The notes under the pieces: model-generated | Database searches by the model: none | Told to the model about the DNA's origin: nothing | The model's input: the letters and a program-made list of their open reading frames with translations, nothing else | In this document: positions 1 to 64,000 of the stretch, piece after piece | Layout: each line of letters opens with the position of its first letter | Numbering within the stretch: position 1 is the first letter of the stretch | Source of the DNA: Candidatus Magasanikiibacteriota bacterium | GTDB taxonomy: Bacteria > Patescibacteriota > Patescibacteriia > Magasanikbacterales > GWA2-37-8 | Length of the DNA stretch: 64,000 bases | NCBI GenBank assembly: GCA_023246655.1 | Contig: JAHFHX010000002.1 | Coordinates: 31,693-95,692, forward strand | Reading direction: 5' to 3' | Translations under genes and position numbers: made by a program

Positions 1-921
1 CCACTGTTCTACCGACAGCTCTTGCGCCCGGACTGTTGGTAGGAGGGCAAGTTCATCGACTATTTTGAGGAATTGCGCTTTATTTTTCTTCCCGATGACT
101 GGTTCCAAGTTTTTGCTCAGGAGCTTTCTGCGTTGCGCAAATCCGGCTTTGACAATTTTAAAAAACATCTCGTCAAATTCTTTATTTTTTAATTTTTCTT
201 TTTTAATTTTTATTTTAATCACCGCTGAGTCAACCTGCGGCACGGGCCAGAATGAAGCCCGTGGGACGACTTGGATAATTTTCGCGTCAGTATAATATTG
301 GACGGCGACGGAGAGGAGTGACATATCCCCTGCCTTGGCGCAAATACGTTCGGCCACTTCTTTCTGAACCATAAGGACCATCTCGGTCGGCGGATTTTCT
401 AATTCCAAAAACAACCGGATGACGGGCGAGGTGATTTGATAGGGAAGGTTGGCGACGACTTTGTACCTTGTCATTGCGAGGAGTCCCGATTCGCATCGGG
501 ACGACGCGGCAATCCCGTTGCTTTCAGAATCAGTGTTGTTAAAAAAGTTAGTCCTTGAAACAGGGGGATTGCCACGTCGGTCGTTCCTCCCTCCTCGCAA
601 TGACATAAGTACGTTCCCCCACACAATTTCAATATTTCTATATTTCTCTATTTCTTTTATCTCTGTCCAATACGGCTGGAGTTTTTTCTCAATCTCAAAA
701 GCAATTACTTGTTTTACCTCCGGCGCGAGCACAGCGGTGAGTACGCCGAAACCCGGGCCAACTTCAACAACCATATCATCTTTTTTGAGTTCGGCCGCCG
801 CAACAATTGTCTCAATCACCTCTGGATCAATAAGATAATTCTGCCCATATTTTTTGCTGGGGTGGAGGTTGTATTTTTGGCAAAGGTGGAGGAGGTGAGT
901 GGGGTTGAAGAGGCTTGACAT
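1..921 (-). CDS. rsmA: 16S rRNA (adenine1518/1519-N6)-dimethyltransferase RsmA/KsgA. The C-terminus runs off the window start. It contains an in-frame 135-bp palindromic insert and a Lys-rich low-complexity insert.
   Basis: Minus-strand translation from the ATG at 921 reads MSSLFNPTHLLHLCQKYNLHPSKKYGQNYLIDPEVIETIVAAAELKKDDMVVEVGPGFGVLT (SAM motif), then VVANLPYQITSP. The frame stays open through the 470-605 repeat and to position 1. Confidence 0.8.
   Translation of the reverse strand, partial: MSSLFNPTHLLHLCQKYNLHPSKKYGQNYLIDPEVIETIVAAAELKKDDMVVEVGPGFGVLTAVLAPEVKQVIAFEIEKKLQPYWTEIKEIEKYRNIEIVWGNVLMSLRGGRNDRRGNPPVSRTNFFNNTDSESNGIAASSRCESGLLAMTRYKVVANLPYQITSPVIRLFLELENPPTEMVLMVQKEVAERICAKAGDMSLLSVAVQYYTDAKIIQVVPRASFWPVPQVDSAVIKIKIKKEKLKNKEFDEMFFKIVKAGFAQRRKLLSKNLEPVIGKKNKAQFLKIVDELALLPTVRAQELSVEQW
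470..605. repeat. Family-A palindromic mini-element (GTCATTGCGAGGAG ... GCAATCCCC-loop-GGGGATTGC ... CTCCTCGCAATGAC), inserted in frame in ksgA.
   Basis: Terminal inverted repeats and an internal dyad are visible. Manual translation gives a 45-aa in-frame segment, SLRGGRNDRRGNPPVSRTNFFNNTDSESNGIAASSRCESGLLAMT. Confidence 0.75.
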
Positions 922-965
922 AACGAGCCAAAAGGATAGCACTATAAAAAAATAGAAGGATAATT

Positions 966-1334
966 TTATTTTTGTTTTAGCAACGAACCAATATACAAAT
1001 TCAATTGCATTTTTACTTCTTCATATTTTCTGATGAGGTCAGAACTTGATGCTTTTTCCATATATCCTCTACTCGCTGCGACAATAAGATGACTTTGCAA
1101 TTCTTGTAACTCACCGCGAGCAATATACAACACTCGAACTTTATCTGCATAATGAAATCGCCCATCAGCTTCTGCGAAATTAGCTAGCAAACTATTAGCC
1201 GACCGATTCATCTGGTCAACTAACCCGTATATTTCTGACTTGGGAAAAGTTTGTGACAGAATAAAAATTTTTTTCTGCAATTCATATGCTTTAAGCCACA
1301 GAGGAGCTTCATAAAATTTTTTATACCCTCGCAT
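966..1334 (-). CDS. Four-helix-bundle protein (23S rRNA intervening-sequence protein family).
   Basis: 122 aa. Pattern ...QMNRSANSLLANFAEADGRF...YIARGELQELQSHLIVA is typical of this family. Confidence 0.65.
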   Translation of the reverse strand: MRGYKKFYEAPLWLKAYELQKKIFILSQTFPKSEIYGLVDQMNRSANSLLANFAEADGRFHYADKVRVLYIARGELQELQSHLIVAASRGYMEKASSSDLIRKYEEVKMQLNLYIGSLLKQK

Positions 1335-1365
1335 ATTTTTATCATCTTATCCTTCTATCCTTTTA

Positions 1366-2508
1366 TCATTCGCTTCGCAAACCAGCATCTGTATAACGAT
1401 TAGATGCATTCCACATCAGCCACCCTGCATCAGTATACTTTTCAATCGTTTCAATTTGCGCGCGAATTTTATCACCATCATAGACTGCACCAAGGTTAAA
1501 GGCTTGGATCCAAGGACGAACCTTGGCGCGTTTATCTTTAAATTGAGGCAGGCCAAGTTCTAAGCCATGTTCAAAAATTCGTGCAGGAAAATCAGCCGGA
1601 TTTTTGAGCCCCAGGTGACCGCGAGGATAATGAGATGGGTACATCATCGGGCACACATAATCCACCGTGTTAACAGCATCAACTAGACGCTGCCCAATAT
1701 TCATATCATTAGTGCCCTTGGTTTCCATCACCAAACCGAACATATCAAATGAAGTCCAAACCGGCACCGTGGCCATACTGGAACTAACGAAGTTATAAAA
1801 ATCATGCATAATGTGATGTTTTGGTTTTTGGCCATTGCTATATACCACTGCGCTCATATCCCCATCAGAGGGAAAACGAACATAATCAAAATTAATTTCA
1901 TCGAACCCTAGAGCCGCGACTTCTTTGGCAATGGCTATATTATATTGCCACACTTCTTTACGTGTAGCATCCACCCAGGACAGGCCTTTTTTATCGCGCC
2001 ACACTCCCCCACGCTTATCTTTAATTGCCCATTCGGGCCTAGCTGCTGCCAGTGCCGGATCCTGAAAAATGGTTTGACGGGCAATTGAATAAATTTTGTG
2101 TTCATGTAATTTTTTGACCAACGTTAGAACATTGCCTAGGCGATTGTCTTTGAGATGAAATTGATTGACCAACGGAAGGTGGGAGTCGTAAAGCACAAGA
2201 CCACTATAATCTTTGATATCGATAACGGCAGCGTTGAGTTCAGTTTTGTCGATTAGTTTGATAATTTCATCAAGCTTTTTTGGATTACCAGCAGAATAGG
2301 CGGTGAGATACAGACCTTTGACGGTTTGCTTGGGTGGTTTTTCTTTTTTGGCTCGACTAACTATTATTTCTCTATGGAGCAAGGATGCGTTAGCAGCCTC
2401 AAAGCCACCTTCTACGGCTTGCCATTGTTGCCACACAAAAAATCCTGCTGCTCCAGCTACGCTTATCACAAGCAACCAATTTAAGAGTTGAATAATTTTA
2501 GTATTCAT
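1366..2508 (-). CDS. Membrane-anchored putative glycoside-hydrolase-like protein (DUF4015/GHL-type).
   Basis: 380 aa with an N-terminal TM helix and the EINFDYVRFPSDGD motif. Confidence 0.45.
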   Translation of the reverse strand: MNTKIIQLLNWLLVISVAGAAGFFVWQQWQAVEGGFEAANASLLHREIIVSRAKKEKPPKQTVKGLYLTAYSAGNPKKLDEIIKLIDKTELNAAVIDIKDYSGLVLYDSHLPLVNQFHLKDNRLGNVLTLVKKLHEHKIYSIARQTIFQDPALAAARPEWAIKDKRGGVWRDKKGLSWVDATRKEVWQYNIAIAKEVAALGFDEINFDYVRFPSDGDMSAVVYSNGQKPKHHIMHDFYNFVSSSMATVPVWTSFDMFGLVMETKGTNDMNIGQRLVDAVNTVDYVCPMMYPSHYPRGHLGLKNPADFPARIFEHGLELGLPQFKDKRAKVRPWIQAFNLGAVYDGDKIRAQIETIEKYTDAGWLMWNASNRYTDAGLRSE

Positions 2509-2534
2509 ATTACTCCCTACTTCTTACTCACTAC

Positions 2535-3227
2535 TCACTGAACTACAACTTCTCCTTGTCTTATAATTTCTAACTTACTACTGACCGCACTTACAATCGT
2601 TGTTGGCTTGTGCCGAGGCAGTTCGCCATAATTCAAAATAATATCTGGTTGTACTTCCCTATTTTCAAATTGTGCAATAATCTCAGCTGCAGTATAGATA
2701 TCCCCCGTATCGGCAATATTCCCTGACGTTGCGACAAGTGGCCGACCCAATTTTTCGGTGATGGATTTGAGGAGCGGGTGGGCGGTGACACGGATGGCGA
2801 GGGTGTTGTCCTGGGAGACGACGCCGGCGACTAACGTGTCATTGCGAGGAGCCCGATTCGCATCGGGCGACGTGGCAATCCCCCTGCTTTCAGAGCCAAT
2901 TGCCATAACGGGGAGATTGCTTCGCTTCGCTCGCAATGACAGGTATTCCCCCACCACCGTCACCGCCCCCGGCCAATACTTACTCGCAATTTTCTCCAAG
3001 AGCTCATTCCACATCACATATCGCCTCGCCATCTCCACCGTGGGAACGACAACAAGCAGCGGTTTATTGTTCCGCCGGCCTTTGATCTTGAAGATTCTAT
3101 CAACAGCTTCTTGATTCGTGGCGTCACAACCCAAGCCGTAGGAAGTTTCGGTAGGGAAAACGAGAGTTTTGCCGTTAAGGAGCTCGGAGACGATTTGGGC
3201 AAGGTTACACTCGGTGATAATCTGCAT
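2535..3227 (-). CDS. tsaC: L-threonylcarbamoyladenylate synthase TsaC/YrdC/Sua5 family, with an in-frame family-A insert.
   Basis: LVFPTETSYGLGCDATNQEAVDRIFKIKGR...LVATSGNIAD. The insert peptide is SLRAKRSNLPVMAIGSESRGIATSPDANRAPRNDTLV. Confidence 0.75.
   Translation of the reverse strand: MQIITECNLAQIVSELLNGKTLVFPTETSYGLGCDATNQEAVDRIFKIKGRRNNKPLLVVVPTVEMARRYVMWNELLEKIASKYWPGAVTVVGEYLSLRAKRSNLPVMAIGSESRGIATSPDANRAPRNDTLVAGVVSQDNTLAIRVTAHPLLKSITEKLGRPLVATSGNIADTGDIYTAAEIIAQFENREVQPDIILNYGELPRHKPTTIVSAVSSKLEIIRQGEVVVQ
2838..2941. repeat. Family-A palindromic element, in frame in tsaC.
   Basis: gtcattgcgaggagcccgattcgcatcggg...gcaatccccc...ggggagattgc...ctcgcaatgaca. Confidence 0.75.
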
Positions 3228-3228
3228 A

Positions 3229-3338
3229 AAATTTTTAATTTACAATTTTCAATTTATACTGAATTTTCAATGTCTCAATTTTCATTGAAAATTAGTAAAT
3301 TGAATCATTGATTGAAAATTAAAAATTAGAAATTGAAA
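3229..3338. repeat. AT-rich dyad element (family D; TTTTCAAT x3 ... ATTGAAAA x4) between tsaC and prfB.
   Basis: The words caattttcaatt and attgaaaattaaaaatt recur at 29733-29800 and 21285-21303. Confidence 0.45.
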
Positions 3339-3339
3339 A

Positions 3340-4416
3340 TTATTTTTTAATCCACCTCAAATACGCCTCGCACAATGGCATTAAGTCTCCTTCTAAAACT
3401 TCTTCTGGATTCGTGGCCTTGTATTCCATGCGATGATCATTAACCATGTGATACGGATGCAACACGTATGAGCGAATCTGGTTTCCCCATTCTGCAGACT
3501 TGTATTCGCCACGTAACTCTTGCCGTTCTTTCGCCATTTTTTCTTCTTCGAGACGATGTAATTTGGCTTTCAGAACTTTCATAGCGACTTCTTTGTTTTG
3601 GGTTTGCGAGCGTTCGTTTTGGCATTGGACGGTGAGGCCGGTGGGAATGTGGACGATGCGGACGGCCGAGTAAGTAGTGTTCACACTCTGCCCACCTTTA
3701 CCGCCACTCATAAAAGTATCAACTCTCAAATCTTCTGGCTTGATCTCAATTTTGATCTCATCACTAAGCTCGGGCAAAACTTCAATGAGTGCAAATGACG
3801 TGTGCCTCATCTTCTCCGCGTCAAACGGAGAAATGCGAACTAAACGATGTACGCCATGTTCAGATTTTAAATAACCAAAAGCATAGCGGCCTTTCACTTC
3901 AAACATCACAGATTTATAACCCGCTTCCTGCCCACGCGATTCGTCAATAATACGCGTTGACCAGCCTTGCTTTTCACAAAACCTCATTACCATTCGAAGC
4001 AACATCTCCGCCCAATCTTGGGCCTCGGTACCACCACTGCCAGCGTGGATAGCCACGATGGCGCTGTTTTTGTCGTATGGCCCATTAAGGAGAAGAAAAA
4101 ATTCGTAGTCGGTAAATTGCTTTTCCAATTCAGCAGTTTGTTTTTCAATTTCGGTAGTGAGCGATGCATCACCAGACTTATCTAGCTCAATTAACTCGTC
4201 TACTTGTTTGCTTAGAGCATCCCATTTTTCTACTTCACTTTTGATATCTTGATAATCCTGAGAAACTGTTTGCGCGTTTTCAGGATTACCCCAAAAATTG
4301 GGCTGGTTCATTTCATCCCCGAGCTGTTGTAATTTATTTCTTAAACTATCAATCTTGAGAAGCTGGGTTGTTTGTTGAATTTTCTCTTTTAATAAATTCA
4401 ATCGTTCAATCGTCAT
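3340..4416 (-). CDS. prfB: Peptide chain release factor 2.
   Basis: GGQ motif (SGGKGGQSVNTT) and the RF2-specific SPF motif (RISPFDAEK). The 358-aa ORF is contiguous. Confidence 0.9.
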   Translation of the reverse strand: MTIERLNLLKEKIQQTTQLLKIDSLRNKLQQLGDEMNQPNFWGNPENAQTVSQDYQDIKSEVEKWDALSKQVDELIELDKSGDASLTTEIEKQTAELEKQFTDYEFFLLLNGPYDKNSAIVAIHAGSGGTEAQDWAEMLLRMVMRFCEKQGWSTRIIDESRGQEAGYKSVMFEVKGRYAFGYLKSEHGVHRLVRISPFDAEKMRHTSFALIEVLPELSDEIKIEIKPEDLRVDTFMSGGKGGQSVNTTYSAVRIVHIPTGLTVQCQNERSQTQNKEVAMKVLKAKLHRLEEEKMAKERQELRGEYKSAEWGNQIRSYVLHPYHMVNDHRMEYKATNPEEVLEGDLMPLCEAYLRWIKK

Positions 4417-4471
4417 ATTATTATCAATTTACCAATTCCCTCTCCTCAAAGAGAGGGGGACCTTTGATAAT

Positions 4472-4957
4472 TCAAAAAATCCTCACCACCCCCACCGTCG
4501 CCAAAAGTACAATACTGTTTCCAATTACCACCCCCGCAAATAAATACGGTAGCGACTTGTGCATGGGGTAGCCGAGAATAAAGGCAATAAGAGAAGCCGA
4601 GAAAGCACCATTGACTGGTGAGGGAATACTCAAAAATAATAGGAGGCCGATGAGCCCATATTTTTCGTAGCGGGCGAATTTTTTTTGAGCATGATCAATG
4701 GACTTTATCCAACCGCGAGCGAAAAAATGGTCATGGGTGGAAATCCAATTATGAAATTTTTCGGCAAGGAGCGTAATTGCCACCACTGGAACCATATTCC
4801 CAAGCACCACCAACAAAAACGCTTCCCAGGCAGGAAGATGGAAACCAGCGATGGCAACTGGTAAAGCGAACCGTTCCACCAAGGGCAACGTAGCCATAAG
4901 AAGTGTGCCAATAACAGGCGGGAAAGTTTCCAAAAAATGAATGAGTGCTTGCAACAT
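4472..4957 (-). CDS. Small polytopic membrane protein (putative small multidrug-export-like family).
   Basis: 161 aa with 4 hydrophobic segments. Confidence 0.4.
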   Translation of the reverse strand: MLQALIHFLETFPPVIGTLLMATLPLVERFALPVAIAGFHLPAWEAFLLVVLGNMVPVVAITLLAEKFHNWISTHDHFFARGWIKSIDHAQKKFARYEKYGLIGLLLFLSIPSPVNGAFSASLIAFILGYPMHKSLPYLFAGVVIGNSIVLLATVGVVRIF

Positions 4958-4998
4958 ATTTGGTGTTTCGCACAGTATGATACTCCCTTTTTATTCCC

Positions 4999-5027
4999 TT
5001 GACAAATGGATTTTTTTATGCTAAATT
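4999..5027 (+). promoter_or_regulatory. Sigma70-like promoter TTGACA-N17-TAAATT upstream of the GC-rich SDR gene.
   Basis: cccTTGACAaatggatttttttatgcTAAATT, followed by attAGGAGGggtccATG at 5113-5131. Confidence 0.5.
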
Positions 5028-5128
5028 TTTTAGTTGGTTTGCATTAATGTGGGAAAAAAGATGGCGACTTATCGCTTTCTCTTTCCCCACATTAAGCGCC
5101 ACATAACCGGCGCGATTAGGAGGGGTCC

Positions 5129-5935
5129 ATGGACGCACAACAGCAACTCCGCCGGAAATATGCCGGCAAAACGATCGTCGTAACAGGCGCCACGTCCGGC
5201 AACGGGCAGGCACTGGCCAACCTGCTGCTCGCCCTGGGAGCAGTGGTCATCGGCCTCGGACGGAACGTCGCCCGCCTCGCGGAGTTGGAATGCCGCGGAG
5301 GCATTCCGTACCAGCTCGACCTCAGCGACTTCGCGGCCATCGACGAATTCGTCACGTGGTTTGATTTGCATTATGAGCGATGCGATGGTCTCTTCCATCT
5401 GGCCGGGACGACGCTGGTGGGAGAGGCTGGTGCGGCTGAATTCCAGGCTTTCAAGGCAGCGGACCTGGATGGCCCCGTCCGCCTGGCGGAGGGGTTCTTA
5501 AGCACTATGAACCGCGGCGCAACTGTGGCGATGGTTTCGTCAATCGCCGCAGCTGTGCCCGAAGCGCATGGCCTCCGCCAGTATGCGGAGGTGAAAGGCG
5601 CTGTCGCGAGCTGGTGCGGGCAAAATCGCGCGCGGTTCACGGCGTCAGGCGCAAACCTGATGCTTATCGCAATGGGGGCGATCGCGACCAACGTTGGCCG
5701 CAGTGCCGGGTTGGGCGGCGCCTTTAACCGCGCAGCTGAAATGCTGCTGCCGCCCCCGGAGCGGTACTCGCCGCAAATTCTCAAGGACGCCGCCGCGGGC
5801 AAGCCTGCCAGCTTCCCCGGCCGCTTCGCAAGCCTGACCACCTACCAGAACGGCACCTGCCAAGTACGGGTCGGGCGCAAAGCGCTCGTTCTGGCACTCG
5901 AAGCAGGCGTTTGGTTCGCGCACCTCGGCAAGTAG
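5129..5935 (+). CDS. Short-chain dehydrogenase/reductase (SDR) encoded in a about 65% GC islet.
   Basis: TGATSGNGQA Rossmann motif, catalytic Ser (MVSS) and YAEVK (YxxxK). GC content contrasts with the neighbouring sequence. Confidence 0.75.
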   Translation: MDAQQQLRRKYAGKTIVVTGATSGNGQALANLLLALGAVVIGLGRNVARLAELECRGGIPYQLDLSDFAAIDEFVTWFDLHYERCDGLFHLAGTTLVGEAGAAEFQAFKAADLDGPVRLAEGFLSTMNRGATVAMVSSIAAAVPEAHGLRQYAEVKGAVASWCGQNRARFTASGANLMLIAMGAIATNVGRSAGLGGAFNRAAEMLLPPPERYSPQILKDAAAGKPASFPGRFASLTTYQNGTCQVRVGRKALVLALEAGVWFAHLGK

Positions 5936-6043
5936 GCACCCACTTGCGCAAGCAACAAACCAGCCCACAATGTCCTTAACGCAAGATTAATTAAAAACTC
6001 TTGCTCTGAGGACAGGGCTGGTTTTTTGATCTAGATACCAAAA

Positions 6044-6080
6044 TCCCCTCGCAACTACGAGGGGATTTTATTATTGTTTT
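6044..6080. terminator. Bidirectional intrinsic terminator.
   Basis: aaaatCCCCTCGcaactaCGAGGGGatttt is flanked by A and T runs and lies between a convergent gene pair. Confidence 0.6.
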
Positions 6081-6202
6081 TATCAGACCACCACAACTCT
6101 TGTCACAATCTAACTTGATCATGCTGAGAGTTGTGCGTGGTGGTCTGATTCCAGATTGCTCGCCCCCCGTCACTATTAACGGGGGGCACTGGTGCGGGCC
6201 GC

Positions 6203-6364
6203 CTAGCGGTGCGGCTGCGGGTGGTGGGTGGCGAACAGCCAACCCAACGCCGCCAGCCCGCCTACCGCCAACAGCCCGCCGGCCACGTTGTGGCCGGAAA
6301 GCCCCACGATGGGGCCGGACGCGGCGACGACCGCCGCGACCGTAATGCCAACGATGCGCTTCAT
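6203..6364 (-). CDS. Small hydrophobic peptide (about 53 aa) in the GC-rich islet.
   Basis: GGAGGAGGtgcccATG precedes MKRIVGITVAAVVAASGPIVGLSGHNVAGGLLAVGGLAALGWLFATHHPQPHR. Confidence 0.4.
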   Translation of the reverse strand: MKRIVGITVAAVVAASGPIVGLSGHNVAGGLLAVGGLAALGWLFATHHPQPHR

Positions 6365-6598
6365 GGGCACCTCCTCCCCCGCTTGCAAACAGCCTTTTGG
6401 CTGTATACCGCATAAGGAGGGGGGATCCCACACGGCAAGCAGAACATCTCTTAAAGATAGGCTACTTGCCGAGAAGGAATTACATTTAAAAAGAACTTAT
6501 TTTCTTTTATAACTATACAGAATAGCATAAAATTTTATTTTTGTCAAGTATTATTTACTCATTGAGTGATTTGTGTGGATAACTAATACCTTATATTA

Positions 6599-6627
6599 TT
6601 GACATAAAATGCGCTTTTACTTATACT
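6599..6627 (+). promoter_or_regulatory. Near-consensus sigma70 promoter TTGACA-N17-TATACT for the Met-rich gene.
   Basis: TTGACAtaaaatgcgcttttactTATACT. A structured about 80-nt leader follows. Confidence 0.55.
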
Positions 6628-6713
6628 TTAGCAAAGGTCGATGTAAAGTAAACTTTACTTTTTACTACCAAACCCTGGCACACAACCGTGCTTGGGTTTA
6701 AAAAATCACCTCT

Positions 6714-6980
6714 ATGATGAACAATGCCATGGGCGCTATGCCGATGATGGATGACGCCATGATGGTGGATATGATGAAAAAAAGCGGCATGCCGGCCGAC
6801 GACAAAATGATGATGGGCATGATGAAGGACATGATGATGGGTATGAACAAGATGACGATGCACATGAAGAAGAACTGCGGGATGAAGGATGAAGAGTGTA
6901 TGAAGTGCATGAATGCTTGCATGTCCATGATGATGGACCCCAAGATGATGGATGGAATGATGATGGACAAAACCATGTAA
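6714..6980 (+). CDS. Methionine-rich small protein (88 aa, 36 Met, 4 Cys).
   Basis: MMNNAMGAMPMMDDAMMVDMMKK...CGMKDEECMKCMNACMSMMMD. It has its own promoter upstream and a terminator downstream. The antisense His-rich ORF is the codon mirror of this gene. Confidence 0.6.
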   Translation: MMNNAMGAMPMMDDAMMVDMMKKSGMPADDKMMMGMMKDMMMGMNKMTMHMKKNCGMKDEECMKCMNACMSMMMDPKMMDGMMMDKTM

Positions 6981-7017
6981 TATGGCGCGGCGTTTTGAGC
7001 CACGTTTTTTAACATCA

Positions 7018-7047
7018 AAAAATCCCGAGTGTGCTCGGGATTTTTGT
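7018..7047 (+). terminator. Intrinsic terminator after the Met-rich gene.
   Basis: aaaaATCCCGAGtgtgCTCGGGATtttt. Confidence 0.65.
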
Positions 7048-7058
7048 TTCTTTGATAA

Positions 7059-7562
7059 TTAATTGCGAGCGCGTTTTTGTGGATCACGAAATATGCCGGG
7101 TAACGCTACATCTGACGGGACTATATAATTCAAACGGTCAATAAATGCCTGCCATTGGTCTGGCGCTTGTTCGGCAAAGGCAGTGTTAAAGGCATTCTGT
7201 AACGCCGCTTGGACCTCGGGAGCAGTTCGGAATCTCTCCACCCGCTTACGAATCGATGACAAAATTTCAGATCCCTCGATATGATCGAATGGTTTCGATT
7301 TAAGTCTAGAAAATGCGCGCGCGTTATCAAACGCAGCCACTTCCCCATTAGGGGCAACGAGAAAATTTGACTCACTACGATCGCAATTTAATGTTACCGC
7401 ATCAAGTAACGCAATTTTTTGGAGATCTTCTTTCGTAGCTTGCTTTTCCCAATGGATTCGAAGTGCTCGGTCGCCCTCTTTAATCCTGCACGGAACCAAA
7501 ACCATCTGGCCCATCACGAACAATTGTGGGCGGCACAATGTCGAGCTGTAAGGCTTTATCAA
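7059..7562 (-). CDS. Protein-kinase-like fold C-terminal fragment (DxxxxN ... FD catalytic-loop pattern). Possibly the frameshifted 3' part of 7480-8406.
   Basis: LDAVTLNCDRSESNFLVAPNGEVAAFDNARAF. It overlaps the upstream ORF by 83 nt in another frame and has a TTG start. Confidence 0.35.
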   Translation of the reverse strand: MIKPYSSTLCRPQLFVMGQMVLVPCRIKEGDRALRIHWEKQATKEDLQKIALLDAVTLNCDRSESNFLVAPNGEVAAFDNARAFSRLKSKPFDHIEGSEILSSIRKRVERFRTAPEVQAALQNAFNTAFAEQAPDQWQAFIDRLNYIVPSDVALPGIFRDPQKRARN

Positions 7563-8406
7563 TCTGGTAAGTTAGCCATTCGGGAAAAACACTCGCGCCT
7601 CGCACATCTTTTTTAAAATCAAAATTTTCCCGTTCACGGCGCGCCGCCTTATATATCCCCGGAATATTTCTCCCCTCAAAAATAAGAAATTGCGGCAGAC
7701 TCGCGGTTGTTCCTAATGAACCAATTTTTCTTATTGTCCCACGAAGTTCTTGCTCTATCTTTGCCCGTAAACGTTCTCGCGGCACCCGATCTGGCCACGC
7801 GCGCTCAGTCGCTAACAATAATTCCTGCTCAATGGTACGCGTTTCGGCAACCAATTCAACCGCACCATCCTGTTCAAAGGCCTCCTCTTGGCCTCTGTGC
7901 TCTGCTAACGTTTTACCAATTGTATCGGTGGGGATATCAAATTCCCGAGCAATAAGTGTTTTTTCGGCACCAACGCTTCGCTCAAATATTTCACGGATTG
8001 CATCACTCGAAAATTGTAACCCTCTCATTACACGCACCAATATTGCTGGATTGCCTCGAGCAATGTCAAAGGCTAAGGCCTGTTTTTCTTCGTCACAAAA
8101 ATCAATTTGCGCGTGTTCCTGAAATTTAAAAAATAGCTCCAGATTTTCTCGAGCAATAGAGAGACCGACTGATAATTTTTCTACCGGGGAGAACCCCATC
8201 GCTTCCAAGGAGGCCGCAATTGCTGGCATCCGCTCGCACACTGCTTTTACAAGCAACAGTCGTTCCGCATCATATGGTTCTTTTTTGAGCGCGGCTTCGA
8301 GTGCGAGCGTAATAAGAGAAGATGGCGGCGTTTTTTGTTCCCTATCTTTTTTGTCTCTTCTAAAAAAACTATCAACCATCCAGGCTACACGTTCTCTAAT
8401 ATTCAT
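7480..8406 (-). CDS. Hypothetical protein (possible N-terminal portion of a kinase-like protein).
   Basis: 308-aa ORF with no recognisable motif. Confidence 0.4.
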   Translation of the reverse strand: MNIRERVAWMVDSFFRRDKKDREQKTPPSSLITLALEAALKKEPYDAERLLLVKAVCERMPAIAASLEAMGFSPVEKLSVGLSIARENLELFFKFQEHAQIDFCDEEKQALAFDIARGNPAILVRVMRGLQFSSDAIREIFERSVGAEKTLIAREFDIPTDTIGKTLAEHRGQEEAFEQDGAVELVAETRTIEQELLLATERAWPDRVPRERLRAKIEQELRGTIRKIGSLGTTASLPQFLIFEGRNIPGIYKAARRERENFDFKKDVRGASVFPEWLTYQIDKALQLDIVPPTIVRDGPDGFGSVQD

Positions 8407-8424
8407 ACTCGGACTATCCCGTTT

Positions 8425-8718
8425 CTAAATTAGCTTCGGAGAAGCTACGACGAAATCGTTTACAACCTCTTCTTCCTGTACCGGCGTTGCAAATAGGTAC
8501 GCATTGTGAAAATGCCGTGATATCGCCTGCAAAAATACTTCACCGTCTTTTGGCAACACAGGAAGAGCGTTATCTTGAGATATTCCTTTTTCTAAAAGAT
8601 TGACTACCAATTCCTCTCCGGAACAGCGAACGGATCCATTTTCAAAAATACACCGTGCAACCACAGTGCCGCTCCATACAATAGCATTGAAACTAATTAT
8701 GTCTACCCATTTAGTCAT
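8425..8718 (-). CDS. Hypothetical small protein.
   Basis: 97-aa ORF positioned between the kinase-like gene and msrB. Confidence 0.3.
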   Translation of the reverse strand: MTKWVDIISFNAIVWSGTVVARCIFENGSVRCSGEELVVNLLEKGISQDNALPVLPKDGEVFLQAISRHFHNAYLFATPVQEEEVVNDFVVASPKLI

Positions 8719-8823
8719 ACTTCTTCGTTAAAATTGGTTTGTCCTTTACTACTGATCTAACTGCTTAAAATGTTAACACGTTTCACCTTTGCCAACAAAT
8801 TCATTTGCATCAAAAACTCTCCG

Positions 8824-9243
8824 TCATGGAGAGCTTTTGATTACTTGTGTATCTTTTTTCTTAAAATCCAGCGACGCCGAATTGATGCAAAACCGTTGGC
8901 CGGTGGGTTTAGGGCCGTCGTCAAACACGTGGCCGAGGTGGCCGCCACACCGGTTGCACATTACTTCGGTCCTTATCATGCCGTAGGTTGTATCGGAATC
9001 CATCATCACATTCTCCTTGGCTACTGGAGCATAAAAGCTGGGCCAACCGGTGCCAGAATCAAATTTGGTATCGGAGGAGAATAGCTCATTGTCGCAAGCG
9101 GCGCAGACGTACATCCCGGCATCGTGGTTATCCCAGTACTTGCCGGTAAAGGCGGCTTCGGTGCCTTTCTCAAATAGTACGTGCTTTTGTTGTGCGGTGA
9201 GAGTAACCATTTTTTGTGAATTGATATTAGGAGATATTTTCAT
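8824..9243 (-). CDS. msrB: Peptide-methionine (R)-S-oxide reductase MsrB.
   Basis: CAACDNELF...GTGWPSF...[21 protein letters not shown] (SelR fold, both CxxC pairs). Confidence 0.9.
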
Positions 9244-9286
9244 AGGACTATACTAAAACGGCGAGGCTGTTAGGATATTTTGTAGT

Positions 9287-9640
9287 TTAGTTTGGAATTT
9301 TTTTTACATAACCTTTCTTAAAATCCTCGATAAGGAATGACTTGGTTCCTTCGCCTTCATACACAACCCTCATGAGTTCATATGGAGTTTTGCCGAACGT
9401 GTTATAATCTAGCATAATAAAATCTTCTACCTCCCCCACTTTTCTTCCGTACTCTGTTTCAATTTCGACCCGATCACCTACTTTAAAACCAAGCTCGTTA
9501 AATTTCTGCTCCGCGGCCTTATTCGCTTCTTCGAATGATTTGTAATCTGGCAGCATTTCCCCCGCAAAAACTGCTCCATCATCACCAGGTGGGGGGGCGA
9601 CTCCTTTTTTACCTTCTTTGAAGAATCCAAACATATACAT
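9287..9640 (-). CDS. Hypothetical protein.
   Basis: 117-aa ORF embedded between msr genes. Confidence 0.35.
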   Translation of the reverse strand: MYMFGFFKEGKKGVAPPPGDDGAVFAGEMLPDYKSFEEANKAAEQKFNELGFKVGDRVEIETEYGRKVGEVEDFIMLDYNTFGKTPYELMRVVYEGEGTKSFLIEDFKKGYVKKIPN

Positions 9641-9676
9641 TTTTATATAATAAATCGAAACTTACATTATGAACGG

Positions 9677-10303
9677 TTAACGTTTGCGTTTGCTAGCGTT
9701 CACCGCATCCGGAATAAAAATAAGGGCGGCGCCGTTCATGCAGTAGCGTTTGCCGGTGGGGAGCGGGCCGTCGTCAAAGACGTGACCAAGGTGACCACCA
9801 CATTTAGATATTACCTCAACTCTGGTTTCAAAGGCAAGGGAGTGATCTTCTTTTATAACCACTGCGTCTGGTTTAATCGGCGCCCAAAAACTCGGCCAGC
9901 CGGTGCCGGAATCATATTTCTGCTCGGAGCGAAATAGTGGTTCACCACAATCGGCGCTCACGTAGGTGCCCGGACGCGTTTCAAAATCCAGGGGGCTACT
10001 AAACGGGCGCTCCGTTCCCTTTTGACGAAGAATATAATACTGCTCGGGCGTAAGTTTGCGCCGCCACTCAGCGTCGGTTATGCTGATGGTGGCAATGGGA
10101 GTGGAAGAAGCACGCATCTCGAAAGTGCTTTTACGACGAGCATCTAAATTTTGTCCGACACGAAACGCCCAACCAATTTGGCCAATCGCAAGAGCAAAGC
10201 TCAGCACTACGGTGATGACGAGGATAATGAGAATGATTTTATACGAATGGGACATGATGTGATGGTTGGAAATTATGTAAAGAGGTCTGGCTTCTTTACA
10301 CAT
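9677..10303 (-). CDS. msrB: MsrB with an N-terminal transmembrane anchor (likely extracytoplasmic).
   Basis: [21 protein letters not shown] helix, then ADCGEPLF...GTGWPSF...[15 protein letters not shown]. Confidence 0.85.
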
Positions 10304-10784
10304 GACACGTTCCTAACCCGCGTTTGTGCAAATACTGCTGGTGATATTCTTCCGCGCGGTAGAATGGCTCGGCGGGAACAATTTGGGTGACAATTGGATT
10401 TTTGAATTTGCCGGACTTATCCATCATTTCTTTAGACGCGCGAGCCACTTGTTCTTGCTCGGGAGTGTAGAAAAAAATGACCGAGCGATATTGACTGCCA
10501 TAATCTGGTCCCTGGCGATTCATGGTGGTGGGGTTGTGGTTTTCCCAAAAAAGTTTTAATAATTGTTCATAGCTAACCCTGCTAGGATCATATGTAATGT
10601 GCACAACTTCAGCATGACCAGTATCATCGCTGCAGACATTTTCATAACTTGGATTTTTCTTGGTACCGCCCATAAAGCCTGCGGCGGTTTCTACCACACC
10701 GGGAATGACACGAAATAATTCCTCTACTCCCCAAAAACAGCCGGCGCCAAAGGTGGCTTCTTGTGACTTTATTGAATTTTCCAT
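10296..10784 (-). CDS. msrA: Peptide-methionine (S)-S-oxide reductase MsrA.
   Basis: [15 protein letters not shown] active-site motif. The stop overlaps the downstream msrB start. Confidence 0.9.
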
Positions 10785-10944
10785 AAAAAATGTATATACT
10801 AGACTAAAGAAGTCAGCAAGGACCGGCTTCTGTTAAAATCAGTATATTATATTTAAAACTATATGTCAAGTATACTTGACATAGATAATTAATTTAAGTT
10901 ACAATTAGTGGGCTTACACGTTTGGCATAATTGTCCTCCCCTTA

Positions 10945-11050
10945 CGAAGGGGAAGTACGGAGGGGTCAACGCTTTGTGGCGATGCAACGTAGACCACCCC
11001 ACGCCCCTTCCTTCGGCAAGCTCAGGACAGGCTCTTCTTAAGGAGGGGAC
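10945..11050. repeat. Family-C GC-rich hairpin element (CCTCCCC-loop-GGGGA...) in the intergenic region.
   Basis: tcCTCCCCttacgaaGGGGAagtacGGAGGGGtc...ccccacgcccc... Confidence 0.4.
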
Positions 11051-11089
11051 AAACACGAAGATCTTCATCAATTTAACTCTCAACAACTT

Positions 11090-11452
11090 ATGCAATTCAA
11101 CAAGCTCACCCCCGAAGAAGAAGCTATCATTATTCATAAAGGCACCGAACGCCGCGGCAAGGGCGAATATACTGATACATTTGTGGAAGGCACCTATGTA
11201 TGCCGTCAGTGCAATACGCCGCTCTACACCTCGGACAGCAAATTCCACTCCAATTGCGGCTGGCCAAGCTTTGACCAGGAAATTCCTGGCGCCGTTAAAC
11301 GCACACTGGATGCGGACGGCTCACGCACCGAGATTACGTGTAACGCCTGTGGCGGCCACTTGGGCCATGTGTTTGTAGGCGAAGAATATACTCCAAAAAA
11401 TACTCGCCACTGCGTAAACTCACTCTCATTAAAATTTATTCCGAAAAAATGA
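11090..11452 (+). CDS. msrB: MsrB (third paralog).
   Basis: [24 protein letters not shown]...[14 protein letters not shown]. Confidence 0.9.
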
Positions 11453-11465
11453 ACACGATTTTAGT

Positions 11466-11726
11466 TTAAACCCCCAGAGCCTGATCAATTTTTACTTTGT
11501 CAAATCCTATAATAATCGTACCGTTGATATCAATAACTGGTACCCCCATCTGGCCGGATTTGTGAACCATCTCCTCAGCTTTTGTCTGATCCTCAGCTAC
11601 ATTATAATCCGTAAAGGCAATATTTTTAGATTTAAGATAATCCTTAACTTTATGACACCACGGACACACCGGCGTGGAATAAATAATCACTGACGAATTT
11701 GCCATTGTATTTTGCATACAATACAT
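11466..11726 (-). CDS. Glutaredoxin-like protein (NrdH/YruB type).
   Basis: VIIYSTPVCPWCHKVKDYL...GVPVIDINGTIIIGF. Confidence 0.8.
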   Translation of the reverse strand: MYCMQNTMANSSVIIYSTPVCPWCHKVKDYLKSKNIAFTDYNVAEDQTKAEEMVHKSGQMGVPVIDINGTIIIGFDKVKIDQALGV

Positions 11727-11845
11727 AATTAATAATGAATTATAAATATAGTATATAATGCAATTTTAAAAAAGTCAAATTGACTTTACTCTTGCTTTAA
11801 AATACCTGTTGACAATATGCTCTGGTTCTACTACTATTTAGTAAT

Positions 11846-12058
11846 ATGAAAGAAACTATTCGTAATCGCGTCAACGAACTACGAACTGCTAATGCTATTA
11901 CCCAAGAGGTGCTCGCCGAGTCGGTGGGAGTAACCCGCCAGACTATTATTGCAATTGAAAAAGGTAATTATATCCCTTCAGTTTTATTAGCTTTAAAAAT
12001 TGCACGTTTTTTTAAGAAATCAACAGAAGATATGTTTTCTATTATTTATGAAAAATAA
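11846..12058 (+). CDS. XRE-family HTH transcriptional regulator.
   Basis: VLAESVGVTRQTIIAIEKGNYIPSVLLALKIARFF. A TTGACA-N17-TACTAT promoter lies at 11809-11837. Confidence 0.8.
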   Translation: MKETIRNRVNELRTANAITQEVLAESVGVTRQTIIAIEKGNYIPSVLLALKIARFFKKSTEDMFSIIYEK

Positions 12059-12419
12059 ACGACTGTGGAATGAAGCAACTTTATCGGTTCTGCTTATTGC
12101 TCTGGCTTCCCTCTGTTTAAAACCCTTAGAACAAATGTGGATGCCGAGTATGTATTCCTCACTCATACTTATTGCTTTAGCGGTTGTTTTTATTTTCTTA
12201 GCTATTTTTATTTGGAAAGAAAATGTACGAGATGAGCGCGAAAATCAACACCGCTTAATGGCCGGCCGATTTGGTTTTTTGGTGGGGGCAGGCACGCTGG
12301 TGGCCGGGATTATCATCCAAACCCTCCATGAACAACTAGACTCATGGCTTTTGGTAGCGCTCATCGCCATGATTATTGCTAAAATTGGAGGGCATGTGTA
12401 TTACCAATCTAAAAATTAA
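12047..12419 (+). CDS. Small membrane protein partner of the XRE regulator.
   Basis: The ATG overlaps the regulator stop. It has 3 hydrophobic segments. Confidence 0.45.
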
Positions 12420-12518
12420 GCGCGGTGATCTTATCCACATTGCAAGGTGTAAAGTTTACTTTACACCTTTTTTAATTGTGATATACTACCATTCAATTAG
12501 ACTTAACTTCACAACACT

Positions 12519-13103
12519 ATGCGCAAAACATCTCGTTCGCTCGCAGCGCTGGCTGTCGCGTTCATGACGCTGGGCGCTGGCTGTGCCCAGGCTCCGCAAG
12601 CCGCAGTCCAACCGGCCGCGGAACAAACCGAAAGCACGGCGATGGAACAAACAGTGCCAGGCTCTACCGAAGGCGTGATGGAAAAAAAAACCGAAGCCAC
12701 AATGCAGCGGCAGGAACCGGCGATGGCACAATTCACCGGGACGGTGCTGGCTGGAAAATCCGTCCCGCTTTTGGACTTTAACAAAAGCGATTATGACATG
12801 GCTATAAAATCGGACAAACTCGTGGTGCTTTATTTTTACGCTTCATGGTGCCCGGAGTGCCAAATCGAGTTCCCTAAAATGCAAGCCGCGTTTAACGGGC
12901 TCACCGGCGACAAGGTGGTTGGCTTCCGCGTAAACTTTAATGATTCCGATACCGATGACACTGAACAATCCCTGGCACGCGAATTTGGTGTGGCCTACCA
13001 GCATACCAAAGTGTTTGTGAAAAATGGGACGCGTGTCCTTAAGGCACCGGATTCGTGGGATACGGAGCGGTATATGACTGAAATCGCGAAAGCGATACAA
13101 TAA
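12519..13103 (+). CDS. Thioredoxin-fold lipoprotein (TlpA/ResA-like redoxin).
   Basis: Signal peptide plus lipobox LGAGCAQ, and the YASWCPECQ CxxC motif. Confidence 0.75.
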   Translation: MRKTSRSLAALAVAFMTLGAGCAQAPQAAVQPAAEQTESTAMEQTVPGSTEGVMEKKTEATMQRQEPAMAQFTGTVLAGKSVPLLDFNKSDYDMAIKSDKLVVLYFYASWCPECQIEFPKMQAAFNGLTGDKVVGFRVNFNDSDTDDTEQSLAREFGVAYQHTKVFVKNGTRVLKAPDSWDTERYMTEIAKAIQ

Positions 13104-13108
13104 TTTTG

Positions 13109-13221
13109 TGTCATTGCGAGCGAAACGGAGAGTGAAGCGAAGCAATCTCCCTGTTTAAGTAATTCTCAAATCCAGGGGATTGCCACGTCGTTCGCCGCGA
13201 GGCTCACTCCTCGCAATGACA
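13109..13221. repeat. Family-A palindromic element (intergenic).
   Basis: gtcattgcgagcgaaacggag...gcaatctccc...ggggattgcc...ctcctcgcaatgaca. Confidence 0.7.
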
Positions 13222-13257
13222 CACTACCACCTACAACCTAATTCTTAATTCCTCATT

Positions 13258-13968
13258 ATGTCCCCCACCAACCTCATTTTCTCTTTCACCGCCGGGCTCG
13301 TGTCGTTTTTGGCGCCGTGCGTCCTCCCCATTATTCCGGGCTTTTTGGCCTACCTCGCGGGGGCGTCCTTGGCGGACAGCACGGGGTCAAAGCGCAAAGA
13401 CGTGTTTATCAATAGCGTATTTTTTGTGCTGGGATTTTCGCTGGTATTTGCGGCACTCGGAGTGCTTTTGAATTCGGTACTGGAACGGGTGGCGTATGAT
13501 GTGCAAATTTGGCTGGGGCGCGTTGGGGGCCTCATTATTATTTTCTTTGGGCTGTATTTGACGGGGCTTATTAAAATTGGATTTTTAGAGAAAGAGTATA
13601 AGTTTAAAGTCACCACGAAATTCAAATCAAAATATCTTACGTCGCTTTTGTTTGGCGCGGCGTTTGCAGCCGGGTGGACGCCGTGCGTGGGGGCGGTCTT
13701 GGGCGGCATTCTGGCGCTCGCAGCCTCACAGCCCGGCTCGGCTTTTGCTCTCCTGCTTTCGTATTCACTAGGCCTGGGAGTACCCTTTCTGATTGTGGGG
13801 TTATTTGCCGCGCCAGCTTCGCGCCTCATCAATCGTTACGCCGGCGCCCTTAAGTACGTTAACTTTATCTTTGGGCTCATCCTCATCGCACTCGGAGTTT
13901 TGATTTTTACGAACAGTTTAAGTTTGGTTGCGAACTTTTCTTTGTTGAATAAGTTTTTGTTGAAATAA
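13258..13968 (+). CDS. ccdA: Cytochrome c-type biogenesis / thiol-disulfide transporter CcdA (DsbD core).
   Basis: FLAPCVLPIIPGFLAYLAG and GWTPCVGAVLGGILALA, the two conserved Cys-containing TM motifs. Confidence 0.85.
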   Translation: MSPTNLIFSFTAGLVSFLAPCVLPIIPGFLAYLAGASLADSTGSKRKDVFINSVFFVLGFSLVFAALGVLLNSVLERVAYDVQIWLGRVGGLIIIFFGLYLTGLIKIGFLEKEYKFKVTTKFKSKYLTSLLFGAAFAAGWTPCVGAVLGGILALAASQPGSAFALLLSYSLGLGVPFLIVGLFAAPASRLINRYAGALKYVNFIFGLILIALGVLIFTNSLSLVANFSLLNKFLLK

Positions 13969-13991
13969 TTAATCTTATAATCTTTCGTCTT

Positions 13992-14159
13992 ATGTTCTCT
14001 AGCCGACAAGTTACCTTCATCGTTCTCATTGGCGCTATCATCGCCGCGATTGCCTATCTGCAATTCCGTCAGCCGGTACGTCGCATTACTTCGTCGGCGC
14101 CTTCAATCGCGGTTGACCCGTACGCCAACCAACCTCCCCAACACCAACTGAAGAGGTGA
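13992..14159 (+). CDS. Small TM-helix ORF, a possible frameshifted N-terminal anchor of the next redoxin.
   Basis: MFSSRQVTFIVLIGAIIAAIAYLQF... The 14156 ORF frame is open upstream (PTSPTPTEEVTT) and joins at the ccaaccaacctcccc tract. Confidence 0.3.
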   Translation: MFSSRQVTFIVLIGAIIAAIAYLQFRQPVRRITSSAPSIAVDPYANQPPQHQLKR

Positions 14160-15244
14160 CTACGACCGCGCCAGAAAATGGCGCGATGATGAAAAAAGAA
14201 ACTCTCATCGTTAAACCAGCGATTAAACCAGCGGCTCAACCAGTGGCACCAACCCCTCAGGTATTGGTGAATAAAGCTAATAAATATCCAGCTGCCCGTG
14301 AGCTCGTGAGCCCAAGCGGATTTATTAATACGCCGCCGTTCACTCTCAAGAACCTGGTGGGCAAGAAAGTAATTCTCGTGGATTTTTGGACCTACAGTTG
14401 CATCAACTGTCAACGGACGCTCCCCTACCTTAACGCTTGGTACGATAAGTATAAAAACAAAGGATTGGAGATTGTGAGCATTCACACCCCGGAATTTGAT
14501 TTTGAGAAAAAATACGACAATGTGCAGGCGGCAGTACAAAAATACGGCATCAAATATCCAGTTGTAATGGATAACGATTATGCCACTTGGGACGCGTATC
14601 AAAATCGCTACTGGCCGCGCAAATATCTGGTGGATGTGGACGGCTACATTGTGTATGATCACATCGGCGAGGGCGGTTACGAAGAAACCGAGGCCAAAAT
14701 TCAGGAGCTCTTGGAAGAAAAAATGGCGCGCGAAGGCAAAAAAGATACGGTGGTGGACGGCTATGTAAAACCCTCCGGCGCCGTGACGATTGAAGCGGGA
14801 AGCCCGGAGACCTACTTTGGTTCCGCGCGCAATACCTACCTCGCGAACGGGGACGCGGGCAAGGCTGGCGAACAAAAGCTGACTGAACCATCCAACCTGA
14901 ATTTAAACGAGCTCAACCTCGCTGGCACCTGGAACTTTGCCCCCGAGTATGCCGAAAACACCACCGCCGGCGCTAAAATTATCTATCGCTACCAAGCAAA
15001 GGGCGTGTACTTGGTAGGCAGCGCAGTGAACGGCGTCCGGGCGCGCGTGCTACGCGACGGCAAACCGTTGACGAGTGCTGAAGCCGGCGAAGATGTCATT
15101 CTCAAAGACGGCCAAAGCTATGTGACGTTTAAGGAAGATCGCCTCTATAAAATTATCCAAGACAAAAACGGCGCCGGCGAACATACGCTTGAAATTATTA
15201 TTGAAGCGCCCGGCCTTAAAGCATTCGCGTTTACGTTTGGATGA
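14156..15244 (+). CDS. Thioredoxin-like redoxin (TlpA family) with a C-terminal extension.
   Basis: VILVDFWTYSCINCQRTLPYL...YPVVMDNDYATWDAYQNRYWPRKYLVD. Confidence 0.75.
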   Translation: MTTTAPENGAMMKKETLIVKPAIKPAAQPVAPTPQVLVNKANKYPAARELVSPSGFINTPPFTLKNLVGKKVILVDFWTYSCINCQRTLPYLNAWYDKYKNKGLEIVSIHTPEFDFEKKYDNVQAAVQKYGIKYPVVMDNDYATWDAYQNRYWPRKYLVDVDGYIVYDHIGEGGYEETEAKIQELLEEKMAREGKKDTVVDGYVKPSGAVTIEAGSPETYFGSARNTYLANGDAGKAGEQKLTEPSNLNLNELNLAGTWNFAPEYAENTTAGAKIIYRYQAKGVYLVGSAVNGVRARVLRDGKPLTSAEAGEDVILKDGQSYVTFKEDRLYKIIQDKNGAGEHTLEIIIEAPGLKAFAFTFG

Positions 15245-15308
15245 ATGAATTTAGATAGATCCGCCTGCCAGCAGGCAGTGAGTGAAGATCAAAAGTTACC
15301 AAAGACGC

Positions 15309-15340
15309 CCACTGTGGAGGGCGTCTTTTAATTTATTATT
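15309..15340. terminator. Bidirectional intrinsic terminator between convergent genes.
   Basis: aaGACGCCCactgtggaGGGCGTCtttt. Confidence 0.6.
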
Positions 15341-15349
15341 GCGATATTT

Positions 15350-17050
15350 CTACATCCCTTCCGCCGGCGTACACACCCCACCCAGTGCAACTGTTCCCTG
15401 TGGGCACACACAAGCGTTGCCATTCCATACAAAGGTGGCGGAACAGCTTTGCGGTGTTTCAGGACTCGCCGCTTTGAACCGGAGAGGTATAAACTCTGAT
15501 CTAACTAGAAATTCAGACTTGCTGGTATAACCGGAGGCGGCGCGGCCATCATTGGCTTTGGCTTCGATATACCAGGCATAATTACTGTCCCACTTGAGAT
15601 TACCGGCTGGAACCGTTGCCCAACTACAAACCCAGTGATTGGCGGCATCGGTACAATTTTTATCGACAGTTTCGCCTTTGTCCCAATCGCGTTCCCAAAC
15701 TTTTTGATTGGAGTCAGTATCGATAACGTACCAACGAAAGTAGGCTTTAATATTTTGGGGATAGGTCCAGATTAAGACTGGGTTCAAGGTATTAACCGTA
15801 ACGCTGTCGGTTGGGCTCGTAATGGTTGGTTTCGGGGCCTTGGCGGCTTCACAGCGCTGAATGGGCTCGGGTTGGTTTTGTTGGAGAATAATTACCCATT
15901 CACAGCCCATGAGATTGGCTTGACAATCAAACTTGTCGGTGAGTCGTTCACACTGCTTGTAGAAGCATTTACCCTCTCGTTTGGGATTATCAATGTCTTT
16001 TGGATCAGTCCATTTCCATTCACAGATGGGGGCAACGTTGCAAAAATCTTCCTTGACAATATCTTTACAGTTGGGAAGAGGTTTATCTTTACCCGGGTTC
16101 CAAGTGGCGGTGTTATTATTGGTGTTGTTCTCTTGGGTAATGCTTTTGATGGTCATGCCGAGGGAGAAGATGTCGTTTTTCCTGCCCGGTATGCGCCAAC
16201 TTTGGTAGGTAATTCCCCCAGCTGAGAGCGAGATATTAACAGAACTAGAAACAATCATGCTCTTCGGTGGGGTGGAAAGGTCAGAGCGAATGAGGACGTT
16301 TTCAAAACCACCTTTGGCTTCGGCTTTGCCGTTGTTATTAACACTGTAGATAACCAGAGTTTCGTTGGTCATGCGAGGGAGAAGGAAAACATCCCCAAAA
16401 GCAAGGTCGGGAGCGGGAGGGGCAATCTCAACGAAAAGAGGTTTGAGTTCTATTGGCTTAAGCATCATAACTTTGGGTTTACCTGGGACGGTGAAACACC
16501 CACCAATCAATCTCCAACTACAATCATTCCTGAGAATACAAACATTTTTATCGGAGAGTTTTTCACAGGCCGTATTCTGGGCCACTTCCAAAATAGTGCT
16601 GTTGTTATTTTCATCCCTTTCTATCACTTGGTTATTGCTGTCTACCAATATACTCACCTGCTGAACAGTGCCGACACTGTTAACCAATTTTTGAGAAAAA
16701 ACTGGAGTGTAGAAAACTTCTCTGCCAGCCTCAAAACCATCAACTTCAATTTTACTAATAAATACGGTGTTTTTATCACCCTGTAAAATGGTTTTGAGCG
16801 TAAAGGAAGTGGTAGGCAGATTGCCATCATTGCGCGCTTTAAAATTAACTACCATATCACCATTTTTATTGATGAGGAGGCTGACATTTTTGTCTACCAA
16901 TAAATCGGCTTGAAAGGCGAAAATTTTTTTGGTTTGGAACTGCATTTTTTGTACGGCTCTGGCCGTGTTGGTCATCCCCAATCCGAAAATAACTCCACAC
17001 AAAACTATCAAGCTAATTCGCCAGACATAATTGTGAATAGTGGTACGCAT
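15350..17050 (-). CDS. Secreted cysteine-rich surface protein with a CARDB-like domain.
   Basis: Signal peptide, ...IERDENNNSTILEV (CARDB C-terminal signature) and several Cys-rich modules. Confidence 0.55.
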   Translation of the reverse strand: MRTTIHNYVWRISLIVLCGVIFGLGMTNTARAVQKMQFQTKKIFAFQADLLVDKNVSLLINKNGDMVVNFKARNDGNLPTTSFTLKTILQGDKNTVFISKIEVDGFEAGREVFYTPVFSQKLVNSVGTVQQVSILVDSNNQVIERDENNNSTILEVAQNTACEKLSDKNVCILRNDCSWRLIGGCFTVPGKPKVMMLKPIELKPLFVEIAPPAPDLAFGDVFLLPRMTNETLVIYSVNNNGKAEAKGGFENVLIRSDLSTPPKSMIVSSSVNISLSAGGITYQSWRIPGRKNDIFSLGMTIKSITQENNTNNNTATWNPGKDKPLPNCKDIVKEDFCNVAPICEWKWTDPKDIDNPKREGKCFYKQCERLTDKFDCQANLMGCEWVIILQQNQPEPIQRCEAAKAPKPTITSPTDSVTVNTLNPVLIWTYPQNIKAYFRWYVIDTDSNQKVWERDWDKGETVDKNCTDAANHWVCSWATVPAGNLKWDSNYAWYIEAKANDGRAASGYTSKSEFLVRSEFIPLRFKAASPETPQSCSATFVWNGNACVCPQGTVALGGVCTPAEGM

Positions 17051-17073
17051 ACAAGAAAAAATGTAAAAAATAA

Positions 17074-19392
17074 TTACTGATTCTGAATATCAATAGTGAC
17101 TTCGGTCATATTCTGAGCTTCGCTCTTGGAAATTTTAATCTGATAGGTTTTTTCTTGTTGTGCTTTGAGACCAACTTTTTCACTAACCGCATATTGTTTG
17201 AGCTGGCCTTGAGGAGAATTGAGAGAAACCGTGGCATTAAAGCCGGCCGTTGGTAATAATAGACTATCGTTCTTTACCGAAAATACTAACCGATACTCAA
17301 AACCTTTGCCCTTACCAACAGGGACAACCTTTCTCGCGACATGAGGGGTTTGGTTAATCACCACGCCTCCATCGAGTGAGATCTCAAAAACATTATTATT
17401 CTCGTCGCTTTCGAATACCTGATCGACAGAATCAATTTTAACTCTCACTTTAGATACCGTATCACCCGCTTGCTTCAATGCTTCCAGTACATTGCTAACC
17501 GGCATATAAAAAATTTCTGGTTGGAGCTGGTTATGCCCGCGCACCTCTTTAGCACAAAATTTTGGCTTCGGATTTCCTAAGTAGTCGGTATAGTCCACCA
17601 CCTTGCCATCCTTAAGCACAAATTCTACGCTACAGTATACCCTTCCAAGGATGGGAAAAGGAAAGGTGCTCGAAAAACTCACTTCCGATACGGAGGGAGG
17701 CCCGGCATGCTTGAACAAATCAACTCCCAGTATTTTAAAGTCTCCTGGCACCGGCACCTCAACCATATTATTCTCCGGGTGCTTATCCTCGGCGTAGGTT
17801 TTTACATTAACTGAAAACCGAACGCTTTTTACTTGACCGCGGGTTTTTTGGAGGGCCAGCGGCAAATTAGGCACTTTGATGTACAATGGTTTCTTAAAGG
17901 GAAGATTTGGATAATAATTGGTGGGCACATTGCGGTAAATACATTCTTTTTGTTTATCTTTATCTAAGTAGTTTATATAATCAGCGGTTCTACCGTCATT
18001 AAACATAAGCTGCGCGTCACATTTTACCCATTCTAATGGGTACGGAAAAGAATTAGTAAAAGCAATCTCCGAAGATGGTTCGGCATCCGGTCCTTTAAAT
18101 AAATCTACTTCCACTACTTCCAAATCTCCCGTCAGGGGAATTTCAATAACATTATTATTTTCATTGGTTTCACTTACACTGTCCTCTTCAGTTCCATCCG
18201 ACTGTTTAATTTTTGGATCAATGGTAAATCGCATTTTAGCGGCAACACCGCTCATTACTTTTAACGCCTCGCCAAATCTAGGAACAATCAGCGTTAACCG
18301 ATCGGGGTTAACAATCATGCCGCTACAAGCGTTATACAAAAATTTATCAACTAGTACCTCCGCGTAATTTCTAATTTTGCCATCAGCATACACAAACTCA
18401 GCCTTACAACTGAGGCCTCGAGGAATGGGAAACGTACTCTCTACAGTAATTTTGGCTGATTTCTGAAAAGCTTTGTCAATAATACCCTCAGTCTCCACTT
18501 TTACTAATTTAAAATCACCTGTTGTGGATATTTCATACCCATTGTTGGTTTCGTCACTTTCAAATACCATGTTAGTATCATCGATAGTAAACTTAATTTT
18601 AGTAGCATGGCCGCCTATATTCCCGCCGAGGAGTAGGTTAGGGAGATAGCGAACGTAAAAATAGATTTCTTTGGGATTACTGCTGTCGACAATACACTTT
18701 GCTTCTTTTTTTAATGATAACCCCTCTACCGTGGTCATGCCGCCAAATAAGGAAGCGTAATTAACCACGGTAGTGGTTGTCATACCACCAAGTTTTTGGG
18801 AATATTTGTAGACGGACTCAATTTCTACTTTGCAGGTTACATTTTGATTGATAGGCTCCCCAAACGTGCTGGCAACCGTAATTTTTCCGGCGGGAATAGG
18901 TTTATTAGTGGTATTATCGGTATTCCACAATTCTACCCGCTTAATTGATAAATCACCGGCGTAGCTTACCGAGCGATTATCGTTTTCATCACTTTCGGTA
19001 ATGGCGTCCAGGTTGTCGGCTTTTATTTCAATACGGGCCACATCTTTATAGGCAGCGGCTACGTTCCGAGTAACAGCTCGCTGAGCGTTAACCTTAAGAC
19101 TCCCCACTTTTTCCGTGAAAACAATATTCTTGCCATTCCTTAAAACAACCGTTTCGGCAACCTGAAAAGCGGTAGCATCAAAGTCGGTGCTCGAAAGAAT
19201 ATAACTATAGGTAAATGATGGGTCATTAAGATTTACAACCGCGCTTTTTACTCCTTGAGAGAAGACAATATTAGGAAATTTTTGTTGTTTTTCAGCCACT
19301 TCGCCTTTTTTAGGCGCGGCCATGGCTGGTACAACACTTAAAAAAAGAGCCACAATAATAGCCGCGGGAAATGATTTTTTTATAGTGCGCAT
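17074..19392 (-). CDS. Secreted multi-CARDB-domain protein (about 6 tandem about 110-aa repeats).
   Basis: Signal peptide. Repeats each end in an E(S)DExNN motif (ESDENDNRSV, ESDETNNGYE, ETNENNNVIE, EDKHPENNMVE, ESDENNNVFE). Confidence 0.6.
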   Translation of the reverse strand: MRTIKKSFPAAIIVALFLSVVPAMAAPKKGEVAEKQQKFPNIVFSQGVKSAVVNLNDPSFTYSYILSSTDFDATAFQVAETVVLRNGKNIVFTEKVGSLKVNAQRAVTRNVAAAYKDVARIEIKADNLDAITESDENDNRSVSYAGDLSIKRVELWNTDNTTNKPIPAGKITVASTFGEPINQNVTCKVEIESVYKYSQKLGGMTTTTVVNYASLFGGMTTVEGLSLKKEAKCIVDSSNPKEIYFYVRYLPNLLLGGNIGGHATKIKFTIDDTNMVFESDETNNGYEISTTGDFKLVKVETEGIIDKAFQKSAKITVESTFPIPRGLSCKAEFVYADGKIRNYAEVLVDKFLYNACSGMIVNPDRLTLIVPRFGEALKVMSGVAAKMRFTIDPKIKQSDGTEEDSVSETNENNNVIEIPLTGDLEVVEVDLFKGPDAEPSSEIAFTNSFPYPLEWVKCDAQLMFNDGRTADYINYLDKDKQKECIYRNVPTNYYPNLPFKKPLYIKVPNLPLALQKTRGQVKSVRFSVNVKTYAEDKHPENNMVEVPVPGDFKILGVDLFKHAGPPSVSEVSFSSTFPFPILGRVYCSVEFVLKDGKVVDYTDYLGNPKPKFCAKEVRGHNQLQPEIFYMPVSNVLEALKQAGDTVSKVRVKIDSVDQVFESDENNNVFEISLDGGVVINQTPHVARKVVPVGKGKGFEYRLVFSVKNDSLLLPTAGFNATVSLNSPQGQLKQYAVSEKVGLKAQQEKTYQIKISKSEAQNMTEVTIDIQNQ

Positions 19393-19622
19393 AAATTTAG
19401 TCTAACAACAGAAATATAAACCCTTATTTATAATACCATACACCTGCTAAAATAATGAAGTCACTTGGGGACTTTTTCCAATTTCTTAGCCAAATTGTAC
19501 GATATAGTATCAGACGTATAAAGAGGCTTTTTCTTACTTCAAAGGGAAATAAAAAAACGCCCCAACTGACTCGGGACGTCTTTTTTTGCTTAGTACTTAG
19601 AACTTATTTGCTTAGTACTGGT

Positions 19623-21296
<1,674 letters not shown>

Positions 21297-21303
21297 TTAG
21301 AAA

Positions 21304-21408
21304 TTGTCATTCCGAGGAGCGAGGAACAAGTGACGTGGCGATCTCCCCGACATGAGACATCGACGGGGAGATTGCTTCGTCGTCGTGCGAGCTCCTTCTC
21401 GCAATGAC
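21304..21408. repeat. Family-A palindromic element inserted between groES and groEL.
   Basis: gtcattccgaggagcgagg...gatctcccc...ggggagattgc...ttctcgcaatgaca. Confidence 0.7.
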
Positions 21409-21410
21409 AG

Positions 21411-21689
21411 TTATTTGACGACAGCAAGAATATCCCCTTGCGACACAATCTTATATTCCTCTTTCTCGAGTTCGACCTTATCCCCCCCCCAGCTCTTGAG
21501 CAAAACTACATCGCCTGCCTTTACATCCATTGCTTGGCGCTTGCCATCATCCATCATTTTGCCAGGGCCGACTGCTACGACTTCGGCTTCGGGCAACTCT
21601 TTTTCATTGGTGAGAATGATGCCGGATTTAGTTTTTTCCTCTTTTTTTTGTTTGACGAGAACGTTATCTCCGAGTGGTTGTATATTCAT
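21411..21689 (-). CDS. groS: Co-chaperonin GroES.
   Basis: MNIQPLGDNVLVKQ...AVGPGKMMDDGKRQAMDVKAGDVVL. Confidence 0.95.
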   Translation of the reverse strand: MNIQPLGDNVLVKQKKEEKTKSGIILTNEKELPEAEVVAVGPGKMMDDGKRQAMDVKAGDVVLLKSWGGDKVELEKEEYKIVSQGDILAVVK

Positions 21690-21801
21690 AAATTTAAAAA
21701 ATATTTAATTGTTAAAAATGTGCGAACGTACGAATGGTACGAAATTTACGAAAGCTTCGTCTCTTTCGTATTTTTCGTAATTTCGCACATAATTTCGACC
21801 T

Positions 21802-21828
21802 TTATCACTCTTATTATTTGAGTGCTAA
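21802..21828. promoter_or_regulatory. CIRCE heat-shock operator (HrcA binding site) upstream of groES.
   Basis: TTATCACTC-N9-GAGTGCTAA versus the consensus TTAGCACTC-N9-GAGTGCTAA. Confidence 0.75.
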
Positions 21829-21873
21829 TGCGTATGCATTTTACTCTAAAATCAAAAACTGTCAAGAGAGCTC

Positions 21874-22467
21874 TTGAGTAAATTTATCCACAAGAAAATT
21901 TCGCTCAAAATATTGTTTTATGAGCCCAAAGCTGCTATGCTGATAATACTTATTTCCTCCATATTTATGGACCGACACCCTGCACTACAACTTGAAAAAA
22001 CTGAGGCTGAGCACCATTTAGAATATGAAAGATGCTGGCAAAAATTAGTAACTGCTGCCCAAGAAGAGCGTCAGCATAGTGAATCGCATCGTAGCTTTAA
22101 GGTTGGTTGTGCAATGCTCGCCTGGAATGGAAAACGATATGAAATTTTTGCTGGGTCCAACTTTAAACCTCATAAAAACGACAAAACTGTCTGCGCAGAA
22201 AAAGAAGCGCTGAGGAAAATTCGTGAAAATGGTTTTGAACGGGTGATAGCGATTGTAGTTGTTTCCCAACACTCTCATACTGAGCCAACCCAAGAAGACT
22301 CAACCAAAACTCTGTCTCCGTGTGCGGAATGTCAACAGATGTTTCGAGACGCTCAGGAAATTAAACCGACCACAATACTTACTACCATCAACGATTCGAA
22401 CATGGACACTGCAAATCAGAGTGGTGGTATTATTCAAGAACGGACCGTGGCTGATGTAATAAAGTAG
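21874..22467 (+). CDS. Cytidine/deoxycytidylate-deaminase-family zinc protein.
   Basis: CAEKEAL (C/H-A-E) and SPCAECQQM (PCxxC) zinc motifs. Confidence 0.5.
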   Translation: MSKFIHKKISLKILFYEPKAAMLIILISSIFMDRHPALQLEKTEAEHHLEYERCWQKLVTAAQEERQHSESHRSFKVGCAMLAWNGKRYEIFAGSNFKPHKNDKTVCAEKEALRKIRENGFERVIAIVVVSQHSHTEPTQEDSTKTLSPCAECQQMFRDAQEIKPTTILTTINDSNMDTANQSGGIIQERTVADVIK

Positions 22468-23881
22468 AGCTCAAAGTCATCGCGAGCACAACCGTCCCCA
22501 TTATATGCCCCACATACATACTCCAGAGCCAGTGGTCAAAAAGACCGAGGATGAAGATTGAAATTAAAATTGGAAGAAAGAAACGGTTATGTTTCCAAAG
22601 CGCAGTAGCGCAGTAAGATAGTAGCGCGGTAGCAACGATTAAACCAATGATGCCGAGCTCGGCGAGAATTAGTAGATATATATTATGAATCGGCTGATAC
22701 TGCCATACGGGCAGTTTTTTGTTTTCTGAATAAAGAGCGTATGTATAGGCACCGGGGCCGACGCCAAGGAGCGGATGCGTTGTAATTATTTTTTTAAAAT
22801 TATGATATTGCTGGATGCGAGATGCTAGTGACATGTGTTCGAGACGGCCAAGGCTTTCCGTGCGGACGAGAAAGAGGGGTTTGAGAGCAAGAAATAAAAC
22901 GACGACTACGGCGGCGGAAAATAAGAGTGGACGAACCAACCCCCCCCCTTCATCCCTCCCCTTGTTGGGGAGGGCAACGTTCTCGTGCGGTTCTCCTACC
23001 CCTATCCCGCCGCAGCGGGACCCCGCCTCGATGGCGGTGGTAAGGGGGAGGGCGCAGGAGGGGGTTTTGTTGCGCCTCATTACAACTAACAACGTAATGA
23101 TCCCTACTACTACAGTTATCCACGCCGCCCGAGAGAATGATAACAGCAAGCCTGCTGTGACGAATAACTGGCTGACTATGAGGCCAACGCGTTTCCAGCT
23201 AGGCGGAGTTTTAAGATACACGATCAACCCAACGAGAAAAATAATCGCTAAAAATCCTCCCAAAATATTTGGTGATCCAAAACTACCGTAAGCCCGGAGC
23301 CAACGTTGATCACCAACCTCAATGACAAACGTGCCGAGTTCTTGCGCGGTGTGCGGGGCGATTCCCGAAAATGGGAGGTGAGAAATTGATTGAGTAAAAA
23401 ATTGCCAACATGCGAGGAGACCTTGCACGACACCGCCGAGCCAGAATGCGAAGAGAAGCGACGAAACGTTTCCCCTCTCCCCCGGGGAGAGGGACGGAGG
23501 GTGAGGGTTCGCCGTTCGCATCAACATAACACACAAACACGCCGCCCCAATTAATCGAAAAACAAAATTAAATGAAACACTTGGACTCAAACTATGAAAA
23601 ATTTCCAATATCAAATATCCAATAACTAATATCCCAATTGCTACATTTCGCTTATTCCCCTGCCCTGCTTTGACGCGTTGCCAAAATTCTTTTTGTCGGA
23701 ATAAATCGATCGCCGACAAGATGATAATTATCCAGAGCAGAATTTCTGTCGCGTACCAACTTCCACTTCCATATTCCCAAAATCCACTGTTTAAAAAACG
23801 TGGCTCATAGACGAAGCGGGTTTGCCATGGCAAGAGAAACAGAAACAGTATCAATAAATATTGGATTATTTTTTTGAGCAT
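22430..23881 (-). CDS. O-antigen-ligase/polymerase-like polytopic membrane protein with two in-frame GC-rich inserts.
   Basis: 483 aa with about 10 TM segments. Inserts at about 22925-23075 and 23455-23515 are CCCTCCCCttgttGGGGAGGG-type hairpins. Confidence 0.45.
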   Translation of the reverse strand: MLKKIIQYLLILFLFLLPWQTRFVYEPRFLNSGFWEYGSGSWYATEILLWIIIILSAIDLFRQKEFWQRVKAGQGNKRNVAIGILVIGYLILEIFHSLSPSVSFNFVFRLIGAACLCVMLMRTANPHPPSLSPGERGNVSSLLFAFWLGGVVQGLLACWQFFTQSISHLPFSGIAPHTAQELGTFVIEVGDQRWLRAYGSFGSPNILGGFLAIIFLVGLIVYLKTPPSWKRVGLIVSQLFVTAGLLLSFSRAAWITVVVGIITLLVVMRRNKTPSCALPLTTAIEAGSRCGGIGVGEPHENVALPNKGRDEGGGLVRPLLFSAAVVVVLFLALKPLFLVRTESLGRLEHMSLASRIQQYHNFKKIITTHPLLGVGPGAYTYALYSENKKLPVWQYQPIHNIYLLILAELGIIGLIVATALLSYCATALWKHNRFFLPILISIFILGLFDHWLWSMYVGHIMGTVVLAMTLSSTLLHQPRSVLE

Positions 23882-23965
23882 AGATTTGGGCGGGCGCTCC
23901 CAACTGTCATTTCGACTGAAAGGAGAAATCTTTCGAAGTGCTGATCTTGAAATTTATAAATAATA

Positions 23966-25072
23966 CTAAAATTGCCTCTCCGAAAGATCTCTCACGTTCG
24001 TTCGAGATGACAATTGTTGTATTTTCTCTAACCACTTATTTCTAATCGCAAGCCTTGTGTCATTCTCATGAAATTTTAATACCCCGTCCGCGATGACGAC
24101 TCCGTGGTCGTTTCGCTTGGCTTTTTCTTTAAGCGAAAATTTCATTTTCGTCAGTTGTAATTTTTTGGCTTCATTTTCAACTACATTACCATAACTCCCC
24201 TGCCACATTGCTTCCCAGGCACGTTTCCAGAGGCGACCGAGCCGAGTGTCAGCAACATTATTCTTGTCATTTCGAACACGTTCACTGCGTTCAGTGTAAA
24301 CTCCGTGAGAAATCTCTGGCTCACTCGACGACGGACAGAGATTTCTCCCGCCAGAGGCGGGTAGGCGTCGCGCTGTGTCCGCCTTTGGCGGAAGGCTCGC
24401 TCGGAATGACAAATTGGGTAAATATCGTTCTACCCATCGATTGGCCTGTAGAAATTTTTCATAATAATTTTCCGGATCATACACCGGCGTCATCATATTA
24501 AGCCAATAGGCAAAGTGGATGTCATCATCAGCGATTCTCCATGGAGCCAAATTGAGATGATCGATATCCACATAGAATGAGAGACAAATTCGATCAGCTT
24601 GATGTGCACCGTATGTCCTAAGACCAAACAGGCGTAAAATGAGATTAGTAAAAAACCGCACAATCCAAATTCGATTTTTATCACTCACTATAAAAAAATC
24701 AATATCACTCTCAGCTCGGGCCATAGCCGCACCAACGGAATTACAAACAAAAATTGCTTTGAGAAATGGTACAGAACGAATGAATTTAACAGCGCGGCGG
24801 GCAATAATTAATTTTTGGTCGGTAATTTCTGCGGCGCGTTGACGCTCAGCAATTAAATTCTCACGGCCGGGGAGAAAATAGTAACCACAGCCGAGTTTGT
24901 AGTTCATAGCTTTTAGTTCATAATTTGTCTCACCACAAGTGCTCATAAATTCTGCATGACCTATTCTGGGCGGCGTCCATAAATAGCAAAACAGCTCCTC
25001 GTGCATCAAAGGGAAATTAATAAGATCAAAATAAGTTAACGTTTTTACTATTGATTGATCTAATGGTTTCAT
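23966..25072 (-). CDS. Nucleotidyltransferase-domain protein with an in-frame family-B insert.
   Basis: GAAMARAESDIDFFIV (GS...SDxD minimal NTase motif). The insert reads PPKADTARRLPASGGRNLCPSS. Confidence 0.45.
   Translation of the reverse strand: MKPLDQSIVKTLTYFDLINFPLMHEELFCYLWTPPRIGHAEFMSTCGETNYELKAMNYKLGCGYYFLPGRENLIAERQRAAEITDQKLIIARRAVKFIRSVPFLKAIFVCNSVGAAMARAESDIDFFIVSDKNRIWIVRFFTNLILRLFGLRTYGAHQADRICLSFYVDIDHLNLAPWRIADDDIHFAYWLNMMTPVYDPENYYEKFLQANRWVERYLPNLSFRASLPPKADTARRLPASGGRNLCPSSSEPEISHGVYTERSERVRNDKNNVADTRLGRLWKRAWEAMWQGSYGNVVENEAKKLQLTKMKFSLKEKAKRNDHGVVIADGVLKFHENDTRLAIRNKWLEKIQQLSSRTNVRDLSERQF
24264..24412. repeat. Family-B palindromic element (GTCATYYCGA ... GAAATCTCTG ... 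CAGAGATT ... GCTCGCTCGGAATGAC).
   Basis: It shares the core gagaaatctctggctcac.gacgacggacagagat with elements at 36287, 37812, 41199 and 49720. Confidence 0.7.
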
Positions 25073-25106
25073 AGTTCCTTATCAGTATACTGTACTGAGA
25101 AAATTA

Positions 25107-25133
25107 AAAAAAGCCCTGCAAGGGCTTCTTTAG
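25107..25133 (-). terminator. Intrinsic terminator (GCCCTTGCAGGGC + T-run on the minus strand).
   Basis: aaaaaaaGCCCTGCAAGGGCttcttt. Confidence 0.55.
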
Positions 25134-25930
25134 TTTGAGAGCGATTCAGCACTCTTAACCGCCACATTTGATTCCTTTCCCGTAGTGTCCTTCTTCGGTA
25201 TGTGTTCGGCAGGTTGAACATTATACAGAAAAGCCATTCTCACCCCACCTAATTCAGTTTGGAATCCTTCGCAAGTTGATAAAGCGATAACGCGATGCTG
25301 ATTTTCTTTAAATAATTTCTCTATTTCTCCGCCTTTATGGGGCGTGACTACAAAACAATACTCGGTTCCAATATTGGTTGGATCAGTATGAATAGGACTA
25401 CGATTGAGTTGCTCACCTTTGAGTTCAGTTTGATGACGATTGATAATGTATTTTCCGGCTTGCTGCGGTTCCAATACAAATATTTCCGGCGTTTTGCTTA
25501 GAATGCCCGAATAAATGGCATCGTACAGCTTATTTAAGAATTCCAATTCACCCCGAACCGAGAATGACGTCTCAAGCACCGCCTGCCGCGCGGGCTCACC
25601 AATATTCTGCACTATCTGCTGTTCACTCGCTCCGCCCTTTGGTAAATTTTCAGCCACTTTGGATTCACGGTGTTCAACAACGAGCTTAACCGCTCCGGCA
25701 ATCCAAGAAATATCTTTACTTGTTATCGGTCGCACTCCTACCTCGTCAATGACATTCATTGTTCCGCCTTCTTTGCCAATAAAGGCTTTCCAATTTCCAA
25801 AGATATCAAGAAAAGCAGCTTCCTGTTCTTCTAATGAAGAACGATGCTCGGCGGTTTCTTTTTCTCCTATTATGTCTTTTTGCCTTTCTAAAGATCGGCT
25901 GGCCGAATCAATGCTATGTGCGAGTGACAT
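25130..25930 (-). CDS. Hypothetical protein downstream of yidC (Jag/KhpB-like position by synteny only).
   Basis: 266-aa ORF with no clear motif. Confidence 0.35.
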   Translation of the reverse strand: MSLAHSIDSASRSLERQKDIIGEKETAEHRSSLEEQEAAFLDIFGNWKAFIGKEGGTMNVIDEVGVRPITSKDISWIAGAVKLVVEHRESKVAENLPKGGASEQQIVQNIGEPARQAVLETSFSVRGELEFLNKLYDAIYSGILSKTPEIFVLEPQQAGKYIINRHQTELKGEQLNRSPIHTDPTNIGTEYCFVVTPHKGGEIEKLFKENQHRVIALSTCEGFQTELGGVRMAFLYNVQPAEHIPKKDTTGKESNVAVKSAESLSN

Positions 25931-25971
25931 ACGAACAATATACCATAAAGGAATTTACTCCTAGCTGCTCC

Positions 25972-26769
25972 TTATTTAACTATTTCTCCTTCAATTACTG
26001 TGCCACTTGATGGCGGAGTGTGAGTAGATTTTTTAGTAATGATAAGTTGTTGCAGCACCATGAGTGCCGTACTCAAAAACCAATAGAGCGTCAGCCCTGC
26101 CGGAAATCTAATACCAATAATAGCGGTCATAACTGGCATCATATACAGCATTTGCTTGTTCATCATGGCCGCCATGCCTTCGTCTTTTCCGCCTTCACCC
26201 GCTTCCTTCGGTGGCTGTTTTCGACTTAAGGTCTTAGCTTGGAAGAATTGGGCCACACCAGCGAGTAGTGCCAACACAATGCTGGGTTTAGCTAAATTAA
26301 TAAATCCGAGTGACATGGCATTAATAGTACCAGGGTTATGCACAAATGAGTATAGGTTCTCGCCTAACTTATTGGAGGCAAGCCCATCTCGGAGAACCCA
26401 AAAAAGAGCCAGGAGAATAGGAAGTTGAATAAGCATGGGCAGACAGGAACTCAGTGGGTTAATTTTATGCTTTTTATACAATTCCATTGTGGCTTGGGCC
26501 TGCTTTTGTTTATCATTGACGTATTCTTTTTGAATGTGCTGGAGCTTTGGCTGAAGCTCAGCCATGGATTTTTGGGCTCTGATGGAAGAGTTAGTTAGTG
26601 GATATAAGACAAGCCGTATCAACACCGTCACCACAAAAATTACTATACCCACATCGTGACCAGGAAGAATGTTGTACAACTCAACAAAAAGATTGAAGAT
26701 GGGCTTATAGAGAACGAGATGGAAGAGAGAAGAGATCATAACGAAAAAATGACAAATAACAAATTTCAA
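25972..26769 (-). CDS. yidC: Membrane protein insertase YidC (short form).
   Basis: ...KINPLSSCLPMLIQLPILLALFWVL...YMMPVMTAIIGIRFPAGLTLYWFLS. Confidence 0.85.
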   Translation of the reverse strand: MKFVICHFFVMISSLFHLVLYKPIFNLFVELYNILPGHDVGIVIFVVTVLIRLVLYPLTNSSIRAQKSMAELQPKLQHIQKEYVNDKQKQAQATMELYKKHKINPLSSCLPMLIQLPILLALFWVLRDGLASNKLGENLYSFVHNPGTINAMSLGFINLAKPSIVLALLAGVAQFFQAKTLSRKQPPKEAGEGGKDEGMAAMMNKQMLYMMPVMTAIIGIRFPAGLTLYWFLSTALMVLQQLIITKKSTHTPPSSGTVIEGEIVK

Positions 26770-26857
26770 ATGTCAAATAAAATTCAAAATCCAAAAATCA
26801 AATTTTGACATTTGAGTTTTGGGCTTGATTTGATATTTGTCATTTGGATTTTTGGAA

Positions 26858-28072
26858 TTAAACTTCAGTTTTAGGTGTTTCCTCGGCTGGCACTGCAACT
26901 TCTTCAATAGCTGCCGCTTCTGCCTCCTGGGCAGGCGCTCCCTCTTGCGCCACGTTGAGTTTCCATCCGGTAAGTTCGGAAGCGAGGCGGACATTTTGAC
27001 CACCCCGGCCAATGGCGAGGGAGTATTGCTCAGGAGCAACCAAGACGCGCGCAGTTTTTTCCGTTTCATTGAGCTCAACCTTCAGTACTTTTGCCGGCGA
27101 CAGAGCTTTGCTAATATACCCAGCGGCGTCGTCAGTATATTGGATTACATCAATTTTCTCGCCTCCCAGCTCGGTGATGATTGTGGTGATGCGACTACCG
27201 CGCTGCCCGATGCATGAGCCAATGGGGTCGATGGATTCATCACTGGTTGCCACCGCCACTTTGGAACGGAAGCCAGCGTCGCGTGCAATACCTTTAATTT
27301 CAATACGACCGTCGGCGACCTCGGGAATTTCTTCGGCAAAAATAGCTTTAACCATACCAGGGTGAGCACGGGACAAAATAATTTCTGGACCACGACTGCT
27401 CATTTCCACCGACACCACATACATTTTCATTCGTGCGCCCGGGCGATATCGTTCGGTATGAATTTGATGATCAGAGGGCATGATGCCAGTAATTTTACCC
27501 AGGTCAACTAAAACTTTCCGTCCTTCTACTCGTTGGATGGTCCCCATGATAACTTGGCCTTCTTGTGCTTTGAAATCACCAAACACCATGTTCCGTTCAG
27601 CCTCGCGAATTTTTTGGATAATAACTTGTTTGGCAGTCTGAGCGGCCATACGACCAAACTCGTGGGTAATTTCGAGCGGCATTTCTAAAACATCCCCGAG
27701 TTTGGCTTTTTTATTAAACGCAATAGCTCCTGCCAGCATCAACTCCAATTTTGGATTAAATCGTGGCAAATCCGCCGTTTCCTCATCAGTTAGTTCGCGC
27801 TCCTCCTCACGCGCTTTTTCTCGACGGACAGCTAATTCTTCCTGGGCTTTCTCCAGTACCTCCGGATCGATATCTGCCACCACGGTCTTAACATCCCAAG
27901 CTTGCATATCTCCTGTTTCCGGATCGAATTTAACTTTAATATTCTGCTGCTTGTTGCCAAAATCTTTACGGTATGCAGCCGCGAGCGCTGCTTCGATGGT
28001 TTCCATTACAGCCTCATACGATAAATTTTTTTCATCGCAGAGTGCTTGGATAGCTTTGGTGATCTCGGACAT
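26858..28072 (-). CDS. nusA: Transcription termination/antitermination factor NusA.
   Basis: S1 and KH regions (GIARDAGFRSKVAV, GRGGQNVRLASELTGWKLNV). Confidence 0.9.
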   Translation of the reverse strand: MSEITKAIQALCDEKNLSYEAVMETIEAALAAAYRKDFGNKQQNIKVKFDPETGDMQAWDVKTVVADIDPEVLEKAQEELAVRREKAREEERELTDEETADLPRFNPKLELMLAGAIAFNKKAKLGDVLEMPLEITHEFGRMAAQTAKQVIIQKIREAERNMVFGDFKAQEGQVIMGTIQRVEGRKVLVDLGKITGIMPSDHQIHTERYRPGARMKMYVVSVEMSSRGPEIILSRAHPGMVKAIFAEEIPEVADGRIEIKGIARDAGFRSKVAVATSDESIDPIGSCIGQRGSRITTIITELGGEKIDVIQYTDDAAGYISKALSPAKVLKVELNETEKTARVLVAPEQYSLAIGRGGQNVRLASELTGWKLNVAQEGAPAQEAEAAAIEEVAVPAEETPKTEV

Positions 28073-28344
28073 AACGTTAAGTGAAAAAATTAAAAATCAA
28101 AAAGAAAAATTATGGAGCCTGCCCACTGGCAGACAAATCGCTATGCAACAGTATTATAATCGATTTGCCAAGCAAACACAATTATTTTACATTTTGAATT
28201 TTTCTTTTTGATTCTTTATTAAGAAAGAGCACTCTTTTCAAAGTGCTCATGTTGCTTATCAATGATATCATGCATTCATTGTTCTTGTCAAGAACGTTTA
28301 ACAAGGATGACATACGGGTTATTTTTGAAATTGACGTAGCGGGA

Positions 28345-28983
28345 TTAAGTGGTTTGGGATGTTTCCAAATTCTTTCTATTTATCTGTGTTTGTTCAGGTT
28401 CTCTCATAATACCAAGATCGGCTAGATCAATGTGCCGTCGTCCCAGACGTTCTGCTAATTTGTTGCGGCCATGAAATAATCTAGACATAACTGTACCAAG
28501 TGGTATATCAAGCTTTTCAGCAATCTCCTTATATGAATTGCCGGCGGCTAATAAGCTTACCACCTCACGGAGAGCAGGTTTTAATGCACTGATTGCTGTA
28601 ATTATTTCTTGCCGCAATAATAAATCAGAGCGATCCGTAGTTTTTTTATCCAACGTCCCAGCTAATACAAATTCAGGATCGTCAACATTAGAGCGATGCT
28701 TTTGCCTACGTAAATAATCTATGATTGCATTCTCAGCTATCCTATATAACCAAGTTTTCACCCCACTTCCTTGTCTAAATGATTCTCGGGCTTCAAGCGC
28801 TTTGATGGTGGTTTCCTGCGCGATATCCTTGGAAAACTGGCCGCTGCGATCCTCAATTCTGTATTTATGCACCATTGCCTTGATCCTGCGCAAAAGTTCG
28901 GGAAATTCCTGGGCAATGGCCTCTGCGGACAATTGCTCCGGAGCTGAGACAGCAATATCGCTAATGGCTGGTCTTTCTAACAT
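28345..28983 (-). CDS. ECF-type RNA polymerase sigma factor.
   Basis: Region 2 KTWLYRIAENAIIDYLRRQ, and region 4 SYKEIAEKLDIPLGTVMSRLFHGRNKL. Confidence 0.85.
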   Translation of the reverse strand: MLERPAISDIAVSAPEQLSAEAIAQEFPELLRRIKAMVHKYRIEDRSGQFSKDIAQETTIKALEARESFRQGSGVKTWLYRIAENAIIDYLRRQKHRSNVDDPEFVLAGTLDKKTTDRSDLLLRQEIITAISALKPALREVVSLLAAGNSYKEIAEKLDIPLGTVMSRLFHGRNKLAERLGRRHIDLADLGIMREPEQTQINRKNLETSQTT

Positions 28984-29104
28984 ATAATTATTCCTCTTTA
29001 AATAGGTAACTAGACTTTCGACCCGGTCAATTATGTAATTATCATCAATACCTCCTAACTTGTCAAGATTACCAACTATAATATAACGCGATACTTTTAA
29101 ACTT

Positions 29105-29731
29105 TTAAATTTTACTCAATATCTTTAAAGGCGTTTTTCCAAAAATTTTTACCTTGTCTCCCACATCTAAAAATTTATACAATTTTTCGGCATTTTTGTA
29201 GGCAATGTTGACGCAACCATGGCTCATGGGACGCTTACCAAATTGGTTATGCCAATAGGCACCATGAAGATAGAACCCGGGCTTAAACTGAAGATTCCAT
29301 TTGGTATTGGGTAAATCATACCCTGGGCCAACATAATGAACGATCGGACGTTTCCTTTGAATGGAAAATTCGCCAATCGGAGTTGGGAGCTTGGAGATGC
29401 CACTTGAGATTGGAATCGTTCCAATTTTTACATTATTTAAAAAATAACTCATTTGTTGAGTCGCTAAATCAACTGCCACATAACGCGGGAGGCTGCGGTC
29501 ACGGTTGGCTTTTAGCGGATTGAAACCATTTTTAACTTCAATGCCGTCCGGATAGCCATCGGTGTCAGTATCGGAATTATGGGGGTCAGTGCCAAGCTGG
29601 GTTTCAATGGTATCGGAGAGACCGTCGTGATCGGAATCAAGTTCTTGAGCATGAGCAAAGAGAGGGCTTATCATCCAAATGGAAACAAATATATAAATAA
29701 TGACCTTTTTAAGCTGCATAATAATTTTCAA
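29105..29731 (-). CDS. Secreted L,D-transpeptidase (YkuD) with Asp-rich calcium-binding-type repeats.
   Basis: Signal peptide, DSDHDGLSDT.../DTDTDGYPDGIE repeats, and the catalytic HGCVNIAYKNAEKL. Confidence 0.8.
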   Translation of the reverse strand: MKIIMQLKKVIIYIFVSIWMISPLFAHAQELDSDHDGLSDTIETQLGTDPHNSDTDTDGYPDGIEVKNGFNPLKANRDRSLPRYVAVDLATQQMSYFLNNVKIGTIPISSGISKLPTPIGEFSIQRKRPIVHYVGPGYDLPNTKWNLQFKPGFYLHGAYWHNQFGKRPMSHGCVNIAYKNAEKLYKFLDVGDKVKIFGKTPLKILSKI

Positions 29732-29732
29732 T

Positions 29733-29800
29733 TTTTAATTTACAATCAAGCACCAATGTTCCAATGATCAATTGAAAATTAAAAATTGTAAATTGAGAAT
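29733..29800. repeat. AT-rich near-perfect inverted repeat (family D).
   Basis: aattttcaatttttaatttacaat ... attgtaaattaaaaattgaaaa orientation pair. The words are shared with 3229-3338. Confidence 0.5.
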
Positions 29801-29801
29801 T

Positions 29802-30788
29802 TCACTGCACTACTATATCACCAATCTGGTCCGTTCGCAAAATATCCGCCCCCGTGCGTTCGAGTCGCTTGAACACGCGGTGTGATGGATGGCCATATTT
29901 ATTTTTACCAACTGAGACGATGGCAGTTTTTGCCCGCACAATACTTAAAAATTCTTCACTGCTCCCCGAATCACTGCCATGGTGACCGACTTTGAGAGTG
30001 TCGGCGTGGAGGGCGGGGCAGGTGCCGACGCGCTCCCGCGCTCCCATTTGCGAGTCCTCCCCCTGCCCCCTCCCCTGCGGTGGAGGGGTGACGTTAGCTC
30101 CCCTCCCCACCGCAGGCCGTAGGTCCTCCGAGGAGGGTGGGAGGGTTAGGGAGAGGTCTGGCGTTGTCGTTCCACAATACTTCTCCATCAACACATCCTC
30201 CAACGGCACCTCCATATCGCCCGTGAATAAAAATCTTTCATTTCCGTGCGTCAGTTTAAAAACAATGGAGTAGTTATTACTATCGGCCGCGGCAACGTCC
30301 AAGTGGAGCGCCGGGTCGGGTGAAATAAATTGGAGTGTATCGCTGGCAATCGTCCAAGTCGTGGGCGACGCCATCGTAATAATCTTAGCCCCCGCTTCCT
30401 CATGCATCATTTTATTCCATTCTTGCCAATACGGATCATATTTTTTCTCGTGCCCATTCACAATAATATTTTTTACATTGTAGCGTTGCAGCACATCAAC
30501 ACACCCACCGTAGTGGTCCAGGTCCGGATGGGTGGCAACCACATAATCAATAGTGCGATTGTAAAATGGCAAATGGCGACCGAGTGCACTGAGCACGATT
30601 TTATTCGGTCCACAGTCTACCAGCATCTTTTGTCCATTTTCAAACTTGATGAGCGCACTATCCCCTTGGCCGATGTTGAGGAAGTCGACTTCGAAGTGGT
30701 GGGGGCGGTGGGAATCAAAATAAACATACAGGAGCATCCCTCCCGCTAATATCAAGCTTAGAATAATAACTACAATAATTTTTTTCAT
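29802..30788 (-). CDS. ComEC-type metallo-beta-lactamase domain protein (detached C-terminal ComEC module) with an in-frame GC-rich insert.
   Basis: FLNIGQGDSALIKF...VATHPDLDHYGG...LKVGHHGSDSGS...VSVGKNKYGHPS. Confidence 0.75.
   Translation of the reverse strand: MKKIIVVIILSLILAGGMLLYVYFDSHRPHHFEVDFLNIGQGDSALIKFENGQKMLVDCGPNKIVLSALGRHLPFYNRTIDYVVATHPDLDHYGGCVDVLQRYNVKNIIVNGHEKKYDPYWQEWNKMMHEEAGAKIITMASPTTWTIASDTLQFISPDPALHLDVAAADSNNYSIVFKLTHGNERFLFTGDMEVPLEDVLMEKYCGTTTPDLSLTLPPSSEDLRPAVGRGANVTPPPQGRGQGEDSQMGARERVGTCPALHADTLKVGHHGSDSGSSEEFLSIVRAKTAIVSVGKNKYGHPSHRVFKRLERTGADILRTDQIGDIVVQ
30040..30160. repeat. Family-C GC-rich hairpin insert.
   Basis: cCTCCCCtgcggtggaGGGGtg ... cCCTCCCCaccgcaggccgtaggtcctccgaggaGGGTGGGAGGG. 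Confidence 0.45.
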
Positions 30789-30863
30789 TGTTATTTTTTT
30801 GTAAAAAAATTATTGACAAACAAAAATCTTTATAGTACTGTCTACGACAGAGGAGGACCCCCC

Positions 30864-31298
30864 ATGAAAAAGCAGGCTCTTTTTTTCGTGGCCCATGATG
30901 ACCACTTAACTCGCTCTCTCATCAACGAGGGTCTCAAGCGCGCCTTCCCCGGGTGCGTTGTTCGCGAATTCAAAAGCGAGCGAGAGCTGCGCGAGCGGCT
31001 CTTTGAGCCGGGCATCACAGGCGTCATAATGGGCGCCTGCCTGCGCTGGTGCTTCCCCAGCGCGAACATGGCGATCCCGCCTGATCTGGCAGAGACGGGC
31101 TACGCCAAGGGAGCTGCTTGGCGCTGCTGGCAGATGCTCCGCGCGAACCCCGCCACGGCGCAAACGCCGTTGCTTGTGTGGGAGTTTTCGACCCTCATGT
31201 TCCGGGCAACCCCACCCGAAGACCGCGCGACGACGTACCTCGACTACAGAGTTGAGTGTCTGCTTGAGGCCATCTCGATCTCGTCCGCCCCGCTCTAA
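30864..31298 (+). CDS. Hypothetical protein in a about 60% GC islet (possible receiver-like fold).
   Basis: GAGGAGGaccccccATG, with a TTGACA at 30814. MKKQALFFVAHDDHLTRSLINEGLK... Confidence 0.35.
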   Translation: MKKQALFFVAHDDHLTRSLINEGLKRAFPGCVVREFKSERELRERLFEPGITGVIMGACLRWCFPSANMAIPPDLAETGYAKGAAWRCWQMLRANPATAQTPLLVWEFSTLMFRATPPEDRATTYLDYRVECLLEAISISSAPL

Positions 31299-31471
31299 AA
31301 ATTCTCTCCGAATACGTGCTCGTGCGAGGCGTATTCGACAGATAGACACGCAAGCAAGCAACCCCACTCGCACCAATGCAAAAACAGCTTTTTATAAGGC
31401 TGTTTTTGTTTTAAACAATTAAAAAAATGAAAAGATAAAAATTACAATTCAAAATTTTATATTTTGCTCTT

Positions 31472-32083
31472 TTATTTTTTAACTACAAGTATCTGATTCA
31501 CCTGCACCTCATTCTCTTTTACAAAAATCTCTTCTTCAATTCCAAACGCCAACGACTCTAAAACTTCCCGAATACGCTCTGGCCGATGATAAAATGATTC
31601 AATAATAATTTCTCCATCTTTTGTTTTGACGAGCGGCGGGGTTTTTTGATTAATATTGGTGACGACGAATAATCCCCCATCTTTGAGCACACGGTAGACT
31701 TCATCAAAAAATTTTGTTGTATCTTTCAAGTGGACGACGAGAAACGCGGCGGCTACGATATCGAACGTTTCTTTTTCAAACGGCAAGTTTTCGGCGTCGC
31801 CAATAACTGTTTCGATCCTAATCTCAGTCTTAATCTTAATTTTCTTCAACATCTCTTCAGATATATCCAACGCCGTAACTTTCGCCCCACGTTTCGCCAA
31901 CGCCAAACTCAACCGTCCCGTCCCGGCACCAATATCCAATATCTTAATATCTCTAATATCTCCGAGTAACGGCAATAATCTCCCCTGCTCAAAACTATTT
32001 AAATATTTTTCTTTTTCGTCGTAAAACTCCGCGGCGAGGTTGTAGCCGGCTTCGGAGTTTAGGATTTTTATTTTCTTTTTCAT
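31472..32083 (-). CDS. Class I SAM-dependent methyltransferase.
   Basis: ILDIGAGTGRLSLALAKRGAKVTALDISEEML. The annotated upstream MLRRFTPRNDN comes from the adjacent repeat half, so the start is taken at MKKKIKIL. Confidence 0.8.
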   Translation of the reverse strand: MKKKIKILNSEAGYNLAAEFYDEKEKYLNSFEQGRLLPLLGDIRDIKILDIGAGTGRLSLALAKRGAKVTALDISEEMLKKIKIKTEIRIETVIGDAENLPFEKETFDIVAAAFLVVHLKDTTKFFDEVYRVLKDGGLFVVTNINQKTPPLVKTKDGEIIIESFYHRPERIREVLESLAFGIEEEIFVKENEVQVNQILVVKK

Positions 32084-32086
32084 ATT

Positions 32087-32514
32087 GTCATTGCGAGGAG
32101 TGAAACGACGAAGCAATCTCCCCTCTCTGGTTCAGCTAACTAAATTGCGATTTCGTTATACAAATCTTTCCATTCGGGATTTGATTGATTAACAAGTTCT
32201 AATTTTTGCTTTCTCGAGCCGCCTTTCAATTGTTTTTCTCGCACGATGGCGTCTCTGATATCAGAATATTCCTCAAGATACACTAGTTTATTAATTTTAT
32301 ACTTCTTTGTAAAACTTGTTTGTGTACCGGCTCCATCTTTATGTTCTCTTACACGCCGAGCCAAATTGTTAGTGACACCAATATAAAGGGCATTGTTATA
32401 TTGATTGCTAAGAATATAAACGTGGTATTTGTATTCCTTGCTCATACGCGATCGTTTGTTTTTCCGCAGAGGGGGGATTGCTTCGTCGTCGCTTTGCTCC
32501 TCCTCGCAATGACA
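32087..32514. mobile_element. Composite element: family-A left arm (32087-32130) + GIY-YIG gene + family-A right arm (32472-32514).
   Basis: The two arms are reverse-complementary (tgaaacgacgaagcaatctcccc versus gggggattgcttcgtcgtcgcttt). The gene occupies the position of the short loop seen in about 100-bp copies. Confidence 0.4.
32143..32445 (-). CDS. GIY-YIG (URI-domain, YhbQ-like) nuclease.
   Basis: MSKEYKYHVYILSNQYNNALYIGVTNNLARRVREHKDG... (101 aa). Confidence 0.75.
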
Positions 32515-34358
32515 ATGATGAACCCCACATACATCCCCGCCATCCCCCACCACGGCACTTGGAATTGCACCGCTGACCACGGTTGGTTTCCAAACCATTC
32601 TACCACCATTATAACATATCGCAATCCAAAATAAGCGATCCAGGCGACGAGCTGGCCGAGCGGAAAAAAAATGAATCCAAAAATGATGGCGGTGAACCCG
32701 ATGAGCATGAGCCACGGTACCGTCCATAATATGAGAACGTTGACGAGTGGGGCGACGATGGAGAGGCGGCCGAATTGGTAGAGGATGATGGGGAGGGTGG
32801 CGAGGATGGCAGAGAGGGTTTGGAGGAGTGGTTCGCGGATGAAGTTCCATGCCGAATGAAACGCTTGTCCCACGTTGTCATTGCGAGGAGCGAACGAAGT
32901 GAGCGACGCGGCAATCTCCCCTTGGTGGTCATGATGGGGGGATTGCTTCGTCGTTTCACTCCTCGCAATGACAGATTCGAGCACCGGCGAAATATAAACG
33001 AGCCCCAGTGTCGCCAAAAATGATAATTGGAACCCCGCGTCCCACACCAGCACATACGGATTCGCGATGGTCATTACTGCGGCAGTAAAAACCAGCACGT
33101 TGCCAATGCGCGAGAGCCTGCCAAGCTGCTGCGCTGTGAGAACAAGAAAACCCATAATTCCCGCACGCACCACTGAACCAGTAGCGCCCGTAAAAATAAT
33201 GAATAAGATAATAAACCCAACCACCGCCCAATACGCGTGCTGACGCCAGAGGCCCAGACGGATGAGCATGAACATGAGCGCTGTTACGATGATGGTGATG
33301 TTAAAACCGGAGACAGCGATGATGTGCGAGACGCCGGTTTTATTAAAGTCGTCGATAATTTCTTTGGGTAAACCACTTTTGCTTCCATATAATAATCCTT
33401 GCATTAAACTACTTTCCGGTTCACTCCAGAGATTTTCGATTTTAGATTGTATGTGAGATTTGAGGAGGAAGATTTTTTTTATAACCCACACCTTAGGCGC
33501 CAAACTGTCATTGCGAGGAGGGAGCCTCGCGGCGACCGACGTGGCAATCTCCCCGTTTTGCTCTTGTCGGAGGGATTGCCGCGCTCGTTCCTCGCTCGCA
33601 ATGACAATTGACTTAGGAAAACTACACACCGCCCAAATCCCCTCTTTCGCCAAATATTTATCATACCTAAAACTACTCCCATCCAAATTCTCCGGCGCAC
33701 GCAGTTGGCAGTCAAATTTGATCTGGTCGCCGTAATTAAATGTAGGATATAACCGCGAGATGACGAGAACTTTCCCACTCACATCTTTAGCCAACTGCCC
33801 TTCTTTGATATTGGAAATTGAAACAACATATTTTGCATTCGTCATACTGGTGTCTGGTTCGGCCGTTATGACACCGGCCGCTTGGACATGTTTACCAACA
33901 TAATATTCAATTCGGTCTGGTGTGATGTTGGGAATGGTGATGACAAATCGCCAGACGCCGAGGAGAAGGGATAAGGAACAAAGAACAAGAAAACGGATCT
34001 TTGGTTTGTGCCAAAATAAAATAGCTGATGATATAAGGATAAAAAATGATATGTAGAGATAAAGAGATATTGATACAGCGAACGAAACCCCTCTCTCTGT
34101 CTCTCCCCTTATAGGGGAGAGTAGCGCTGTTGATTGGCTCCCTCCCCCTATAAGGGGGAGGACGGAGGAGGGGGTTTTCGCCACCCAATCACCCAGCGAC
34201 GCCACACCCGCCCCCGCCATAAAACAAAAACAAAACGCGAGGAACGTTTTGCTTTTTGAGTTTACCACGCGAGACATAAGGTCTTTTACGTGGGTGATAA
34301 TTTTTTGCAGACCCTCCCCTAGCATAATTTTACACTTCGATACTTTTTCCCTCCTCAA
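32442..34358 (-). CDS. comEC: Competence protein ComEC/Rec2 membrane channel (no MBL domain) with several in-frame repeat inserts.
   Basis: DUF4131-like N-terminus. Competence domain GVSHIIAVSGFNITIIVTALMF... Inserts are ASEERARQSLRQEQNGEIATSVAARLPPRNDS, ARSETTKQSPHHDHQGEIAASLTSFAPRNDN and a GC-rich one. The C-terminal tail is repeat-derived. Confidence 0.8.
   Translation of the reverse strand: MRREKVSKCKIMLGEGLQKIITHVKDLMSRVVNSKSKTFLAFCFCFMAGAGVASLGDWVAKTPSSVLPLIGGGSQSTALLSPIRGETERGVSFAVSISLYLYISFFILISSAILFWHKPKIRFLVLCSLSLLLGVWRFVITIPNITPDRIEYYVGKHVQAAGVITAEPDTSMTNAKYVVSISNIKEGQLAKDVSGKVLVISRLYPTFNYGDQIKFDCQLRAPENLDGSSFRYDKYLAKEGIWAVCSFPKSIVIASEERARQSLRQEQNGEIATSVAARLPPRNDSLAPKVWVIKKIFLLKSHIQSKIENLWSEPESSLMQGLLYGSKSGLPKEIIDDFNKTGVSHIIAVSGFNITIIVTALMFMLIRLGLWRQHAYWAVVGFIILFIIFTGATGSVVRAGIMGFLVLTAQQLGRLSRIGNVLVFTAAVMTIANPYVLVWDAGFQLSFLATLGLVYISPVLESVIARSETTKQSPHHDHQGEIAASLTSFAPRNDNVGQAFHSAWNFIREPLLQTLSAILATLPIILYQFGRLSIVAPLVNVLILWTVPWLMLIGFTAIIFGFIFFPLGQLVAWIAYFGLRYVIMVVEWFGNQPWSAVQFQVPWWGMAGMYVGFIIVIARRSKATTKQSPLCGKTNDRV
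32876..32974. repeat. Family-A element, in frame in comEC.
   Basis: gtcattgcgaggagcgaacgaagtgagcgacgcggcaatctcccc ttggtggtcatgatg gggggattgcttcgtcgtttcactcctcgcaatgaca. Confidence 0.75.
33506..33606. repeat. Family-A element, in frame in comEC.
   Basis: gtcattgcgaggagggagcctcgcgg...ggcaatctcccc...ggagggattgcc...ctcgctcgcaatgaca. Confidence 0.75.
34070..34200. repeat. Family-C GC-rich double-hairpin insert in comEC.
   Basis: CTCTCCCCttataGGGGAGAG ... CTCCCCCtataaGGGGGAG. Confidence 0.45.
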
Positions 34359-34968
34359 TAACCAGCCACTTAATTTCCGGATTCAAAAGTTTTTCTGGCA
34401 TTAAATAAAATGGACCAGTAATTTTGAGGAAAGCATCGTGCACGGGGAAACAAATTTTTGGCTTAATAGCGTTAGCATAATCAATTGTCTGCGCTACACG
34501 CATCCAAGGTGCGACTGCGGGGTAGGCCAGCACTTCACACTCCACAACGTTGTCGAGCGAGTCCCCACCGTAGAAAAACTTTTTGGCAATGCGATAGCCA
34601 GTGTTGTGAACGCGCGGGAAGGTAGGATAAATTTCAGCGTGCATTTGGCCAAAGCCTTCGATGAGGACGCCGTTGACCGTGATGCTTTGGCTGTCACCGA
34701 GCACGTCGAATACTACATTTGCTTCCACGAGTTTTTGCCCAACGCCAGGGTTGGTAAAAATGTGAGTTTTGGGATTTTTAGCAAGAATAGCTTGGAGAGA
34801 ATCAAGATCACAATGATCCTGATGTTCGTGCGTGATCAGGATTGCATCGAGATTTTCGACGTTATTCTGCAGAGTCGAATATTTGCCCGGATCGAGAAGG
34901 ATGCGAGCACTTCCCTCTTCGATGAGTAAACACGAGTGCCCAAACTTAGTGATACGCATATTATTCAA
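34330..34968 (-). CDS. MBL-fold metallo-hydrolase.
   Basis: ILITHEHQDHCD and downstream His/Asp ligands. Confidence 0.8.
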   Translation of the reverse strand: MNNMRITKFGHSCLLIEEGSARILLDPGKYSTLQNNVENLDAILITHEHQDHCDLDSLQAILAKNPKTHIFTNPGVGQKLVEANVVFDVLGDSQSITVNGVLIEGFGQMHAEIYPTFPRVHNTGYRIAKKFFYGGDSLDNVVECEVLAYPAVAPWMRVAQTIDYANAIKPKICFPVHDAFLKITGPFYLMPEKLLNPEIKWLVIEEGKSIEV

Positions 34969-35383
34969 TTTTTATATTTGGATTCCGACTGAATAAATCT
35001 GTCAACGCACCTTCTTTATTTTCTATTTTCTGTAACTCATCGAGCGTAACCCATCTAGAATCATCTGCTTCGTCTGGATCTAAAACTACGTCATCCTGCG
35101 TCTTCACATGAAAAAACATAAGCAAGCGAGAGGTCTGATAATTTTCTTTAAAGTGGAATTGTTGATCCTGACCCCAGCCAATAAACTTAGGATTATCAAA
35201 CTGTACCCCGGTTTCTTCCTTCATCTCTCGCAATAATGTATCTTCAATTTTTTCTCCATGTTCAGCGCGCCCACCAGGAACACGCCACACTTTAAAACGT
35301 GGGCACAGAACAATTAAAAACTTTCCTTCTTTTTCTATAAAGGCACTGCACACTACTTGATGGCCTCGAATTGGATGATCCAT
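34961..35383 (-). CDS. NUDIX hydrolase.
   Basis: Nudix box GRAEHGEKIEDTLLREMKEETGV. Confidence 0.85.
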   Translation of the reverse strand: MDHPIRGHQVVCSAFIEKEGKFLIVLCPRFKVWRVPGGRAEHGEKIEDTLLREMKEETGVQFDNPKFIGWGQDQQFHFKENYQTSRLLMFFHVKTQDDVVLDPDEADDSRWVTLDELQKIENKEGALTDLFSRNPNIKIE

Positions 35384-35384
35384 A

Positions 35385-38300
35385 CTACACTACTATACTT
35401 ATTAATTTCCCCCTCACATAAATCACCTTCTTCGGCTCTTTACCATCCAGCCACTTCTGAATTTTTTCGCTCGCGAGCGCTTGGTTTTTAATTTCGTCTT
35501 CGGATATATCAGCTGGCACCTCAAGCTGCTCACGCACTTTGCCATTTACTTGAACAACAATGGTGATCATGGACTCTTTGGCGAGCTCGGGATCAAACTT
35601 TGGCCAAGGGGAATACGCTAATATCTCTTTATCTCCATATAACTCCCATAATTCCTCCGCAATATGTGGGGCAAAAGGTGAGAGAAGTTGAATTAATATT
35701 TGATATTGGATATTAGATATTTTTTCTTCTTTCATCATTTCATTCGTGAGTTCCATCAGCTTCGCAATGGCAGTATTAAAATGCATTGCTTCGATATCAT
35801 CGGAGACTTTTTTGATGGTTTGATGAAGAAGGGTCGTTATCTTGTCATTGCGAGGAGCCGAAGGCGACGCGGCAATCTCCCCTTTTGACTCTTGTCGGGG
35901 GGATTGCTTCGCTCGTTCCTCGCTCGCAATGACACGTTCTTGAAGTGACCATACCCGATCCAAAAATCTCCGCACGCCAACCAACCCATTCGTATCCCAC
36001 TTCACCGCCTGATCAAACGGCCCCATGAAACCAATATACGCGCGAAAAGCATCCGTACCAAATTGTTCAATCATTTCATCGGGGTTGATAACATTCCCGC
36101 GGCTCTTACTCATTTTCTCACCATCCGGACCCAAAATCATGCCATGACTGGTACGTTTTTTATATGGCTCGCGCGTAGGCACTACGCCAATGTCGTATAA
36201 AAATTGATTCCAGAAACGGGAATACAATAAGTGAAGCACCGTGTGTTCCATGCCGCCGTTATACCAATCAACACCACCCCCGCGTTTGTCATCCCGAGCG
36301 AGGCTCGCGCCGACGAGGGATCTCTGTCCGTCGGTTGGTGAGTGAGCCAGAGATTCCTCCTTCGTCGTCGGAGTGACAGGATTACCATCCATCCAGTACC
36401 GCAGCTTCTCCATTGATGCAAATTCTTTATCGTTATTCGGATCCGCGTATCTTAAGAAATACCAAGAAGAACCGGCCCAATTCGGCATAGTATCAGTTTC
36501 CCGTTTCGCTGGTCCGCCACAACGTGGGCAGGTGGTGTTCACCCAATCACTCATCGCCGAGAGCGGACTTTCGCCCGTGTCGGTTGGTTCGTATTTTTCT
36601 ACTTTGGGGAGTTTGAGTGGGAGTTCGGACTCGGGAAGCGGGATCCAGCCGGTTTGTTCTAATGCTTTGAGAATTTCTGGTTCCTGGCCATCATTGGTAA
36701 AATGTTGGGCAACTGGTTCCACGAATTGAGCTGAAGCGTGCATTGCTTTCATCATTTCTCGTGCCTGATTTTCTGGAATTACTGGAAAATTTTTATCAAC
36801 TACAAGCACAATTTCTTTCGCGTTTTTTTTAATTTTCTCAAAATTAAATTGCCAATTGAAACTTTGCTCAACTTCCGGTCGTGCGCGATCAGCAAATTCG
36901 GGACGAATAAAACAATCAACCAAAACAAGTTTCGCGATTGTTTTTTTTAAATGTTCTACCAAATTCATGGCTACAGCTCCACCAAGGCTCGTGGCAACAA
37001 TAACAGTGTTTTCGTTTATTTCTGTTTTTTCCAATACCGATTTTACTTGTTCCTCAATATTTGGCTGCATCGGGTTTGGGAGGTCTGGTGCAAATACCGT
37101 ATGACCTTGTTTTTCTAGTTCTTCTTTAAGCCGCGGGAAAAATATTCCTTGAGAGCTGCCTTTGAATCCATGAAGTAAAATATAGTTATATTTTTTCTTT
37201 CTGCAATTCTCACATTTTACGAGGGGAATCGGTTCGCCCCAGTAGCGCTGACGAGAGAAAACCCAATCGCGGAGTTTGAAATTAATCTGCCGACGAGCCA
37301 TTCCTTTTTGCTCTAACCAAGGTAAAATCTTTTCGCGCGCTTCCGCAGAAGTTAAACCATCAAACTGACCGGAGTTAACCAGAGTGCCTTCACTGGGGAA
37401 GCACTCTTCTAACTTTTGCACGCGCTCCCACAGCGCATCGTCGGCTGGTCGGATAGAAACTTTGAGCGGCAGGCTATATTTTTTAGCCATAGCAAAATCG
37501 CGCTCGTCGTGGGCATCGGCAAATACCGCGCCAGTGCCGTACTGAGCTAACACAAAATCGGCAATCCAAATAGGCATTTTGTCGCCGGTTGCTGGGTTCA
37601 GTGCATACGATCCGGTGAAGACCCCCGACTTGTCCTTTTCTTCAGCAGTACGTTCGATGTCAGTTTTTTGCGCAGTCTCCTGAACATATTTTTCAACCGC
37701 TTTTTTCTGTTCGGGAGTAGCTAATTGTTTTACGAGCGGGTGTTCAGGTGCAATGACTAAGAATGTACCCGAAAAAATGGTGTCGAGTCGGGTGGTGAAG
37801 ACTTCGATTGGTTGAGACAGGGATTCCTCGTCGGCGCGAGCCTCGCTCGGAATGACAGTAAAACGGACGACAGCCCCTTCCGAGCGCCCAATCCAATTTT
37901 CCTGTTGCACGCGCGCGGGAGTAATATAGTTAACTTCTTTGAGACCGTCGAGGAGTTTATCGGCATATTTGGTAATGGCAAGCATCCACTGCTCTTTATC
38001 TCGTTTTTCCACGGGCGTGCCACAACGTTCACAACAGCCGTCCACCACCTCTTCATTAGCGAGGCCAGTCTTATCTTTCGGACACCAATTAACAGGCTGA
38101 TTTTTTTTGTAAGCTAACCCGTGTTTATATAATTGTAAAAAAATCCACTGCGTCCATTTGTAATATGTGGGATCGGTGGTATCAACAGCGCGCGACCAAT
38201 CAAAACTATAGCCCAACGCTTTAAGCTGGCGGGTGAAATTGGCAATATTCTCGGCCGTAACTTCCGCGGGTGGGCGACCGGTTTTAATCGCAAAATTTTC

Positions 38301-38558
38301 GGTGGGGAGTCCGAAGGCATCAAAACCAATTGGATACAAAACATTAAAACCTTCCATTCTTTTTTTGCGTGAAATTACATCCATGGCAGTGAAAGGACGC
38401 GGGTGGCCGACGTGCAAGCCGACGCCAGAGGGATATGGGAATTCGATGAGGGAATAAAATTTTTGCTTCTTGGTGTCTTCTTTGACCTCAAAGGTTTTAT
38501 TTTTCTCCCAATATTTTTGCCATTTTTTTTCAATTGATTTGGGGTCGTATTTTTTCAT
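35385..38558 (-). CDS. leuS: Leucyl-tRNA synthetase with intact CP1 editing motifs, an inserted alpha/beta-hydrolase domain and three repeat inserts.
   Basis: HVGHPRP (HIGH), KMSKS, TTRLDT and AHDERD (CP1). The ORF spans 1057 aa versus about 800-880 aa typical. Confidence 0.9.
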   Translation of the reverse strand: MKKYDPKSIEKKWQKYWEKNKTFEVKEDTKKQKFYSLIEFPYPSGVGLHVGHPRPFTAMDVISRKKRMEGFNVLYPIGFDAFGLPTENFAIKTGRPPAEVTAENIANFTRQLKALGYSFDWSRAVDTTDPTYYKWTQWIFLQLYKHGLAYKKNQPVNWCPKDKTGLANEEVVDGCCERCGTPVEKRDKEQWMLAITKYADKLLDGLKEVNYITPARVQQENWIGRSEGAVVRFTVIPSEARADEESLSQPIEVFTTRLDTIFSGTFLVIAPEHPLVKQLATPEQKKAVEKYVQETAQKTDIERTAEEKDKSGVFTGSYALNPATGDKMPIWIADFVLAQYGTGAVFADAHDERDFAMAKKYSLPLKVSIRPADDALWERVQKLEECFPSEGTLVNSGQFDGLTSAEAREKILPWLEQKGMARRQINFKLRDWVFSRQRYWGEPIPLVKCENCRKKKYNYILLHGFKGSSQGIFFPRLKEELEKQGHTVFAPDLPNPMQPNIEEQVKSVLEKTEINENTVIVATSLGGAVAMNLVEHLKKTIAKLVLVDCFIRPEFADRARPEVEQSFNWQFNFEKIKKNAKEIVLVVDKNFPVIPENQAREMMKAMHASAQFVEPVAQHFTNDGQEPEILKALEQTGWIPLPESELPLKLPKVEKYEPTDTGESPLSAMSDWVNTTCPRCGGPAKRETDTMPNWAGSSWYFLRYADPNNDKEFASMEKLRYWMDGNPVTPTTKEESLAHSPTDGQRSLVGASLARDDKRGGGVDWYNGGMEHTVLHLLYSRFWNQFLYDIGVVPTREPYKKRTSHGMILGPDGEKMSKSRGNVINPDEMIEQFGTDAFRAYIGFMGPFDQAVKWDTNGLVGVRRFLDRVWSLQERVIASEERAKQSPRQESKGEIAASPSAPRNDKITTLLHQTIKKVSDDIEAMHFNTAIAKLMELTNEMMKEEKISNIQYQILIQLLSPFAPHIAEELWELYGDKEILAYSPWPKFDPELAKESMITIVVQVNGKVREQLEVPADISEDEIKNQALASEKIQKWLDGKEPKKVIYVRGKLISIVV
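35843..35934. repeat. Family-A element, in frame in leuS (residues about 875-905).
   Basis: The peptide is ASEERAKQSPRQESKGEIAASPSAPRNDK. Confidence 0.75.
36287..36378. repeat. Family-B element, in frame in leuS (residues about 727-757).
   Basis: gtcatcccgagcgaggctcgcgccgacgagggatctctgtccgtcg...gagccagagattcctc. Confidence 0.7.
36675..37196 (-). other. YdeN/RBBP9-like serine-hydrolase (alpha/beta-hydrolase) domain inserted inside LeuRS, about residues 455-628.
   Basis: YILLHGFKGSS...LPNPMQP...ENTVIVATSLGGAVAM...FNFEKIKKNAKEIVLVVDKNFPVIP...HF, flanked by CENC (res 449-452) and CPRC (677-680). Confidence 0.6.
37812..37857. repeat. Partial family-B element, in frame in leuS (residues about 234-249).
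   Basis: gagacagggattcctcgtcggcgcgagcctcgctcggaatgacag. Confidence 0.6.
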
Positions 38559-38585
38559 AACACAGATTACGCTGATTAAATTGGA

Positions 38586-38969
38586 TTACGCAGATTTGTG
38601 ATAGTAAACTACGCGTTGGAATTCTAGACTTGGATTTCCGAAGTTGAGAATTAAACCAATTTCTAATTCCGATGCCTTTAAATAAGAGACGAGTTGAGCT
38701 TGAAATATTTTTGGCATTTTTCCTGAAATAGCTTTAATTTCTATGACTACTTTTTTATCAACAATGAGATCGACTCTAAAATCGCCAATTTTAATCTTTT
38801 TCCAGTATACTTTAAAAGGTTGTTCTGTTTCAACTTTATTACCAGCTTCTTCAAGGATTGCAATCATTCCCTTGTGATAAATAATTTCCTTAAAACCTGG
38901 ACCCAATTCCGTGTGCAGCTTCATTGCCAGACCAATAATTTGTCGAGTTAACGTCTCCTCCTTAAACAT
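38586..38969 (-). CDS. GxxExxY protein (PD-(D/E)XK-like).
   Basis: ELGPGFKEIIYHKGM matches GxxExxY. Confidence 0.7.
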   Translation of the reverse strand: MFKEETLTRQIIGLAMKLHTELGPGFKEIIYHKGMIAILEEAGNKVETEQPFKVYWKKIKIGDFRVDLIVDKKVVIEIKAISGKMPKIFQAQLVSYLKASELEIGLILNFGNPSLEFQRVVYYHKSA

Positions 38970-39060
38970 ACTACACTGATTACGCAGATTATTAAAGATT
39001 ACGCTGATTTTTTAGTCGTTGGAATCTGCGAAATCCACAAAAATCTGCATAATCTGTGTT

Positions 39061-39876
39061 TTATTTCAACAAATCTAAAAGTTTAGAATGTAATTCCGGA
39101 TTAGTAATAACGATATCGCGCCGACCACGTTTCCACGGGGCGCCATCACAGTTGGTTACCAAGGCTCCGGCTTCGGGTGCAATCGTGGCGATGGCAGCGT
39201 AATCATGATCAAAGCCGCAATTGCCAACATAAAAATCGGCTCCGCCACTCGCCACATAACAAGAACTTAACATGGTTCCAAAATTGTGCATCCAAACCGT
39301 GGTCTCATTGGTTAGATGATCCAAAAAGCGACGGTAACGACTCTCGTGCACGGTGTTAACACCGCGAACGCAAATGCCGAAGCCATGGTCGAGCGACGCT
39401 ACCTGATTAACGTGGATGGGCAGGCCGTTCAAAGTCGCGCCTTCACCTACTTTGGCAAAAAATAATTCATTCGCCAACGGATTGTAAATGGCGGCGGCGT
39501 AGGGTTCGGCGCGCTCATAGAGTGCCACCATGGTGCACCACATTCCGATACCAAAAGCAAAATTACGCGTGCCATCAATGGGGTCAATAATCCACTCGTA
39601 CTCCGCACCTTCCGTGCCTTCAGGTGGAGCCTCTTCACTGACAATGCGATGAAGCGGGAAACGTTCCTTTATTTTGTTAATCAAAAATGTATTAACGGCC
39701 ACGTCAGCCTCGGTAACTAAATCACCAAGATGGGCTTTACTTTTAAAGCTTACCCCTTTTAGAAAAAAATCTTTAGCGATGTTGCCGCCCTCAACAATAA
39801 TTTGTTGTAAAAATTCATGCATAGAGCCCTCTGCATTATAAGCGCCCTGTTGCCCTAAGAAAATCGTCCACAGCAA
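39061..39876 (-). CDS. Inositol-monophosphatase family protein.
   Basis: EWIIDPIDGTRNF motif. Confidence 0.85.
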   Translation of the reverse strand: MLWTIFLGQQGAYNAEGSMHEFLQQIIVEGGNIAKDFFLKGVSFKSKAHLGDLVTEADVAVNTFLINKIKERFPLHRIVSEEAPPEGTEGAEYEWIIDPIDGTRNFAFGIGMWCTMVALYERAEPYAAAIYNPLANELFFAKVGEGATLNGLPIHVNQVASLDHGFGICVRGVNTVHESRYRRFLDHLTNETTVWMHNFGTMLSSCYVASGGADFYVGNCGFDHDYAAIATIAPEAGALVTNCDGAPWKRGRRDIVITNPELHSKLLDLLK

Positions 39877-40081
39877 CTTGCGCTTGATCTAAAATTCCGC
39901 GAACCGTACCAGGCGCCAACTCACTATGGTCGGGGACAATTGTGGTCGCTATTCTCCCTGGGCTACTACAACGAATTTTAATATGACTGCCTTTTTGCGA
40001 AACAAAAAAGAAACCAAAATGTTTCTGGAGGATACGAATAATATCTTGGCCAGAAAAATTTGCCAAGCGTGTCATAGACAA
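39836..40081 (-). CDS. hicA: HicA-family toxin (mRNA interferase).
   Basis: SGQDIIRILQKHFGFFFVSQKGSHIKIR...TTIVPDHSELAPGTVRGIL. Confidence 0.65.
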   Translation of the reverse strand: MSMTRLANFSGQDIIRILQKHFGFFFVSQKGSHIKIRCSSPGRIATTIVPDHSELAPGTVRGILDQAQVAVDDFLRATGRL

Positions 40082-40300
40082 TTAGGCTGATTCCAAATCG
40101 AGGGTTTTGATGAGCGGATGCTCGGCAAACCGAGTTCGCTCTTCGGCTGGCACGTCTTCCAAATACAACTCCATTGCCTCGCGTAAATTACGTTCGGCAG
40201 CTTCCAGCGTTTCACCTTGTGAAGTTACGCCTAACTCGGCACAATGCGCCACAAACCATTTGCCGTCGCGTTGGAATGTGGTAGTAAATTTCATGGTCAT
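40082..40300 (-). CDS. hicB: HicB-family antitoxin.
   Basis: 72 aa. TTFQRDGKWFVAHCAELGVTSQGETLEAAERNLREAMELYLE (UPF0150 fold). Confidence 0.65.
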   Translation of the reverse strand: MTMKFTTTFQRDGKWFVAHCAELGVTSQGETLEAAERNLREAMELYLEDVPAEERTRFAEHPLIKTLDLESA

Positions 40301-40359
40301 ATGTTGGTAGTATAGCTATTTTATTGAAAAAAATCAAGCCTTTATAAAGAACGTTGAAA

Positions 40360-40460
40360 CCCCACCCTGCGTCCCTCCCCTTGTTGGGGAGGGGAATCGT
40401 CAGCCAACGGCCATTGACTCTCTCCCCTATGAGGGGAGAAACGTAGAGAGGGGTTTGGTC
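40360..40460. repeat. Family-C GC-rich double hairpin (intergenic).
   Basis: cCCTCCCCttgttGGGGAGGGg ... TCTCCCCtatgaGGGGAGA. Confidence 0.45.
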
Positions 40461-40470
40461 GTTCGCGCTA

Positions 40471-41499
40471 TCATCGCTGACATTTTGGACAATAATGCGT
40501 CCCCCGCCCTGCCGCCTTAATTTTCTTAATCACTATCCCACATTGCTTGCACGGCTGCCCGTCACGATCGTAAACTTTAAGGAAATCTGTGTAATTACCT
40601 TTTTTACCAGAGCTGTCAAGAAAATTTCGGAAGGTTGTGCCGCGATGTTTGAGGGCTTCCTGAAGAATTACAGGAATAGCGTGGAATAATTTTTTTTGCT
40701 CTTCTTTTGTCACGGAACCAACACGACGATTGGGACGAACGCCAGCCCGAAAGCAGGCTTCATCAACATAGATGTTGCCTAAGCCCGCGATGAGTTCTTG
40801 ATTGAGGAGCAATGCTTTGAGATTAGTATTTTTTCTTTTTTTGAAGAGGGAGGAGAAATAGTCAAAACTAAATTCCTGGGAACGAGCCCTCACCCTGCGT
40901 CCCTCTCCCGCAGGGCGAGGAAGCGAAATGGGTTCAGGGCCATATTTTTTAAGCACTCTTTCAACTTCAGTTTGAGAAGCTAATTTCATATACCCAAACA
41001 GGCGGAGGTCATTAAAAAATAACTCTCCCCCATCGGCAAACACAAAAACAATTCTGGTCCACTGATTTGGCAAACATTCAATATCTTTTTCCGAAAGTTT
41101 ATGGCCGCCCGCGACTATCTCGATTTCATTTTTTATTTTCTTCTCATAAATAAGCTGGCCGGTCATTTTGAGGTGGACGAGCAAAGCGCCGACTTTTTTG
41201 TCATTTCGAATCCCCCGTCGCAGGGGGTGAGAAATCTCTGGCTCACCGACGACGGACAGAGATTCCTCGTCGCCGCGAGTCTCGCTCGGAATGATAATTG
41301 AACGCTTGAGATACCAAATCATCAGTTTGCCACGGCGCTCAATTTTAGTAATAGCGTTACCGGTGAGTGCGTGAACAAATTTTGTACTCATGCCGCCGAC
41401 ACTCTTTTTATTACGTACCTCAACGTGAACAATTTTCTTGTTCAAGATCTTTTTTTCTAAATCGCGGCGGATGGTTTCAACTTCGGGGAGCTCGGGCAT
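40471..41499 (-). CDS. mutM: Formamidopyrimidine-DNA glycosylase MutM/Fpg with in-frame family-B and family-C inserts.
   Basis: True N-terminus is MPELPEVETIRRDL. C-terminal zinc finger CKQCG...CPKCQ. Confidence 0.85.
   Translation of the reverse strand: MPELPEVETIRRDLEKKILNKKIVHVEVRNKKSVGGMSTKFVHALTGNAITKIERRGKLMIWYLKRSIIIPSETRGDEESLSVVGEPEISHPLRRGIRNDKKVGALLVHLKMTGQLIYEKKIKNEIEIVAGGHKLSEKDIECLPNQWTRIVFVFADGGELFFNDLRLFGYMKLASQTEVERVLKKYGPEPISLPRPAGEGRRVRARSQEFSFDYFSSLFKKRKNTNLKALLLNQELIAGLGNIYVDEACFRAGVRPNRRVGSVTKEEQKKLFHAIPVILQEALKHRGTTFRNFLDSSGKKGNYTDFLKVYDRDGQPCKQCGIVIKKIKAAGRGTHYCPKCQR
41199..41297. repeat. Family-B element, in frame in fpg.
   Basis: gtcatttcgaatcccccgtcgcagggggtgagaaatctctggctcaccgacgacggacagagattcctc...ctcgctcggaatga. 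Confidence 0.7.
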
Positions 41500-41661
41500 A
41501 GAAGTACAGTTAGTGGTGAGATTAATTCCATTGCAATGTACGAAATTACGAACTTTACGAAAATACGAAAACAATTTTATTTTATCTCAACTTACTGCTT
41601 TAAACAAGATAAGACGCCCTTTGAGGGCGTCTGCTGTTTACTCTTATCTATTTTCTGTTTA

Positions 41662-41982
41662 TTAAATATTCTTCTCCATCATCGCCTTTAATTTCTCTTT
41701 CTGTGTGCCGCCAATAAATTGATCGACCATTTGTCCGCCTTTAAAGATAAGGAAGGTTGGAATACTCATCACATTAAATTGTCCGGCGGTATTTGGGTTC
41801 TCATCTACATTGAGTTTGCCAATTTTAATATTTTTGCCAGCCATTTCTTTAGCCAGTTCCTCTACAATTGGCCCCATCATGCGGCACGGGCCGCACCAGG
41901 GTGCCCAGAAATCGACGAATACAGGTTTGTCAGACTTTAATACTTCTTGGTCAAAATTTTGGTCGGTTAAAATTAGCTCCAT
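41662..41982 (-). CDS. trxA: Thioredoxin.
   Basis: [14 protein letters not shown]...[12 protein letters not shown]. Confidence 0.9.
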
Positions 41983-42081
41983 ATGTTTAATTTTAGGATT
42001 ACACGAATGGGCCTTGAGGCCCCACGAATAACACGGATACAATTGTATTCGCACGATTCGTGGCGCCGCAGCGCATTCGTG

Positions 42082-44103
42082 TTATCCCAATATCAACTTC
42101 TTCTCTTTTGTTTCTTCCTTATACGCCTCGAGTACATCACCAACTTCTAATTTTAACTTGCCCTCAAATTGTAATCCACATTCGCTGCCGCCTGGCACTT
42201 CATTCATAGTTTGTTTGCCAATTTGGAGCTGGCTGATTTTACCGCGACCAATGAGCTCATTCCCGCGTTTTACCCGCACCAAAATATTTTTGTAGAGTTT
42301 ACCAGATTCCACGCGGCCACCCACTACCATAAGATTTTTTTCGGTTCGGAAAATAGCAACCAATTTAAAGTTACCAAGTTCAGTTGTTATTACCTCGGGC
42401 ACTAAGAGCTTTTCCATCTCGGCCTTTACCATATCCAGGAGGTTGTAAATGATGTGATATTGTTCAAAATGGGTATGAGCGGTTTGGATCATCTCCTGAG
42501 ATACCGGAGTAGTAGACACATTAAAACCTACCAAAATAGCATTCGCCGTTTGCGCTAGGGAGACATCGTCTGCCGATATATTGCCAAGACCTTTGCCAAC
42601 AACTTTGACACCAACTTCTTCATGCTTAAGATTGGCCAACGAACCCAAAATTGCCTCCAGCGAACCAAGCGCATCGGCTTTAATGAGGAGATTCAACCAT
42701 TTCTTCTTTTCTTCGCCCTCAGTGGTTTCGGCTGGTACGGACACTGTGGATTTTTCGGCACCGGTCTGCTCGGAACGTTTACTGCGGACATCAACTTTTC
42801 CGGCCGATTCGGCTTTACCAACATCAAGCACATCACCAACCCGGGGGGCAATTTTAAAACCAAGAATACGAGCCGGGCAGCTTGGTGGTGCTTCGGCAAT
42901 TGATTCACCGCGATGGTTTTTAAGCGCCTTCACTTTGCCATAAATTTCCCCGTTGATGACCAACGGATCGTTCGTATGAAGAGTCCCTGTTTGCACTAAA
43001 ATAGTGGCAACTGGTCCGGCTGCTTTATCCACATGTGCTTCAATTACGGTGCCCGCGGCTGCTCGATTGGGGTTGGCTTTAATGCTTTCCCCCCGCACTT
43101 CGGCCACCACCAGCAAGGTGTCGAGTAGCTTATCAATATTTTTATTTTCTTTCGCGGAAATTTCTACCACCGGCACATCCCCGCCCCAATCTTCGGAAAT
43201 AATATCGTGCTGTCCCAAGTCGCTCCTCACACGCTGCACATCAGCGCCGGGTTTATCAATTTTGTTAATAGCAACAACAAACGGAAGCTTAGCAGCTTTA
43301 ATAATATTTATCGCTTCCACTGTCTGGGGCTTCACACTGTCATCAGCTGCAACAACCAGAATGGCAATATCCGCCACTTTGGCACCGCGACTACGCATAA
43401 CGGTAAAGGCTTCGTGGCCTGGTGTATCAATAAATGTTAATGGACTATTGGCTTTTGTTTTTGGATTTTTCCAAATTACTTGATAGGCACCAATGTGCTG
43501 AGTAATGCCACCGGCTTCACCTTCCATAACGTTGGTGTGGCGAATGGCGTCGAGCAATCGCGTTTTGCCATGATCAACATGGCCCATTACTACAATCACA
43601 GGCGGCCGTGCCGATCCACCTTCGGCCGCAAGCGCGGTGGCCAAATCCTGCACGTGTGATGTTGTTTCCACACTCTCCCCACTTGCTTTTTCTTCCTCCA
43701 CTCCAAAACCTAATTCCTCAGCAATAAGCATGGCGGTGTCATGATCAATATTTTCATTCTGCGCTGCCAAAATACCATTTTTCATTAGTTCCACAATCAG
43801 TTTGTTGATCGGAATTTGCAATCGATCGGCCAGCTCGCGTACCGTCAATACCGCGGGAATCATTACTTTGGCACCACTGGCCTTACGCGCTTCTTTTTCT
43901 AGTTCTCGCTGTTTAACTTTTTCGGTTTGCTCGCGCTGCTCGAGCACAAATTTAATGCGGCGCCAATCTTTTTGGATTTGTTGCCCTACCCGATCATCAA
44001 TTTTTACTGCCTTTGCGCCAATATCAAAACCAAACTCAGGCAAAATTTGCAAAAGCTTTACAGGATGGATGCGGAGTTGGCGAGCGAGTTCGGAGACATT
44101 CAT
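42082..44103 (-). CDS. infB: Translation initiation factor IF-2.
   Basis: True start is MNVSELARQL. G-domain VVMGHVDHGKTRLLD, DTPGHEAF, NKID. Confidence 0.9.
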   Translation of the reverse strand: MNVSELARQLRIHPVKLLQILPEFGFDIGAKAVKIDDRVGQQIQKDWRRIKFVLEQREQTEKVKQRELEKEARKASGAKVMIPAVLTVRELADRLQIPINKLIVELMKNGILAAQNENIDHDTAMLIAEELGFGVEEEKASGESVETTSHVQDLATALAAEGGSARPPVIVVMGHVDHGKTRLLDAIRHTNVMEGEAGGITQHIGAYQVIWKNPKTKANSPLTFIDTPGHEAFTVMRSRGAKVADIAILVVAADDSVKPQTVEAINIIKAAKLPFVVAINKIDKPGADVQRVRSDLGQHDIISEDWGGDVPVVEISAKENKNIDKLLDTLLVVAEVRGESIKANPNRAAAGTVIEAHVDKAAGPVATILVQTGTLHTNDPLVINGEIYGKVKALKNHRGESIAEAPPSCPARILGFKIAPRVGDVLDVGKAESAGKVDVRSKRSEQTGAEKSTVSVPAETTEGEEKKKWLNLLIKADALGSLEAILGSLANLKHEEVGVKVVGKGLGNISADDVSLAQTANAILVGFNVSTTPVSQEMIQTAHTHFEQYHIIYNLLDMVKAEMEKLLVPEVITTELGNFKLVAIFRTEKNLMVVGGRVESGKLYKNILVRVKRGNELIGRGKISQLQIGKQTMNEVPGGSECGLQFEGKLKLEVGDVLEAYKEETKEKKLILG

Positions 44104-44235
44104 AAATATAAACAAAATCCAGATATACGGATGCATCCGGATTGCGGATATACGGATATAGTGTTTATCCGGATCGTGATTGGTATCCGTAGATCTGGAT
44201 AGATCTGTAGATCCGGATTTGATTTCATTAGTATA
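44104..44235 (-). promoter_or_regulatory. Highly palindromic infB leader built from TACGGAT / ATCCGGA / AGATCT words.
   Basis: cggatgcatccg, atccggat and agatct palindromes lie within about 130 nt. Confidence 0.4.
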
Positions 44236-44272
44236 CAAGAAAAAATTAAATTGGTCAATTATTGATTTTTTG

Positions 44273-44301
44273 ATTGACAAAACCTGTTGTATCTGCTAAA
44301 C
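44273..44301 (+). promoter_or_regulatory. Sigma70-like promoter TTGACA-N17-TAAACT at the start of a GC-rich islet.
   Basis: TTGACAaaacctgttgtatctgcTAAACT, then AAGGAGAcccaaATG. Confidence 0.5.
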
Positions 44302-44346
44302 TCCGGCTATCTTCCTGGTGGAAGAAAAGAGACAAGGAGACCCAAA

Positions 44347-44717
44347 TGAGCCGTTTCGCCAAGTTTCTCAGCCTTCTCTTCCGCGCCTTTCTCGCCCTCT
44401 TCTTGAAGGCAAAAGAAAGGCCGGTCCTCATCATCGGGTCGCGGTGCTGGCGCATGCACCCCCGGTGTTTCGGGATGCGCTTCCTCGCGCCGCTGTGCCG
44501 CAGCACCGCGGCTGGGCTCGCCGGCTACAGCGTGCAGGAGCAAGATCTGCCGGCGGGGGCAACGCAGCAACCCATCTTCAGCCTGGCTGGGTTCGCCTGG
44601 CAGGGAGACATCAGCGCTGTGCGGACTGTACTCCCGCACCTGCCGGAACAAATCCAGCACGACCTCGCCAAGCTCATGATGCAGCGGCTCGCCGTCGAGG
44701 CCTCGCCGATGCAGTAG
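44347..44717 (+). CDS. Hypothetical protein in a about 65% GC islet.
   Basis: SD plus ATG. 123 aa, MSRFAKFLSLLFRAFLALFLKAKERPVLIIG... Confidence 0.35.
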
Positions 44718-45013
44718 GCCCCGATTCGTGGGGCAACGCAGACAACCGCACCTACGCGGCTCGTCTCGGACTATGTCCTTGATGGCGAGCCGCTTCCCAA
44801 ATTCCGTACAACGGATTTTTTTGTTTTTAAGACCCACCTAATCTAAGAGGGTTTATCCACACTGGACAAAATCACAGAAATGATGTAGGGTGATGGGTGG
44901 TTCTTTTTTGTTTGTTAAAACAAACCCGAGCGACTATTGTGCTGAGAAACCTATTTATCAGCAGACTGGTCGCCCGGTTTTTGTGGGGCGATACTTGAAC
45001 GGAGGTCTAAGCG

Positions 45014-45208
45014 ATGCGAAACCCCCAGGCGGGCCCCAAAGGGCCCAACAACAGCAACCTCCAGCAACAGGGCGGCAAACGGCGGTTCGAACCGCCGCCC
45101 CGGGACATCTCGGCGCCCGCTCAGCGCCGCTTCGGCAACGGCGACGCCGGCCACCAGGCCTGGCGGACGACCGTTCGGCGGGCCGGCAGCCCGCAGAAGG
45201 GGGGCTAG
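45014..45208 (+). CDS. Hypothetical small Arg/Gly-rich protein (GC-rich islet).
   Basis: GGAGGtctaagcgATG. 64 aa. Confidence 0.3.
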   Translation: MRNPQAGPKGPNNSNLQQQGGKRRFEPPPRDISAPAQRRFGNGDAGHQAWRTTVRRAGSPQKGG

Positions 45209-45211
45209 GAC

Positions 45212-45346
45212 CATGGACGCAGAAGAACGACCGAAGAGCTGCTGCCCGACGGACGAGGAGCTCATGGCGCTGATGCCTGCGCTCCTGCTCCAGCGAAAGC
45301 TGGACCTCACCCTCAAGAGCGTTCGGCTCCCGCCGCCCGCCCGCTG
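45212..45346 (+). CDS. Hypothetical 44-aa ORF (GC-rich islet).
   Basis: AAGGGGGGctaggaccATGG. MDAEERPKSCCPTDEELMALMPALLLQRKLDLTLKSVRLPPPAR. Confidence 0.25.
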
Positions 45347-45642
45347 AACGCGGCCCGGCCAACCTGCTGCAACTCCCCGCCCCCCCCCCGCGATCGCGCC
45401 CACTACAACGATCTCGCCTGGCCGAAGTGACCGCTGCACGCGTGTCCACGGCCAGGCCACCCAATTCAGGCTTAGGTCTGTTTTTTTATTTCAATCCCAG
45501 CATTCAATTGTTATATTATCTCCGTATTGATACAGTATATTTCATAGCGATCTCACACAACAACAAATGTTGTACTAATCATAAGTGAGACAGAGATTCC
45601 TTGCTATGGCTAGGAATGATAATTAAATGCAGCCAATAATAT

Positions 45643-46317
45643 ATGTTCTTGTTCATAAATAAACCTACCGGTTGGACTAGTTTTGATGTAGTGGCGTATA
45701 TACGAAAGAGGGAAGTGGCGAAAATGCGACAACAAGGTGTGGAACGAGCAAAAATTCGCGTTGGCCATGCTGGAACCTTGGACCCGTTTGCTACCGGGCT
45801 CCTCATTATTGGGGTGGGGCGTGATACTACAAAACGACTGGACGAATTTAAAAAACTGCCAAAGACGTACGTGGCGACCATTCACCTGGGTGCGGTGAGT
45901 GATACGTATGACAAGACTGGAACCATACATGATATATACACATTGTATCGTGATAAACCACCATCGGAGCAACTGGTTTTAGAAATACTTCAAACATTTA
46001 AAGGTAAGCAAAGGCAAATCCCTCCAATGTATTCTGCTAAAAAAATAAATGGGCAACGGCTGTATACGCTGGCCCGGCAAGGGATAGAAATTGAACGTAA
46101 TCCGGTAGCTATTGAAATATATACTATAAAACTGGTAGAATATACATGGCCTTTTTTAAAAATTGAAGTGCAATGCTCAACAGGAACCTACATCCGGAGC
46201 CTCGCGCATGATATTGGACAAAAGTTAGGGGTGGGAGCATATTGCGAGGAATTAACACGTACAAAAATTGGCGAGTACGTTTTAAAGGATGCCGCAATAC
46301 TTAAAAAATTAATTTAA
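45643..46317 (+). CDS. truB: tRNA pseudouridine(55) synthase TruB.
   Basis: INKPTGWTSFDVV...VGHAGTLDPFATGLLIIGVG. Confidence 0.9.
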   Translation: MFLFINKPTGWTSFDVVAYIRKREVAKMRQQGVERAKIRVGHAGTLDPFATGLLIIGVGRDTTKRLDEFKKLPKTYVATIHLGAVSDTYDKTGTIHDIYTLYRDKPPSEQLVLEILQTFKGKQRQIPPMYSAKKINGQRLYTLARQGIEIERNPVAIEIYTIKLVEYTWPFLKIEVQCSTGTYIRSLAHDIGQKLGVGAYCEELTRTKIGEYVLKDAAILKKLI

Positions 46318-46327
46318 ATAAATCTCT

Positions 46328-46792
46328 ATGCCAAGAATATCACCGTCTGAAAGACAGGCTGTTGATCCACAATGGATAATAAATCAAATTCAAGAAAAAG
46401 AAAAAAGGGAAAGAGAAGAAGCTGAACGCGATAATGAGCGACCACGTAAGTATATCTATGATGATGAACCACCTGCACCCCCTACTCCAGGGCCTGGGGA
46501 GACTTATGATGAACCGGCAGAATCTGATGATTCCACTGATCCTACTCTTCCTTCCGGAAAACGACGTCGGCCTGATCGGAAAAAGCCCGAAGAACCTGGA
46601 GGAAGTGGGGTTACTATTATTGAACGCCCTGACAGCCCTTCTGATGAAGATGCATTGCCCCCAACCGAGCCAGAACAACCGTTTGTTATTAAAATAGGAC
46701 CCCAGGTAGAAGATGGTGTGGTATCTGAAGATACGGGATTTGACAACGGCATAATATCTGATGGTAATGTAAAAATAATAGATGATAAATAA
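46328..46792 (+). CDS. Acidic, Pro/Glu-rich low-complexity protein.
   Basis: 154 aa and probably disordered. Confidence 0.4.
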   Translation: MPRISPSERQAVDPQWIINQIQEKEKREREEAERDNERPRKYIYDDEPPAPPTPGPGETYDEPAESDDSTDPTLPSGKRRRPDRKKPEEPGGSGVTIIERPDSPSDEDALPPTEPEQPFVIKIGPQVEDGVVSEDTGFDNGIISDGNVKIIDDK

Positions 46793-47122
46793 TGAATTGG
46801 CTTGAATTGAAATCCATATAACATATTTTGTTGACACAAGTCGGTTTTAATGCTACAGTAATCTCAGTGTTAACTATTAATCGATCTTTGAGGCTATTAC
46901 TCGCAGGAAAGATGCTAAAGTGAGCTTAACTGTTCGTTGTTTTTCACTTTATCTATGTTACCTAAGCACTTCGTGGAAACTTATCTTCAGGCTTCTTTAA
47001 GCCTTATTTTAAATTGTTCCCATACCTAAAGTGGCTTAGTTTTTCTTTCTTTTGCAGTGTCACTAGTTTATTGCTATTCTTAAAAATGAGAGTTGCAATG
47101 CTGCCCTGGCACATAACAAGTA

Positions 47123-48706
47123 ATGTCCTCAGATCCATGGGGATTTTTTAATTATATGCTTGGAAATCTTAGTTTCATTGCTAAACTATTTATTGTCCTG
47201 GCCGCCGTGTTTGGTACCGGTGGCGCCGGAGTAGCCATTGGTTACTTTCTCCGTAAAAAAGTTGCCCAGGCTCAAGTTAATTCGTTGGAGGCAAAAGCGG
47301 AGCAAATTTTAATTGAGGCCAAAAATAAACAACAGGGCTTAATTCTTGATGCCCAAGGAAAGGCGGTACGACTTATTGAAAATGCTAAACAAGAAGAAGT
47401 GCGCCTGCGCCAAGATGTGCAAAGTGAAAAACAGCGTTTAGAACGACGCGAAAATGTTTTTGATCAAAAATTATTGGAGTTTCAAGATAAACAACAAAAA
47501 TTCCAAGAAAAGGTGGAGCGAGTCCAACAAGTGAAGCAGGAAATTGAACAGATCCGCGACCAACAAATTACCAAACTCCAAGAGGTTGCCTCCCTTACCC
47601 GAGAAGAAGCTAAAGAGCTGCTGTTGAAGCGCGTGGAGGAAAATAATAAAACTGACCTCATGGGCCGTATTATTAAATTGGATAAAGAAGCTACCGAGGT
47701 ATATGAAGAAAAAGCTCGCGAATTAGTGGTAGGAGCCTTGCACCGCTGCGCTTCTTCACATGCCGCCGAGAATACTTCGACCATGATTACTATCCCCAAC
47801 GAAGAAATGAAGGGGCGTATTATTGGTAAGGAAGGGCGGAACATTAAGACGATTGAAAAATTAACTGGCTGTGAAATTGTTATTGATGACAGCCCGGATT
47901 CCATTGTTATTTCTGGATTCTCCATGATTCGTCGCCAAATTGCCAAGCTGGCACTTGAAAAACTTATTGCCGATGGCCGTATTCAACCGGCGCGGATTGA
48001 AGAATTTGTGGACAAAGCTAAACAAGATCTGGCCCTTGATATTAAAAAAGCTGGAGAAGAAGCCTTATATAAAATGGGCATTACGGGCATTGATCCAAAA
48101 CTCGTCAACATTGTTGGCCGGTTAAAATTCCGCACCAGCTACGGACAGAATGTTATTAACCATTCGATGGAAGTAGGGTACCTGTCTGCCCTCTTGGCCG
48201 AAGAACTTGGTCTTAACGCCACGCTCGCCAAAAAATGTGGATTCTTTCATGACATCGGCAAGGCGGTGGACCACGAAACCCAAGGTTCACACCCAGAGAT
48301 TGGCCATATGATTCTTAAAAAATTCAACATGGATGAGGATATTTGCCAAGCAGCCCTCACCCACCACCATGATAAACCATATAATGTCTACTCCTCGGTG
48401 GCCAAGGCAGCCGATGCGATTTCGGCTTCGCGGGTTGGTGCTCGACGCGATACCTATGAACAATATGTGGCTCGCCTGGAAGATTTAGAGCAAACCGCCA
48501 GTGGTTTTCCTGGAATTGAAAAAGTCTATGCTATTCAAGCTGGCCGAGAGGTTCGCGTGTTTGTGCGACCAAACGACGTTGACGATTACTCCGCCTTCCA
48601 ACTTGCTAAAGACATTGCCCATAAAATAGAACAGGAACTAAAATATCCCGGTGAAATTCGTGTTACCTTGATTCGAGAGACCAGAGTGGTGGAGTACGCC
48701 AAGTAA
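47123..48706 (+). CDS. rny: Ribonuclease Y.
   Basis: N-terminal TM, coiled coil, KH domain (KGRIIGKEGRNIKTIEKLTG) and HD domain. Confidence 0.9.
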   Translation: MSSDPWGFFNYMLGNLSFIAKLFIVLAAVFGTGGAGVAIGYFLRKKVAQAQVNSLEAKAEQILIEAKNKQQGLILDAQGKAVRLIENAKQEEVRLRQDVQSEKQRLERRENVFDQKLLEFQDKQQKFQEKVERVQQVKQEIEQIRDQQITKLQEVASLTREEAKELLLKRVEENNKTDLMGRIIKLDKEATEVYEEKARELVVGALHRCASSHAAENTSTMITIPNEEMKGRIIGKEGRNIKTIEKLTGCEIVIDDSPDSIVISGFSMIRRQIAKLALEKLIADGRIQPARIEEFVDKAKQDLALDIKKAGEEALYKMGITGIDPKLVNIVGRLKFRTSYGQNVINHSMEVGYLSALLAEELGLNATLAKKCGFFHDIGKAVDHETQGSHPEIGHMILKKFNMDEDICQAALTHHHDKPYNVYSSVAKAADAISASRVGARRDTYEQYVARLEDLEQTASGFPGIEKVYAIQAGREVRVFVRPNDVDDYSAFQLAKDIAHKIEQELKYPGEIRVTLIRETRVVEYAK

Positions 48707-48913
48707 AAGTCTGAAAGTTAAAAGTCCTTAAAGTCTATTAAAGTAATTAATTGGCGACTTTACGACTTTTGACTTTCAACTTTATGGACTTCATAAGGGT
48801 GTGGATAAGTGGTTTGTGCTAACTGTAGCTAAAAAATATAGAAGTGCTATAATTACTAACGTAAATTAGCCAAAAAAATTACTTTAGACTTTAATTAATT
48901 AAGTACGTTCACT

Positions 48914-49192
48914 ATGAACAAAGCTGAATTGGCGCAAGCCTTAGCAGAAAAGTTAAACGTCTCCAAACGAGAGGCAGAAGACATGCTTAACATGTTTGTA
49001 GACATGGTTACCGCTGAACTCAAAAAGGGTGGCGAGGTAGTTCTTACTGGTTTTGGCGCTTTCAGCGTCAAGGCTCGGGCCGCTCGCATGGGTGTTAATC
49101 CGCAGAATCCTTCCCAGAAAATACAAATTCCAGCTGTTAAGGTTCCAAAATTTAAAGCCGGCAAGGCGCTTAAGGATGCCTTGAAGGCATAG
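48914..49192 (+). CDS. hup: HU-family DNA-binding protein.
   Basis: MNKAELAQALAEKLNVSKREAEDMLN...GFGAFSVKARAARMGVNPQN. Confidence 0.9.
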   Translation: MNKAELAQALAEKLNVSKREAEDMLNMFVDMVTAELKKGGEVVLTGFGAFSVKARAARMGVNPQNPSQKIQIPAVKVPKFKAGKALKDALKA

Positions 49193-49224
49193 GCGAAGTT
49201 CTTAGTTCACAAAAAATTAAAAAC

Positions 49225-49252
49225 GATCCCGACTCAGTCGGGATCGTTTTCT
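49225..49252. terminator. Bidirectional terminator hairpin nested inside a 13-bp outer inverted repeat, between convergent hup genes.
   Basis: AACGATCCCGACTcaGTCGGGATCGTT, flanked by agttcttagttca ... tgaactaagaact. Confidence 0.65.
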
Positions 49253-49273
49253 GTCTACTATGAACTAAGAACT

Positions 49274-49555
49274 TTACAGTACTGCCTCTTTCGCGGCCTT
49301 AGCGACACGGAATTTTACCACTGTCTTAGCGGGAATCTGAATTGAGGCGCCAGTTGCCGGGTTACGCCCCATGCGAGCCGCGCGGTGTACTTTTACCAAT
49401 TTGCCAAGACCTGGCAATACAAACACACCACTCTTTTTTACTTCCTTGTACGCCATTTCGACAACGGCGTCCATGAATCCCCCTACGTCTTTTTTGCTCA
49501 TGCCAGTTTTTTCTGCGAGCGCAGAAACAACGGCTGATTTAGTCATACCTGCCAT
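49274..49555 (-). CDS. hup: HU-family DNA-binding protein (second paralog).
   Basis: MAGMTKSAVVSALAEKTGMSKKDVGGFMDAVVEM...VHRAARMGRNPATG. Confidence 0.9.
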   Translation of the reverse strand: MAGMTKSAVVSALAEKTGMSKKDVGGFMDAVVEMAYKEVKKSGVFVLPGLGKLVKVHRAARMGRNPATGASIQIPAKTVVKFRVAKAAKEAVL

Positions 49556-49719
49556 ACGTTTTGTAGGCTTAAGAATAAAATGTTAATTAACGACCTGTGG
49601 ATAGTATACACCTTCTACCAAAAACATGCAATAATGGGCTGTTTTTGTTTGTGGAATTTGATATACTGCTATCACGTTTATCCTTATCCTCAAAGCTATA
49701 AATTACAGAATACCCGTTT

Positions 49720-49860
49720 TGTCATCCCGAGGAGCCTTCCGCCAAAGGCGGACACAGCGCGAGGCCTGCCCGCCTCTGGCGGGAGGGATCTCTCTGTCCG
49801 TCGTTGGTTGATTGAGACAGAGATTCCTCACCCCCTGTGACGGGGGATTCGGAATGACAA
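49720..49860. repeat. Family-B palindromic element (intergenic, extended).
   Basis: gtcatcccgaggagccttccgccaaaggcggacacagcgcgaggcctgcccgcctctggcgggagggatctctctgtccgtcg...gacagagattcctc...ggaatgacaa. Confidence 0.7.
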
Positions 49861-49908
49861 TTGATTTTTTTGATTCAAAGCTCTAAGGAGAGAGTATTGC
49901 TATAGCAT

Positions 49909-50853
49909 ATGTCTGAAAAACTTTCTCAACCACAAATCAACATTTTCCGCCGTACTATCTACTCCTACTACAAAAAATATGGTCGTATTTTGCCGTGGCG
50001 CCAGACGCATGACCCCTACAAAATTATAGTCTCGGAAATTATGCTCCAACAAACGCAGGTGGACAGGGTGATTCCAAAATATGAACGCTGGATAAAAATC
50101 TTTCCTGATTTTCTTACCCTCGCCAAGGCACCGCTTAAAAAAATACTAAAAGAATGGCGGGGTTTGGGGTATAATCGGCGGGCGATTAATTTAAAAAGGT
50201 TGGCGGAAATTATTGTGAGGGCGTATATCAATACGCCCCTACCGAATGACCCAAAAATCCTCGAAACGCTTCCTGGCATTGGACCACACACCGCCGGCTC
50301 AATTGCGGCATTTGCGTTTAACCAACCAGTGACGTTTATTGAGACGAATATTCGGACAGTCTTTATCCACTATTTTTTTCAAAGCGGACGAGCAAATTCC
50401 CCCCTCGAGGGGGGTAGTGGGGGTGTAAGACTGTTGCGTGGCCGTTTGTCCAACGGTTCGCAACGCAAAGGACTTACACCCCCCGGTGAGCCCCCCTCGA
50501 GGGGGGATTTGGTGAGTGACGCTGACATTATGCCCCTCGTGGAGCAAACCCTGGACCGTAAAGATCCCCGCCGTTGGTATAATGCGCTGATGGACTATGG
50601 GGTATATCTAAAAAAACTTCATAAAAATCCCAGCCGCCGTAGTGCGCATTATATAAAACAAAGCAAATTTGAAGGGTCGAATCGGCAATTACGGGGGATG
50701 ATTTTAAAATGTTTAGTTACTCACAGAAAAATGACTATTCGAGAAATAACATCTGAGATATCTGGAGATAAGGAGATGGTGGAAAAAAATCTGCAGCAAC
50801 TAACTGCAGAAGGATTTTTAAAAATTACTGGAAAAAAATACCAACTAAGCTAG
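49909..50853 (+). CDS. HhH-GPD DNA glycosylase (MutY/Nth-like) lacking the 4Fe-4S Cys cluster, with an in-frame family-C insert.
   Basis: YKIIVSEIMLQQTQVDRVIPKYERWI...WRGLGYNRRA...LPGIGPHTAGSIAAFAF. No Cx6Cx2Cx5C cluster is present. Confidence 0.65.
   Translation: MSEKLSQPQINIFRRTIYSYYKKYGRILPWRQTHDPYKIIVSEIMLQQTQVDRVIPKYERWIKIFPDFLTLAKAPLKKILKEWRGLGYNRRAINLKRLAEIIVRAYINTPLPNDPKILETLPGIGPHTAGSIAAFAFNQPVTFIETNIRTVFIHYFFQSGRANSPLEGGSGGVRLLRGRLSNGSQRKGLTPPGEPPSRGDLVSDADIMPLVEQTLDRKDPRRWYNALMDYGVYLKKLHKNPSRRSAHYIKQSKFEGSNRQLRGMILKCLVTHRKMTIREITSEISGDKEMVEKNLQQLTAEGFLKITGKKYQLS
50395..50520. repeat. Family-C GC-rich palindromic insert (cccctcgagggg x2).
   Basis: ccCCCCTCGAGGGGggtagtggggg...ggtgagCCCCCCTCGAGGGGGGatt. 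Confidence 0.45.
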
Positions 50854-51857
50854 GCGATATGAGTGGTGGCTACATCTAAACCCAAGCGCTCTTCCAAATC
50901 ATACCGGCCATCGCCACCACCGAACATTTTGCCCTGAACAGCATCAAGGAAAAGTAAATAACGACGGGTCTCATCTTCAATTGAGAGCACTGTTGGACCA
51001 GCTAGCCGAAAATAGGGATTATGCAATTCTTTATCAGTTGCCGATAGGCGCCGGGAGTCTTCGTCAAATGCTTTCCAATGAGCCCGCAAGTGTGACGTAT
51101 CGGGTAGCTGGGAAGGTTCCCACCAAAAAGGAACGAGCAGATTGATATCGGCTTCGGCTTGAACGGCGTCGAGTGCTTCAAGCGTGCCGCGTTCAGCGGC
51201 ACGTTCTGTCACTTGCTCAGGGAGATCAAGTAATTCATATGCTCGATCAGGCGGTAATGATGGCAAATGTGGCAGAGCTCTCCGGATAGCCGCAACGGCA
51301 GGGGCAAGTTCCTCGTAAGGTTTGCCGCGAGCGTCCTCGGCGGACCAGTCATAATAGGTGGAAATAAGCGGGCGCCAGTTAAGCTCGCGGAACTGCTGTC
51401 CATGTCGCAGTTCATGCAAAAGATATGCTATCTCGAGCGGAGATTTTAATGGCGGAATAACAATTTCATCCCGGGGAGATTCACCCCATCCGGTTTGCTC
51501 TACAAGCGCATCGATAATTATTGAAATGTTATTGTGGTTAAACCTTTGCAAAAGATCATAAGTTTTAAAAGTCTGTGAATGAACCAACACCACAGCATCA
51601 AGTTGATGACCTTCATAGTGCCCAAGCGCTGGATCGTTTGATTCTACTGGAGTCGGCTCCTCCCGAATATCAACCATGGCCTGACAAATTGGTTCTCCGG
51701 TGTCGCGACGATATTCTCGTAGCTCTCGCCAACAGCGATACTCTTTACCTCGCTCGCCTTTGATTATAAGCTCTTTTTGAATCGGTTCTAAAGAAAAATC
51801 TCGTCGACTCGACTCATGGTGAAATAGGGCGGCCTGTTCGGCCATGCGGGAAGACAT
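50850..51857 (-). CDS. Hypothetical protein with an HExxHxxQ zincin-like motif.
   Basis: EIAYLLHELRHGQQF. About 55% GC. Confidence 0.4.
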   Translation of the reverse strand: MSSRMAEQAALFHHESSRRDFSLEPIQKELIIKGERGKEYRCWRELREYRRDTGEPICQAMVDIREEPTPVESNDPALGHYEGHQLDAVVLVHSQTFKTYDLLQRFNHNNISIIIDALVEQTGWGESPRDEIVIPPLKSPLEIAYLLHELRHGQQFRELNWRPLISTYYDWSAEDARGKPYEELAPAVAAIRRALPHLPSLPPDRAYELLDLPEQVTERAAERGTLEALDAVQAEADINLLVPFWWEPSQLPDTSHLRAHWKAFDEDSRRLSATDKELHNPYFRLAGPTVLSIEDETRRYLLFLDAVQGKMFGGGDGRYDLEERLGLDVATTHIA

Positions 51858-52051
51858 ATGAATAAATAATTTATGCAGCAGCTAAAAGACTTGAACTATT
51901 AAATCATAGAAATTATTTTCTGTAAATAAATCAAATCTTTCTTGACGATTGACTTTATTCTTAGATACGGTATACTATGGGCTATCAAATAATTTAAATT
52001 TTGGATATTATATTAGACATTAAAAATTAGTATCTTGAATTCTTTAACTAT

Positions 52052-52123
52052 GGCCCCATCGTCTAGTGGCTAGGACACCACGCTTTCAATGTGGTAACAC
52101 GAGTTCGATTCTCGTTGGGGCTA
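52052..52123 (+). tRNA. tRNA-Glu (anticodon TTC).
   Basis: GGCCCCATCGTCTAGTGG...anticodon loop CTTTCAA...GGTTCGATTCTCGTTGGGGCTA. The cloverleaf can be folded by eye. Confidence 0.85.
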
Positions 52124-52130
52124 CGAGTAT

Positions 52131-52160
52131 TAAAAAATAGCTAAAGATTAGCTATTTTTT
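52131..52160 (+). terminator. Intrinsic terminator after tRNA-Glu.
   Basis: aaaaaATAGCTAaagatTAGCTATttttt. Confidence 0.55.
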
Positions 52161-52190
52161 AGATTTTGCGAATTTATTTTAATCAATTAG

Positions 52191-53180
52191 CTAACTGCGT
52201 TTTTTTAATTTATCAAAAAATGGGAAATAATGTTTTTCCAAAATCGTAAATACCCATTCATAAAATTCTTCAATTATATTTTTACCACTTGGCCCATTAA
52301 TTGCTAAGGCAGGGCAGCCGGTGGTAACGTCATGCTGAAAAGCCGATGCTTTCAAGGCGGCGAGAACATCTTTATTAATATGAAGTGCAAATGTTGGATG
52401 ACCCTGCCGATCGGTGGTGGTTAAATGAAACTGCCTAAAATCATACTCTTGTCTTTGCTGTTTATCTCGCACCAACATTGTTTCTAACTTTATAAACGTA
52501 TTAATAAACATTGACGCCATTATAATGATCATCCGTCGGCTTTCCAACATTATCGCCCTGGCTTCAGCTGCACTAATGGTTTGTGGATGAAATGCTTCCC
52601 GATATACAGCGGGTATAACCTTGGCAATACCAAGCACTACATTGGTTGCAGTACCAATGCCATTAAATATATGCTCGGCAGGCGAATCAGTTGTACTACC
52701 AGCCAAGTTCCGTTCTCTAATAAAATCCATTAAAGCACCGAATTGTTTGTTTCTTAGAACCTCGTTGCCAGGTACATCAGGTTGAACTGATTGAGATAAT
52801 GATTGCTCACGCTTATGTTGCCAGTTTTGTATTTTCTCTAGCAAAAAATTGTTAATGTCGCCCTCTATTTCTGCTAGAATGTCTTCGGGATACTTTTTAT
52901 CTTCAAAGTCTGCATCTGTCGCTGCGGTGAATATCAGCCCTTGTCCTTCGACAATTCTGCGTACTGGTAATGCCCCGTTATGTTCTCTTATCCACGGTGC
53001 AACTTCTTGCTGCCAGGCTTCGGCTATAAAAATAGCGGTCAAAGCCATAAAGTCGCTTTTATTATCAGCTACCTCAGCACCAGCTGCAAGTTCGTGTACC
53101 CGTGTCCGCAAATTTACTTGGGAACCAATTTCTTTTGTATGAAGAAGACTTCTAATTGTGTCCATACTGTTTGAATTCAT
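52191..53180 (-). CDS. Hypothetical protein (tRNA-bracketed island).
   Basis: 329-aa ORF with no motif recognised. Confidence 0.4.
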   Translation of the reverse strand: MNSNSMDTIRSLLHTKEIGSQVNLRTRVHELAAGAEVADNKSDFMALTAIFIAEAWQQEVAPWIREHNGALPVRRIVEGQGLIFTAATDADFEDKKYPEDILAEIEGDINNFLLEKIQNWQHKREQSLSQSVQPDVPGNEVLRNKQFGALMDFIRERNLAGSTTDSPAEHIFNGIGTATNVVLGIAKVIPAVYREAFHPQTISAAEARAIMLESRRMIIIMASMFINTFIKLETMLVRDKQQRQEYDFRQFHLTTTDRQGHPTFALHINKDVLAALKASAFQHDVTTGCPALAINGPSGKNIIEEFYEWVFTILEKHYFPFFDKLKKRS

Positions 53181-53318
53181 TGCTCATAGTCTAAAGACAA
53201 TAGGAATAATTGTCAACTATCTTAAATTTAAAAAAATCAAACCTATGCTTGCTTTAAATCTTGTTTTATTTTACAATACTCTCAATACAAAATTTTTTTA
53301 AATTAACCACCCACCACT

Positions 53319-54455
53319 ATGGCTGAAGGACGACCGAGAGTTTTTTCGGACATTCCGCGTTGGGCAACCGATGATGTCGAGGAACAAGAAAAATTTTTTC
53401 CCGATGAACCAGCACTTGAAGGCCCGCCAAAAAGTGCCGAGGAATCTTTATTTTTATCGATCCCGGAATTAAGCTATGCTGCTGATATTGTGGTAGCCCT
53501 GAATGCCGCCGAGGGAGCCGCAGAAAAAGCAGCTGTTATCCACCGAACCGTTCAGGATTTTCTAGAAGATCCGCGCCGATTAAGCGATTTTTTTGATGCG
53601 GTTAAGACCTTGCAGGATAGTAAGAAATATCATGGTGCAAAACGAGCGGCAGGCGATATAAAGAAAGCCCTACCTGATGCTTTGTTCGAAACCTTTCCGC
53701 CTTCAACTGCTGCGCTGGAACGCTGGATTACGCTGTATGCCGAGAGTGATGTATACCAAGGGACAGCTGAAAAAATTCTCCATAAGGCAATGGATGCCTG
53801 TGGCAATGTGGAGGCAATGGCGACACTGTGTTATGAATTAGCTTTAGCTGGCCTTAGAAGCAGTAATGACAAGGTGGTTAAAAAGACTTTACAAATTTTA
53901 GGACAATTAACACCAGCGCTTCCCGCTGCCTCAAAAGCAGCAGTTTTATTTGAGTTGGCTAAATTGTCTCCTCATGAAAGCACGTTCTTAAAATTACGAG
54001 AAATTGACGCAGCAGTAGCTGATGTCAGTGCACGCAAAGACCCTAGCATGCGAGGGCGGATAGATGCAGCGGTGGGCAGAACGCAGCGACACCCTGATTA
54101 TAGAACAGAAGTGCAAAAGTTAACAACAACTAACCCTACGTGGGTAGCGGGTATACGTGCTTTTCAGAAAATGCTCGTACGGGGTCCGGCAGAAATGGCA
54201 ACAAAAATTCAAGCAATGCACGACACCTTGAGTGCCGGAGAGGCCTCTGCAGAAGTTGCTGCCGCGATGGATTCACCAGCTGCGCCAGTGCTTGAAGCCT
54301 TGGCTCGGCGTTCTGGACCTCTTAAACGATGGCATGATGATTTATTAGCTGAGTCGCTCCAGACAGAGGGAGTACAGGTGGTTAGCCTCCACTTACCAAA
54401 TTTACACGGTATAATTCCGGCAGAACGTAGAACTTGTTGCTGCTACTATTATTGA
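53319..54455 (+). CDS. Hypothetical Ala-rich helical protein ending in CCCYYY.
   Basis: 378-aa ORF with a C-terminal RTCCCYYY. Confidence 0.4.
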   Translation: MAEGRPRVFSDIPRWATDDVEEQEKFFPDEPALEGPPKSAEESLFLSIPELSYAADIVVALNAAEGAAEKAAVIHRTVQDFLEDPRRLSDFFDAVKTLQDSKKYHGAKRAAGDIKKALPDALFETFPPSTAALERWITLYAESDVYQGTAEKILHKAMDACGNVEAMATLCYELALAGLRSSNDKVVKKTLQILGQLTPALPAASKAAVLFELAKLSPHESTFLKLREIDAAVADVSARKDPSMRGRIDAAVGRTQRHPDYRTEVQKLTTTNPTWVAGIRAFQKMLVRGPAEMATKIQAMHDTLSAGEASAEVAAAMDSPAAPVLEALARRSGPLKRWHDDLLAESLQTEGVQVVSLHLPNLHGIIPAERRTCCCYYY

Positions 54456-54492
54456 TTCCTTAGAGAGCACACCAGAAGAAGGTGCTGCCCCT

Positions 54493-55212
54493 TTGCGTGA
54501 AGCGGGTTACTGGCGAACACTTGGGCACCTTGTGCCTGAAGCAATGGTAGACCCAGACAAAGCCCGCGAAATACGTGACCAACTCCGTTTGGATAATGAG
54601 CGACTCATCCAAGAAATGCGTGATGACTCAATTCATTTTCTGAGTCCGCGTGGTGACCAGATTGATTTTTCTGACCCCATCCTTGCGGACCTGGGATTTA
54701 AAGGCATAACTTTTGAAATGGACCCACGGAACCGTCGTGACACCATTGTTAGTTTAAATGTTGGGAATTTTACTTACCAAGCAGTGCTGGATGAATATTT
54801 TGCTTTGCGTGAAACTGGCCCCGAAGGACGTAGTGTTGTTTTACCAGATGATGGTGAACTATTGCGAAATATTCTCTTAAGCCATCTACATGCCATCCGT
54901 TGCACCGACACAGTTAAAGATACGGAAGCAGCTTTGCCTGGCGAATCAGGGGAACGATCTTTTCGTGGTCGTCGCGCTCATCGACGTATTTTGGCAGAAG
55001 GCTATTCCCCTACCCGTGCCCAAATACTTCTCATTTTAAGAGACTACGATATTGATTTAAACCGTTGGAATGAAGAACGTGCTCGACAAGGAAAAGAGAG
55101 AAGGGTTACCTATGTTAAAGAATCTGAGGCAGATACTAACCAGGGTGCTCCGGTACGCTCGGTAGCTCCGCAAGCCACTAATAAGCTGCGCGCAATTTTA
55201 ACAGCAACTTGA
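54493..55212 (+). CDS. Hypothetical protein.
   Basis: 239-aa ORF. Confidence 0.4.
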   Translation: MREAGYWRTLGHLVPEAMVDPDKAREIRDQLRLDNERLIQEMRDDSIHFLSPRGDQIDFSDPILADLGFKGITFEMDPRNRRDTIVSLNVGNFTYQAVLDEYFALRETGPEGRSVVLPDDGELLRNILLSHLHAIRCTDTVKDTEAALPGESGERSFRGRRAHRRILAEGYSPTRAQILLILRDYDIDLNRWNEERARQGKERRVTYVKESEADTNQGAPVRSVAPQATNKLRAILTAT

Positions 55213-55254
55213 ATGGGTTCGGAATAATGAAGGCTGCTACCAACAAACACAGAA

Positions 55255-55322
55255 AAAACAAAACCACCCGTGTCTCCTACATGAGTATCCAAATACTTAG
55301 ATACTCATGTAGGGTGTGGGTG
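55255..55322. terminator. Long hairpin between convergent genes.
   Basis: aaccacccgtgtcTCCTACATGAGTATCcaaatacttaGATACTCATGTAGGgtgtgggtggtt. It shares the tgtagggtg.gggtggtt motif with 44895-44925. Confidence 0.55.
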
Positions 55323-55395
55323 GTTTTGTTAAACCAGCGCTGCTGACAACGCGGGTGTAGGCAGTTGCTTGCTAAGCTCTCTGGTCCTTTGGACC

Positions 55396-55773
55396 TCAAT
55401 TGCCTCCGCCTCCTTCCTGGCGCCACACCTCGTAGCGCTCCCAGCGGGCGGCCGACATCACCTCGGGCTCGTGCTCCGAGGTTTCCGGGAACTCGCCGGC
55501 CGTGAGCATCTCGAGGGTGGGCTCGAGCTCCTGCTCGAACCGATAGCGGGTGGCCAGCTCCCGCAGCTGACTGAGCGAAAAGAGGATGCACGCTCCCAGC
55601 GGGGCCCGGGTATGGGCCGCACCGACGATGAGCGGCTCTCCGCCTTCCCCGGTTGCCACCACCTGTCCGCTCCACAGGCCGCGGAAGATGGCAACAACTA
55701 CCTCGGAGCCGTTGATGACTACCCAATCAACGGCGCAGACCGTTTCCCAATGCGACGGGATTTTGCCCTGCAT
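55396..55773 (-). CDS. Hypothetical protein in a about 62% GC islet.
   Basis: AGGAGAccacgATG. 125 aa, MQGKIPSHWETVCAVDWVVINGSEVVV... Confidence 0.35.
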   Translation of the reverse strand: MQGKIPSHWETVCAVDWVVINGSEVVVAIFRGLWSGQVVATGEGGEPLIVGAAHTRAPLGACILFSLSQLRELATRYRFEQELEPTLEMLTAGEFPETSEHEPEVMSAARWERYEVWRQEGGGGN

Positions 55774-55944
55774 CGTGGTCTCCTTTCTCCCGAACAATGC
55801 GGGTATAAGGTAGTAGACCATGTTTTAACTCTCTGGTCAAACTGCTATGACCCAATTTAGGAATCACAATTATCTTGCTTTTTATCGGTAAATTTTGTAG
55901 AATGGGATCTTGGAGAAGTTCGTAATACATTATTTGTTTTCACT

Positions 55945-56769
55945 ATGGATTCAGAAGATAAGCGGCGTGCTGCCGAGGCGGCGGCGGAGCAGGAAAATGC
56001 CAAACGTTCGGTTGAGTTAAATCGCGCCGCGCTGGTAGCTTTATTTGCCGAACGACCGAGTATATTTATACGAGCAGTTGATACGGCAAATAGTACTCGT
56101 GGGCAAGTGCAGTTACTCTCTAACAATTCCTTGGTCTTTATTGCTGAAAATGGCGGCACAACCGACATCGCCAACGCTCCACCTGATCGGTTTATTTTAA
56201 CCTCTGATTCTTACAAGTTGATCGATCCTAGATTCAGGCAACAAGAAGCAAACCTGGTAGAAGACAAATTTCCAAACCCTCTCCTGCAAAAACGACCAGG
56301 ACCCGAACTTGTAGAATTATGGGAGGCCGGAGAAGATTTTTCAGTAGCTGGAATTCTTACTGGACCTCCAGCAGCTGAAGGCCGGGAACGAAAACGGCCG
56401 CGGGATATCTTTCAGCAGGAGCTTACGGCAGCCTTTAGAGCGGGAATTGGGAGGTGGTCGTCATCGAAAAAATCCTATTCACTTTCTTGCTCCGATCCCC
56501 ACCATCTTGCCCGATTGGCGGAAAAAGCTAACCTCACTGTTGTTAGAATTCCAATCTCACAATTTGGTGAAATAGAATTCCTTACTGATGGCAATTACTT
56601 TATTGGAAATGCTCTTGATAGATCCGGACGCAATGATATTCGGCACATACTTAGCCAACATGATTCTACAAGAATCCGTGGCGGAATTGGTGGTTTAGTT
56701 TTTGATTTTCACAACGATCGTCTTATTGTGGTAAATGGTGAAAAAGCTTTAGAATTACAACAGAAGTAG
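55945..56769 (+). CDS. Hypothetical protein.
   Basis: 274-aa ORF. Confidence 0.4.
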   Translation: MDSEDKRRAAEAAAEQENAKRSVELNRAALVALFAERPSIFIRAVDTANSTRGQVQLLSNNSLVFIAENGGTTDIANAPPDRFILTSDSYKLIDPRFRQQEANLVEDKFPNPLLQKRPGPELVELWEAGEDFSVAGILTGPPAAEGRERKRPRDIFQQELTAAFRAGIGRWSSSKKSYSLSCSDPHHLARLAEKANLTVVRIPISQFGEIEFLTDGNYFIGNALDRSGRNDIRHILSQHDSTRIRGGIGGLVFDFHNDRLIVVNGEKALELQQK

Positions 56770-56837
56770 ACAATTAAATTGCAGATTGACTTTACTTTTC
56801 TTTTTAGATATCATTCTGGCTAACCGAAATACTATAC

Positions 56838-56911
56838 GTCAGGGTAGCTCAGACGGTTAGAGCGTAGCATTCATAACGCTAAGGTCGAGGGTTCAACTCC
56901 CTCCCCTGACA
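56838..56911 (+). tRNA. tRNA-Met (anticodon CAT, elongator-type; possibly Ile2-lysidine).
   Basis: GTCAGGGTAGCTCAGACGGTTAGAGCG...loop TTCATAA...GGTTCAACTCCCTCCCCTGACA. G1-C72 are paired, and there is no GGG/CCC run in the anticodon stem. Confidence 0.8.
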
Positions 56912-57304
56912 CACGGACGACGCCCAACTTTCGGCGTTGTGGACAACCAATTTGACCGGAATTTATACATAATATAAAATTAATTTAGTTCTTTCACAGT
57001 TTACTATCATGAGCGGTGCGAGGGAATCGGCCCTAAGACCACCCAGCAACCCCAGCTAAGTTTGGGGTGCTAATTCCGACCCTAAAAATAGGATAGGGAA
57101 AGATACGTCCCAATGCAGCTGTTGGAAATTGGCTTACATAAAGGCTCGTAACTCTTCCATCATTTTGGGGTTAGGAGCCTTTTTTGTTTTTAGCGAAAGA
57201 TATAGCACAGTAAATTGGCCGGACGATTGAATGACTTACTATAAGTTATACAACCGTCCGGGCAAAGCTGTTCAACCAAGCCCCGGATAGGATGGAGACC
57301 AGCG

Positions 57305-57496
57305 ATGGTCAGGCGTACCCCCGAGGAGATCGATAAGATCTCCGCCCCCAGCCTCAATTACAACCGCTTCACCACGGAGGAGGATGCCCGGCGCAATCGC
57401 GCCCGGCTCCCGCCGGACCATCCGCTCTATGAGCCCCTCCCGCCTGATGAGGCGTTGCGGGCTCTCTCCCCCACCCGCCCCCGCGCTTGCGCCTAG
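57305..57496 (+). CDS. Hypothetical 63-aa ORF in a about 65% GC islet.
   Basis: GGATGGAGaccagcgATG. Followed by a long hairpin. Confidence 0.3.
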   Translation: MVRRTPEEIDKISAPSLNYNRFTTEEDARRNRARLPPDHPLYEPLPPDEALRALSPTRPRACA

Positions 57497-57542
57497 CACC
57501 CCCAACCCTACTCTTGCGTTCCAAACTCGTAGGAGAGGCCGA

Positions 57543-57606
57543 GACGAGACCGCATCCCAGCTTATGTATTTAAATTTTTAAATACATAAGCTGCGGTCTC
57601 GTTAAT
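57543..57606 (+). terminator. Long imperfect hairpin terminator.
   Basis: gaccgcatcccagcttatgtatttaaa/tttaaatacataagctgcggtc. Confidence 0.5.
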
Positions 57607-57644
57607 TGGGCGCTCTACATCTGCCTACATAAGGCATTTTTTGT

Positions 57645-58937
57645 TTGCAAAAAAAAGATAAATCATGTAACGTGGAACACATGGCGTGTAAACTTACCGA
57701 CAGGTTCCACGTTTCACCTTATACGCTACATAATATGCTCGTTCTCGGTATCGAATCCTCTTGTGATGACACTTCCGTTGCCCTCGTCGACTGCTCCGAT
57801 CGAGGTCATGTTATTATTGCGGAAAAAATGGCGTCACAAATTGATATCCACACAAAATATGGCGGCGTAGTGCCAGAAATTGCCGGCCGGATGCATGCGG
57901 AAAAAATTGTGCCGCTCATTGAGGAGGTGATGAACGAGGGAAATAAGGAAATAAAGAAACAAGGAAATAGTGAGACAGTGGATAAACTAATTCATCCCGA
58001 CGTCATCGCTGTCACCGCCGGGCCGGGGCTCATCACGGGGCTCATTGTTGGGGTGGAGGCAGCGCGGACATTGTCGTATGCTTGGAATATCCCTCTGATT
58101 GCAGTGAACCATATTGAAGGACACATCCACAGCGTGGAAATTTCAAATAACAAATTCCAAATATCTTCCTTTCAATCAGGAAATGCAAATAAAATCCAAA
58201 ATCCAAAATCCAAAAACGATTCGTCTGCTCCCTACTCCCTACTCCCTACTCCCTTAATTGACTTCCCTGCCCTTTGCCTCGTAGTGAGTGGTGGTCACAC
58301 GGAATTAATTTCGATGAAAGATCATGGCGACTACAAAATTCTGGGGAGCACTAAAGATGATGCAGCAGGAGAATGTTTTGATAAGGTGGCTAAGTTACTA
58401 GGTCTCCCCTACCCTGGTGGACCGCAAATTTCACGGCTGGCAATGAGCGGGCGCACTGATGCGATTAATTTTCCGCGACCGATGCTTAAAGAAAAAAATT
58501 TTGATTTTAGTTTCGCTGGACTCAAAACTGCTGCCCTTTATTGGCTACGTGATAATGCGCAAACAGATTCTTCCACCTACCACCTACCACCTACCGGCCT
58601 AGCAGATTTCTGTGCTAGTTTTGAACAAGCTATTGTCGATGTATTAGTTGGTAAAGCCCTGCGCGCAGCTGAGGAAATTAAACCCAAAACGATTATCCTT
58701 GCCGGCGGCGTCGCCGCGAATAAAAAACTTCGCGAAACTCTCGGAGCACATATTCAATATCGTAATTCGGACGAACAGCCGTTTGCCCCTATAATCTACC
58801 TCTTACCAACTACCTCCTACGCCATGGACAACGGCGCAATGATTGCGGTGGCTGGATACTATCATGCCATCAAAAAAGAATTTACTGATTGGGATAAAAT
58901 TACGGTTGATCCAAATTGGAAAATAGAAAAATTATAA
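57645..58937 (+). CDS. tsaD: tRNA N6-adenosine threonylcarbamoyltransferase TsaD with low-complexity inserts.
   Basis: LVLGIESSCDDTSVALV...AVNHIEGHIHS...GGVAANKKLRE. Confidence 0.9.
   Translation: MQKKDKSCNVEHMACKLTDRFHVSPYTLHNMLVLGIESSCDDTSVALVDCSDRGHVIIAEKMASQIDIHTKYGGVVPEIAGRMHAEKIVPLIEEVMNEGNKEIKKQGNSETVDKLIHPDVIAVTAGPGLITGLIVGVEAARTLSYAWNIPLIAVNHIEGHIHSVEISNNKFQISSFQSGNANKIQNPKSKNDSSAPYSLLPTPLIDFPALCLVVSGGHTELISMKDHGDYKILGSTKDDAAGECFDKVAKLLGLPYPGGPQISRLAMSGRTDAINFPRPMLKEKNFDFSFAGLKTAALYWLRDNAQTDSSTYHLPPTGLADFCASFEQAIVDVLVGKALRAAEEIKPKTIILAGGVAANKKLRETLGAHIQYRNSDEQPFAPIIYLLPTTSYAMDNGAMIAVAGYYHAIKKEFTDWDKITVDPNWKIEKL
58191..58253 (+). repeat. Two adjacent 7-bp x3 tandem repeats (aaaatcc x3, then ctcccta x3) inside tsaD.
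   Basis: aaaatccaaaatccaaaatcc...ctccctactccctactccctactccc. The third array ccaccta x3 is at 58574-58596. Confidence 0.7.
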
Positions 58938-58954
58938 TTTATAAACTATAACGT

Positions 58955-59899
58955 ATGGATCTCAAAATTTTTTCCGCCTCAAGCCATCCAGAATTTGCCG
59001 AGGCAATTTGTCGCCATCTTAACTTATCGCTCGGCCACGCGCATAGCCAGGTATTTAGCAATGATAACCGTTTTGTAACGATTAATGAACCGGTTCGGGG
59101 GGCAGATGTATTTATCGTTCAAACAAGCTCGGCTCCGGTTGATAGTAATTTAGTTGAACTTTTAATGTATATTCGAACCCTTCGTGATGCTTCGGCCGGG
59201 CGAATTACCGCGGTGCTCCCCTACTTTCCTTATGTCCGTTCCGACAAAAAAGATCAGCCGCGCGTTTGCATTGCAGCGCGCTTAACGGCGGATTTACTAC
59301 AGACTGCGGGTGCAGATCGGGTGCTTACTATGGACCTCCACTCACCTCAAATTCAAGGTTTCTTTTCTATTCCTTGTGATCATCTGCTCGCGAGTCCCAC
59401 GATTATTAAATACCTCAAAGCGCATTGGAACTTAGAAAACTATGTACTGGTTGCCGGAGATGCCGGGGCAGCAAAAATGCTTAAAATTTATGCCGATGCT
59501 TTAGAACTCCCCGTAGCCATTATGGATAAACGCCGCGAAGGCAATAATGAAAAACCAACTATCAAAGGAGTAATTGGTGACGTGCATGGTAAAAAAGTAC
59601 TTCTCATTGATGATGAAGCCTCAAGTGGGCGTACGCTTATGCGTGACGTAGAATTTTTACTTGAAAAGGCCGAAGCGGTAAGCGCTGACGCCTGCATTGT
59701 GCATGCGGTACTCGGGGATGAAGCCGTGACAGCACTAAATACCTCTGCAATCAACCGTTTTGTTATTACCAACACTTTGCCGACCAATACAAAACCGCTG
59801 AAAAATAAAGAAGTAGTGGATGTAAGTCAGCTTTTTGCCGAGTGTATCCGTCGAATCCATGCCAATGAATCAATTAAGAGTTTAAATGATGTGGCGTAA
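58955..59899 (+). CDS. prs: Ribose-phosphate pyrophosphokinase.
   Basis: DLHSPQIQGFF...VLVAGDAGAAKM...VLLIDDEASSGRTL. Confidence 0.9.
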   Translation: MDLKIFSASSHPEFAEAICRHLNLSLGHAHSQVFSNDNRFVTINEPVRGADVFIVQTSSAPVDSNLVELLMYIRTLRDASAGRITAVLPYFPYVRSDKKDQPRVCIAARLTADLLQTAGADRVLTMDLHSPQIQGFFSIPCDHLLASPTIIKYLKAHWNLENYVLVAGDAGAAKMLKIYADALELPVAIMDKRREGNNEKPTIKGVIGDVHGKKVLLIDDEASSGRTLMRDVEFLLEKAEAVSADACIVHAVLGDEAVTALNTSAINRFVITNTLPTNTKPLKNKEVVDVSQLFAECIRRIHANESIKSLNDVA

Positions 59900-59953
59900 T
59901 AATACTTCATGCTTTTATTACAGTTTCTGCACATAATGAGAGGGGCGTGGCCG

Positions 59954-60385
59954 TTATTTGGAATTGGTAAACAATTTAAATCCGCGCACCCAATCATGGT
60001 GGTCTAAAAAAGCAAGGAGCACGCGCTGTTGCACACTTTCTAATATATCTTCATCATTGATTCGTATTTGCGCATCAGACATACCAGCGTGTCGCCTTGT
60101 TTCCGAATACAGCAACTTTCTTACGCATTCAAGAGTGTTAGCCTCCAACCGACTCCCCCAAATATTTGCTACATACCGTTCAAAATCCAGGTAACTGTTC
60201 AAAAACGCGGCCTGGTCGAGTTCTTGCTCGGTAATGTCTGGTTTAATCATTTCAAAAATTTTTTCGGCCAATTGCCTCCGTTCTTCCTGGCGCTTTTCCT
60301 CTTCCTGGCGTTTTTGCTTCCCGGCCTGGCTTACTGCGCTTTTTTCTTCAAACATATCCAGTGGGGTACCACGGTATCGTTTCAT
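59954..60385 (-). CDS. Hypothetical protein.
   Basis: 143-aa ORF whose stop overlaps the dnaE 3' end. Confidence 0.4.
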   Translation of the reverse strand: MKRYRGTPLDMFEEKSAVSQAGKQKRQEEEKRQEERRQLAEKIFEMIKPDITEQELDQAAFLNSYLDFERYVANIWGSRLEANTLECVRKLLYSETRRHAGMSDAQIRINDEDILESVQQRVLLAFLDHHDWVRGFKLFTNSK

Positions 60386-63300
60386 AATAATGAATTTAAA
60401 GCTGCCCTGACTTTGTCGGGGTCATTTATTTTATAGGTGGTTTTAATTCTCTTTTCTCCAACCTTAAGATATACTGTTTTGTCTCCTGGAGAGTTTCTTA
60501 AAATTTCTTTAATTGCTTCAGCTTTGGTTTTCATCTGTTCTGGCGACAAATTGATTTCAAAATTATTAGTATTTAATTTTTCTGCCACCTCTGGAGCAAC
60601 AAAATTGCGCAATGAACTCCCCCCATTATTAATAGCCAGCTGCTGCACCAAAAGCGGTAAGGTGTCTTTGCTTACAGTGTACGCTTTCTCCACAAATAAT
60701 TTATCATCGCCCTCATCTTCGGAGGTTTTACCTATTACGCAAACTGGTTTGCCTTCCACCCAAACCTCTTTGGTGGCTTCATAGGTGCGGGGAAATACCA
60801 AGAGTTCTAAGCTCGCGGTGGTATCCTGGATGGTGACAAACATCATAGGCTGACTGCTGCGAGTAATTTTCTTTTTGGTACTTTCAATGACACCGCCCAC
60901 TACTACCCACTGACCGCGCCCCTGGGCCCCGAGTTCGGTGATGGGAGTGAGGACAGAATGCAATAACTTTTGATATTCGGCAAACGGGTGGGCCGTGACA
61001 TAGAGACCAAGCAATTCCTTTTCCCACGCCATTTTCTCTTCAGAAGATGCTGGTGGGGCAGCGGTGAGTCGCACGGCATTGCTAAAGCCAACAGCAGTCC
61101 CTGCAAAAAGCGATGCTTGTTTGGTAGTAATTTCCTCGTGGTGACCTTTAATAAACGAAAGCAAATTATCTATATTAAAAAGTAATATTCCCCGATCATA
61201 CCCCAAGCTATCCATGGCGCCACATTTAATTAAACTCTCCAGTGATTTTTTATTAAGATCTTTATCCTGAACACGACTGAGAAAATTCTCTAAATTTGTA
61301 TACCGGCCATGTTCTTTGCGCTCACGATACATAACTTCAGCAATATGTTCCCCAAGATTTTTAATGCCATTGAGACCGAAGCGGATGTGGGCGCCGTTGG
61401 ACGAAATCTCCCTCTGATCTCTTCCTTCACTCCGCTCAGGATGGGCTCTTTGCGAAGGAGAGGCGGCGATGTTCTCCCTCGCCTCCGCAGACCGTAGGCC
61501 CTCCGAGGAGGGTGAGAGGGTGGGGGGAGAGGTCTCGCTCGCCACCATCGCAAAATTTTTAAAACTCTCATTGACATCTGGTGGCAGCACTTTAATTCCC
61601 ATCCGTTCACACTCATGAATAATCGGTGGTACCTTATCCACATCGCCACTTTCGGCAATTAAGACTGCCGTCATGTACTGAATGGGGAAATTAGCTTTCA
61701 AATACGCGGTTTGATACGCCACCACGCCATAGCTCGCCGCGTGGGCTTTGTTAAAACCATACGCCGCAAATGGTTCAATGAGCTCCCACAACCGATGGAT
61801 CTTTAATTCCGAAATTTTACCGTGTTCTTTGCAGCCTTTAAAAAATTTCTCTTTTTGTTTTGCCATCTCAGCCGGAATTTTTTTACCCATGGCTTTGCGA
61901 AATTTATCAGCCTCTTCCCAATTATAACCCGCGAGCTGAATGGCAGTAAGGAGCACATCATCTTGGTATACAATAAGTCCAAGCGACTGATCAAGATAGT
62001 CTTTCATACGGGGATCCAGATACTCAATGAGCTCAGGATGATTTTTACGGCGAATATATTCGGGGATTTGCTCCATAGGCCCCGGACGAAACAGAGCTAC
62101 CATGGCCATAATATCAAAAATAGTGGTAGGCTTAAGTTCTTTAAGATAGCGCGTCATGCCTGAGCCAGCTAATTGGAATACCCCTACGGTTTCCCCGCGT
62201 GCCAGCATGTCGTATGTTTTTTTGTCATCCCAGGGCTGTAAATTATGAATATCAACTTTCTGCCCCGTAGTTTTTTCCACAATCTCCACCGCATGCCCCA
62301 AAATTGAAAGGTTTCTGATGCCTAAAAAATCCATTTTTAATAGCCCGGCTGCTTCCACCGCATGCATTTCATATTGTGTCACAATTTTTTCTCCCCCACT
62401 TTCAAACTGTACGGGTGTAAAATCCGTAAAGGCGGTTGGAGCAATCACCACTCCGGCGGCGTGGATGGAGGTATGACGAGCGCACCCTTCTATCTTTTGA
62501 GCCAAATCAATGAGGCGCTTCACCTGAGGATTTTTTGTATATAATGCTTTTAGATCAGGTTCCAGATCCAGCGCCTTAGCAATGGTCATTTGAAACCCCT
62601 GCGCACCAAACGGAATCATTTTGGAAACCTGGTCACAAAATGAATAACTATACCCCAAGGCCCGGCCCACATCACGGATACTACCCCGGGCAGCCATGGT
62701 ACCAAAGGTTATAATTTGCGCTACTTTATCGGCACCATATTTTTGTGTCACATACGCAATCATTTCATCACGGCGGTCGTCGGCAAAATCAGCATCAATA
62801 TCTGGGGGGCTTGGTCGAAATGGATTAAGAAAACGTTCAAAAGGCAACTTAAAGTGAAGCGGATTAACACTCGTGATTCCCATGGCATAGGAGACAATGG
62901 AACCAGCCCCAGAACCACGCGTGGTTTCAATAATACTGTGGGTGCGAGCGTAATTTACATAATCCGCCACGACCAAAAAGTACGATGAATAACCTTTTTT
63001 GACAATGGTATCAAGTTCGTATTCCACGCGTTTAATTACTTCCTCGGTCATCTCGGTTAAAAGGGGCAGACGGTGGTAAACCTCGTGCCGAAGATACTCA
63101 TCGGCGGTTTGACCAGCGGGAATTTCAATCGCCGGAAAATGCCATTTATTTAATTTAAGTTTTAAATCAATACGCTCCGCAATTTTTACTGTATTTTCCA
63201 GCGCCTCGGGTAGATGTTTAAACCGGGCAGCGATTTCCGCGCCACTCGCCAAAGAATAATCAACTTCTGCCATGGTCGGACGGTTTGGTTCATCTACCGT

Positions 63301-63984
63301 TCGCCCAGCACTAATACACGTTAAAATATCTTGCGCCTCAGCGTCATCAGGATACAGGTAATGAGCGTCGCGAGTGACCACAAGGGGGATCTTGGTATCT
63401 TTGGAAAGTTTAACCAGCTGTGTATTGATCTCAATCTGACCGGAGAGATTTGGTAAATCATTTAATTCCAGATAAAAATTATTTTCCCCAAAGATATTTT
63501 TGTATTCAAGGGCAACCTGTGTCGCTTTGCTATAATTGTTCTCTTTTTTAATGAGCGAGGGAATCTCTCCTTCTAAACATCCGGACAAACCGATAAGACC
63601 TTCATGGTGGTCCTGGATACTTTGTTTGGTAAGAACCGGCTTATCTTTAAGCCCCTTAAGATGCGCGACCGATACTAACTGCAACAAATTTTTATAACCA
63701 GTATAATTCTCTGCCAATACAACCAAGTGGTAATACTTGTGCTCGGTAATATTTTTATCATCCAAATTATAGGGTGTTACATAAATCTCTACACCAATAA
63801 TCGGTTTAATTCCCGCGTCCTCGCATGCTTCATAAAATTCAATTGCCCCATACATATTAGCGTGGTCAGTTAAGGCGAGCGCTGTCATACCTTGGCGCTT
63901 AGCAGCCTTAACCAGCTCATCAATTTTGGGGATGGCATCAAGAAGCGAATAATGCGAGTGAACGTGGAGGTGAACGAAATCCAT
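60382..63984 (-). CDS. dnaE: DNA polymerase III alpha subunit DnaE with an in-frame GC-rich insert.
   Basis: PHP N-terminus MDFVHLHVHSHYSLLDA. 1200 aa. Insert reads SPPTLSPSSEGLRSAEARENIAASPSQRAHPERSEGRDQREISS. Confidence 0.95.
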   Translation of the reverse strand: MDFVHLHVHSHYSLLDAIPKIDELVKAAKRQGMTALALTDHANMYGAIEFYEACEDAGIKPIIGVEIYVTPYNLDDKNITEHKYYHLVVLAENYTGYKNLLQLVSVAHLKGLKDKPVLTKQSIQDHHEGLIGLSGCLEGEIPSLIKKENNYSKATQVALEYKNIFGENNFYLELNDLPNLSGQIEINTQLVKLSKDTKIPLVVTRDAHYLYPDDAEAQDILTCISAGRTVDEPNRPTMAEVDYSLASGAEIAARFKHLPEALENTVKIAERIDLKLKLNKWHFPAIEIPAGQTADEYLRHEVYHRLPLLTEMTEEVIKRVEYELDTIVKKGYSSYFLVVADYVNYARTHSIIETTRGSGAGSIVSYAMGITSVNPLHFKLPFERFLNPFRPSPPDIDADFADDRRDEMIAYVTQKYGADKVAQIITFGTMAARGSIRDVGRALGYSYSFCDQVSKMIPFGAQGFQMTIAKALDLEPDLKALYTKNPQVKRLIDLAQKIEGCARHTSIHAAGVVIAPTAFTDFTPVQFESGGEKIVTQYEMHAVEAAGLLKMDFLGIRNLSILGHAVEIVEKTTGQKVDIHNLQPWDDKKTYDMLARGETVGVFQLAGSGMTRYLKELKPTTIFDIMAMVALFRPGPMEQIPEYIRRKNHPELIEYLDPRMKDYLDQSLGLIVYQDDVLLTAIQLAGYNWEEADKFRKAMGKKIPAEMAKQKEKFFKGCKEHGKISELKIHRLWELIEPFAAYGFNKAHAASYGVVAYQTAYLKANFPIQYMTAVLIAESGDVDKVPPIIHECERMGIKVLPPDVNESFKNFAMVASETSPPTLSPSSEGLRSAEARENIAASPSQRAHPERSEGRDQREISSNGAHIRFGLNGIKNLGEHIAEVMYRERKEHGRYTNLENFLSRVQDKDLNKKSLESLIKCGAMDSLGYDRGILLFNIDNLLSFIKGHHEEITTKQASLFAGTAVGFSNAVRLTAAPPASSEEKMAWEKELLGLYVTAHPFAEYQKLLHSVLTPITELGAQGRGQWVVVGGVIESTKKKITRSSQPMMFVTIQDTTASLELLVFPRTYEATKEVWVEGKPVCVIGKTSEDEGDDKLFVEKAYTVSKDTLPLLVQQLAINNGGSSLRNFVAPEVAEKLNTNNFEINLSPEQMKTKAEAIKEILRNSPGDKTVYLKVGEKRIKTTYKINDPDKVRAALNSLL
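61430..61550. repeat. Family-C GC-rich insert in dnaE.
   Basis: cCCTCCgaggagggtgagaGGGTGGGGGGAGAGG... Confidence 0.45.
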
Positions 63985-64000
63985 ATTGAAAATGTCTAAT

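What the first reader, a model, noticed from the sequence alone, without database searches (positions are those of the whole stretch)
470..61550. Three families of palindromic mini-elements inserted in frame into essential genes
I count about 20 copies of short (about 45-150 bp) palindromic elements. Family A has GTCATTGCGAGGAG ends with a GCAATCTCCCC / GGGGAGATTGC core. Family B has GTCATYYCGAG ends with a GAAATCTCTG / CAGAGATT core. Family C consists of GC-rich CCCTCCCC-loop-GGGGAGGG hairpins. Most copies sit inside ORFs and keep the reading frame open. The affected genes are ksgA, tsaC, leuS (three copies), comEC (three copies), the ComEC-MBL gene, fpg (two copies), dnaE, the MutY-like gene, the NTase gene and the O-antigen-ligase-like gene. 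I checked in-frame status by hand only for the ksgA copy at 470-605. They add recurring peptides such as ...EERAKQSPRQE.KGEIAASP.APRNDK or ...PPKADTARRLPASGGR... to otherwise conserved enzymes. Other copies are intergenic and even split groES from groEL. Rickettsia palindromic elements are the known precedent for in-frame palindromic insertions into protein-coding genes. The families here appear unrelated in sequence to those.
Basis: seen in the sequence. Interest (0 to 1): 0.85.

Follow-up and report, generated by a model that had tools for sequence, protein, structure and literature searches.

The report
Nuclease-linked palindromes inside essential CPR genes
A candidate-phyla-radiation bacterium has about 22 short hairpin-forming DNA repeats, most read through in frame inside essential genes; the main families belong to the known repeat class that partners with the small Ssn single-strand DNA nuclease, and one copy carries that nuclease gene.

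Summary
The window (a Magasanikbacteria/Patescibacteria contig) has 14 TGTCAT...ATGACA palindromes (families A and B) and 8 G/C-rich hairpin elements (family C). Sixteen of the 22 sit inside intact ORFs and are read through: ksgA, tsaC, leuS x3, comEC x3, fpg x2, dnaE and others.

The interpretation needs revising. Families A and B are not an undescribed class. Each arm has the layout of the CGTC/TGTC-tagged REP, dRS3/NTS or "Ssn-related motif": GTC, a covarying AT-xyz stem, then ATC. The literature already places Rickettsia RPE-4 and RPE-6 in that class.

That protein is 41% identical to the Neisseria SsnA locus and keeps the three catalytic residues.

A sister genome shows presence/absence differences. 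Its own ssn gene sits between different arms (family D), and family D is the type expanded there. One shared element inside fpg shows compensatory changes.

What is new is the expanded-loop arm variant, the CPR host, and the high rate of in-frame insertion (9/14 here against 19/124 in other genomes). There are also leads to two parallel nuclease/hairpin pairs: DUF559 with family C, and PDDEXK_3.

Verdict: a new variant of a known kind, of moderate interest.

The parts
469..605 (.). A1. Family A palindrome inside ksgA (gene on the - strand). It encodes 46 aa: MSLRGG...LLAMT.
   Evidence: It is unmatched by PDB KsgA. AF2 pLDDT falls below 50 only at residues 112-143. It is orthologous in the sister genome, where the left arm is 45/45 identical.
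2837..2941 (.). A2. Family A palindrome inside tsaC (Sua5/YrdC), 35 aa.
   Evidence: It is an insertion relative to PDB TsaC. In the sister genome the same site holds a DUF559 insert.
13109..13221 (.). A3. Family A palindrome, intergenic, between the thioredoxin-like and DsbD-like genes.
21305..21409 (.). A4. Family A palindrome lying exactly between the groES stop and the groEL start.
23905..24012 (.). B1. Family B palindrome that supplies the last codons and the stop of ORF 23966-25072.
24265..24411 (.). B2. Family B palindrome, 147 bp, in frame in ORF 23966-25072, which has no family hit.
32086..32514 (.). A5. A 429-bp family A palindrome with the ssn gene in its loop. It replaces the native 3' end of comEC and abuts the start of the methyltransferase gene.
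   Evidence: It is absent from the sister genome, which has a 65-bp spacer there.
32140..32445 (-). ssn. A 101-aa single-domain GIY-YIG nuclease gene (Ssn family).
   Evidence: Pfam PF01541, E = 2.8e-16. It is 41% identical to the N. gonorrhoeae ssnA locus, with BLASTP E = 1e-24. Y6, Y17 and E64 are conserved.
32876..32973 (.). A6. Family A palindrome in frame in comEC.
   Evidence: The sister genome has a C-type insert in the same loop.
33506..33606 (.). A7. Family A palindrome in frame in comEC.
35843..35934 (.). A8. Family A palindrome in frame in leuS (site 3, anticodon-binding domain).
36287..36378 (.). B3. Family B palindrome in frame in leuS (site 2, before the GGMEH motif).
   Evidence: It is a clean insertion of about 38 aa relative to T. 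thermophilus LeuRS.
37816..37857 (.). B4. Solo family B arm in frame in leuS (site 1, editing-domain loop).
   Evidence: Its left junction is identical to that of a family D element in the sister genome.
41199..41296 (.). B5. Family B palindrome in frame in fpg.
   Evidence: It is orthologous in the sister genome at 92.9% identity, with two compensatory pairs.
49720..49859 (.). B6. Family B palindrome, intergenic, upstream of the HhH-GPD (MutY-like) gene.
34085..34177 (.). C1. Family C compound G/C-rich palindrome in frame in comEC.
   Evidence: It is absent from the sister comEC.
40357..40473 (.). C2. Family C element abutting the fpg stop codon.
22938..23068 (.). C3. Family C element in frame in the Wzy_C O-antigen-ligase-like gene.
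23474..23511 (.). C7. Short C-type hairpin in frame in the Wzy_C gene.
30101..30162 (.). C5. G/C-rich repeat in frame in a metallo-beta-lactamase-fold gene. It is 86% identical to C6.
61476..61538 (.). C6. G/C-rich repeat in frame in dnaE (HHH_6 region).
40883..40920 (.). C8. Short C-type hairpin in frame in fpg.
50395..50510 (.). C4. 116-bp G/C-rich nested palindrome in frame in the HhH-GPD (MutY-like) gene.

Best explanation
Families A and B are inverted dimers of Ssn-related hairpin motifs. These motifs are the TGTC-tagged variant of the CGTC-REP / dRS3 / NTS / SRM superfamily. The dimers behave like MITEs.

Each arm reads T-GTC-[AT-xyz ... z'y'x'-AT]-C. The tags are outermost. The loop is expanded to 10-30 nt and often holds a mini-hairpin of its own. 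The longest copy carries the cognate nuclease gene, ssn, in its loop. ssn encodes a small GIY-YIG enzyme.

Characterised relatives of that enzyme bind the hairpin only as single-stranded DNA and cut a few nucleotides 5' of the GTC tag. In this arrangement that cut would fall at the element boundary on each strand.

Copies spread or are replaced over evolutionary time. In this lineage they survive mainly where an in-frame, stop-free insertion lands in a permissive surface loop of a protein. There they are translated as 15-50 aa disordered peptides, such as xVIAS...PRNDx or xSLRG...LLAMT.

Shown here:
- the anatomy of the elements and the covariation in the arm stem;
- the homology and catalytic residues of the nuclease;
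- the in-frame status of every copy;
- presence/absence differences between sister genomes;
- expansion of the arm type that flanks each genome's own ssn gene.

Inferred:
- that this Ssn cuts these arms;
- that cutting drives copying or insertion;
- that the peptides are actually made.

Family C is a separate G/C-rich hairpin class. Its likely partner is a DUF559 (Vsr-like) endonuclease.

The confidence given applies to the identity of families A and B as Ssn-associated TGTC-tagged repeat dimers read through in frame. The step 'Ssn cutting drives their spread' is about even odds.
For: The ssn gene sits in the loop of a family A palindrome.

The nuclease matches the Ssn family.
- It is 41% identical to the N. 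gonorrhoeae ssnA locus (BLASTP E = 1e-24, tblastn E = 5e-15).
- That locus sits among 7 exact NTS repeats.
- The residues shown by mutagenesis to be required (Y6, Y17, E64) are conserved.

Homologues of the nuclease are flanked by the same kind of arm.
- In Bacteroidota and Patescibacteria the flanks are near-canonical NTS.
- In Atribacterota the flanks are family A-type ends.

The arm alignment of 33 arms supports the hairpin layout.
- T-G-T-C-A-T and A-T-C are invariant.
- The stem is 99.4% paired, with 28 double-sided changes, and 0 of 500 shuffles reach this.
- The invariant bases are the ones Chenal et al. found critical for cleavage (the 3 nt before the palindrome) and for binding (the C after it).

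The sister genome gives evidence of turnover and of matching between nuclease and repeat.
- The ssn unit and C1 are absent there. An NTS-type element sits in frame in the sister fpg only.
- The sister ssn is flanked by family D arms. The sister has about 9 D arms and 2 A arms; the window has 16 A and 0 D (Fisher p = 1.2e-5).
- The orthologous B5 element is 92.9% identical, against 58-84% for the flanking coding sequence. Four of its 7 differences are compensatory.

The inserts are additions to the host proteins. They are unmatched in PDB homologues and lie in the variable loops of orthologue alignments. AF2 gives pLDDT below 50 only inside the KsgA insert.
Against: The published SRM search pattern finds 0 matches in the window, because stems are 5 bp and loops 10-30 nt rather than 8-9 bp and 4-5 nt.

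No family B-flanked ssn gene was seen, so family B has no demonstrated partner.

GIY-YIG enzymes hydrolyse DNA and do not join strands, so no insertion chemistry is known. No target-site duplication and no clean empty site could be defined.

In Neisseria the same enzyme/repeat pair is interpreted as a host regulator of transformation. There the repeats are only 2% intragenic.

Translation of the inserts has not been shown.
Confidence: 0.75

Rival explanations
1. This is a domesticated host function, not selfish spread. As proposed for Neisseria, Ssn and its hairpin sites form a single-strand DNA restriction or recombination-control system. Sites inside essential genes are then kept by selection, for example to limit replacement of those genes by incoming transforming DNA in a ComEC-dependent CPR bacterium.
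For: There is structure-preserving compensatory change, and 93-100% arm conservation, inside coding sequence that is otherwise about 75% identical. Chenal et al. showed an effect on transformation in Neisseria. Several copies lie in or beside comEC.
Against: The same protein loops carry different families in sister genomes and across Patescibacteria, and many orthologues have no insert. That pattern fits turnover better than a fixed function. The ssn unit itself differs in presence and position between the sister genomes. In other phyla the same palindromes are mostly intergenic.
Confidence: 0.2
2. The apparent inserts are native, conserved parts of the proteins, or they are assembly artefacts or pseudogene scars.
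For: Some inserts are shared with the sister genome at the same position, which could look like conserved protein sequence.
Against: The same DNA sequence recurs in unrelated genes and in intergenic DNA. Solved homologues and many orthologues lack the segments. All host ORFs are intact, with domains on both sides of the insert. An independent assembly is 100% identical over five elements.
Confidence: 0.02
3. These are REPIN-type elements moved by an IS200/IS605-like tyrosine transposase (RAYT), or classical MITEs moved by a DDE transposase encoded elsewhere. On this view the GIY-YIG gene is only a passenger.
For: They have a palindromic dimer architecture like REPINs. No target-site duplication is seen, as with IS200/IS605. 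Only 64 kb of the genome was examined.
Against: The tag is TGTC, not GTAG. Di Nocera et al. found that no transposase gene is flanked by CGTC repeats. By contrast, ssn homologues in six loci from five phyla sit between such arms. The arm type tracks the resident ssn gene.
Confidence: 0.08
4. The inserts are present in the DNA but are not part of the mature proteins. They would be removed at the RNA or protein level, or bypassed during translation.
For: There is no direct evidence. The elements form very stable hairpins, -40 to -70 kcal/mol as RNA.
Against: In-CDS copies keep the host frame and are stop-free, while intergenic copies have fewer open frames: 0-2 against 2-4. That is expected only if the in-CDS copies are translated. 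There are no intron or intein features, and Rfam gives no match. From my own knowledge, RPE inserts are reported to be retained in mRNA.
Confidence: 0.05

Closest known systems
Ssn nucleases and their NTS/SRM hairpin repeats (Chenal et al. 2025, Nat Commun 16:2388)
   Same: Both have a small single-domain GIY-YIG protein, here 41% identical with Y6, Y17 and E64 conserved. Both have the repeat layout GTC + hairpin starting with AT + C. In both, the gene sits between inverted repeats, and enzyme and repeat variants go together.
   Different: The arms here have a 5-bp stem and a 10-30 nt loop, so they fail the published SRM pattern. The tags point outward, whereas the NTS nearest the gonococcal gene point inward. 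64% of the A/B copies are inside genes, against 2% in N. meningitidis. The host is a CPR bacterium, a group that the paper's main text does not mention.
CGTC-tagged REP superfamily, including Neisseria dRS3 (Di Nocera et al. 2013, BMC Genomics 14:522)
   Same: Both have a (C/T)GTC tag, AT at the first two stem positions, a short tail beginning with C, and mostly inverted dimers that can fold as one large hairpin. Both have some intragenic copies, notably in replication and repair genes.
   Different: The published families have 8-9 bp stems and 4-5 nt loops, and were reported to lack any dedicated enzyme. Here the loops are long and a nuclease gene sits inside one dimer.
Rickettsia palindromic elements, RPEs (Ogata et al. 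2000, 2002)
   Same: Both are palindromic repeats inserted in frame into many unrelated, conserved genes. Both add peptides at loops while the proteins stay intact. By the literature, RPE-4 and RPE-6 are CGTC-tagged repeats, which is the same superfamily.
   Different: The phylum and lifestyle differ, and so do the sequence families. Here a parent copy with a nuclease gene is present and several unrelated hairpin classes coexist. Direct sequence comparison with RPEs could not be made with these tools.
REPINs and RAYT transposases
   Same: Both are inverted pairs of short hairpin repeats that act as non-autonomous units tied to a single-copy enzyme gene flanked by the same repeats. Neither has a target-site duplication.
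   Different: The tag is GTAG in REPINs and TGTC here. The partner enzyme is a HUH tyrosine transposase in REPINs and a hydrolytic GIY-YIG nuclease here. REPINs are almost always extragenic.

Membership tests
[quoted passage not shown] | Small single-domain GIY-YIG protein of about 94-100 aa. | tested here: met
   The protein is 101 aa. Pfam PF01541 covers residues 6-81 and there is no other domain.
[quoted passage not shown] | Homology to characterised SsnA. The paper's criterion is tblastn E < 1e-10. | tested here: met
   tblastn against the N. gonorrhoeae ssnA locus gives E = 5e-15 and 40.7% identity over 90% of the query. BLASTP gives E = 1e-24. The locus carries 7 exact NTS repeats.
[quoted passage not shown] | The catalytic residues shown by mutagenesis: Y6, Y17 and E64. 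| tested here: met
   VYIL, LYIG and REKQLK all align.
[quoted passage not shown] | Cuts only single-stranded DNA, a few nucleotides 5' of its hairpin motif. | not testable with these tools
   This needs purified protein and oligonucleotide assays.
SRM / NTS repeats | Matches the published degenerate pattern HGTCWYN(0-2)YYVSBRHN(0-5)WNVSBRGN(0-2)RNCYNB. | tested here: not met
   There are 0 matches in the window. The same pattern does match the ssn flanks in L002 and L003, and both arms of the in-frame element in the sister fpg.
SRM / NTS repeats | Conserved GTC before a hairpin, and a conserved C right after it. | tested here: met
   T, T, C, A, T and A, T, C are invariant columns in 33 arms. 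The stem is 99.4% paired, with 28 double-sided changes, and 0 of 500 shuffles reach this.
CGTC-tagged REP superfamily | CGTC tag (a TGTC variant is allowed), and AT at the first two stem positions. | tested here: met
.
CGTC-tagged REP superfamily | Stem of 8-9 bp and loop of 4-5 nt. | tested here: not met
   The covarying stem is 5 bp and the loops are 10-30 nt.
Rickettsia palindromic elements | Palindromic repeat inserted in frame in many unrelated conserved genes. | tested here: met
Rickettsia palindromic elements | Sequence membership in RPE-1 to RPE-10. | not testable with these tools
   No Rickettsia chromosome was reachable. The R. felis plasmid pRF has no such motif. The literature equates RPE-4 and RPE-6 with CGTC repeats.
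REPIN / RAYT | GTAG tag. | tested here: not met
   The tag is TGTC in all 27 arms.
REPIN / RAYT | A RAYT tyrosine transposase gene flanked by the repeats. | not tested
   The ORFs of the window were not all screened. The only gene found inside a dimer is the GIY-YIG gene.
Classical MITE (deletion derivative of a transposase-encoding IS) | Terminal inverted repeats plus a target-site duplication. | tested here: not met
   Inverted termini are present, but no direct repeat flanks any of the 12 complete copies checked.

The most novel reading that the evidence does not exclude
Magasanikbacteria, and probably many other CPR bacteria, may host at least three parallel 'small nuclease in a palindrome' systems whose short derivatives colonise protein loops:
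- Ssn (GIY-YIG) with TGTC-tagged arms;
- DUF559 (Vsr-like) with CCCTCTCC-type hairpins (family C);
- PDDEXK_3 (GxxExxY) with AACACRGATT-type inverted repeats.

On this reading the nucleases are the agents that copy or maintain the repeats. Such elements would be a main source of the extra segments seen in CPR proteins. A whole nuclease can even sit in frame as an internal domain of an essential enzyme, as DUF559 does in the sister tsaC.

This would give CGTC repeats and RPEs their long-missing mobilising enzyme. It would also define a class of hydrolytic-nuclease-driven mobile elements.
Probability: 0.3. Interest if true: 0.8.

Novelty: new variant of a known kind. Interest (0 to 1): 0.55.

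Why it matters
CGTC-tagged repeats, dRS3 and the related RPEs have been catalogued for over twenty years without a known mobilising enzyme. The Ssn nuclease was linked to them only in 2025, and then as a regulator of transformation.

This locus adds comparative evidence that the nuclease and its hairpins behave as a mobile unit:
- the gene sits inside one of its own palindromes;
- sister genomes differ in presence and absence of copies;
- each genome has expanded the arm type that flanks its own ssn gene.

It also shows that RPE-style remodelling of essential proteins happens outside Rickettsia, in a CPR bacterium with a very small genome. That affects gene calling, protein alignment and structure prediction for this large uncultured group. 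Finally, it offers many natural enzyme/site pairs for single-strand DNA tools.

Tried and rejected
- Rfam at gathering thresholds found only two tRNAs and a SAM riboswitch, and nothing at the elements.
- The published SRM pattern gave no hit in the window.
- NCBIfam has no model that names the nuclease.
- BLASTN of the 429-bp unit against plasmids found nothing.
- To compare with RPEs directly, I tried the Ogata 2002 paper, which is not held, and R. felis plasmid pRF, which has no motif. A second Rickettsia plasmid accession was not in the collection.
- A search for target-site duplications and for clean empty sites gave no result. The flanks show no direct repeat, and the sister-genome loops are too diverged at the junctions.
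- Looking for ssn genes next to family A palindromes in 120 loci from other genomes found only 2. Copies far outnumber nuclease genes, so this is uninformative about linkage.
- Literature searches found no paper linking GIY-YIG with MITEs, CPR with MITEs, or DUF559 with hairpin repeats.
- I considered that the two family B arms 1.57 kb apart in leuS (36287 and 37857) bracket one large element. I rejected this. They are separate sites, each occupied independently in relatives.

Full report
**What is in the sequence**

The window has 45% G+C and comes from a Patescibacteria (CPR) genome. The closest named relatives of its LeuRS and KsgA are Candidatus Magasanikbacteria.

GTCATTGCGAGGAG occurs 13 times against 0.2 expected. 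GGGGAGATTGC occurs 11 times against about 1 expected. Self-BLAST and inspection define 14 loci with TGTCAT...ATGACA ends. A profile of the arms finds 27 arms, which make 13 complete palindromes and one solo arm, and nothing else.

- Eight loci are family A (TGTCATTGCGAG ... GCAATCYCCCC).
- Six loci are family B (TGTCATYYCGAR ... GRRATCTCTG).
- Eight further loci are G/C-rich hairpin elements (family C). This family is heterogeneous. Three are compound palindromes with AAACCCC...GGGGTTT ends and two inner hairpins. The others are single hairpins or a separate nested palindrome.

**In-frame status**

I checked every copy, not only ksgA.

- Nine A/B copies lie inside long intact ORFs and are read through: ksgA, tsaC, ORF 23966-25072, comEC x2, leuS x3 and fpg.
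- Seven C copies do the same: comEC, the Wzy_C gene x2, an MBL-fold gene, dnaE, fpg and the HhH-GPD gene.
- Two copies supply the last codons and the stop of the upstream gene.
- Three are intergenic. One lies exactly between the groES stop and the groEL start.

Host identities were confirmed with Pfam.

The A/B copies in ORFs are read in only two ways: xVIA/VIP...RNDx or xSLR...AMTx. The third frame hits TGA in the ATGACA end. In-ORF copies have 2-4 stop-free frames out of six, and intergenic copies have 0-2. That fits selection on translated copies.

**The segments are insertions**

- Against solved structures, the KsgA segment (46 aa) falls between two aligned blocks.
- Fpg has about 56 extra residues plus a second insert of about 14 aa.
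- LeuRS has a clean insert of about 38 aa at site 2 and an extra 9 aa at site 1.
- TsaC has about 33 extra residues.
- Alignments of LeuRS and KsgA orthologues show that relatives have gaps at exactly these places.
- An AlphaFold2 model of KsgA is confident overall (pLDDT 85.6). Its only stretch below 50 is residues 112-143, inside the insert.
- An independently assembled ENA contig is 100% identical over 9,075 bp, spanning five elements.

Artefact, pseudogene and 'native sequence' readings can therefore be set aside.

The copy at 32086-32514 is 429 bp long because its loop holds a 101-aa ORF with a GIY-YIG domain. Homologues from a Bacteroidota genome and a Patescibacteria genome are flanked by TGTCATTCCCGCGAAAGCGGGAAWCCAG, with an inverted ...ATGACA end on the far side of the gene.

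Searching the literature for that string led to Chenal et al. 2025. Their findings:

- Small single-domain GIY-YIG proteins (Ssn, cd10448) bind a hairpin repeat only as single-stranded DNA.
- In Neisseria that repeat is the NTS, CGTCATTCCCGCGMAVGCGGGAATCYRG. More generally it is called an SRM.
- The enzymes cut a few nucleotides upstream of the repeat.
- 42% of homologues are flanked by SRMs on both sides.
- NTS-ssnA-NTS looks like an insertion sequence.

**The window protein is an Ssn homologue**

The plasmid collection happens to hold mislabelled N. gonorrhoeae chromosomes. The window protein matches the gonococcal ssnA locus at 41% identity (tblastn E = 5e-15, BLASTP E = 1e-24). That locus lies among seven exact NTS copies. 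Y6, Y17 and E64, the residues whose mutation abolished cleavage, all align.

**The arms are SRM relatives with expanded loops**

The published SRM pattern finds nothing in the window. The layout is nevertheless the same. Every arm reads T-GTC-AT-xyz ... z'y'x'-AT-C.

I aligned 33 arms: 24 from the window, 7 from the sister genome and 2 flanking a Bacteroidota ssn.

- The columns T, T, C, A, T and A, T, C are invariant.
- The five-pair stem is 99.4% paired, with 28 double-sided changes. None of 500 shuffles reaches this, and every slid control collapses.
- The stem types seen are TGC/GCA, TTC/GAA, CTC/GAG, CCC/GGG, TCC/GGA, CCT/AGG and TCT/AGA.
- The invariant bases are those Chenal et al. found to matter most: the three bases before the palindrome for cutting, and the C after it for binding.

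The difference lies in the loop, which is 10-30 nt and often holds its own mini-hairpin, instead of 3-5 nt.

**An older description of the same class**

Di Nocera et al. 2013 described CGTC-tagged REPs. They report that:

- the tag is often TGTC;
- AT occupies the first two stem positions;
- the repeats occur mostly as inverted dimers;
- some copies are intragenic, notably in replication and repair genes;
- the repeats 'lack a dedicated transposase'.

They also state that Neisseria dRS3 is CGTC-1, and that R. conorii RPE-6 and RPE-4 are CGTC-1 and CGTC-4. On published evidence, then, the A/B families share a superfamily with part of the RPEs. I could not test this directly, because no Rickettsia chromosome was reachable and plasmid pRF has no such motif.

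**Comparison with a sister genome**

Two contigs of MAG GCA_009694865.1 are syntenic with the window at about 75-80% nucleotide identity.

(a) The ssn unit is absent there. comEC and the methyltransferase gene are 65 bp apart, with a terminator between them. C1 is also absent.

(b) The sister fpg carries a 62-bp element made of two arms that do match the published SRM pattern. It is in frame (MSFPRKRESSGDGSPIKSGMT). The window has none at that site.

(c) The sister has its own ssn, 53% identical to the window's, between prfA and tsaC. It is flanked by family D arms (TGTCATYCTGAG...RAAGRATC). Its short elements in leuS sites 1 and 2, in truB and in the MBL-comEC spacer are also family D. The window has 16 A arms and 0 D arms. 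The sister has about 2 A and 9 D (p = 1.2e-5).

(d) LeuRS sites 1-3 and both comEC loops are occupied in the two genomes by different families. At LeuRS site 1 the left junction is identical.

(e) Two elements are clearly orthologous.
- B5 in fpg is 92.9% identical, against 58-84% for its flanks. Four of its seven differences are two compensatory pairs that keep the arm stem and a mini-hairpin.
- The left arm of A1 in ksgA is 45/45 identical, in a gene that is 74.7% identical overall.

The hairpin structure is therefore under constraint even inside coding sequence.

**Breadth**

The contigs come from many phyla: Chloroflexota, Bacteroidota, Cyanobacteria, Proteobacteria, Planctomycetota, Verrucomicrobiota, Firmicutes and several CPR groups.

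Only 19 of 124 such copies are spanned by a long ORF, against 9 of 14 in the window (p = 1.8e-4). Chenal et al. give 2% for N. meningitidis.

In 22 Patescibacteria KsgA orthologues, the loop that holds A1 carries element-derived peptides of several families in at least 12. Two other loops are also hot spots. Frequent in-frame occupancy therefore looks like a trait of this CPR lineage, not of the repeat class in general.

**Mechanism**

Shown:
- the anatomy of the elements;
- the membership of the nuclease in the Ssn family;
- the match between the conserved bases and the published determinants;
- turnover between sister genomes;
- matched expansion of nuclease and arm type.

Inferred:
- With the tags outermost, the known cut position (about 3 nt 5' of the tag) falls at the left boundary on one strand and at the right boundary on the other. 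The nuclease would therefore free or nick the unit at its ends whenever the DNA is single-stranded, as in replication, repair or transformation.
- Host repair or recombination then copies or replaces elements.
- Selection keeps only the in-frame, stop-free copies that sit in tolerant loops.

How a hydrolytic nuclease leads to insertion at new sites is unknown. No target-site duplication was found. The main rival is a domesticated role in controlling recombination or transformation, as in Neisseria. The structural conservation is compatible with either reading.

**Family C and a third system**

In the sister genome, the tsaC site that holds A2 in the window holds a DUF559 (Vsr-like) endonuclease domain instead. 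It is read in frame and is flanked on both sides by C-type hairpin modules.

Among 12 metagenomic relatives of that DUF559 domain, 8 have perfect pyrimidine-arm C-type hairpins within 260 nt. That is 15 hairpins in 5.6 kb, against 0.14 expected from control loci. The window itself has no DUF559 gene.

Separately, a PDDEXK_3 (GxxExxY) gene in the fpg-leuS spacer lies between 38-nt inverted repeats. The sister genome has a short palindrome with related ends at that same spacer, and a full unit on the other side of leuS.

Both are leads, not conclusions.

**Verdict**

It is wrong that the main families are unrelated to described repeats. This is a new variant, in a new host group, of the CGTC-REP / SRM-Ssn kind, with an unusually high rate of coding insertion. 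I found no paper in the searchable library that links such elements to CPR genomes. A 2024 review still names RPEs as the outstanding case of in-frame MITE insertion.

Noticed in passing
window 38559-39060 (gene 38586-38969, - strand); L124 9893-10000 and 12700-13200: A PDDEXK_3 / GxxExxY small nuclease gene lies between 38-nt inverted repeats (AACACAGATTA...TAATCTGTGTT) in the fpg-leuS spacer. The sister genome has only a short palindrome of about 82 bp with related ends (TAGAACACGGATT...) at that spacer. It has a full PDDEXK_3 unit, 31% identical, on the other side of leuS. This looks like a third nuclease-in-palindrome mobile unit.
   Followed up: partly
L129 4690-5250 (sister genome tsaC); L132-L143: A DUF559 (Vsr-like) endonuclease domain is inserted in frame in the sister tsaC, at the same site as window element A2. 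It is flanked on both sides by C-type hairpin modules. C-type hairpins are about 100-fold enriched next to DUF559 relatives in metagenomes: 15 observed against 0.14 expected.
   Followed up: partly
window 36651-37202 (LeuRS residues 453-636): An alpha/beta-hydrolase domain is inserted in frame in LeuRS, just after the CxxC motif. It is absent from the closest relative (901 aa) and from T. thermophilus LeuRS. It is present in many Patescibacteria LeuRS. Others carry NUDIX or HAD domains there. In the window, NUDIX is a separate gene immediately after leuS (34961-35383).
   Followed up: partly
L124 9138-9199: A 62-bp element whose two arms match the published SRM pattern, one of them a near-canonical NTS, sits in frame in the sister fpg gene. 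It encodes MSFPRKRESSGDGSPIKSGMT.
   Followed up: yes
window 41987-42096 and 21718-21790: Two intergenic palindromes of 73-110 bp are built from repeated ACGAAT/TACGAA-like hexamers. They may be short derivatives of the PDDEXK_3-type unit.
   Followed up: no
window 3230-3344 and 29720-29801: Very AT-rich palindromic repeats (14-22% G+C; AATTTTCAATTTTTAATTTACAAT) lie in two intergenic regions upstream of genes on the - strand. They are similar to each other (73-85% identity).
   Followed up: no
window 49076-49384: This is a structured intergenic region with nested inverted repeats, including a 39-nt near-perfect hairpin at 49196-49274. It lies in a 1-kb stretch with no ORF of 100 aa or more. 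Rfam gives no match at gathering threshold.
   Followed up: no
window 57002-57109, 52052-52123, 56838-56911: A SAM riboswitch lies upstream of ORF 57645-58937, and there are two tRNA genes.
   Followed up: no
window 35744 (end of ENA contig L128): The independent short-read assembly breaks about 100 bp before element A8. This suggests these repeats fragment metagenome assemblies.
   Followed up: no
window 40471-41574: The listed fpg ORF starts at an upstream TTG. The true start is the ATG at residue 26 (MPELPEVE...), as the catalytic N-terminal proline of Fpg requires.
   Followed up: yes

Follow-up and report, generated by a model that had tools for sequence, protein, structure and literature searches.

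The window, that is, the whole 64,000-nt stretch of DNA analysed, contains five GC-rich islets of 0.37-1.4 kb each, with a GC content of 59-62% against about 44% in the remaining sequence. The borders of the islets were set from a 150-nt GC profile together with 300-nt windows. The 193 non-islet windows of 300 nt had a mean GC of 0.444 (sd 0.053), and those lying in islets, one AT-rich spacer excepted, gave GC z-scores of 2.4-4.8. The five islets take up 6.4% of the window and are flanked by core genes (prfB, infB, truB, tsaD and a comEC-like gene). The islets resemble one another neither in DNA nor in protein sequence, and they have no repeats in common with the repeat families of the window. 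One other GC patch (29902-30255) was rejected as an islet, as it is a repeat element (family D12) within a gene. The preliminary description had reported GC-rich islets in a genome of lower GC content, and these are real; its remark that all six frames are open in them is true but trivial, because AT-rich stop codons are scarce in GC-rich DNA. The features of the islets are listed in Table 1.

Table 1. Features of the five islets and their surroundings (positions in the window)
Feature	Positions	Strand	Remarks
Islet 1	5051-6481		GC 0.607
SDR promoter-like site	4999-5027	+	TTGACA-17-TAAATT (TG-extended), AT-rich flank
SDR leader hairpin	5044-5095	+	24-nt arms
SDR ribosome-binding site	5111-5118	+	AGGAGGGG, 3' of the leader hairpin
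SDR gene	5129-5935	+	classical short-chain dehydrogenase/reductase, 268 aa, GC3 0.74
SDR terminator region	5957-6075	+	z = -10.2
SDR long hairpin	5957-6024	+	followed by a T-run
Second hairpin of the SDR terminator region	6034-6075		bidirectional
pep53 3' hairpins	6082-6192	-	two hairpins, z = -8.2
pep53 3' stem	6082-6149	-	about 30 bp
pep53 3' G+C-rich stem	within 6151-6192	-	13 bp
pep53 gene	6203-6364	-	hydrophobic peptide, 53 aa, GC3 0.91
pep53 promoter and leader	6365-6547	-	leader about 150 nt, fold z = -5.6
pep53 promoter	6547-6519	-	TTGACA-17-TATTCT
Islet 2	30842-31376		GC 0.604
Islet 2 unit	30813-31409	+	TTGACA with weak -10, GAGGAGG ribosome-binding site
i2_144 ORF	30864-31298	+	144 aa, GC3 0.76
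Islet 2 terminator hairpin	31378-31409	+
Islet 3	44303-45527		GC 0.611
Islet 3 first unit	44274-44830	+	promoter TTGACA-17-TAAACT, AAGGAG ribosome-binding site
Islet 3 first ORF (i3_123)	44346-44717	+	123 aa, GC3 0.84
Terminator-like hairpin of first unit	44803-44815	+	short, followed by a T-run
Islet 3 second unit	45001-45490	+	GGAGG ribosome-binding site
Islet 3 basic ORF	45014-45208	+	64 aa, GC3 0.89
Islet 3 third ORF	45213-45347	+	44 aa, GC3 0.82
Hairpin of second unit	45416-45457	+
Terminator-like site of second unit	45467-45480	+
Islet 4	55295-55820		GC 0.618
Islet 4 unit	55257-55790	-	AAGGAGA ribosome-binding site
i4_125 ORF	55396-55773	-	125 aa, GC3 0.80
Islet 4 terminator hairpin	55257-55330	-	about 30 bp, z = -7.2
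Islet 5	57238-57604		GC 0.591
tRNA-Met	56838-56912	+	conserved left flank of the tRNA-Met/tsaD hotspot
Promoter, SAM-I riboswitch and terminator stem	56952-57190	+	TTGACC-17-TAAAAT
SAM-I riboswitch aptamer	57002-57109	+	57.9 bits
Islet 5 unit	57214-57636	+	GGAG ribosome-binding site
i5_63 ORF	57305-57496	+	63 aa, GC3 0.83
Islet 5 hairpin	57543-57602	+	27 bp, z = -8.7
Islet 5 terminator-like site	57622-57636	+

Strong three-base periodicity in a single frame was observed for all eight islet ORFs, with the pattern GC1 > GC2 << GC3, which shows that the ORFs are coding. Their values of GC3, the GC content at third codon positions, range from 0.74 to 0.91, compared with 0.449 +/- 0.074 in 43 native ORFs (maximum 0.608), which gives GC3 z-scores of 3.9-6.1. 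GC1 and GC2 are raised too, and the encoded proteins are enriched in Ala, Gly, Arg and Pro and depleted in Lys, Asn and Ile. The codon-position GC and the amino-acid composition fit genes that have long resided in a genome of some 62-66% GC. The dinucleotide distance (delta*) between islet coding sequences and native ones is 109, outside the native null distribution (mean 44, maximum 89), and the distance to high-GC viral contigs is 173-211, that is, the islets are farther from these than from the native genes. An excess of AA/TT and GC and a deficit of AC/GT are common to islet and native sequences, and this native-like part of the signature argues against direct transfer from those high-GC phages. 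The signature would be in keeping with a donor that is a relative of the recipient.

The larger gene of islet 1 encodes a protein carrying the TGATSGNG, SS and YAEVK motifs, which correspond to the Rossmann cofactor motif TGxxxGxG, the catalytic Ser and the motif YxxxK of classical short-chain dehydrogenases/reductases. It matched Pfam PF00106 with E = 8.3e-17, above the curated cutoff, and the closest solved structures gave only E ~1e-15. Judged from its sequence, the SDR is predicted to be an NAD(P)-dependent short-chain oxidoreductase. It differs from the bulk of the family in belonging to a rare subfamily: a search of 5.8 billion protein clusters yielded only three relatives, one of them in a phage-like contig (232-372 kb, 54% GC), and two further ones lie on IMG/VR viral contigs of 61% and 67% GC. 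In the three viral or phage-like contigs the gene agrees in composition with its surroundings; the only high-GC DNA in which SDR relatives were found at home is viral or phage-like (54-67% GC). No close relative was found among GenBank phages and PLSDB plasmids, and a PHROG search of the islet ORFs returned a generic SDR match only.

The second gene of islet 1, pep53, runs convergently and encodes a hydrophobic peptide that probably has two membrane-spanning segments. A stop-loss variant of 62 aa is present in another sample. In the predicted fold of the pep53 leader, CCCCCCUCC is paired with the ribosome-binding site GGGGGAGGAGG; pep53 may thus be described as a putative small membrane peptide whose leader is predicted to sequester the ribosome-binding site. 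Of the features of type I toxin-antitoxin systems, a small hydrophobic product and a predicted occluding leader are present. No antitoxin RNA was found in islet 1 with Rfam, where a permissive scan gave chance-level matches only, and profile searches assigned pep53 to no known family.

Pfam, NCBIfam, PHROGs and PADLOC, searched at permissive thresholds, gave no family for the seven non-SDR products, in agreement with the preliminary description, which had recognised only the SDR among the products. Protein-level homologs were obtained for three products, the SDR, i4_125 and i5_63. The homologs of i4_125 are rare; the closest is 46% identical and is itself encoded in an islet of 66-69% GC within a contig of about 50% GC. 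The neighbours of that islet are an MBL-fold gene on one side and an rpsA-like gene on the other, and its signals include a TTGACA promoter and a GGAGG ribosome-binding site. No i4_125 relative was found among GenBank phages. For i2_144 no homolog was found. Scans of IMG/VR with i2_144, i3_123 and the i4 and i5 families gave nothing, nor did the i5 family turn up in a scan of JGI metagenomes. One of the products without a family has a confident predicted structure (pLDDT 87.6), which is unmatched in the PDB and in viral structure predictions; the AlphaFold model of i2_144 was unusable (pLDDT 44.6).

The signals around the ORFs were compared among the islets. A GGAGG, AAGGAG or GGAG ribosome-binding site lies 5-8 nt upstream of the start codon in all eight ORFs, so that the strong SD sequences described earlier are present throughout. 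Sites of the type TTGACA -35/N17/TAnnnT -10 occur at 4999 (+), 6547 (-), 44274 (+) and 56952 (+); islet 2 has a TTGACA with a weak -10 at 30813, and islet 4 has no promoter above the scan threshold. The islet promoters sit in AT-rich flanks at the islet edge. The preliminary description had taken such "E. coli-like" promoters as a foreign trait, which is a misreading: 11 of the 16 strongest TTGACA-type sites of the window serve native genes, and the islet promoters are of the resident genome's ordinary type. The leaders are structured in three cases, and one contains a SAM riboswitch. The 3' regions of islets 1, 2, 4 and 5 had folding z-scores of -3.9 to -10.2, so the hairpin terminators noted earlier are clearly stable in these four. 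Islet 3 is the exception: around the spacer that comes after its first ORF the fold is no more stable than expected by chance (z = -0.5), and the second unit has only a borderline value at its 3' end (z = -1.9). As a whole, an islet forms a small, independent unit of expression made up of promoter, leader, strong ribosome-binding site, one or two short ORFs and hairpin terminator.

To trace the islets among relatives, we compared the gene junctions holding islets 3 and 5; the comparison covers only these two of the five sites. The best TsaD matches come from Magasanikbacteria metagenome-assembled genomes (63-65% identity). In 27 relatives tRNA-Met lies no more than 120 nt from tsaD; the gap is 0.6-2.8 kb in the window and in L005, L006, L008 and L031, and the richest 300-nt window of these wide gaps has a GC of 0.59-0.72. 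At the other site, the gap between infB and truB is 14-192 nt in nine relatives, and inserts of 0.7-1.2 kb with GC3 of about 0.9 are present in L099/L148, L108 and L143; the insert in L116 is weaker (GC3 0.68). The L099 insert has the promoter, ribosome-binding site and terminator laid out as in islet 3, with different cargo. Both sites are empty in most relatives. The infB/truB and tRNA-Met/tsaD junctions are insertion sites that turn over among relatives.

An Rfam search of the whole window detected only the SAM riboswitch in front of islet 5 and two tRNAs. The riboswitch occurs in four genomes with a different downstream ORF in each, and the islet 5 leader is shared with locus L008, being homologous right up to the ribosome-binding site. 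A guess that the riboswitch-controlled ORF of L008 is a DUF62 SAM hydrolase was dropped, since Pfam gave no support. Homologs of i5_63 are rare, and L005, whose TsaD is 63% identical, carries at the same site a counterpart that is 44% identical and equally GC-rich. This counterpart points to an old acquisition or to repeated exchange at the hotspot; recent acquisition, one of the possibilities raised in the preliminary description, is supported only in part, as islet 5 is not simply recent.

We consider it probable that the islets are horizontally acquired accessory genes, carried on the chromosome of Candidatus Magasanikbacteria (CPR/Patescibacteria), an ultra-small bacterium known here from a metagenome-assembled genome (MAG) of 45% GC, as self-contained units at intergenic sites. 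The earlier suggestion of foreign cassettes is supported by composition, by the empty sites in most relatives and by the copies of the enzyme Prs in relatives. Copies with GC3 of 0.64-0.88 share 37-53% identity with the native Prs and fall into at least three unrelated groups, and those with GC3 of 0.22-0.52 share 59-77%; by sequence comparison, the GC-rich copies appear to be xenologs and the copies of native composition orthologs. Since seven of the eight islet products have no family and few or no homologs, their foreign origin is argued from composition and from presence and absence.

As to the route, target-site duplications, terminal inverted repeats and flanking repeats were not found beyond chance at the islet borders, and no integrase is present among the scanned neighbour genes. 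A ComEC protein with DUF4131 and Competence domains is encoded at 32442-34358. The lack of mobility genes and attachment signatures in the scans, together with ComEC, would place the islets with recombination or transformation hotspots. DNA from high-GC donors may have been taken up and fixed at these intergenic sites, and they would have become fixed there by recombination between stretches of core sequence on either side, with no part played by a recombinase of the element itself. Because the genome encodes ComEC, natural transformation is the likely entry route.

Decay of larger integrated mobile elements, for example prophages or elements integrated at tRNA genes, until only their cargo "morons" were left is an unlikely origin of the islets. 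The promoter-ORF-terminator anatomy and the deviant GC fit the definition of phage morons (PMC3594210), the SDR has relatives in viral contigs, and islet 5 adjoins a tRNA gene. However, no integrase, phage structural gene or att-like sequence was found near any of the five islets, the PHROG matches are nil apart from the generic SDR, and GenBank phages contain neither a close SDR relative nor a relative of i4_125. It is also hard to expect that five elements within 64 kb would each have been cut exactly to one transcription unit.

An increase of GC in place, by GC-biased gene conversion or by selection for GC-rich mRNA acting on native genes, we regard as quite improbable. Such a rise would agree with the partly native-like dinucleotide signature and with the position of the islets at recombination-prone hotspots. 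Islet GC also tracks host GC across relatives, but this trend is confounded by the detection threshold, and the regression (110-119 loci) was left unused for that reason. Against a rise in place, the shift is not confined to GC3 and extends to GC2 and amino-acid usage, GC3 makes a very large jump (0.45 to 0.9), and the islets have sharp borders. Moreover, the two sites open to testing carry no gene in most relatives, and the GC-rich Prs copies look like xenologs from at least three sources rather than accelerated orthologs.

The preliminary description had also considered contamination or chimeric assembly, in which high-GC reads were mis-joined into the contig, and this is very improbable. 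The composition shifts abruptly at the islet borders, and two contigs of other assemblies break off within an islet or at its edge, L001 with its end at 6049 and L086 with its start at 45472. On the other hand, separately assembled metagenome contigs that are 99.9-100% identical to the window run across the left and right junctions of islet 1 (L002, assembled from another sample, 3817-6654, 2 SNPs), islet 2 (L087, 26670-34788) and islet 3 (L085, 41887-47255), which indicates that these three islets are neither chimeras nor contamination; L085 and L087 come from one single sample, which may or may not share the MAG's own reads, and for islets 4 and 5 no contig spanning the junctions turned up. 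The precise regulatory context of the islet ORFs, with promoter, terminator and well-spaced ribosome-binding site, and the homology of the islet 5 leader to that of a relative argue in the same direction. It is scarcely credible that structured non-coding RNAs or repeat elements (MITEs), rather than protein genes, make up the islets: the hairpins of the islets are very stable and GC-rich repeat families occur elsewhere in the window, but the periodicity of all eight ORFs, the protein-level homologs of three products, the lack of common repeats and the Rfam results (islet 1, the sole islet scanned permissively, being at chance level) speak against it.

A more far-reaching proposal, which we hold to be doubtful, is that Magasanikbacteria keep fixed "expression sockets" consisting of a resident promoter, leader and ribosome-binding site, into which unrelated GC-rich ORFs are swapped without an element-encoded recombinase from a high-GC pool almost unsampled in 5.8 billion protein clusters. 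It is suggested by the four riboswitch genomes with their different ORFs, two of which have a common leader up to the ribosome-binding site, and by the infB/truB site, where the window and L099 have the same promoter-plus-cassette layout with different cargo. The SAM-I riboswitch would then be an extra socket part at tRNA-Met/tsaD, and the gene pool might be, for example, phages or the hosts of these episymbionts.

The probable acquisition of the islets by transfer bears on how such genomes gain genes, a matter of interest in CPR/Patescibacteria, which have tiny genomes and are host-dependent. The window offers a clean example, with junctions verified for islets 1-3, of accessory genes that arrive one transcription unit at a time, each with full equipment, at junctions of core genes that are used repeatedly and without mobile-element machinery, in a genome encoding a DNA-uptake channel. 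As the cargo consists almost entirely of unfamiliar protein families, the hotspots are worth searching for lineage-specific functions in symbiont-host or phage interaction. In genome scanning, composition alone is not reason enough to drop islets of this kind from a CPR metagenome-assembled genome as contamination.

The islets resemble integron cassettes in being short and mostly single-ORF, in having the ORF followed by a hairpin-forming sequence and in mostly lacking an assigned function, as such cassettes often do. They differ in being scattered and not in tandem, in having promoters of their own, and in the absence of an array and, among the scanned neighbours, of an integrase; the attC core RYYYAAC/GTTRRRY, looked for by eye in the hairpins 3' of the ORFs of islets 2, 4 and 5, was not seen.

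Within the same phylum, passages of a study of groundwater Patescibacteria describe HGT islands and single-gene transfers as common, many genes having been transferred individually, and attribute up to 13% of genome length to HGT (PMC12455944). That study applied IslandViewer and MetaCHIP to known functions, and the donors were mostly other Patescibacteria. The same passages contain no Magasanikbacteria or tRNA-linked sites, touch on GC content in passing only, and include neither homolog-less sub-kilobase GC-rich cassettes nor the two hotspots.

The phage moron, a concept of Juhala and Hendrix, has its own promoter and terminator and a deviant GC content (reviewed in PMC3594210). The islets likewise are independent units of deviant GC between two resident genes, with the reservation that the promoter is weak in islet 2 and below threshold in islet 4 and that the terminators of islet 3 are weak. 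Unlike morons, they lie in a cellular chromosome without prophage context, and their promoters are of the recipient's own type.

Naturally transformable bacteria have more than their share of chromosomal HGT hotspots free of mobile elements, and such hotspots undergo recombination at the core genes beside them (Oliveira et al. 2017, PMC5635113). The islets, too, are variable and compositionally foreign, lie between core genes, in one case beside a tRNA, and show no integrase or transposase in the scans; the recipient encodes ComEC, and different relatives carry different cargo at one site. The differences are the very small size of the units (0.4-1.4 kb, 1-3 ORFs) and the comparison of deeply diverged lineages (TsaD 55-65% identical) instead of strains of a single species. 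The best reading of the islets is that of moron-like transferred cassettes at recombination hotspots of a ComEC-encoding genome, most likely a known kind of event that here takes an unusually tidy and small form.

The five GC-rich islets noticed in the preliminary description were all recovered, at or adjoining the places proposed there, when borders were drawn from a 150-nt GC profile (see the table). The window has a mean GC content of 45.2% and its non-islet part 44.4% (sd 5.3%, 193 windows of 300 nt), with 2 of the 193 windows reaching 58% or more. All six frames are indeed open in the islets, yet this is the expected outcome, because stop codons are AT-rich; one frame per islet shows the coding periodicity typical of a GC-rich genome. 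The GC contents of the islet ORFs at the three codon positions are 0.59-0.72 (GC1), 0.46-0.60 (GC2) and 0.74-0.91 (GC3). Their GC3 lies 3.9-6.1 sd from that of 43 native ORFs, i.e. ORFs of resident composition (0.449 +/- 0.074, maximum 0.608), their GC2 lies 1.7-4.9 sd above the native value, and the encoded proteins have an excess of Ala, Gly, Arg and Pro and a shortage of Lys, Asn and Ile.

Features of the window and of loci from relatives or other assemblies (L numbers); islet ORFs are named by islet and length in aa
Feature	Location	Strand	Size or GC	Remark
Islet 1	5051-6481		60.7%	
Islet 2	30842-31376		60.4%	
Islet 3	44303-45527		61.1%	
Islet 4	55295-55820		61.8%	
Islet 5	57238-57604		59.1%	
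SDR (short-chain dehydrogenase)	5129-5935	+	268 aa	islet 1
pep53	6203-6364	-	53 aa	islet 1
i2_144	30864-31298	+	144 aa	
i3_123	44346-44717	+	123 aa	
i3_64	45014-45208	+	64 aa	
i3_44	45213-45347	+	44 aa	
i4_125	55396-55773	-	125 aa	
i5_63	57305-57496	+	63 aa	
TTGACA-N17-TAnnnT site	4999			5' of SDR
TTGACA-N17-TAnnnT site	6547	-		5' of pep53
TTGACA-N17-TAnnnT site	44274			5' of i3_123
TTGACA-N17-TAnnnT site	56952			5' of i5_63 riboswitch leader
SAM-I riboswitch	57002-57109	+	57.9 bits	5' of islet 5
SAM-I riboswitch	L008 2453-2557; L031 960-1062; L012 210-306			before tsaD
Contig L002	3817-6654			sample ERZ27280021; spans both islet 1 junctions; two SNPs
Contig L087	26670-34788			sample ERZ27276474; spans both islet 2 junctions
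Contig L085	41887-47255			sample ERZ27276474; spans both islet 3 junctions
GC-rich Prs xenologs	L038 8895-9884; L055 7068-8024; L061 4963-5928; L063 11115-12191; L064 4363-5319; L071 11277-12344; L077 14609-15652			
MITE- or REP-like sites (examples)	464-605; 2832-2932; 13130-13222; 32081-32131; 32871-32973; 33503-33608; 35838-35934; 36286-36333; 37816-37865; 41198-41304; 49813-49860			
Met-rich gene	6714-6980	+	88 aa	
Companions of Met-rich gene	8824-9243; 9677-10303; 10296-10784; 12519-13103; 13258-13968			

A further GC patch, at 29902-30255, is not an islet and is explained by a copy of a GC-rich repeat (family D12), 76 nt long (30076-30151), which lies in frame in a ComEC-like metallo-beta-lactamase (MBL)-fold gene and gives it a Pro/Gly/Arg-rich segment. 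The second copy (61451-61526, 76% identical) lies within a 1200-aa ORF. Palindromic GC-rich repeats resembling MITEs or REPs also occur in the window, in three or more families and with several copies inside long ORFs; their patterns are TGTCATTGCGAGGAG...CGACG..GCAATCTCCCC, GACAG.GATTCC...CTCGGAATGACA and one built on CCCCTCCCC/GGGGAGGG. A gene at 966-1334 (minus strand) has Pfam matches to 23S_rRNA_IVP / bAvd, a family that accompanies diversity-generating retroelements.

The suspicion that the islets reflect contamination or chimeric assembly was rejected for islets 1-3. By exact-protein look-ups we obtained matching contigs of other metagenome assemblies, and three of these, 99.9-100% identical to the window, each contain one islet (1, 2 and 3, respectively) with its two junctions. 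The look-up with the islet 4 neighbour gave no match, and islets 4 and 5 are without a junction-spanning contig. The sole two differences between the 2.8-kb contig L002 and the window, at 6204 and 6234, both affect the 3' end of the pep53 gene: a stop-loss extending the peptide from 53 to 62 aa and a Phe-to-Tyr change. Two short contigs of other assemblies stop exactly at the border of an islet or within the AT-rich spacer of islet 1 (L001 ends at 6049, L086 starts at 45472); branching of the assembly graph at the islets, or presence/absence that differs between strains, could be the cause. The window proteins form singleton clusters and belong to an NCBI contig of 115.5 kb. TsaD, compared with 185,579 species representatives, finds its best matches in metagenome-assembled genomes of Candidatus Magasanikbacteria / Patescibacteria, with at most 63-65% identity.

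Presence or absence in relatives was compared at two sites, infB|truB (islet 3) and tRNA-Met|tsaD (islet 5). The order infB(-)/truB(+)/rny is widely conserved, and in nine relatives the infB|truB gap measures 14-192 nt. Inserts of 0.7-1.2 kb with GC3 of about 0.9 occupy it in L099/L148, L108 and L143; the L116 insert is weaker (GC3 0.68). The L099 insert, in which a TTGACA-N17-TATAAT promoter and a GGGAGG site precede a pair of GC-rich ORFs closed by a terminator, has the layout of islet 3, but the proteins are unrelated. At the other site, tRNA-Met is within 120 nt of tsaD in 27 relatives. The two are 0.6-2.8 kb apart in the window, L005, L006, L008 and L031, where the richest 300-nt window of the gap has 59-72% GC. 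In about 2.1 Mb of relatives' loci, 119 segments exceed the background by at least 15 GC points. We concluded that islets 3 and 5 are insertions at hotspots and that the other three may be so too.

The tsaD site shows how the cargo may change. A SAM-I riboswitch is present there in four Magasanikbacteria genomes (the window, L008, L031 and L012), followed by four mutually unrelated GC-rich ORFs of 63 (i5_63), about 295, about 81 and 48 aa. The window and L008 leaders can be aligned as far as the ribosome-binding site and diverge from the start codon, which suggests that cargo has been replaced behind a retained regulatory leader. Little biosynthesis is attributed to these lineages, which makes control of the ORFs by SAM puzzling. 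Near tsaD of another relative, a LOOT RNA (Rfam RF03000, 84 bits) was observed at L013 7945-8068.

The possibility that resident genes became GC-rich in place is argued against by Prs (PRPP synthetase), whose gene is a neighbour of tsaD in a large number of relatives. Identity to the window Prs is 59-77% for copies of native GC3 (0.22-0.52), but only 37-53% for those whose GC3 is 0.64-0.88 and about 26% for another two GC-rich copies; it thus separates xenologs, i.e. foreign copies, from orthologs. The GC-rich copies form at least three mutually distant groups; the xenologs adjoin tsaD, have replaced the native prs in some relatives and in L077 lie beside a native-type copy. Judged from these sequences, GC-rich appears to mean foreign in this clade. 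The claim that the islets are foreign cassettes is thus supported by the shift in GC3 and amino acids, the patchy presence at two sites and the Prs xenologs.

Strong Shine-Dalgarno sequences (GGAGG, AAGGAG or GGAG, 5-8 nt 5' of the start) were confirmed for all islet ORFs. Hairpin terminators were likewise confirmed for islets 1, 2, 4 and 5, whose 3' folds have z of -3.9 to -10.2 relative to shuffled sequence, but islet 3 is weak in this respect, with just short terminator-like hairpins and T-runs (surrounding folds z = -0.5 and -1.9). The idea that the promoters are foreign and 'E. coli-like' failed: of the window's 16 strongest sites, 11 serve native genes, the users of the TTGACA-N17-TAnnnT consensus including the infB and tRNA-Met promoters, and all these sites are located in AT-rich sequence beyond the GC-rich segments. 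Islet 2 has TTGACA with a weak -10. The islets make up 6.4% of the sequence and account for five of the 16 sites, an over-representation that arises because every islet is its own transcription unit.

Apart from the SDR, the products are of unknown family, as anticipated, according to similarity searches of the islet ORFs. The SDR is of the classical type, carries the motifs TGATSGNG and YAEVK (Pfam E = 8e-17; nearest solved structures E ~1e-15) and is likely to act as an NAD(P)-dependent oxidoreductase. Just three relatives, with 41-56% identity, were found among 5.8 billion clusters; two further relatives are in IMG/VR viral contigs of 61% and 67% GC, and a third contig with a relative is phage-like (232-372 kb, 54% GC). 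In all three contigs the GC content of the relative is that of the local sequence. The neighbours are auxiliary-type genes in the 61% GC contig L094 (Dam methylase, NT5C, Nudix/NrtR regulator, cytidylyltransferase), and the phage-like contig also has cytidylyltransferase-like, CoaE and DFP genes. The small peptide pep53, with two hydrophobic segments and a ribosome-binding site predicted to be occluded by pairing with CCCCCCUCC in its leader (z = -5.6), resembles type I toxins in these features; neither an antitoxin nor a known family was found for it. Near islet 1, an extremely methionine-rich protein is encoded in the neighbourhood of two MsrB (SelR), MsrA, thioredoxin-like and DsbD-like genes, suggesting a gene cluster for methionine-oxidation repair or scavenging.

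No homolog of i2_144 was found in the protein search, and i4_125 has three among 1.84 billion representatives. The closest (46% identity) is itself in a 66-69% GC islet of a contig of about 50% GC, with a TTGACA promoter and a GGAGG site, flanked by an MBL-fold gene and an rpsA-like gene. The two others (L090 810-1150 and L089 470-733), in 54-56% GC contigs of non-CPR-like context, are both followed by a conserved small zinc-ribbon gene, with which they may form a two-gene module; this partner is missing from the window. The predicted structure of i4_125, modelled with confidence (pLDDT 87.6, pTM 0.76), has three long beta-strands and three helices and gave no significant match in PDB or BFVD. 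A counterpart of i5_63 (44% identity, shared motif ARxNRAxLPPDHPLYEP) lies at the same tRNA-Met|tsaD site in L005 and is GC-rich too, with its own promoter and hairpin. A defence-system search gave no hits.

The dinucleotide signature of islet coding sequence (delta* = 109 to native) lies beyond the native null distribution (mean 44, maximum 89) and resembles native sequence more than it does the viral contigs (173-211), which are therefore SDR relatives and not demonstrated donors. It has the native-type excess of AA/TT and GC and deficit of AC/GT, and a donor related to the recipient is possible; published work traces the majority of horizontal transfers into Patescibacteria to other members of that group (PMC12455944).

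We found no direct or terminal inverted repeats beyond chance flanking the islets, no sequence sharing among the five, and no integrase or transposase among the scanned neighbours. [quoted passage not shown] No account of such islets in Magasanikbacteria was found in the literature searched; the cassettes here are unusually small and cleanly bounded, and their cargo has few or no homologs.

The phenomenon is of a known kind. A described class of transfer hotspots has no mobile-element genes, recombines through the adjoining core genes and occurs disproportionately often in transformable bacteria (PMC5635113); the islets are like it in having no integrase or transposase among the scanned neighbours and a ComEC-encoding genome, and recombination would be a further likeness. 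A phage moron is defined as a unit of deviant GC that carries a promoter and a terminator of its own (PMC3594210). The islet units match this definition in their anatomy but, unlike morons, are located in a cellular chromosome.

Follow-up and report, generated by a model that had tools for sequence, protein, structure and literature searches.

A methionine-rich gene with its own transcription signals

The window, by which we mean the whole 64-kb stretch of DNA that was analysed, carries on its + strand, at positions 6714-6980, an open reading frame (ORF) of 88 codons plus stop in which 36 residues (41%) are Met, accompanied by 11 Lys and 10 Asp. In-frame ATG triplets number 36, vs. 5 and 0 in the other two + strand frames, and the runner-up in Met content among stop-free segments of at least 60 codons in the window reaches 12.9%. 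We know of no natural protein that is denser in Met than 41%. By composition count the 88-aa protein is devoid of Phe, Ile, Leu, Gln, Arg, Trp and Tyr, its charged residues (K/D/E) amount to 26%, and it has a single His (H50). Four Cys at positions 55, 62, 65 and 69 form a C-x6-C-x2-C-x3-C cluster, and both this spacing and the Met count agree with the initial annotation of the locus. The motifs MxxM, MxxxM and MxM occur 11, 16 and 10 times, respectively. A microsatellite origin was rejected, since TRF finds only short and weak period-12/21 arrays that span 40-59 nt of the ORF.

By inspection, the N-terminus (MMNNAMGAMPMMDDAMM) has neither a basic n-region nor an unbroken hydrophobic core, and a signal peptide, already thought to be missing, is impossible because the stop-free frame opens just four codons 5' of the ATG. 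We infer that the product is a cytoplasmic low-complexity protein in which Lys and Asp space out the Met and four conserved Cys cluster towards the C-terminus. Its AF2 model has low confidence (pLDDT 60.6), places C62, C65 and C69 at i, i+3 and i+7 on a predicted helix of that same low-confidence model, and returned nothing from the PDB with Foldseek. In helical periodicity, the Met, Cys and charged residues do not differ from shuffled sequences; an amphipathic bundle, which this leaves unsupported, was discarded as an idea, and the low model confidence together with the lack of Met periodicity means that there is no structural argument for the protein.

The ORF is preceded by a sigma-70-type promoter, TTGACA-N17-TATACT (6599-6627, + strand), which matches at 11/12 positions in a consensus scan and has hexamers and spacing identical to those of the msrA-operon promoter described below. 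Transcription is predicted to start at ~6634-6636, giving a leader of ~80 nt. The fold of 6634-6725 has a minimum free energy of -23.4 kcal/mol (z = -3.78, with 1/200 shuffles equally good) and contains a stable 30-nt hairpin, AAACCC-U-GGCAC / GUGCU-U-GGGUUU (6670-6699, + strand), that is present in the centroid structure too and ends 14 nt before the start codon; an Rfam search of the leader returned no SAM riboswitch, T-box or other family. Downstream lies an intrinsic terminator (7018-7045) whose 12-bp stem is flanked by an A-run on the 5' side and a T-run on the 3' side; it should work on both strands and is common to the Met-rich gene and the convergent - strand genes. The near-consensus promoter, structured leader, clean hairpin terminator and monocistronic layout that had been read from the sequence are thus all borne out. 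A Shine-Dalgarno motif is absent, and its absence is not evidence against translation given that just 7/47 genes of the genome have one. Judged by these computed signals, the Met-rich feature is a genuine, independently transcribed + strand gene, in what looks like a monocistronic unit.

Relatives of the Met-rich protein and selection on methionine

Gene callers predict the + strand ORF in two independent assemblies, with 88 aa in L001 and L003 and 87 aa in L002, the latter "variant" being merely the result of an alternative start codon. These loci and L089 are identical to the window or match it at 99.95%, hence represent one population with it, and give independent-assembly support without divergence information. 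The ORF, with either start, is missing from a collection of ~15 billion predicted proteins in which its neighbours from the same 115.5-kb NCBI contig are present, suggesting that the NCBI record left it uncalled.

Only one relative was found in that collection, P0001, an 86-aa protein with 85% identity that is encoded on a 683-bp contig. P0001 was also the sole match in a word-indexed search of 5.8 billion proteins and in an exhaustive HMMER search of 1.84 billion cluster representatives. Pfam and NCBIfam yielded no family at E <= 1; Pfam matches to PRESAN and PSK at E <= 10, and the zinc-finger linkers that were the only matches in a PDB sequence search (E 0.03-0.5), were rejected as chance. 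Scans of GTDB genomes and JGI metagenomes with the back-translated N-terminal peptide gave no match, and four metagenome matches to the Cys-cluster pattern were simple-repeat artefacts (CMNK or CMYV translations). By sequence comparison, the 88-aa protein is nearly an orphan, with a family of two members. The closest relatives by RF1 are Patescibacteria/CPR MAGs, which places the host among these uncultivated, small-genome bacteria and bears out an earlier guess that the genome is a reduced one; synteny with the closest of them stops at a small-MDR gene, and 80 loci (1.36 Mb) reached through RF1 hold neither a Met-rich ORF nor an msr cluster.

P0001 retains the start, end, frame and all four Cys and has 36 Met among its 86 residues, the best-conserved block being the Cys cluster with 13 identical residues (CMKCMNACMSMMM). 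Between the two proteins, 2 of the 36 Met positions have changed vs. 13 of the 52 others (Fisher p = 0.02). Neutral simulation with 13 amino-acid differences gave a probability of 0.0018 for at most one Met substitution and of 0.007 for a Met count of at least 35, and Met is kept far beyond neutral expectation (P about 0.002-0.007). Selection on ATG is strand-symmetric, a conserved ATG being a conserved CAT in the antisense direction, so that this test cannot choose the strand and the assignment is solely a matter of promoter, terminator and operator geometry.

A cluster of msr and thiol-redox genes

The initial annotation had placed msrA, three msrB paralogs and thiol-relay genes about 1.8 kb away, and Pfam confirms such a cluster at 1.84 kb from the Met-rich ORF. 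On the - strand, a putative msrA operon (7059-10784) ends at the terminator common with the Met-rich gene and comprises msrA (10296-10784; 162 aa), a TM-anchored msrB (9677-10303), an unknown 117-aa gene (9287-9640), a further msrB (MsrB1; 8824-9243), an unknown 97-aa gene (8425-8718) and a split kinase-like gene (7480-8406 and 7059-7562), with the msr assignments made by Pfam. No - strand terminator-like site was seen between msrB and the genes downstream, and we infer that the genes at 7059-10784 form one operon. Next to it lie msrB3 (11090-11452, + strand; 120 aa, SelR E = 7e-42), whose leader has no Rfam match and an unremarkable fold (z = -0.9), and an annotated glutaredoxin gene, grx (11466-11726, - strand). 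They are followed on the + strand by genes for a 70-aa XRE-family HTH protein (11846-12058; Pfam HTH_3/HTH_19) and a DUF2178-like membrane protein (12048-12419) that overlap by 11 nt, and then by genes assigned by Pfam to a secreted or anchored thioredoxin (Trx; 12519-13103), a CcdA/DsbD membrane protein (13258-13968) and a Trx-like Redoxin + Thioredoxin_10 protein (14156-15244). As far as lengths and domain spans can tell, MsrA and the two short MsrB have no signal or TM segment and could therefore share a compartment with the 88-aa protein.

An operator-like palindrome shared by the Met-rich and msr genes

An operator-like 18-bp palindrome with the consensus TGTMAAGT-NN-ACTTKACA connects the Met-rich gene to this cluster. 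At up to three mismatches it occurs six times in the window vs. 0.82 expected, a number that 0/100 shuffles reach, and 5/6 matches fall within promoter regions, either of the Met-rich gene or of genes in the msr/thiol cluster. Two copies are perfect palindromes: S2 (TGTCAAGTATACTTGACA, 10864-10881) provides the -35 box for each of two divergent promoters, those of the msrA operon and of msrB3, and S4 (TGTAAAGTTTACTTTACA, 12448-12465) overlaps the -35 of the trx-ccdA promoter. S1 (TGTAAAGTAAACTTTACT, 6642-6659) has one mismatch to the consensus, lies in the leader of the Met-rich gene at ~+7 to +25, and has a 17-nt exact match in common with S4. The remaining two of these five sites carry three mismatches each; S3 (11773-11790) lies between the divergent grx and HTH genes and overlaps the grx -35, while the weak S0 (6542-6559), centred 100 bp from S1, shares bases with the -35 of a divergent promoter on the - strand (6547->6519). 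A weight matrix built solely from foreign sites, those of other genomes, puts four window positions on top, 12448 (22.5), 10864 (18.1), 6642 (17.0) and 11773 (13.2), with 9.1 for the next, such that S1 ranks third among ~64,000 positions; S0 scores low with this matrix. The half-site of the palindrome resembles a -35 box, and its recurrence at promoters could partly reflect promoter similarity. S1 is not itself a promoter, since no -10 element can be read after it. The link of the Met-rich gene to the msr genes is, by virtue of this common palindrome, stronger than proximity.

In several distant CPR lineages (loci L090-L100), the palindrome is likewise retained ahead of both the HTH gene and trx. 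The 70-aa HTH protein has 2743 homologues; for seven of these (77-80% identity), the HTH gene comes first in the same module in every locus examined, with the palindrome ~64 nt upstream of the HTH gene itself. A partner gene for 121-123 aa follows the HTH gene in L089-L099, and in L100 the next gene encodes 92 aa and has no overlap with it. At the level of the motif, the Met-rich gene belongs to a predicted redox-stress regulon defined by the 18-bp palindrome. Given the position of the palindrome upstream of HTH and trx genes, its binder is probably the 70-aa XRE-family regulator with its DUF2178-like partner, and the latter is possibly the sensor; a full-text literature search returned no paper mentioning DUF2178.

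Extracytoplasmic CcdA-thioredoxin-MsrAB systems for repair occur, for instance, in Streptococcus pneumoniae (CcdA/Etrx/MsrAB2) and Neisseria (PilB). The window cluster, with its CcdA, secreted/anchored Trx, Trx-like protein and membrane-anchored MsrB, is similar to these systems, for which we know of no stand-alone Met-rich protein, XRE/DUF2178-like pair or palindrome.

Met-rich segments recur elsewhere under the palindrome. In five relatives (L090, L092, L097, L098 and L099), the Trx gene that it precedes encodes a linker of 20-28% Met with K/D/E, featuring motifs such as MMKKD, MMKDD and AMMDK; this linker has 8-11 Met per 40 aa, vs. 4 per 40 aa in the window's own Trx. These linkers are like the 88-aa protein in being part of an operator-controlled regulon and in combining Met with Lys/Asp/Glu, but they are less rich in Met and belong to Trx-domain fusions that are tethered outside the membrane. 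Homology between the two was rejected as not significant (blastp E about 0.5).

A possible rechargeable methionine sink

The control sequence that the Met-rich gene has in common with the neighbouring Msr and thioredoxin genes points to a rechargeable Met-based oxidant sponge. Our main reading, with a probability of roughly 0.4, is that the 88-aa protein acts as a cytoplasmic sacrificial Met sink that is recycled by the co-regulated MsrA/MsrB, as an analogue and not a homologue of MrpX. In the window genome the regulon would drive msrA, the three msrB, glutaredoxin and the Trx-CcdA-Trx-like relay, and its derepression would make the 88-aa protein accumulate. Oxidants (HOCl/chloramines, peroxides) would then convert its 36 thioethers to Met-S-O and Met-R-O, which the co-induced cytoplasmic MsrA and MsrB1/MsrB3 would reduce at the expense of Trx/Grx. 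A cell whose antioxidant repertoire is very small would in this way gain a catalytic oxidant sink. The four Cys might hold a structural metal, or they might serve as a redox or docking site.

MrpX of Azospira suillum, which contains 20% Met and 44% charged residues, undergoes oxidation by HOCl, after which a Met-sulfoxide reductase restores it; it has a signal peptide, is periplasmic, is co-transcribed with yedYZ and is controlled by SigF/NrsF (Melnyk et al. 2015, PMC4436054). Like MrpX, the 88-aa protein is small, consists almost only of Met and charged residues, and is genetically tied to Met-sulfoxide reductase genes and a dedicated stress regulator, and the proposed logic of sacrificial Met oxidation followed by enzymatic regeneration is the same. 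The differences are considerable: the 88-aa protein has 41% Met and 26% charged residues, is devoid of a signal peptide, has a conserved four-Cys cluster and comes from the CPR, whereas MrpX is proteobacterial. Its gene is monocistronic, convergent to the msrA/msrB operon and apparently under an XRE-type operator, and the neighbours are thiol-dependent MsrA/MsrB, with no YedY/YedZ in the cluster. Of the initial comparison with MrpX, the notion of an Msr-rechargeable sink is partly supported, strengthened by the operator in common with the msrA/msrB3, grx/HTH and trx-ccdA promoters; membership of the MrpX family appears unlikely, given that the 88-aa protein lacks a signal peptide, its gene has no neighbouring yedYZ/msrPQ, and Pfam, NCBIfam and HMMER searches turned up no homologue besides P0001. 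Among the three roles first proposed, this operator favours the rechargeable sink, with a Cu(I) sponge and methionine storage staying on as candidates. Several observations count against the sink: a pure Met-sink model does not explain the conserved four-Cys cluster, the Met-rich gene is convergent to the msrA/msrB operon and outside any msr operon, and the regulon's other Met-rich segments are extracytoplasmic whereas the 88-aa protein has no export signal.

More tentatively, the sink may be part of something wider. The 88-aa protein would then be a cytoplasmic, enzymatically rechargeable Met/Met-sulfoxide buffer and an output of an undescribed CPR-wide envelope/oxidative-stress regulon, built from the 70-aa XRE protein as a repressor, the DUF2178-like membrane partner and the 18-bp palindromic operator, in which Met-rich segments, Trx-tethered or free, would be integral.

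Other explanations for the Met-rich gene

The strongest alternative, though in our view an unlikely one, is a thiophilic-metal buffer in which Cu(I), Ag(I) or Hg(II) would be held by the Met thioethers, the four Cys and the single His, protecting a cell with little metal-efflux machinery. Known soft-metal binders include the Mets-motif proteins CusF, PcoC, CopC and Ctr1, SilE/PcoE, and the Csp1/Csp3 copper storage proteins (DUF326). The 88-aa protein is like these in its Met thioethers, Cys thiolates and His, and in being predicted helical. Its soft-metal ligand set (36 Met, four conserved Cys and H50), its MxxM, MxxxM and MxM motifs, and the i, i+3, i+7 spacing of Cys on the helix predicted with low confidence all suit such a role, although motifs of the MxxM type are trivial at 41% Met. 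The Cys cluster is the best-conserved block, and a pure Met sink needs no Cys; a metal buffer in a thiol-redox regulon would be explained by the overlap of copper stress with thiol/oxidative stress. C-x2-C-x3-C resembles one DUF326 repeat unit, but there is just one such unit and not a Cys-lined bundle as in Csp proteins, and Pfam searches at E <= 10 with the whole 88-aa protein, P0001 and the isolated Cys segment returned no DUF326 or other metal family. Nor did Pfam scans of the cluster and ~40 larger ORFs of the window reveal any metal-homeostasis or metal-resistance gene (CopA, CopZ, CsoR, CueR, Mer; cop/cus/sil/pco linkage). Met-rich Cu(I) sites are typical of oxidising extracytoplasmic compartments, and cytoplasmic Cu(I) buffers use Cys; the 88-aa protein is cytoplasmic and, unlike the extracytoplasmic Mets-motif proteins, has no export signal.

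It is rather improbable that there is no Met-rich protein at all, the transcript being non-coding or an antisense frame being the one expressed. Two such - strand frames, one His-rich (6621-6863, open to about 7058) and one Ile-rich (6698-7087), are stop-free across the whole Met-rich ORF, each conserved ATG reads as a conserved CAT (His) on the opposite strand, the ORF is apparently uncalled in the NCBI record, and very His-rich proteins do exist, Hpn being one. On the other hand, the + strand is the one that the orientation of the promoter, operator, leader and terminator suits, it is the strand on which two independent pipelines call the ORF, and P0001 is called in the Met frame too. A His-frame product could start no earlier than a GTG at 6863 and would leave uncovered the C-terminal third of the Met-rich ORF, which is equally conserved and holds the Cys block, and no - strand promoter-like site that could express an Hpn-like product was found upstream of this GTG, between 6863 and 7060. 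Because it has T-runs on both strands, the hairpin at 7018-7045 should stop incoming - strand transcription and thereby end the convergent operon before the Met-rich region; the Ile frame would have to include this hairpin and share sequence with the end of the kinase-like gene. The antisense His-rich product, whose expression the initial annotation had named among the findings that would overturn it, does exist as an open frame, but the missing promoter and the terminator make its expression unlikely.

We are more doubtful still about a redox sensor or decoy, in which the Met/MetSO or Cys state would report oxidative load in place of bulk scavenging, and which might titrate Msr enzymes or signal to the XRE regulator or its DUF2178-like partner. 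The regulon operator on the Met-rich gene, the conserved four-Cys cluster, and the small, low-complexity protein with no stable fold predicted are consistent with this, but the 11/12 promoter suggests abundant expression and not a stoichiometric regulator, for which 36 Met would be superfluous. Least probable by our estimate is a methionine reserve, degraded by an auxotrophic, host-dependent CPR cell upon Met/SAM scarcity or oxidative Met loss: the extreme Met density, the constant count in both homologues (36 and 36), the usual lack of amino-acid biosynthesis in CPR bacteria and the use of a SAM riboswitch elsewhere in the window (57002-57109) speak for it, but Rfam finds no SAM riboswitch, T-box or other Met-sensing element in the leader, control is apparently via the redox-regulon operator, the conserved Cys cluster is left unexplained, and synthesis of the protein itself demands abundant Met.

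Wider implications

Few antioxidant enzymes are recognised in CPR bacteria, whose tolerance of oxygen is poorly understood. Our literature searches found no paper on Met-rich proteins in Patescibacteria and only passing mentions of Msr in CPR bacteria. If the cell does produce the 88-aa protein and recycles it through MsrA/MsrB, a counterpart of the periplasmic MrpX system would for the first time be known from the cytoplasm, and for the first time from the CPR; the protein would also be an extreme natural test of Met as a catalytic antioxidant, with 36 oxidisable sites in 88 residues that are readily assayed in vitro by gel shift or NADPH consumption. To our knowledge almost no transcriptional regulation has been defined in the CPR, for which the operator and regulator pair provide a concrete, testable regulon. 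The recurrent Met-rich Trx linkers suggest that Met-rich segments are a general and overlooked element of extracytoplasmic thiol-redox systems. Finally, the apparent omission of the ORF from the NCBI annotation indicates that compositionally extreme small genes can escape gene catalogues.

A methionine-rich gene with its own expression signals

The open reading frame at 6714-6980 on the plus strand has 88 codons, 36 of which are ATG as the initial annotation had claimed, and every one of these is in frame; across the same stretch, the remaining two plus-strand frames contain 5 and 0 ATG triplets. The encoded protein has 11 Lys, 10 Asp and 4 Cys (residues 55, 62, 65 and 69), and is devoid of Phe, Ile, Leu, Gln, Arg, Trp and Tyr. 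Among the stop-free segments of the 64-kb window, the second-highest Met content is 12.9%. We considered and rejected a microsatellite origin, as Tandem Repeats Finder returned just short arrays of period 12 and 21 that span 40-59 nt. The proposed expression signals are likewise borne out, with a TTGACA-17-TATACT promoter at 6599-6627 (score 11/12), a structured leader at 6634-6725 (z = -3.8 vs. dinucleotide shuffles) that includes a 30-nt hairpin at 6670-6699, and a terminator at 7018-7045 consisting of a 12-bp stem and a T-run. The reported lack of a signal peptide also holds, since the frame opens merely four codons 5' of the ATG and a hidden signal peptide is therefore impossible. The absence of a Shine-Dalgarno motif is uninformative, because only 7 of the 47 long ORFs in the window carry one. 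An AF2 model (pLDDT 60.6, nominally four helices) is structurally uninformative and gave zero Foldseek matches, and no helical periodicity of Met was detected.

Two independent assemblies, Logan SRR14366783 and ENA ERZ27276474, contain the same ORF and flanks with no DNA difference, and a 7.7-kb ENA contig joins the ORF to the entire msr/Trx/CcdA cluster. RF1, encoded 2.3 kb away, shares 75% identity with a protein from a Patescibacteria MAG and 60% with one from a Magasanikiibacteriota MAG, which places the window in a CPR bacterium. Both the 88-aa form and an 87-aa form are missing from a 15-billion-protein collection that does include neighbour proteins from the 115.5-kb NCBI contig bearing the ORF, which suggests that the NCBI annotation left it uncalled.

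Selection on the ATG triplets and the coding strand

A word-indexed search of 5.8 billion proteins returned a single relative, P0001 (86 aa, 85% identity), and P0001 was again the only hit when HMMER was run exhaustively on 1.84 billion cluster representatives. Genome and metagenome scans for further Met-rich members found none, so that the known family of this near-orphan comprises two proteins, each from an uncultivated population. P0001 has the same first and last residues, keeps all four Cys and also contains 36 Met. Substitutions between the two affect 2 of 36 Met positions vs. 13 of 52 other positions (Fisher p = 0.02). When nucleotides were substituted at random until the observed 13 amino-acid differences were reached, a mean of 5.9 Met positions were altered, with probabilities of 0.0018 for at most one Met substitution and 0.007 for a Met count of at least 35; a stop codon appeared in 30% of runs. 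Purifying selection thus acts on the ATG triplets.

This test cannot pick the strand, because ATG reads as CAT (His) on the opposite strand, and both antisense frames are open over the whole ORF. The strand signals favour the plus strand: promoter, operator, leader and terminator share this orientation, and a promoter scan of 6863-7060 found no promoter-like site on the minus strand. Moreover, the first start of the antisense His frame is a GTG at 6863, so that its product would miss the equally conserved Cys block. The hairpin at 7018-7045 has a T-run on each strand, and the convergent minus-strand operon should thus terminate there as well. Taken together, the plus-strand product is very probably translated.

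A shared palindrome connects the gene to an msr/thiol cluster

A k-mer comparison of the region upstream of the Met-rich gene with the remaining window revealed a 17-nt exact match (6642-6658 and 12449-12465) within an 18-bp palindrome, TGTMAAGT-NN-ACTTKACA. The window has six sites with at most three mismatches vs. 0.82 expected, a number attained in 0 of 100 shuffles, and five of the six map to promoter regions, either of the Met-rich gene or within the msr/thiol cluster. These are located in the Met-rich leader (6642-6659, one mismatch), in the divergent promoter beside it (6542-6559, three mismatches), between the divergent msrA-operon and msrB3 promoters, where a perfect site provides both -35 boxes (10864-10881), between grx and an HTH gene (11773-11790, three mismatches), and over the -35 of the trx-ccdA promoter (12448-12465, perfect). 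Every cluster site coincides with a good sigma-70-type promoter in which the right half-site also serves as the -35 box, and the msrA-operon promoter has the same hexamers and spacing (TTGACA-17-TATACT) as that of the Met-rich gene. The Met-rich site sits 3' of the -10 with no -10 of its own following, which leaves a protein-binding site or an RNA hairpin, placed as a roadblock, as the only options.

The cluster itself is as first described, with msrB1 (8824-9243), a TM-anchored msrB (9677-10303), msrA (10296-10784) and msrB3 (11090-11452) accompanied by thiol-relay genes, including those for glutaredoxin, a secreted thioredoxin, CcdA and a Redoxin/Thioredoxin_10 protein. No minus-strand terminator was found between msrB1 and the downstream unknown and kinase-like genes, so the msrA operon may extend to the terminator of the Met-rich gene. 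Between two msrB genes, this putative operon encodes a 117-aa protein without a family match (9287-9640, minus strand). The PI3/PI4-kinase-like (SCO1664-family) gene at 7059-8406 (minus strand) is interrupted in the same way in three assemblies, giving overlapping ORFs at 7480-8406 and 7059-7562, and could be a frameshifted pseudogene or a case of programmed frameshifting; its homologue at a metagenomic locus (L004, 418 aa) is intact and adjoins a 45%-identity homologue of the window's 97-aa ORF (8425-8718). The promoter-to-ATG leader of msrB3 (10906-11089) is GC-rich and unusually long (~180 nt), has no Rfam match and folds about as stably as shuffles (z = -0.9).

A candidate regulator and its module in other CPR genomes

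The HTH gene (11846-12058, plus strand) encodes a 70-aa XRE-family protein and overlaps a gene for a DUF2178-like membrane protein (12048-12419). The protein has 2743 homologues, and those with a source name come from CPR phyla. Seven homologues with 77-80% identity were examined; they lead a common module of HTH, 121-aa membrane protein, (Grx), anchored Trx, CcdA and Trx-like protein. At these loci the palindrome lies ~64 nt 5' of the HTH gene and ~75 nt 5' of trx with 0-2 mismatches (L090, 7937 and 8844; L092, 2794; L096, 9697; L097, 129 and 1035; L098, 7355 and 8004; L099, 3289 and 4193; L100, 6753 and 7657). A weight matrix trained on three foreign sites alone ranks the window positions 12448 (22.5), 10864 (18.1), 6642 in the Met-rich leader (17.0) and 11773 (13.2) highest, and the fifth-ranked position scores 9.1. 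From these sequence patterns we infer that the HTH protein probably represses the palindrome-bearing units of the cluster and the Met-rich gene, and the Met-rich gene would thus be co-regulated with msrA/msrB, grx and trx-ccdA. This CPR palindrome/XRE regulon appears to be previously undescribed. Beside the module, the examined relatives lack both msr genes and a stand-alone Met-rich ORF; the 41%-Met gene and the msr genes of the window appear to be additions particular to its lineage.

In the relatives, the anchored thioredoxin encoded behind this operator-like site (L090, 8918-9565; L092, 2875-3510; L097, 1110-1760; L098, 8080-8874; L099, 4268-5059) joins its TM helix to the Trx domain through a Met-rich linker, e.g. 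KDAMMEKKDGEMMKDDSMMKKDEGAMMDKGETMMK. These linkers consist of 20-28% Met together with Lys/Asp/Glu and have 8-11 Met per 40 residues, vs. 4 per 40 in the window orthologue, whose N-terminus resembles a signal peptide and whose linker is Met-poor. The L098 and L099 proteins have an additional N-terminal extension with two CxxC pairs. Segments of Met with Lys/Asp/Glu thus recur across the regulon; the linkers resemble the 88-aa protein in composition only (blastp E about 0.5).

Proposed function

Of the readings considered, the best support goes to a cytoplasmic Met sink that would be sacrificed to oxidants and recycled by the presumably co-regulated Msr enzymes. The cytoplasmic Msr enzymes are present: MsrA would repair the S-form and MsrB1/MsrB3 the R-form of oxidised Met, and Trx/Grx would supply the electrons. 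The proposed logic is that of Azospira MrpX, an exported protein with 20% Met and 44% charged residues that is oxidised by HOCl and then regenerated, with YedY as partner (PMC4436054). The suggested MrpX-like role stands as far as this putative working logic goes; in the features that could be compared the 88-aa protein departs from MrpX, as it lacks both a signal peptide and a yedYZ partner, and searches of Pfam, NCBIfam and protein cluster representatives gave no sign of homology. In the literature searched, Met-rich proteins of Patescibacteria and DUF2178 went unmentioned, and no paper found deals with Msr systems in CPR. A Met-rich scavenger coupled to Met-sulfoxide reductases is a known principle, and what appears new is this variant within an apparently undescribed regulon.

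Soft-metal binding is a less probable alternative, suggested by the conserved Cys4 block that a pure sink leaves unexplained. However, neither the cluster nor the ~40 larger window ORFs scanned include a metal-homeostasis gene, and the protein matches no metal-binding family, belonging neither to DUF326/Csp nor to the Mets-motif family. We give lower weight to Met storage, to a sensor or decoy, and to an untranslated ORF.

Additional features of the window

A GC island at 5100-6450 (62-70% GC vs. 45% for the genome) contains a short-chain dehydrogenase gene (5129-5935), whose Shine-Dalgarno (AGGAGG) is strong despite the genome's rare SD use, and a small hydrophobic ORF (6203-6433, minus strand). 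Two independent assemblies of the same population (L001/L003 and L002) both stop at 6441-6508, the right border of the island, suggesting that it was recently inserted by horizontal transfer, varies between strains or reflects an assembly join. A SAM-I riboswitch at 57002-57109 (57.9 bits, above the gathering score) lies immediately 3' of tRNA-Met (56838-56912). It is not followed by any recognisable gene for Met or SAM functions, and the next 530 nt (57110-57645), up to a TsaD gene, contain short GC-rich ORFs only. Finally, the 1057-aa leucyl-tRNA synthetase (35385-38558, minus strand) has an apparent alpha/beta-hydrolase or serine-hydrolase insert at residues 460-614.
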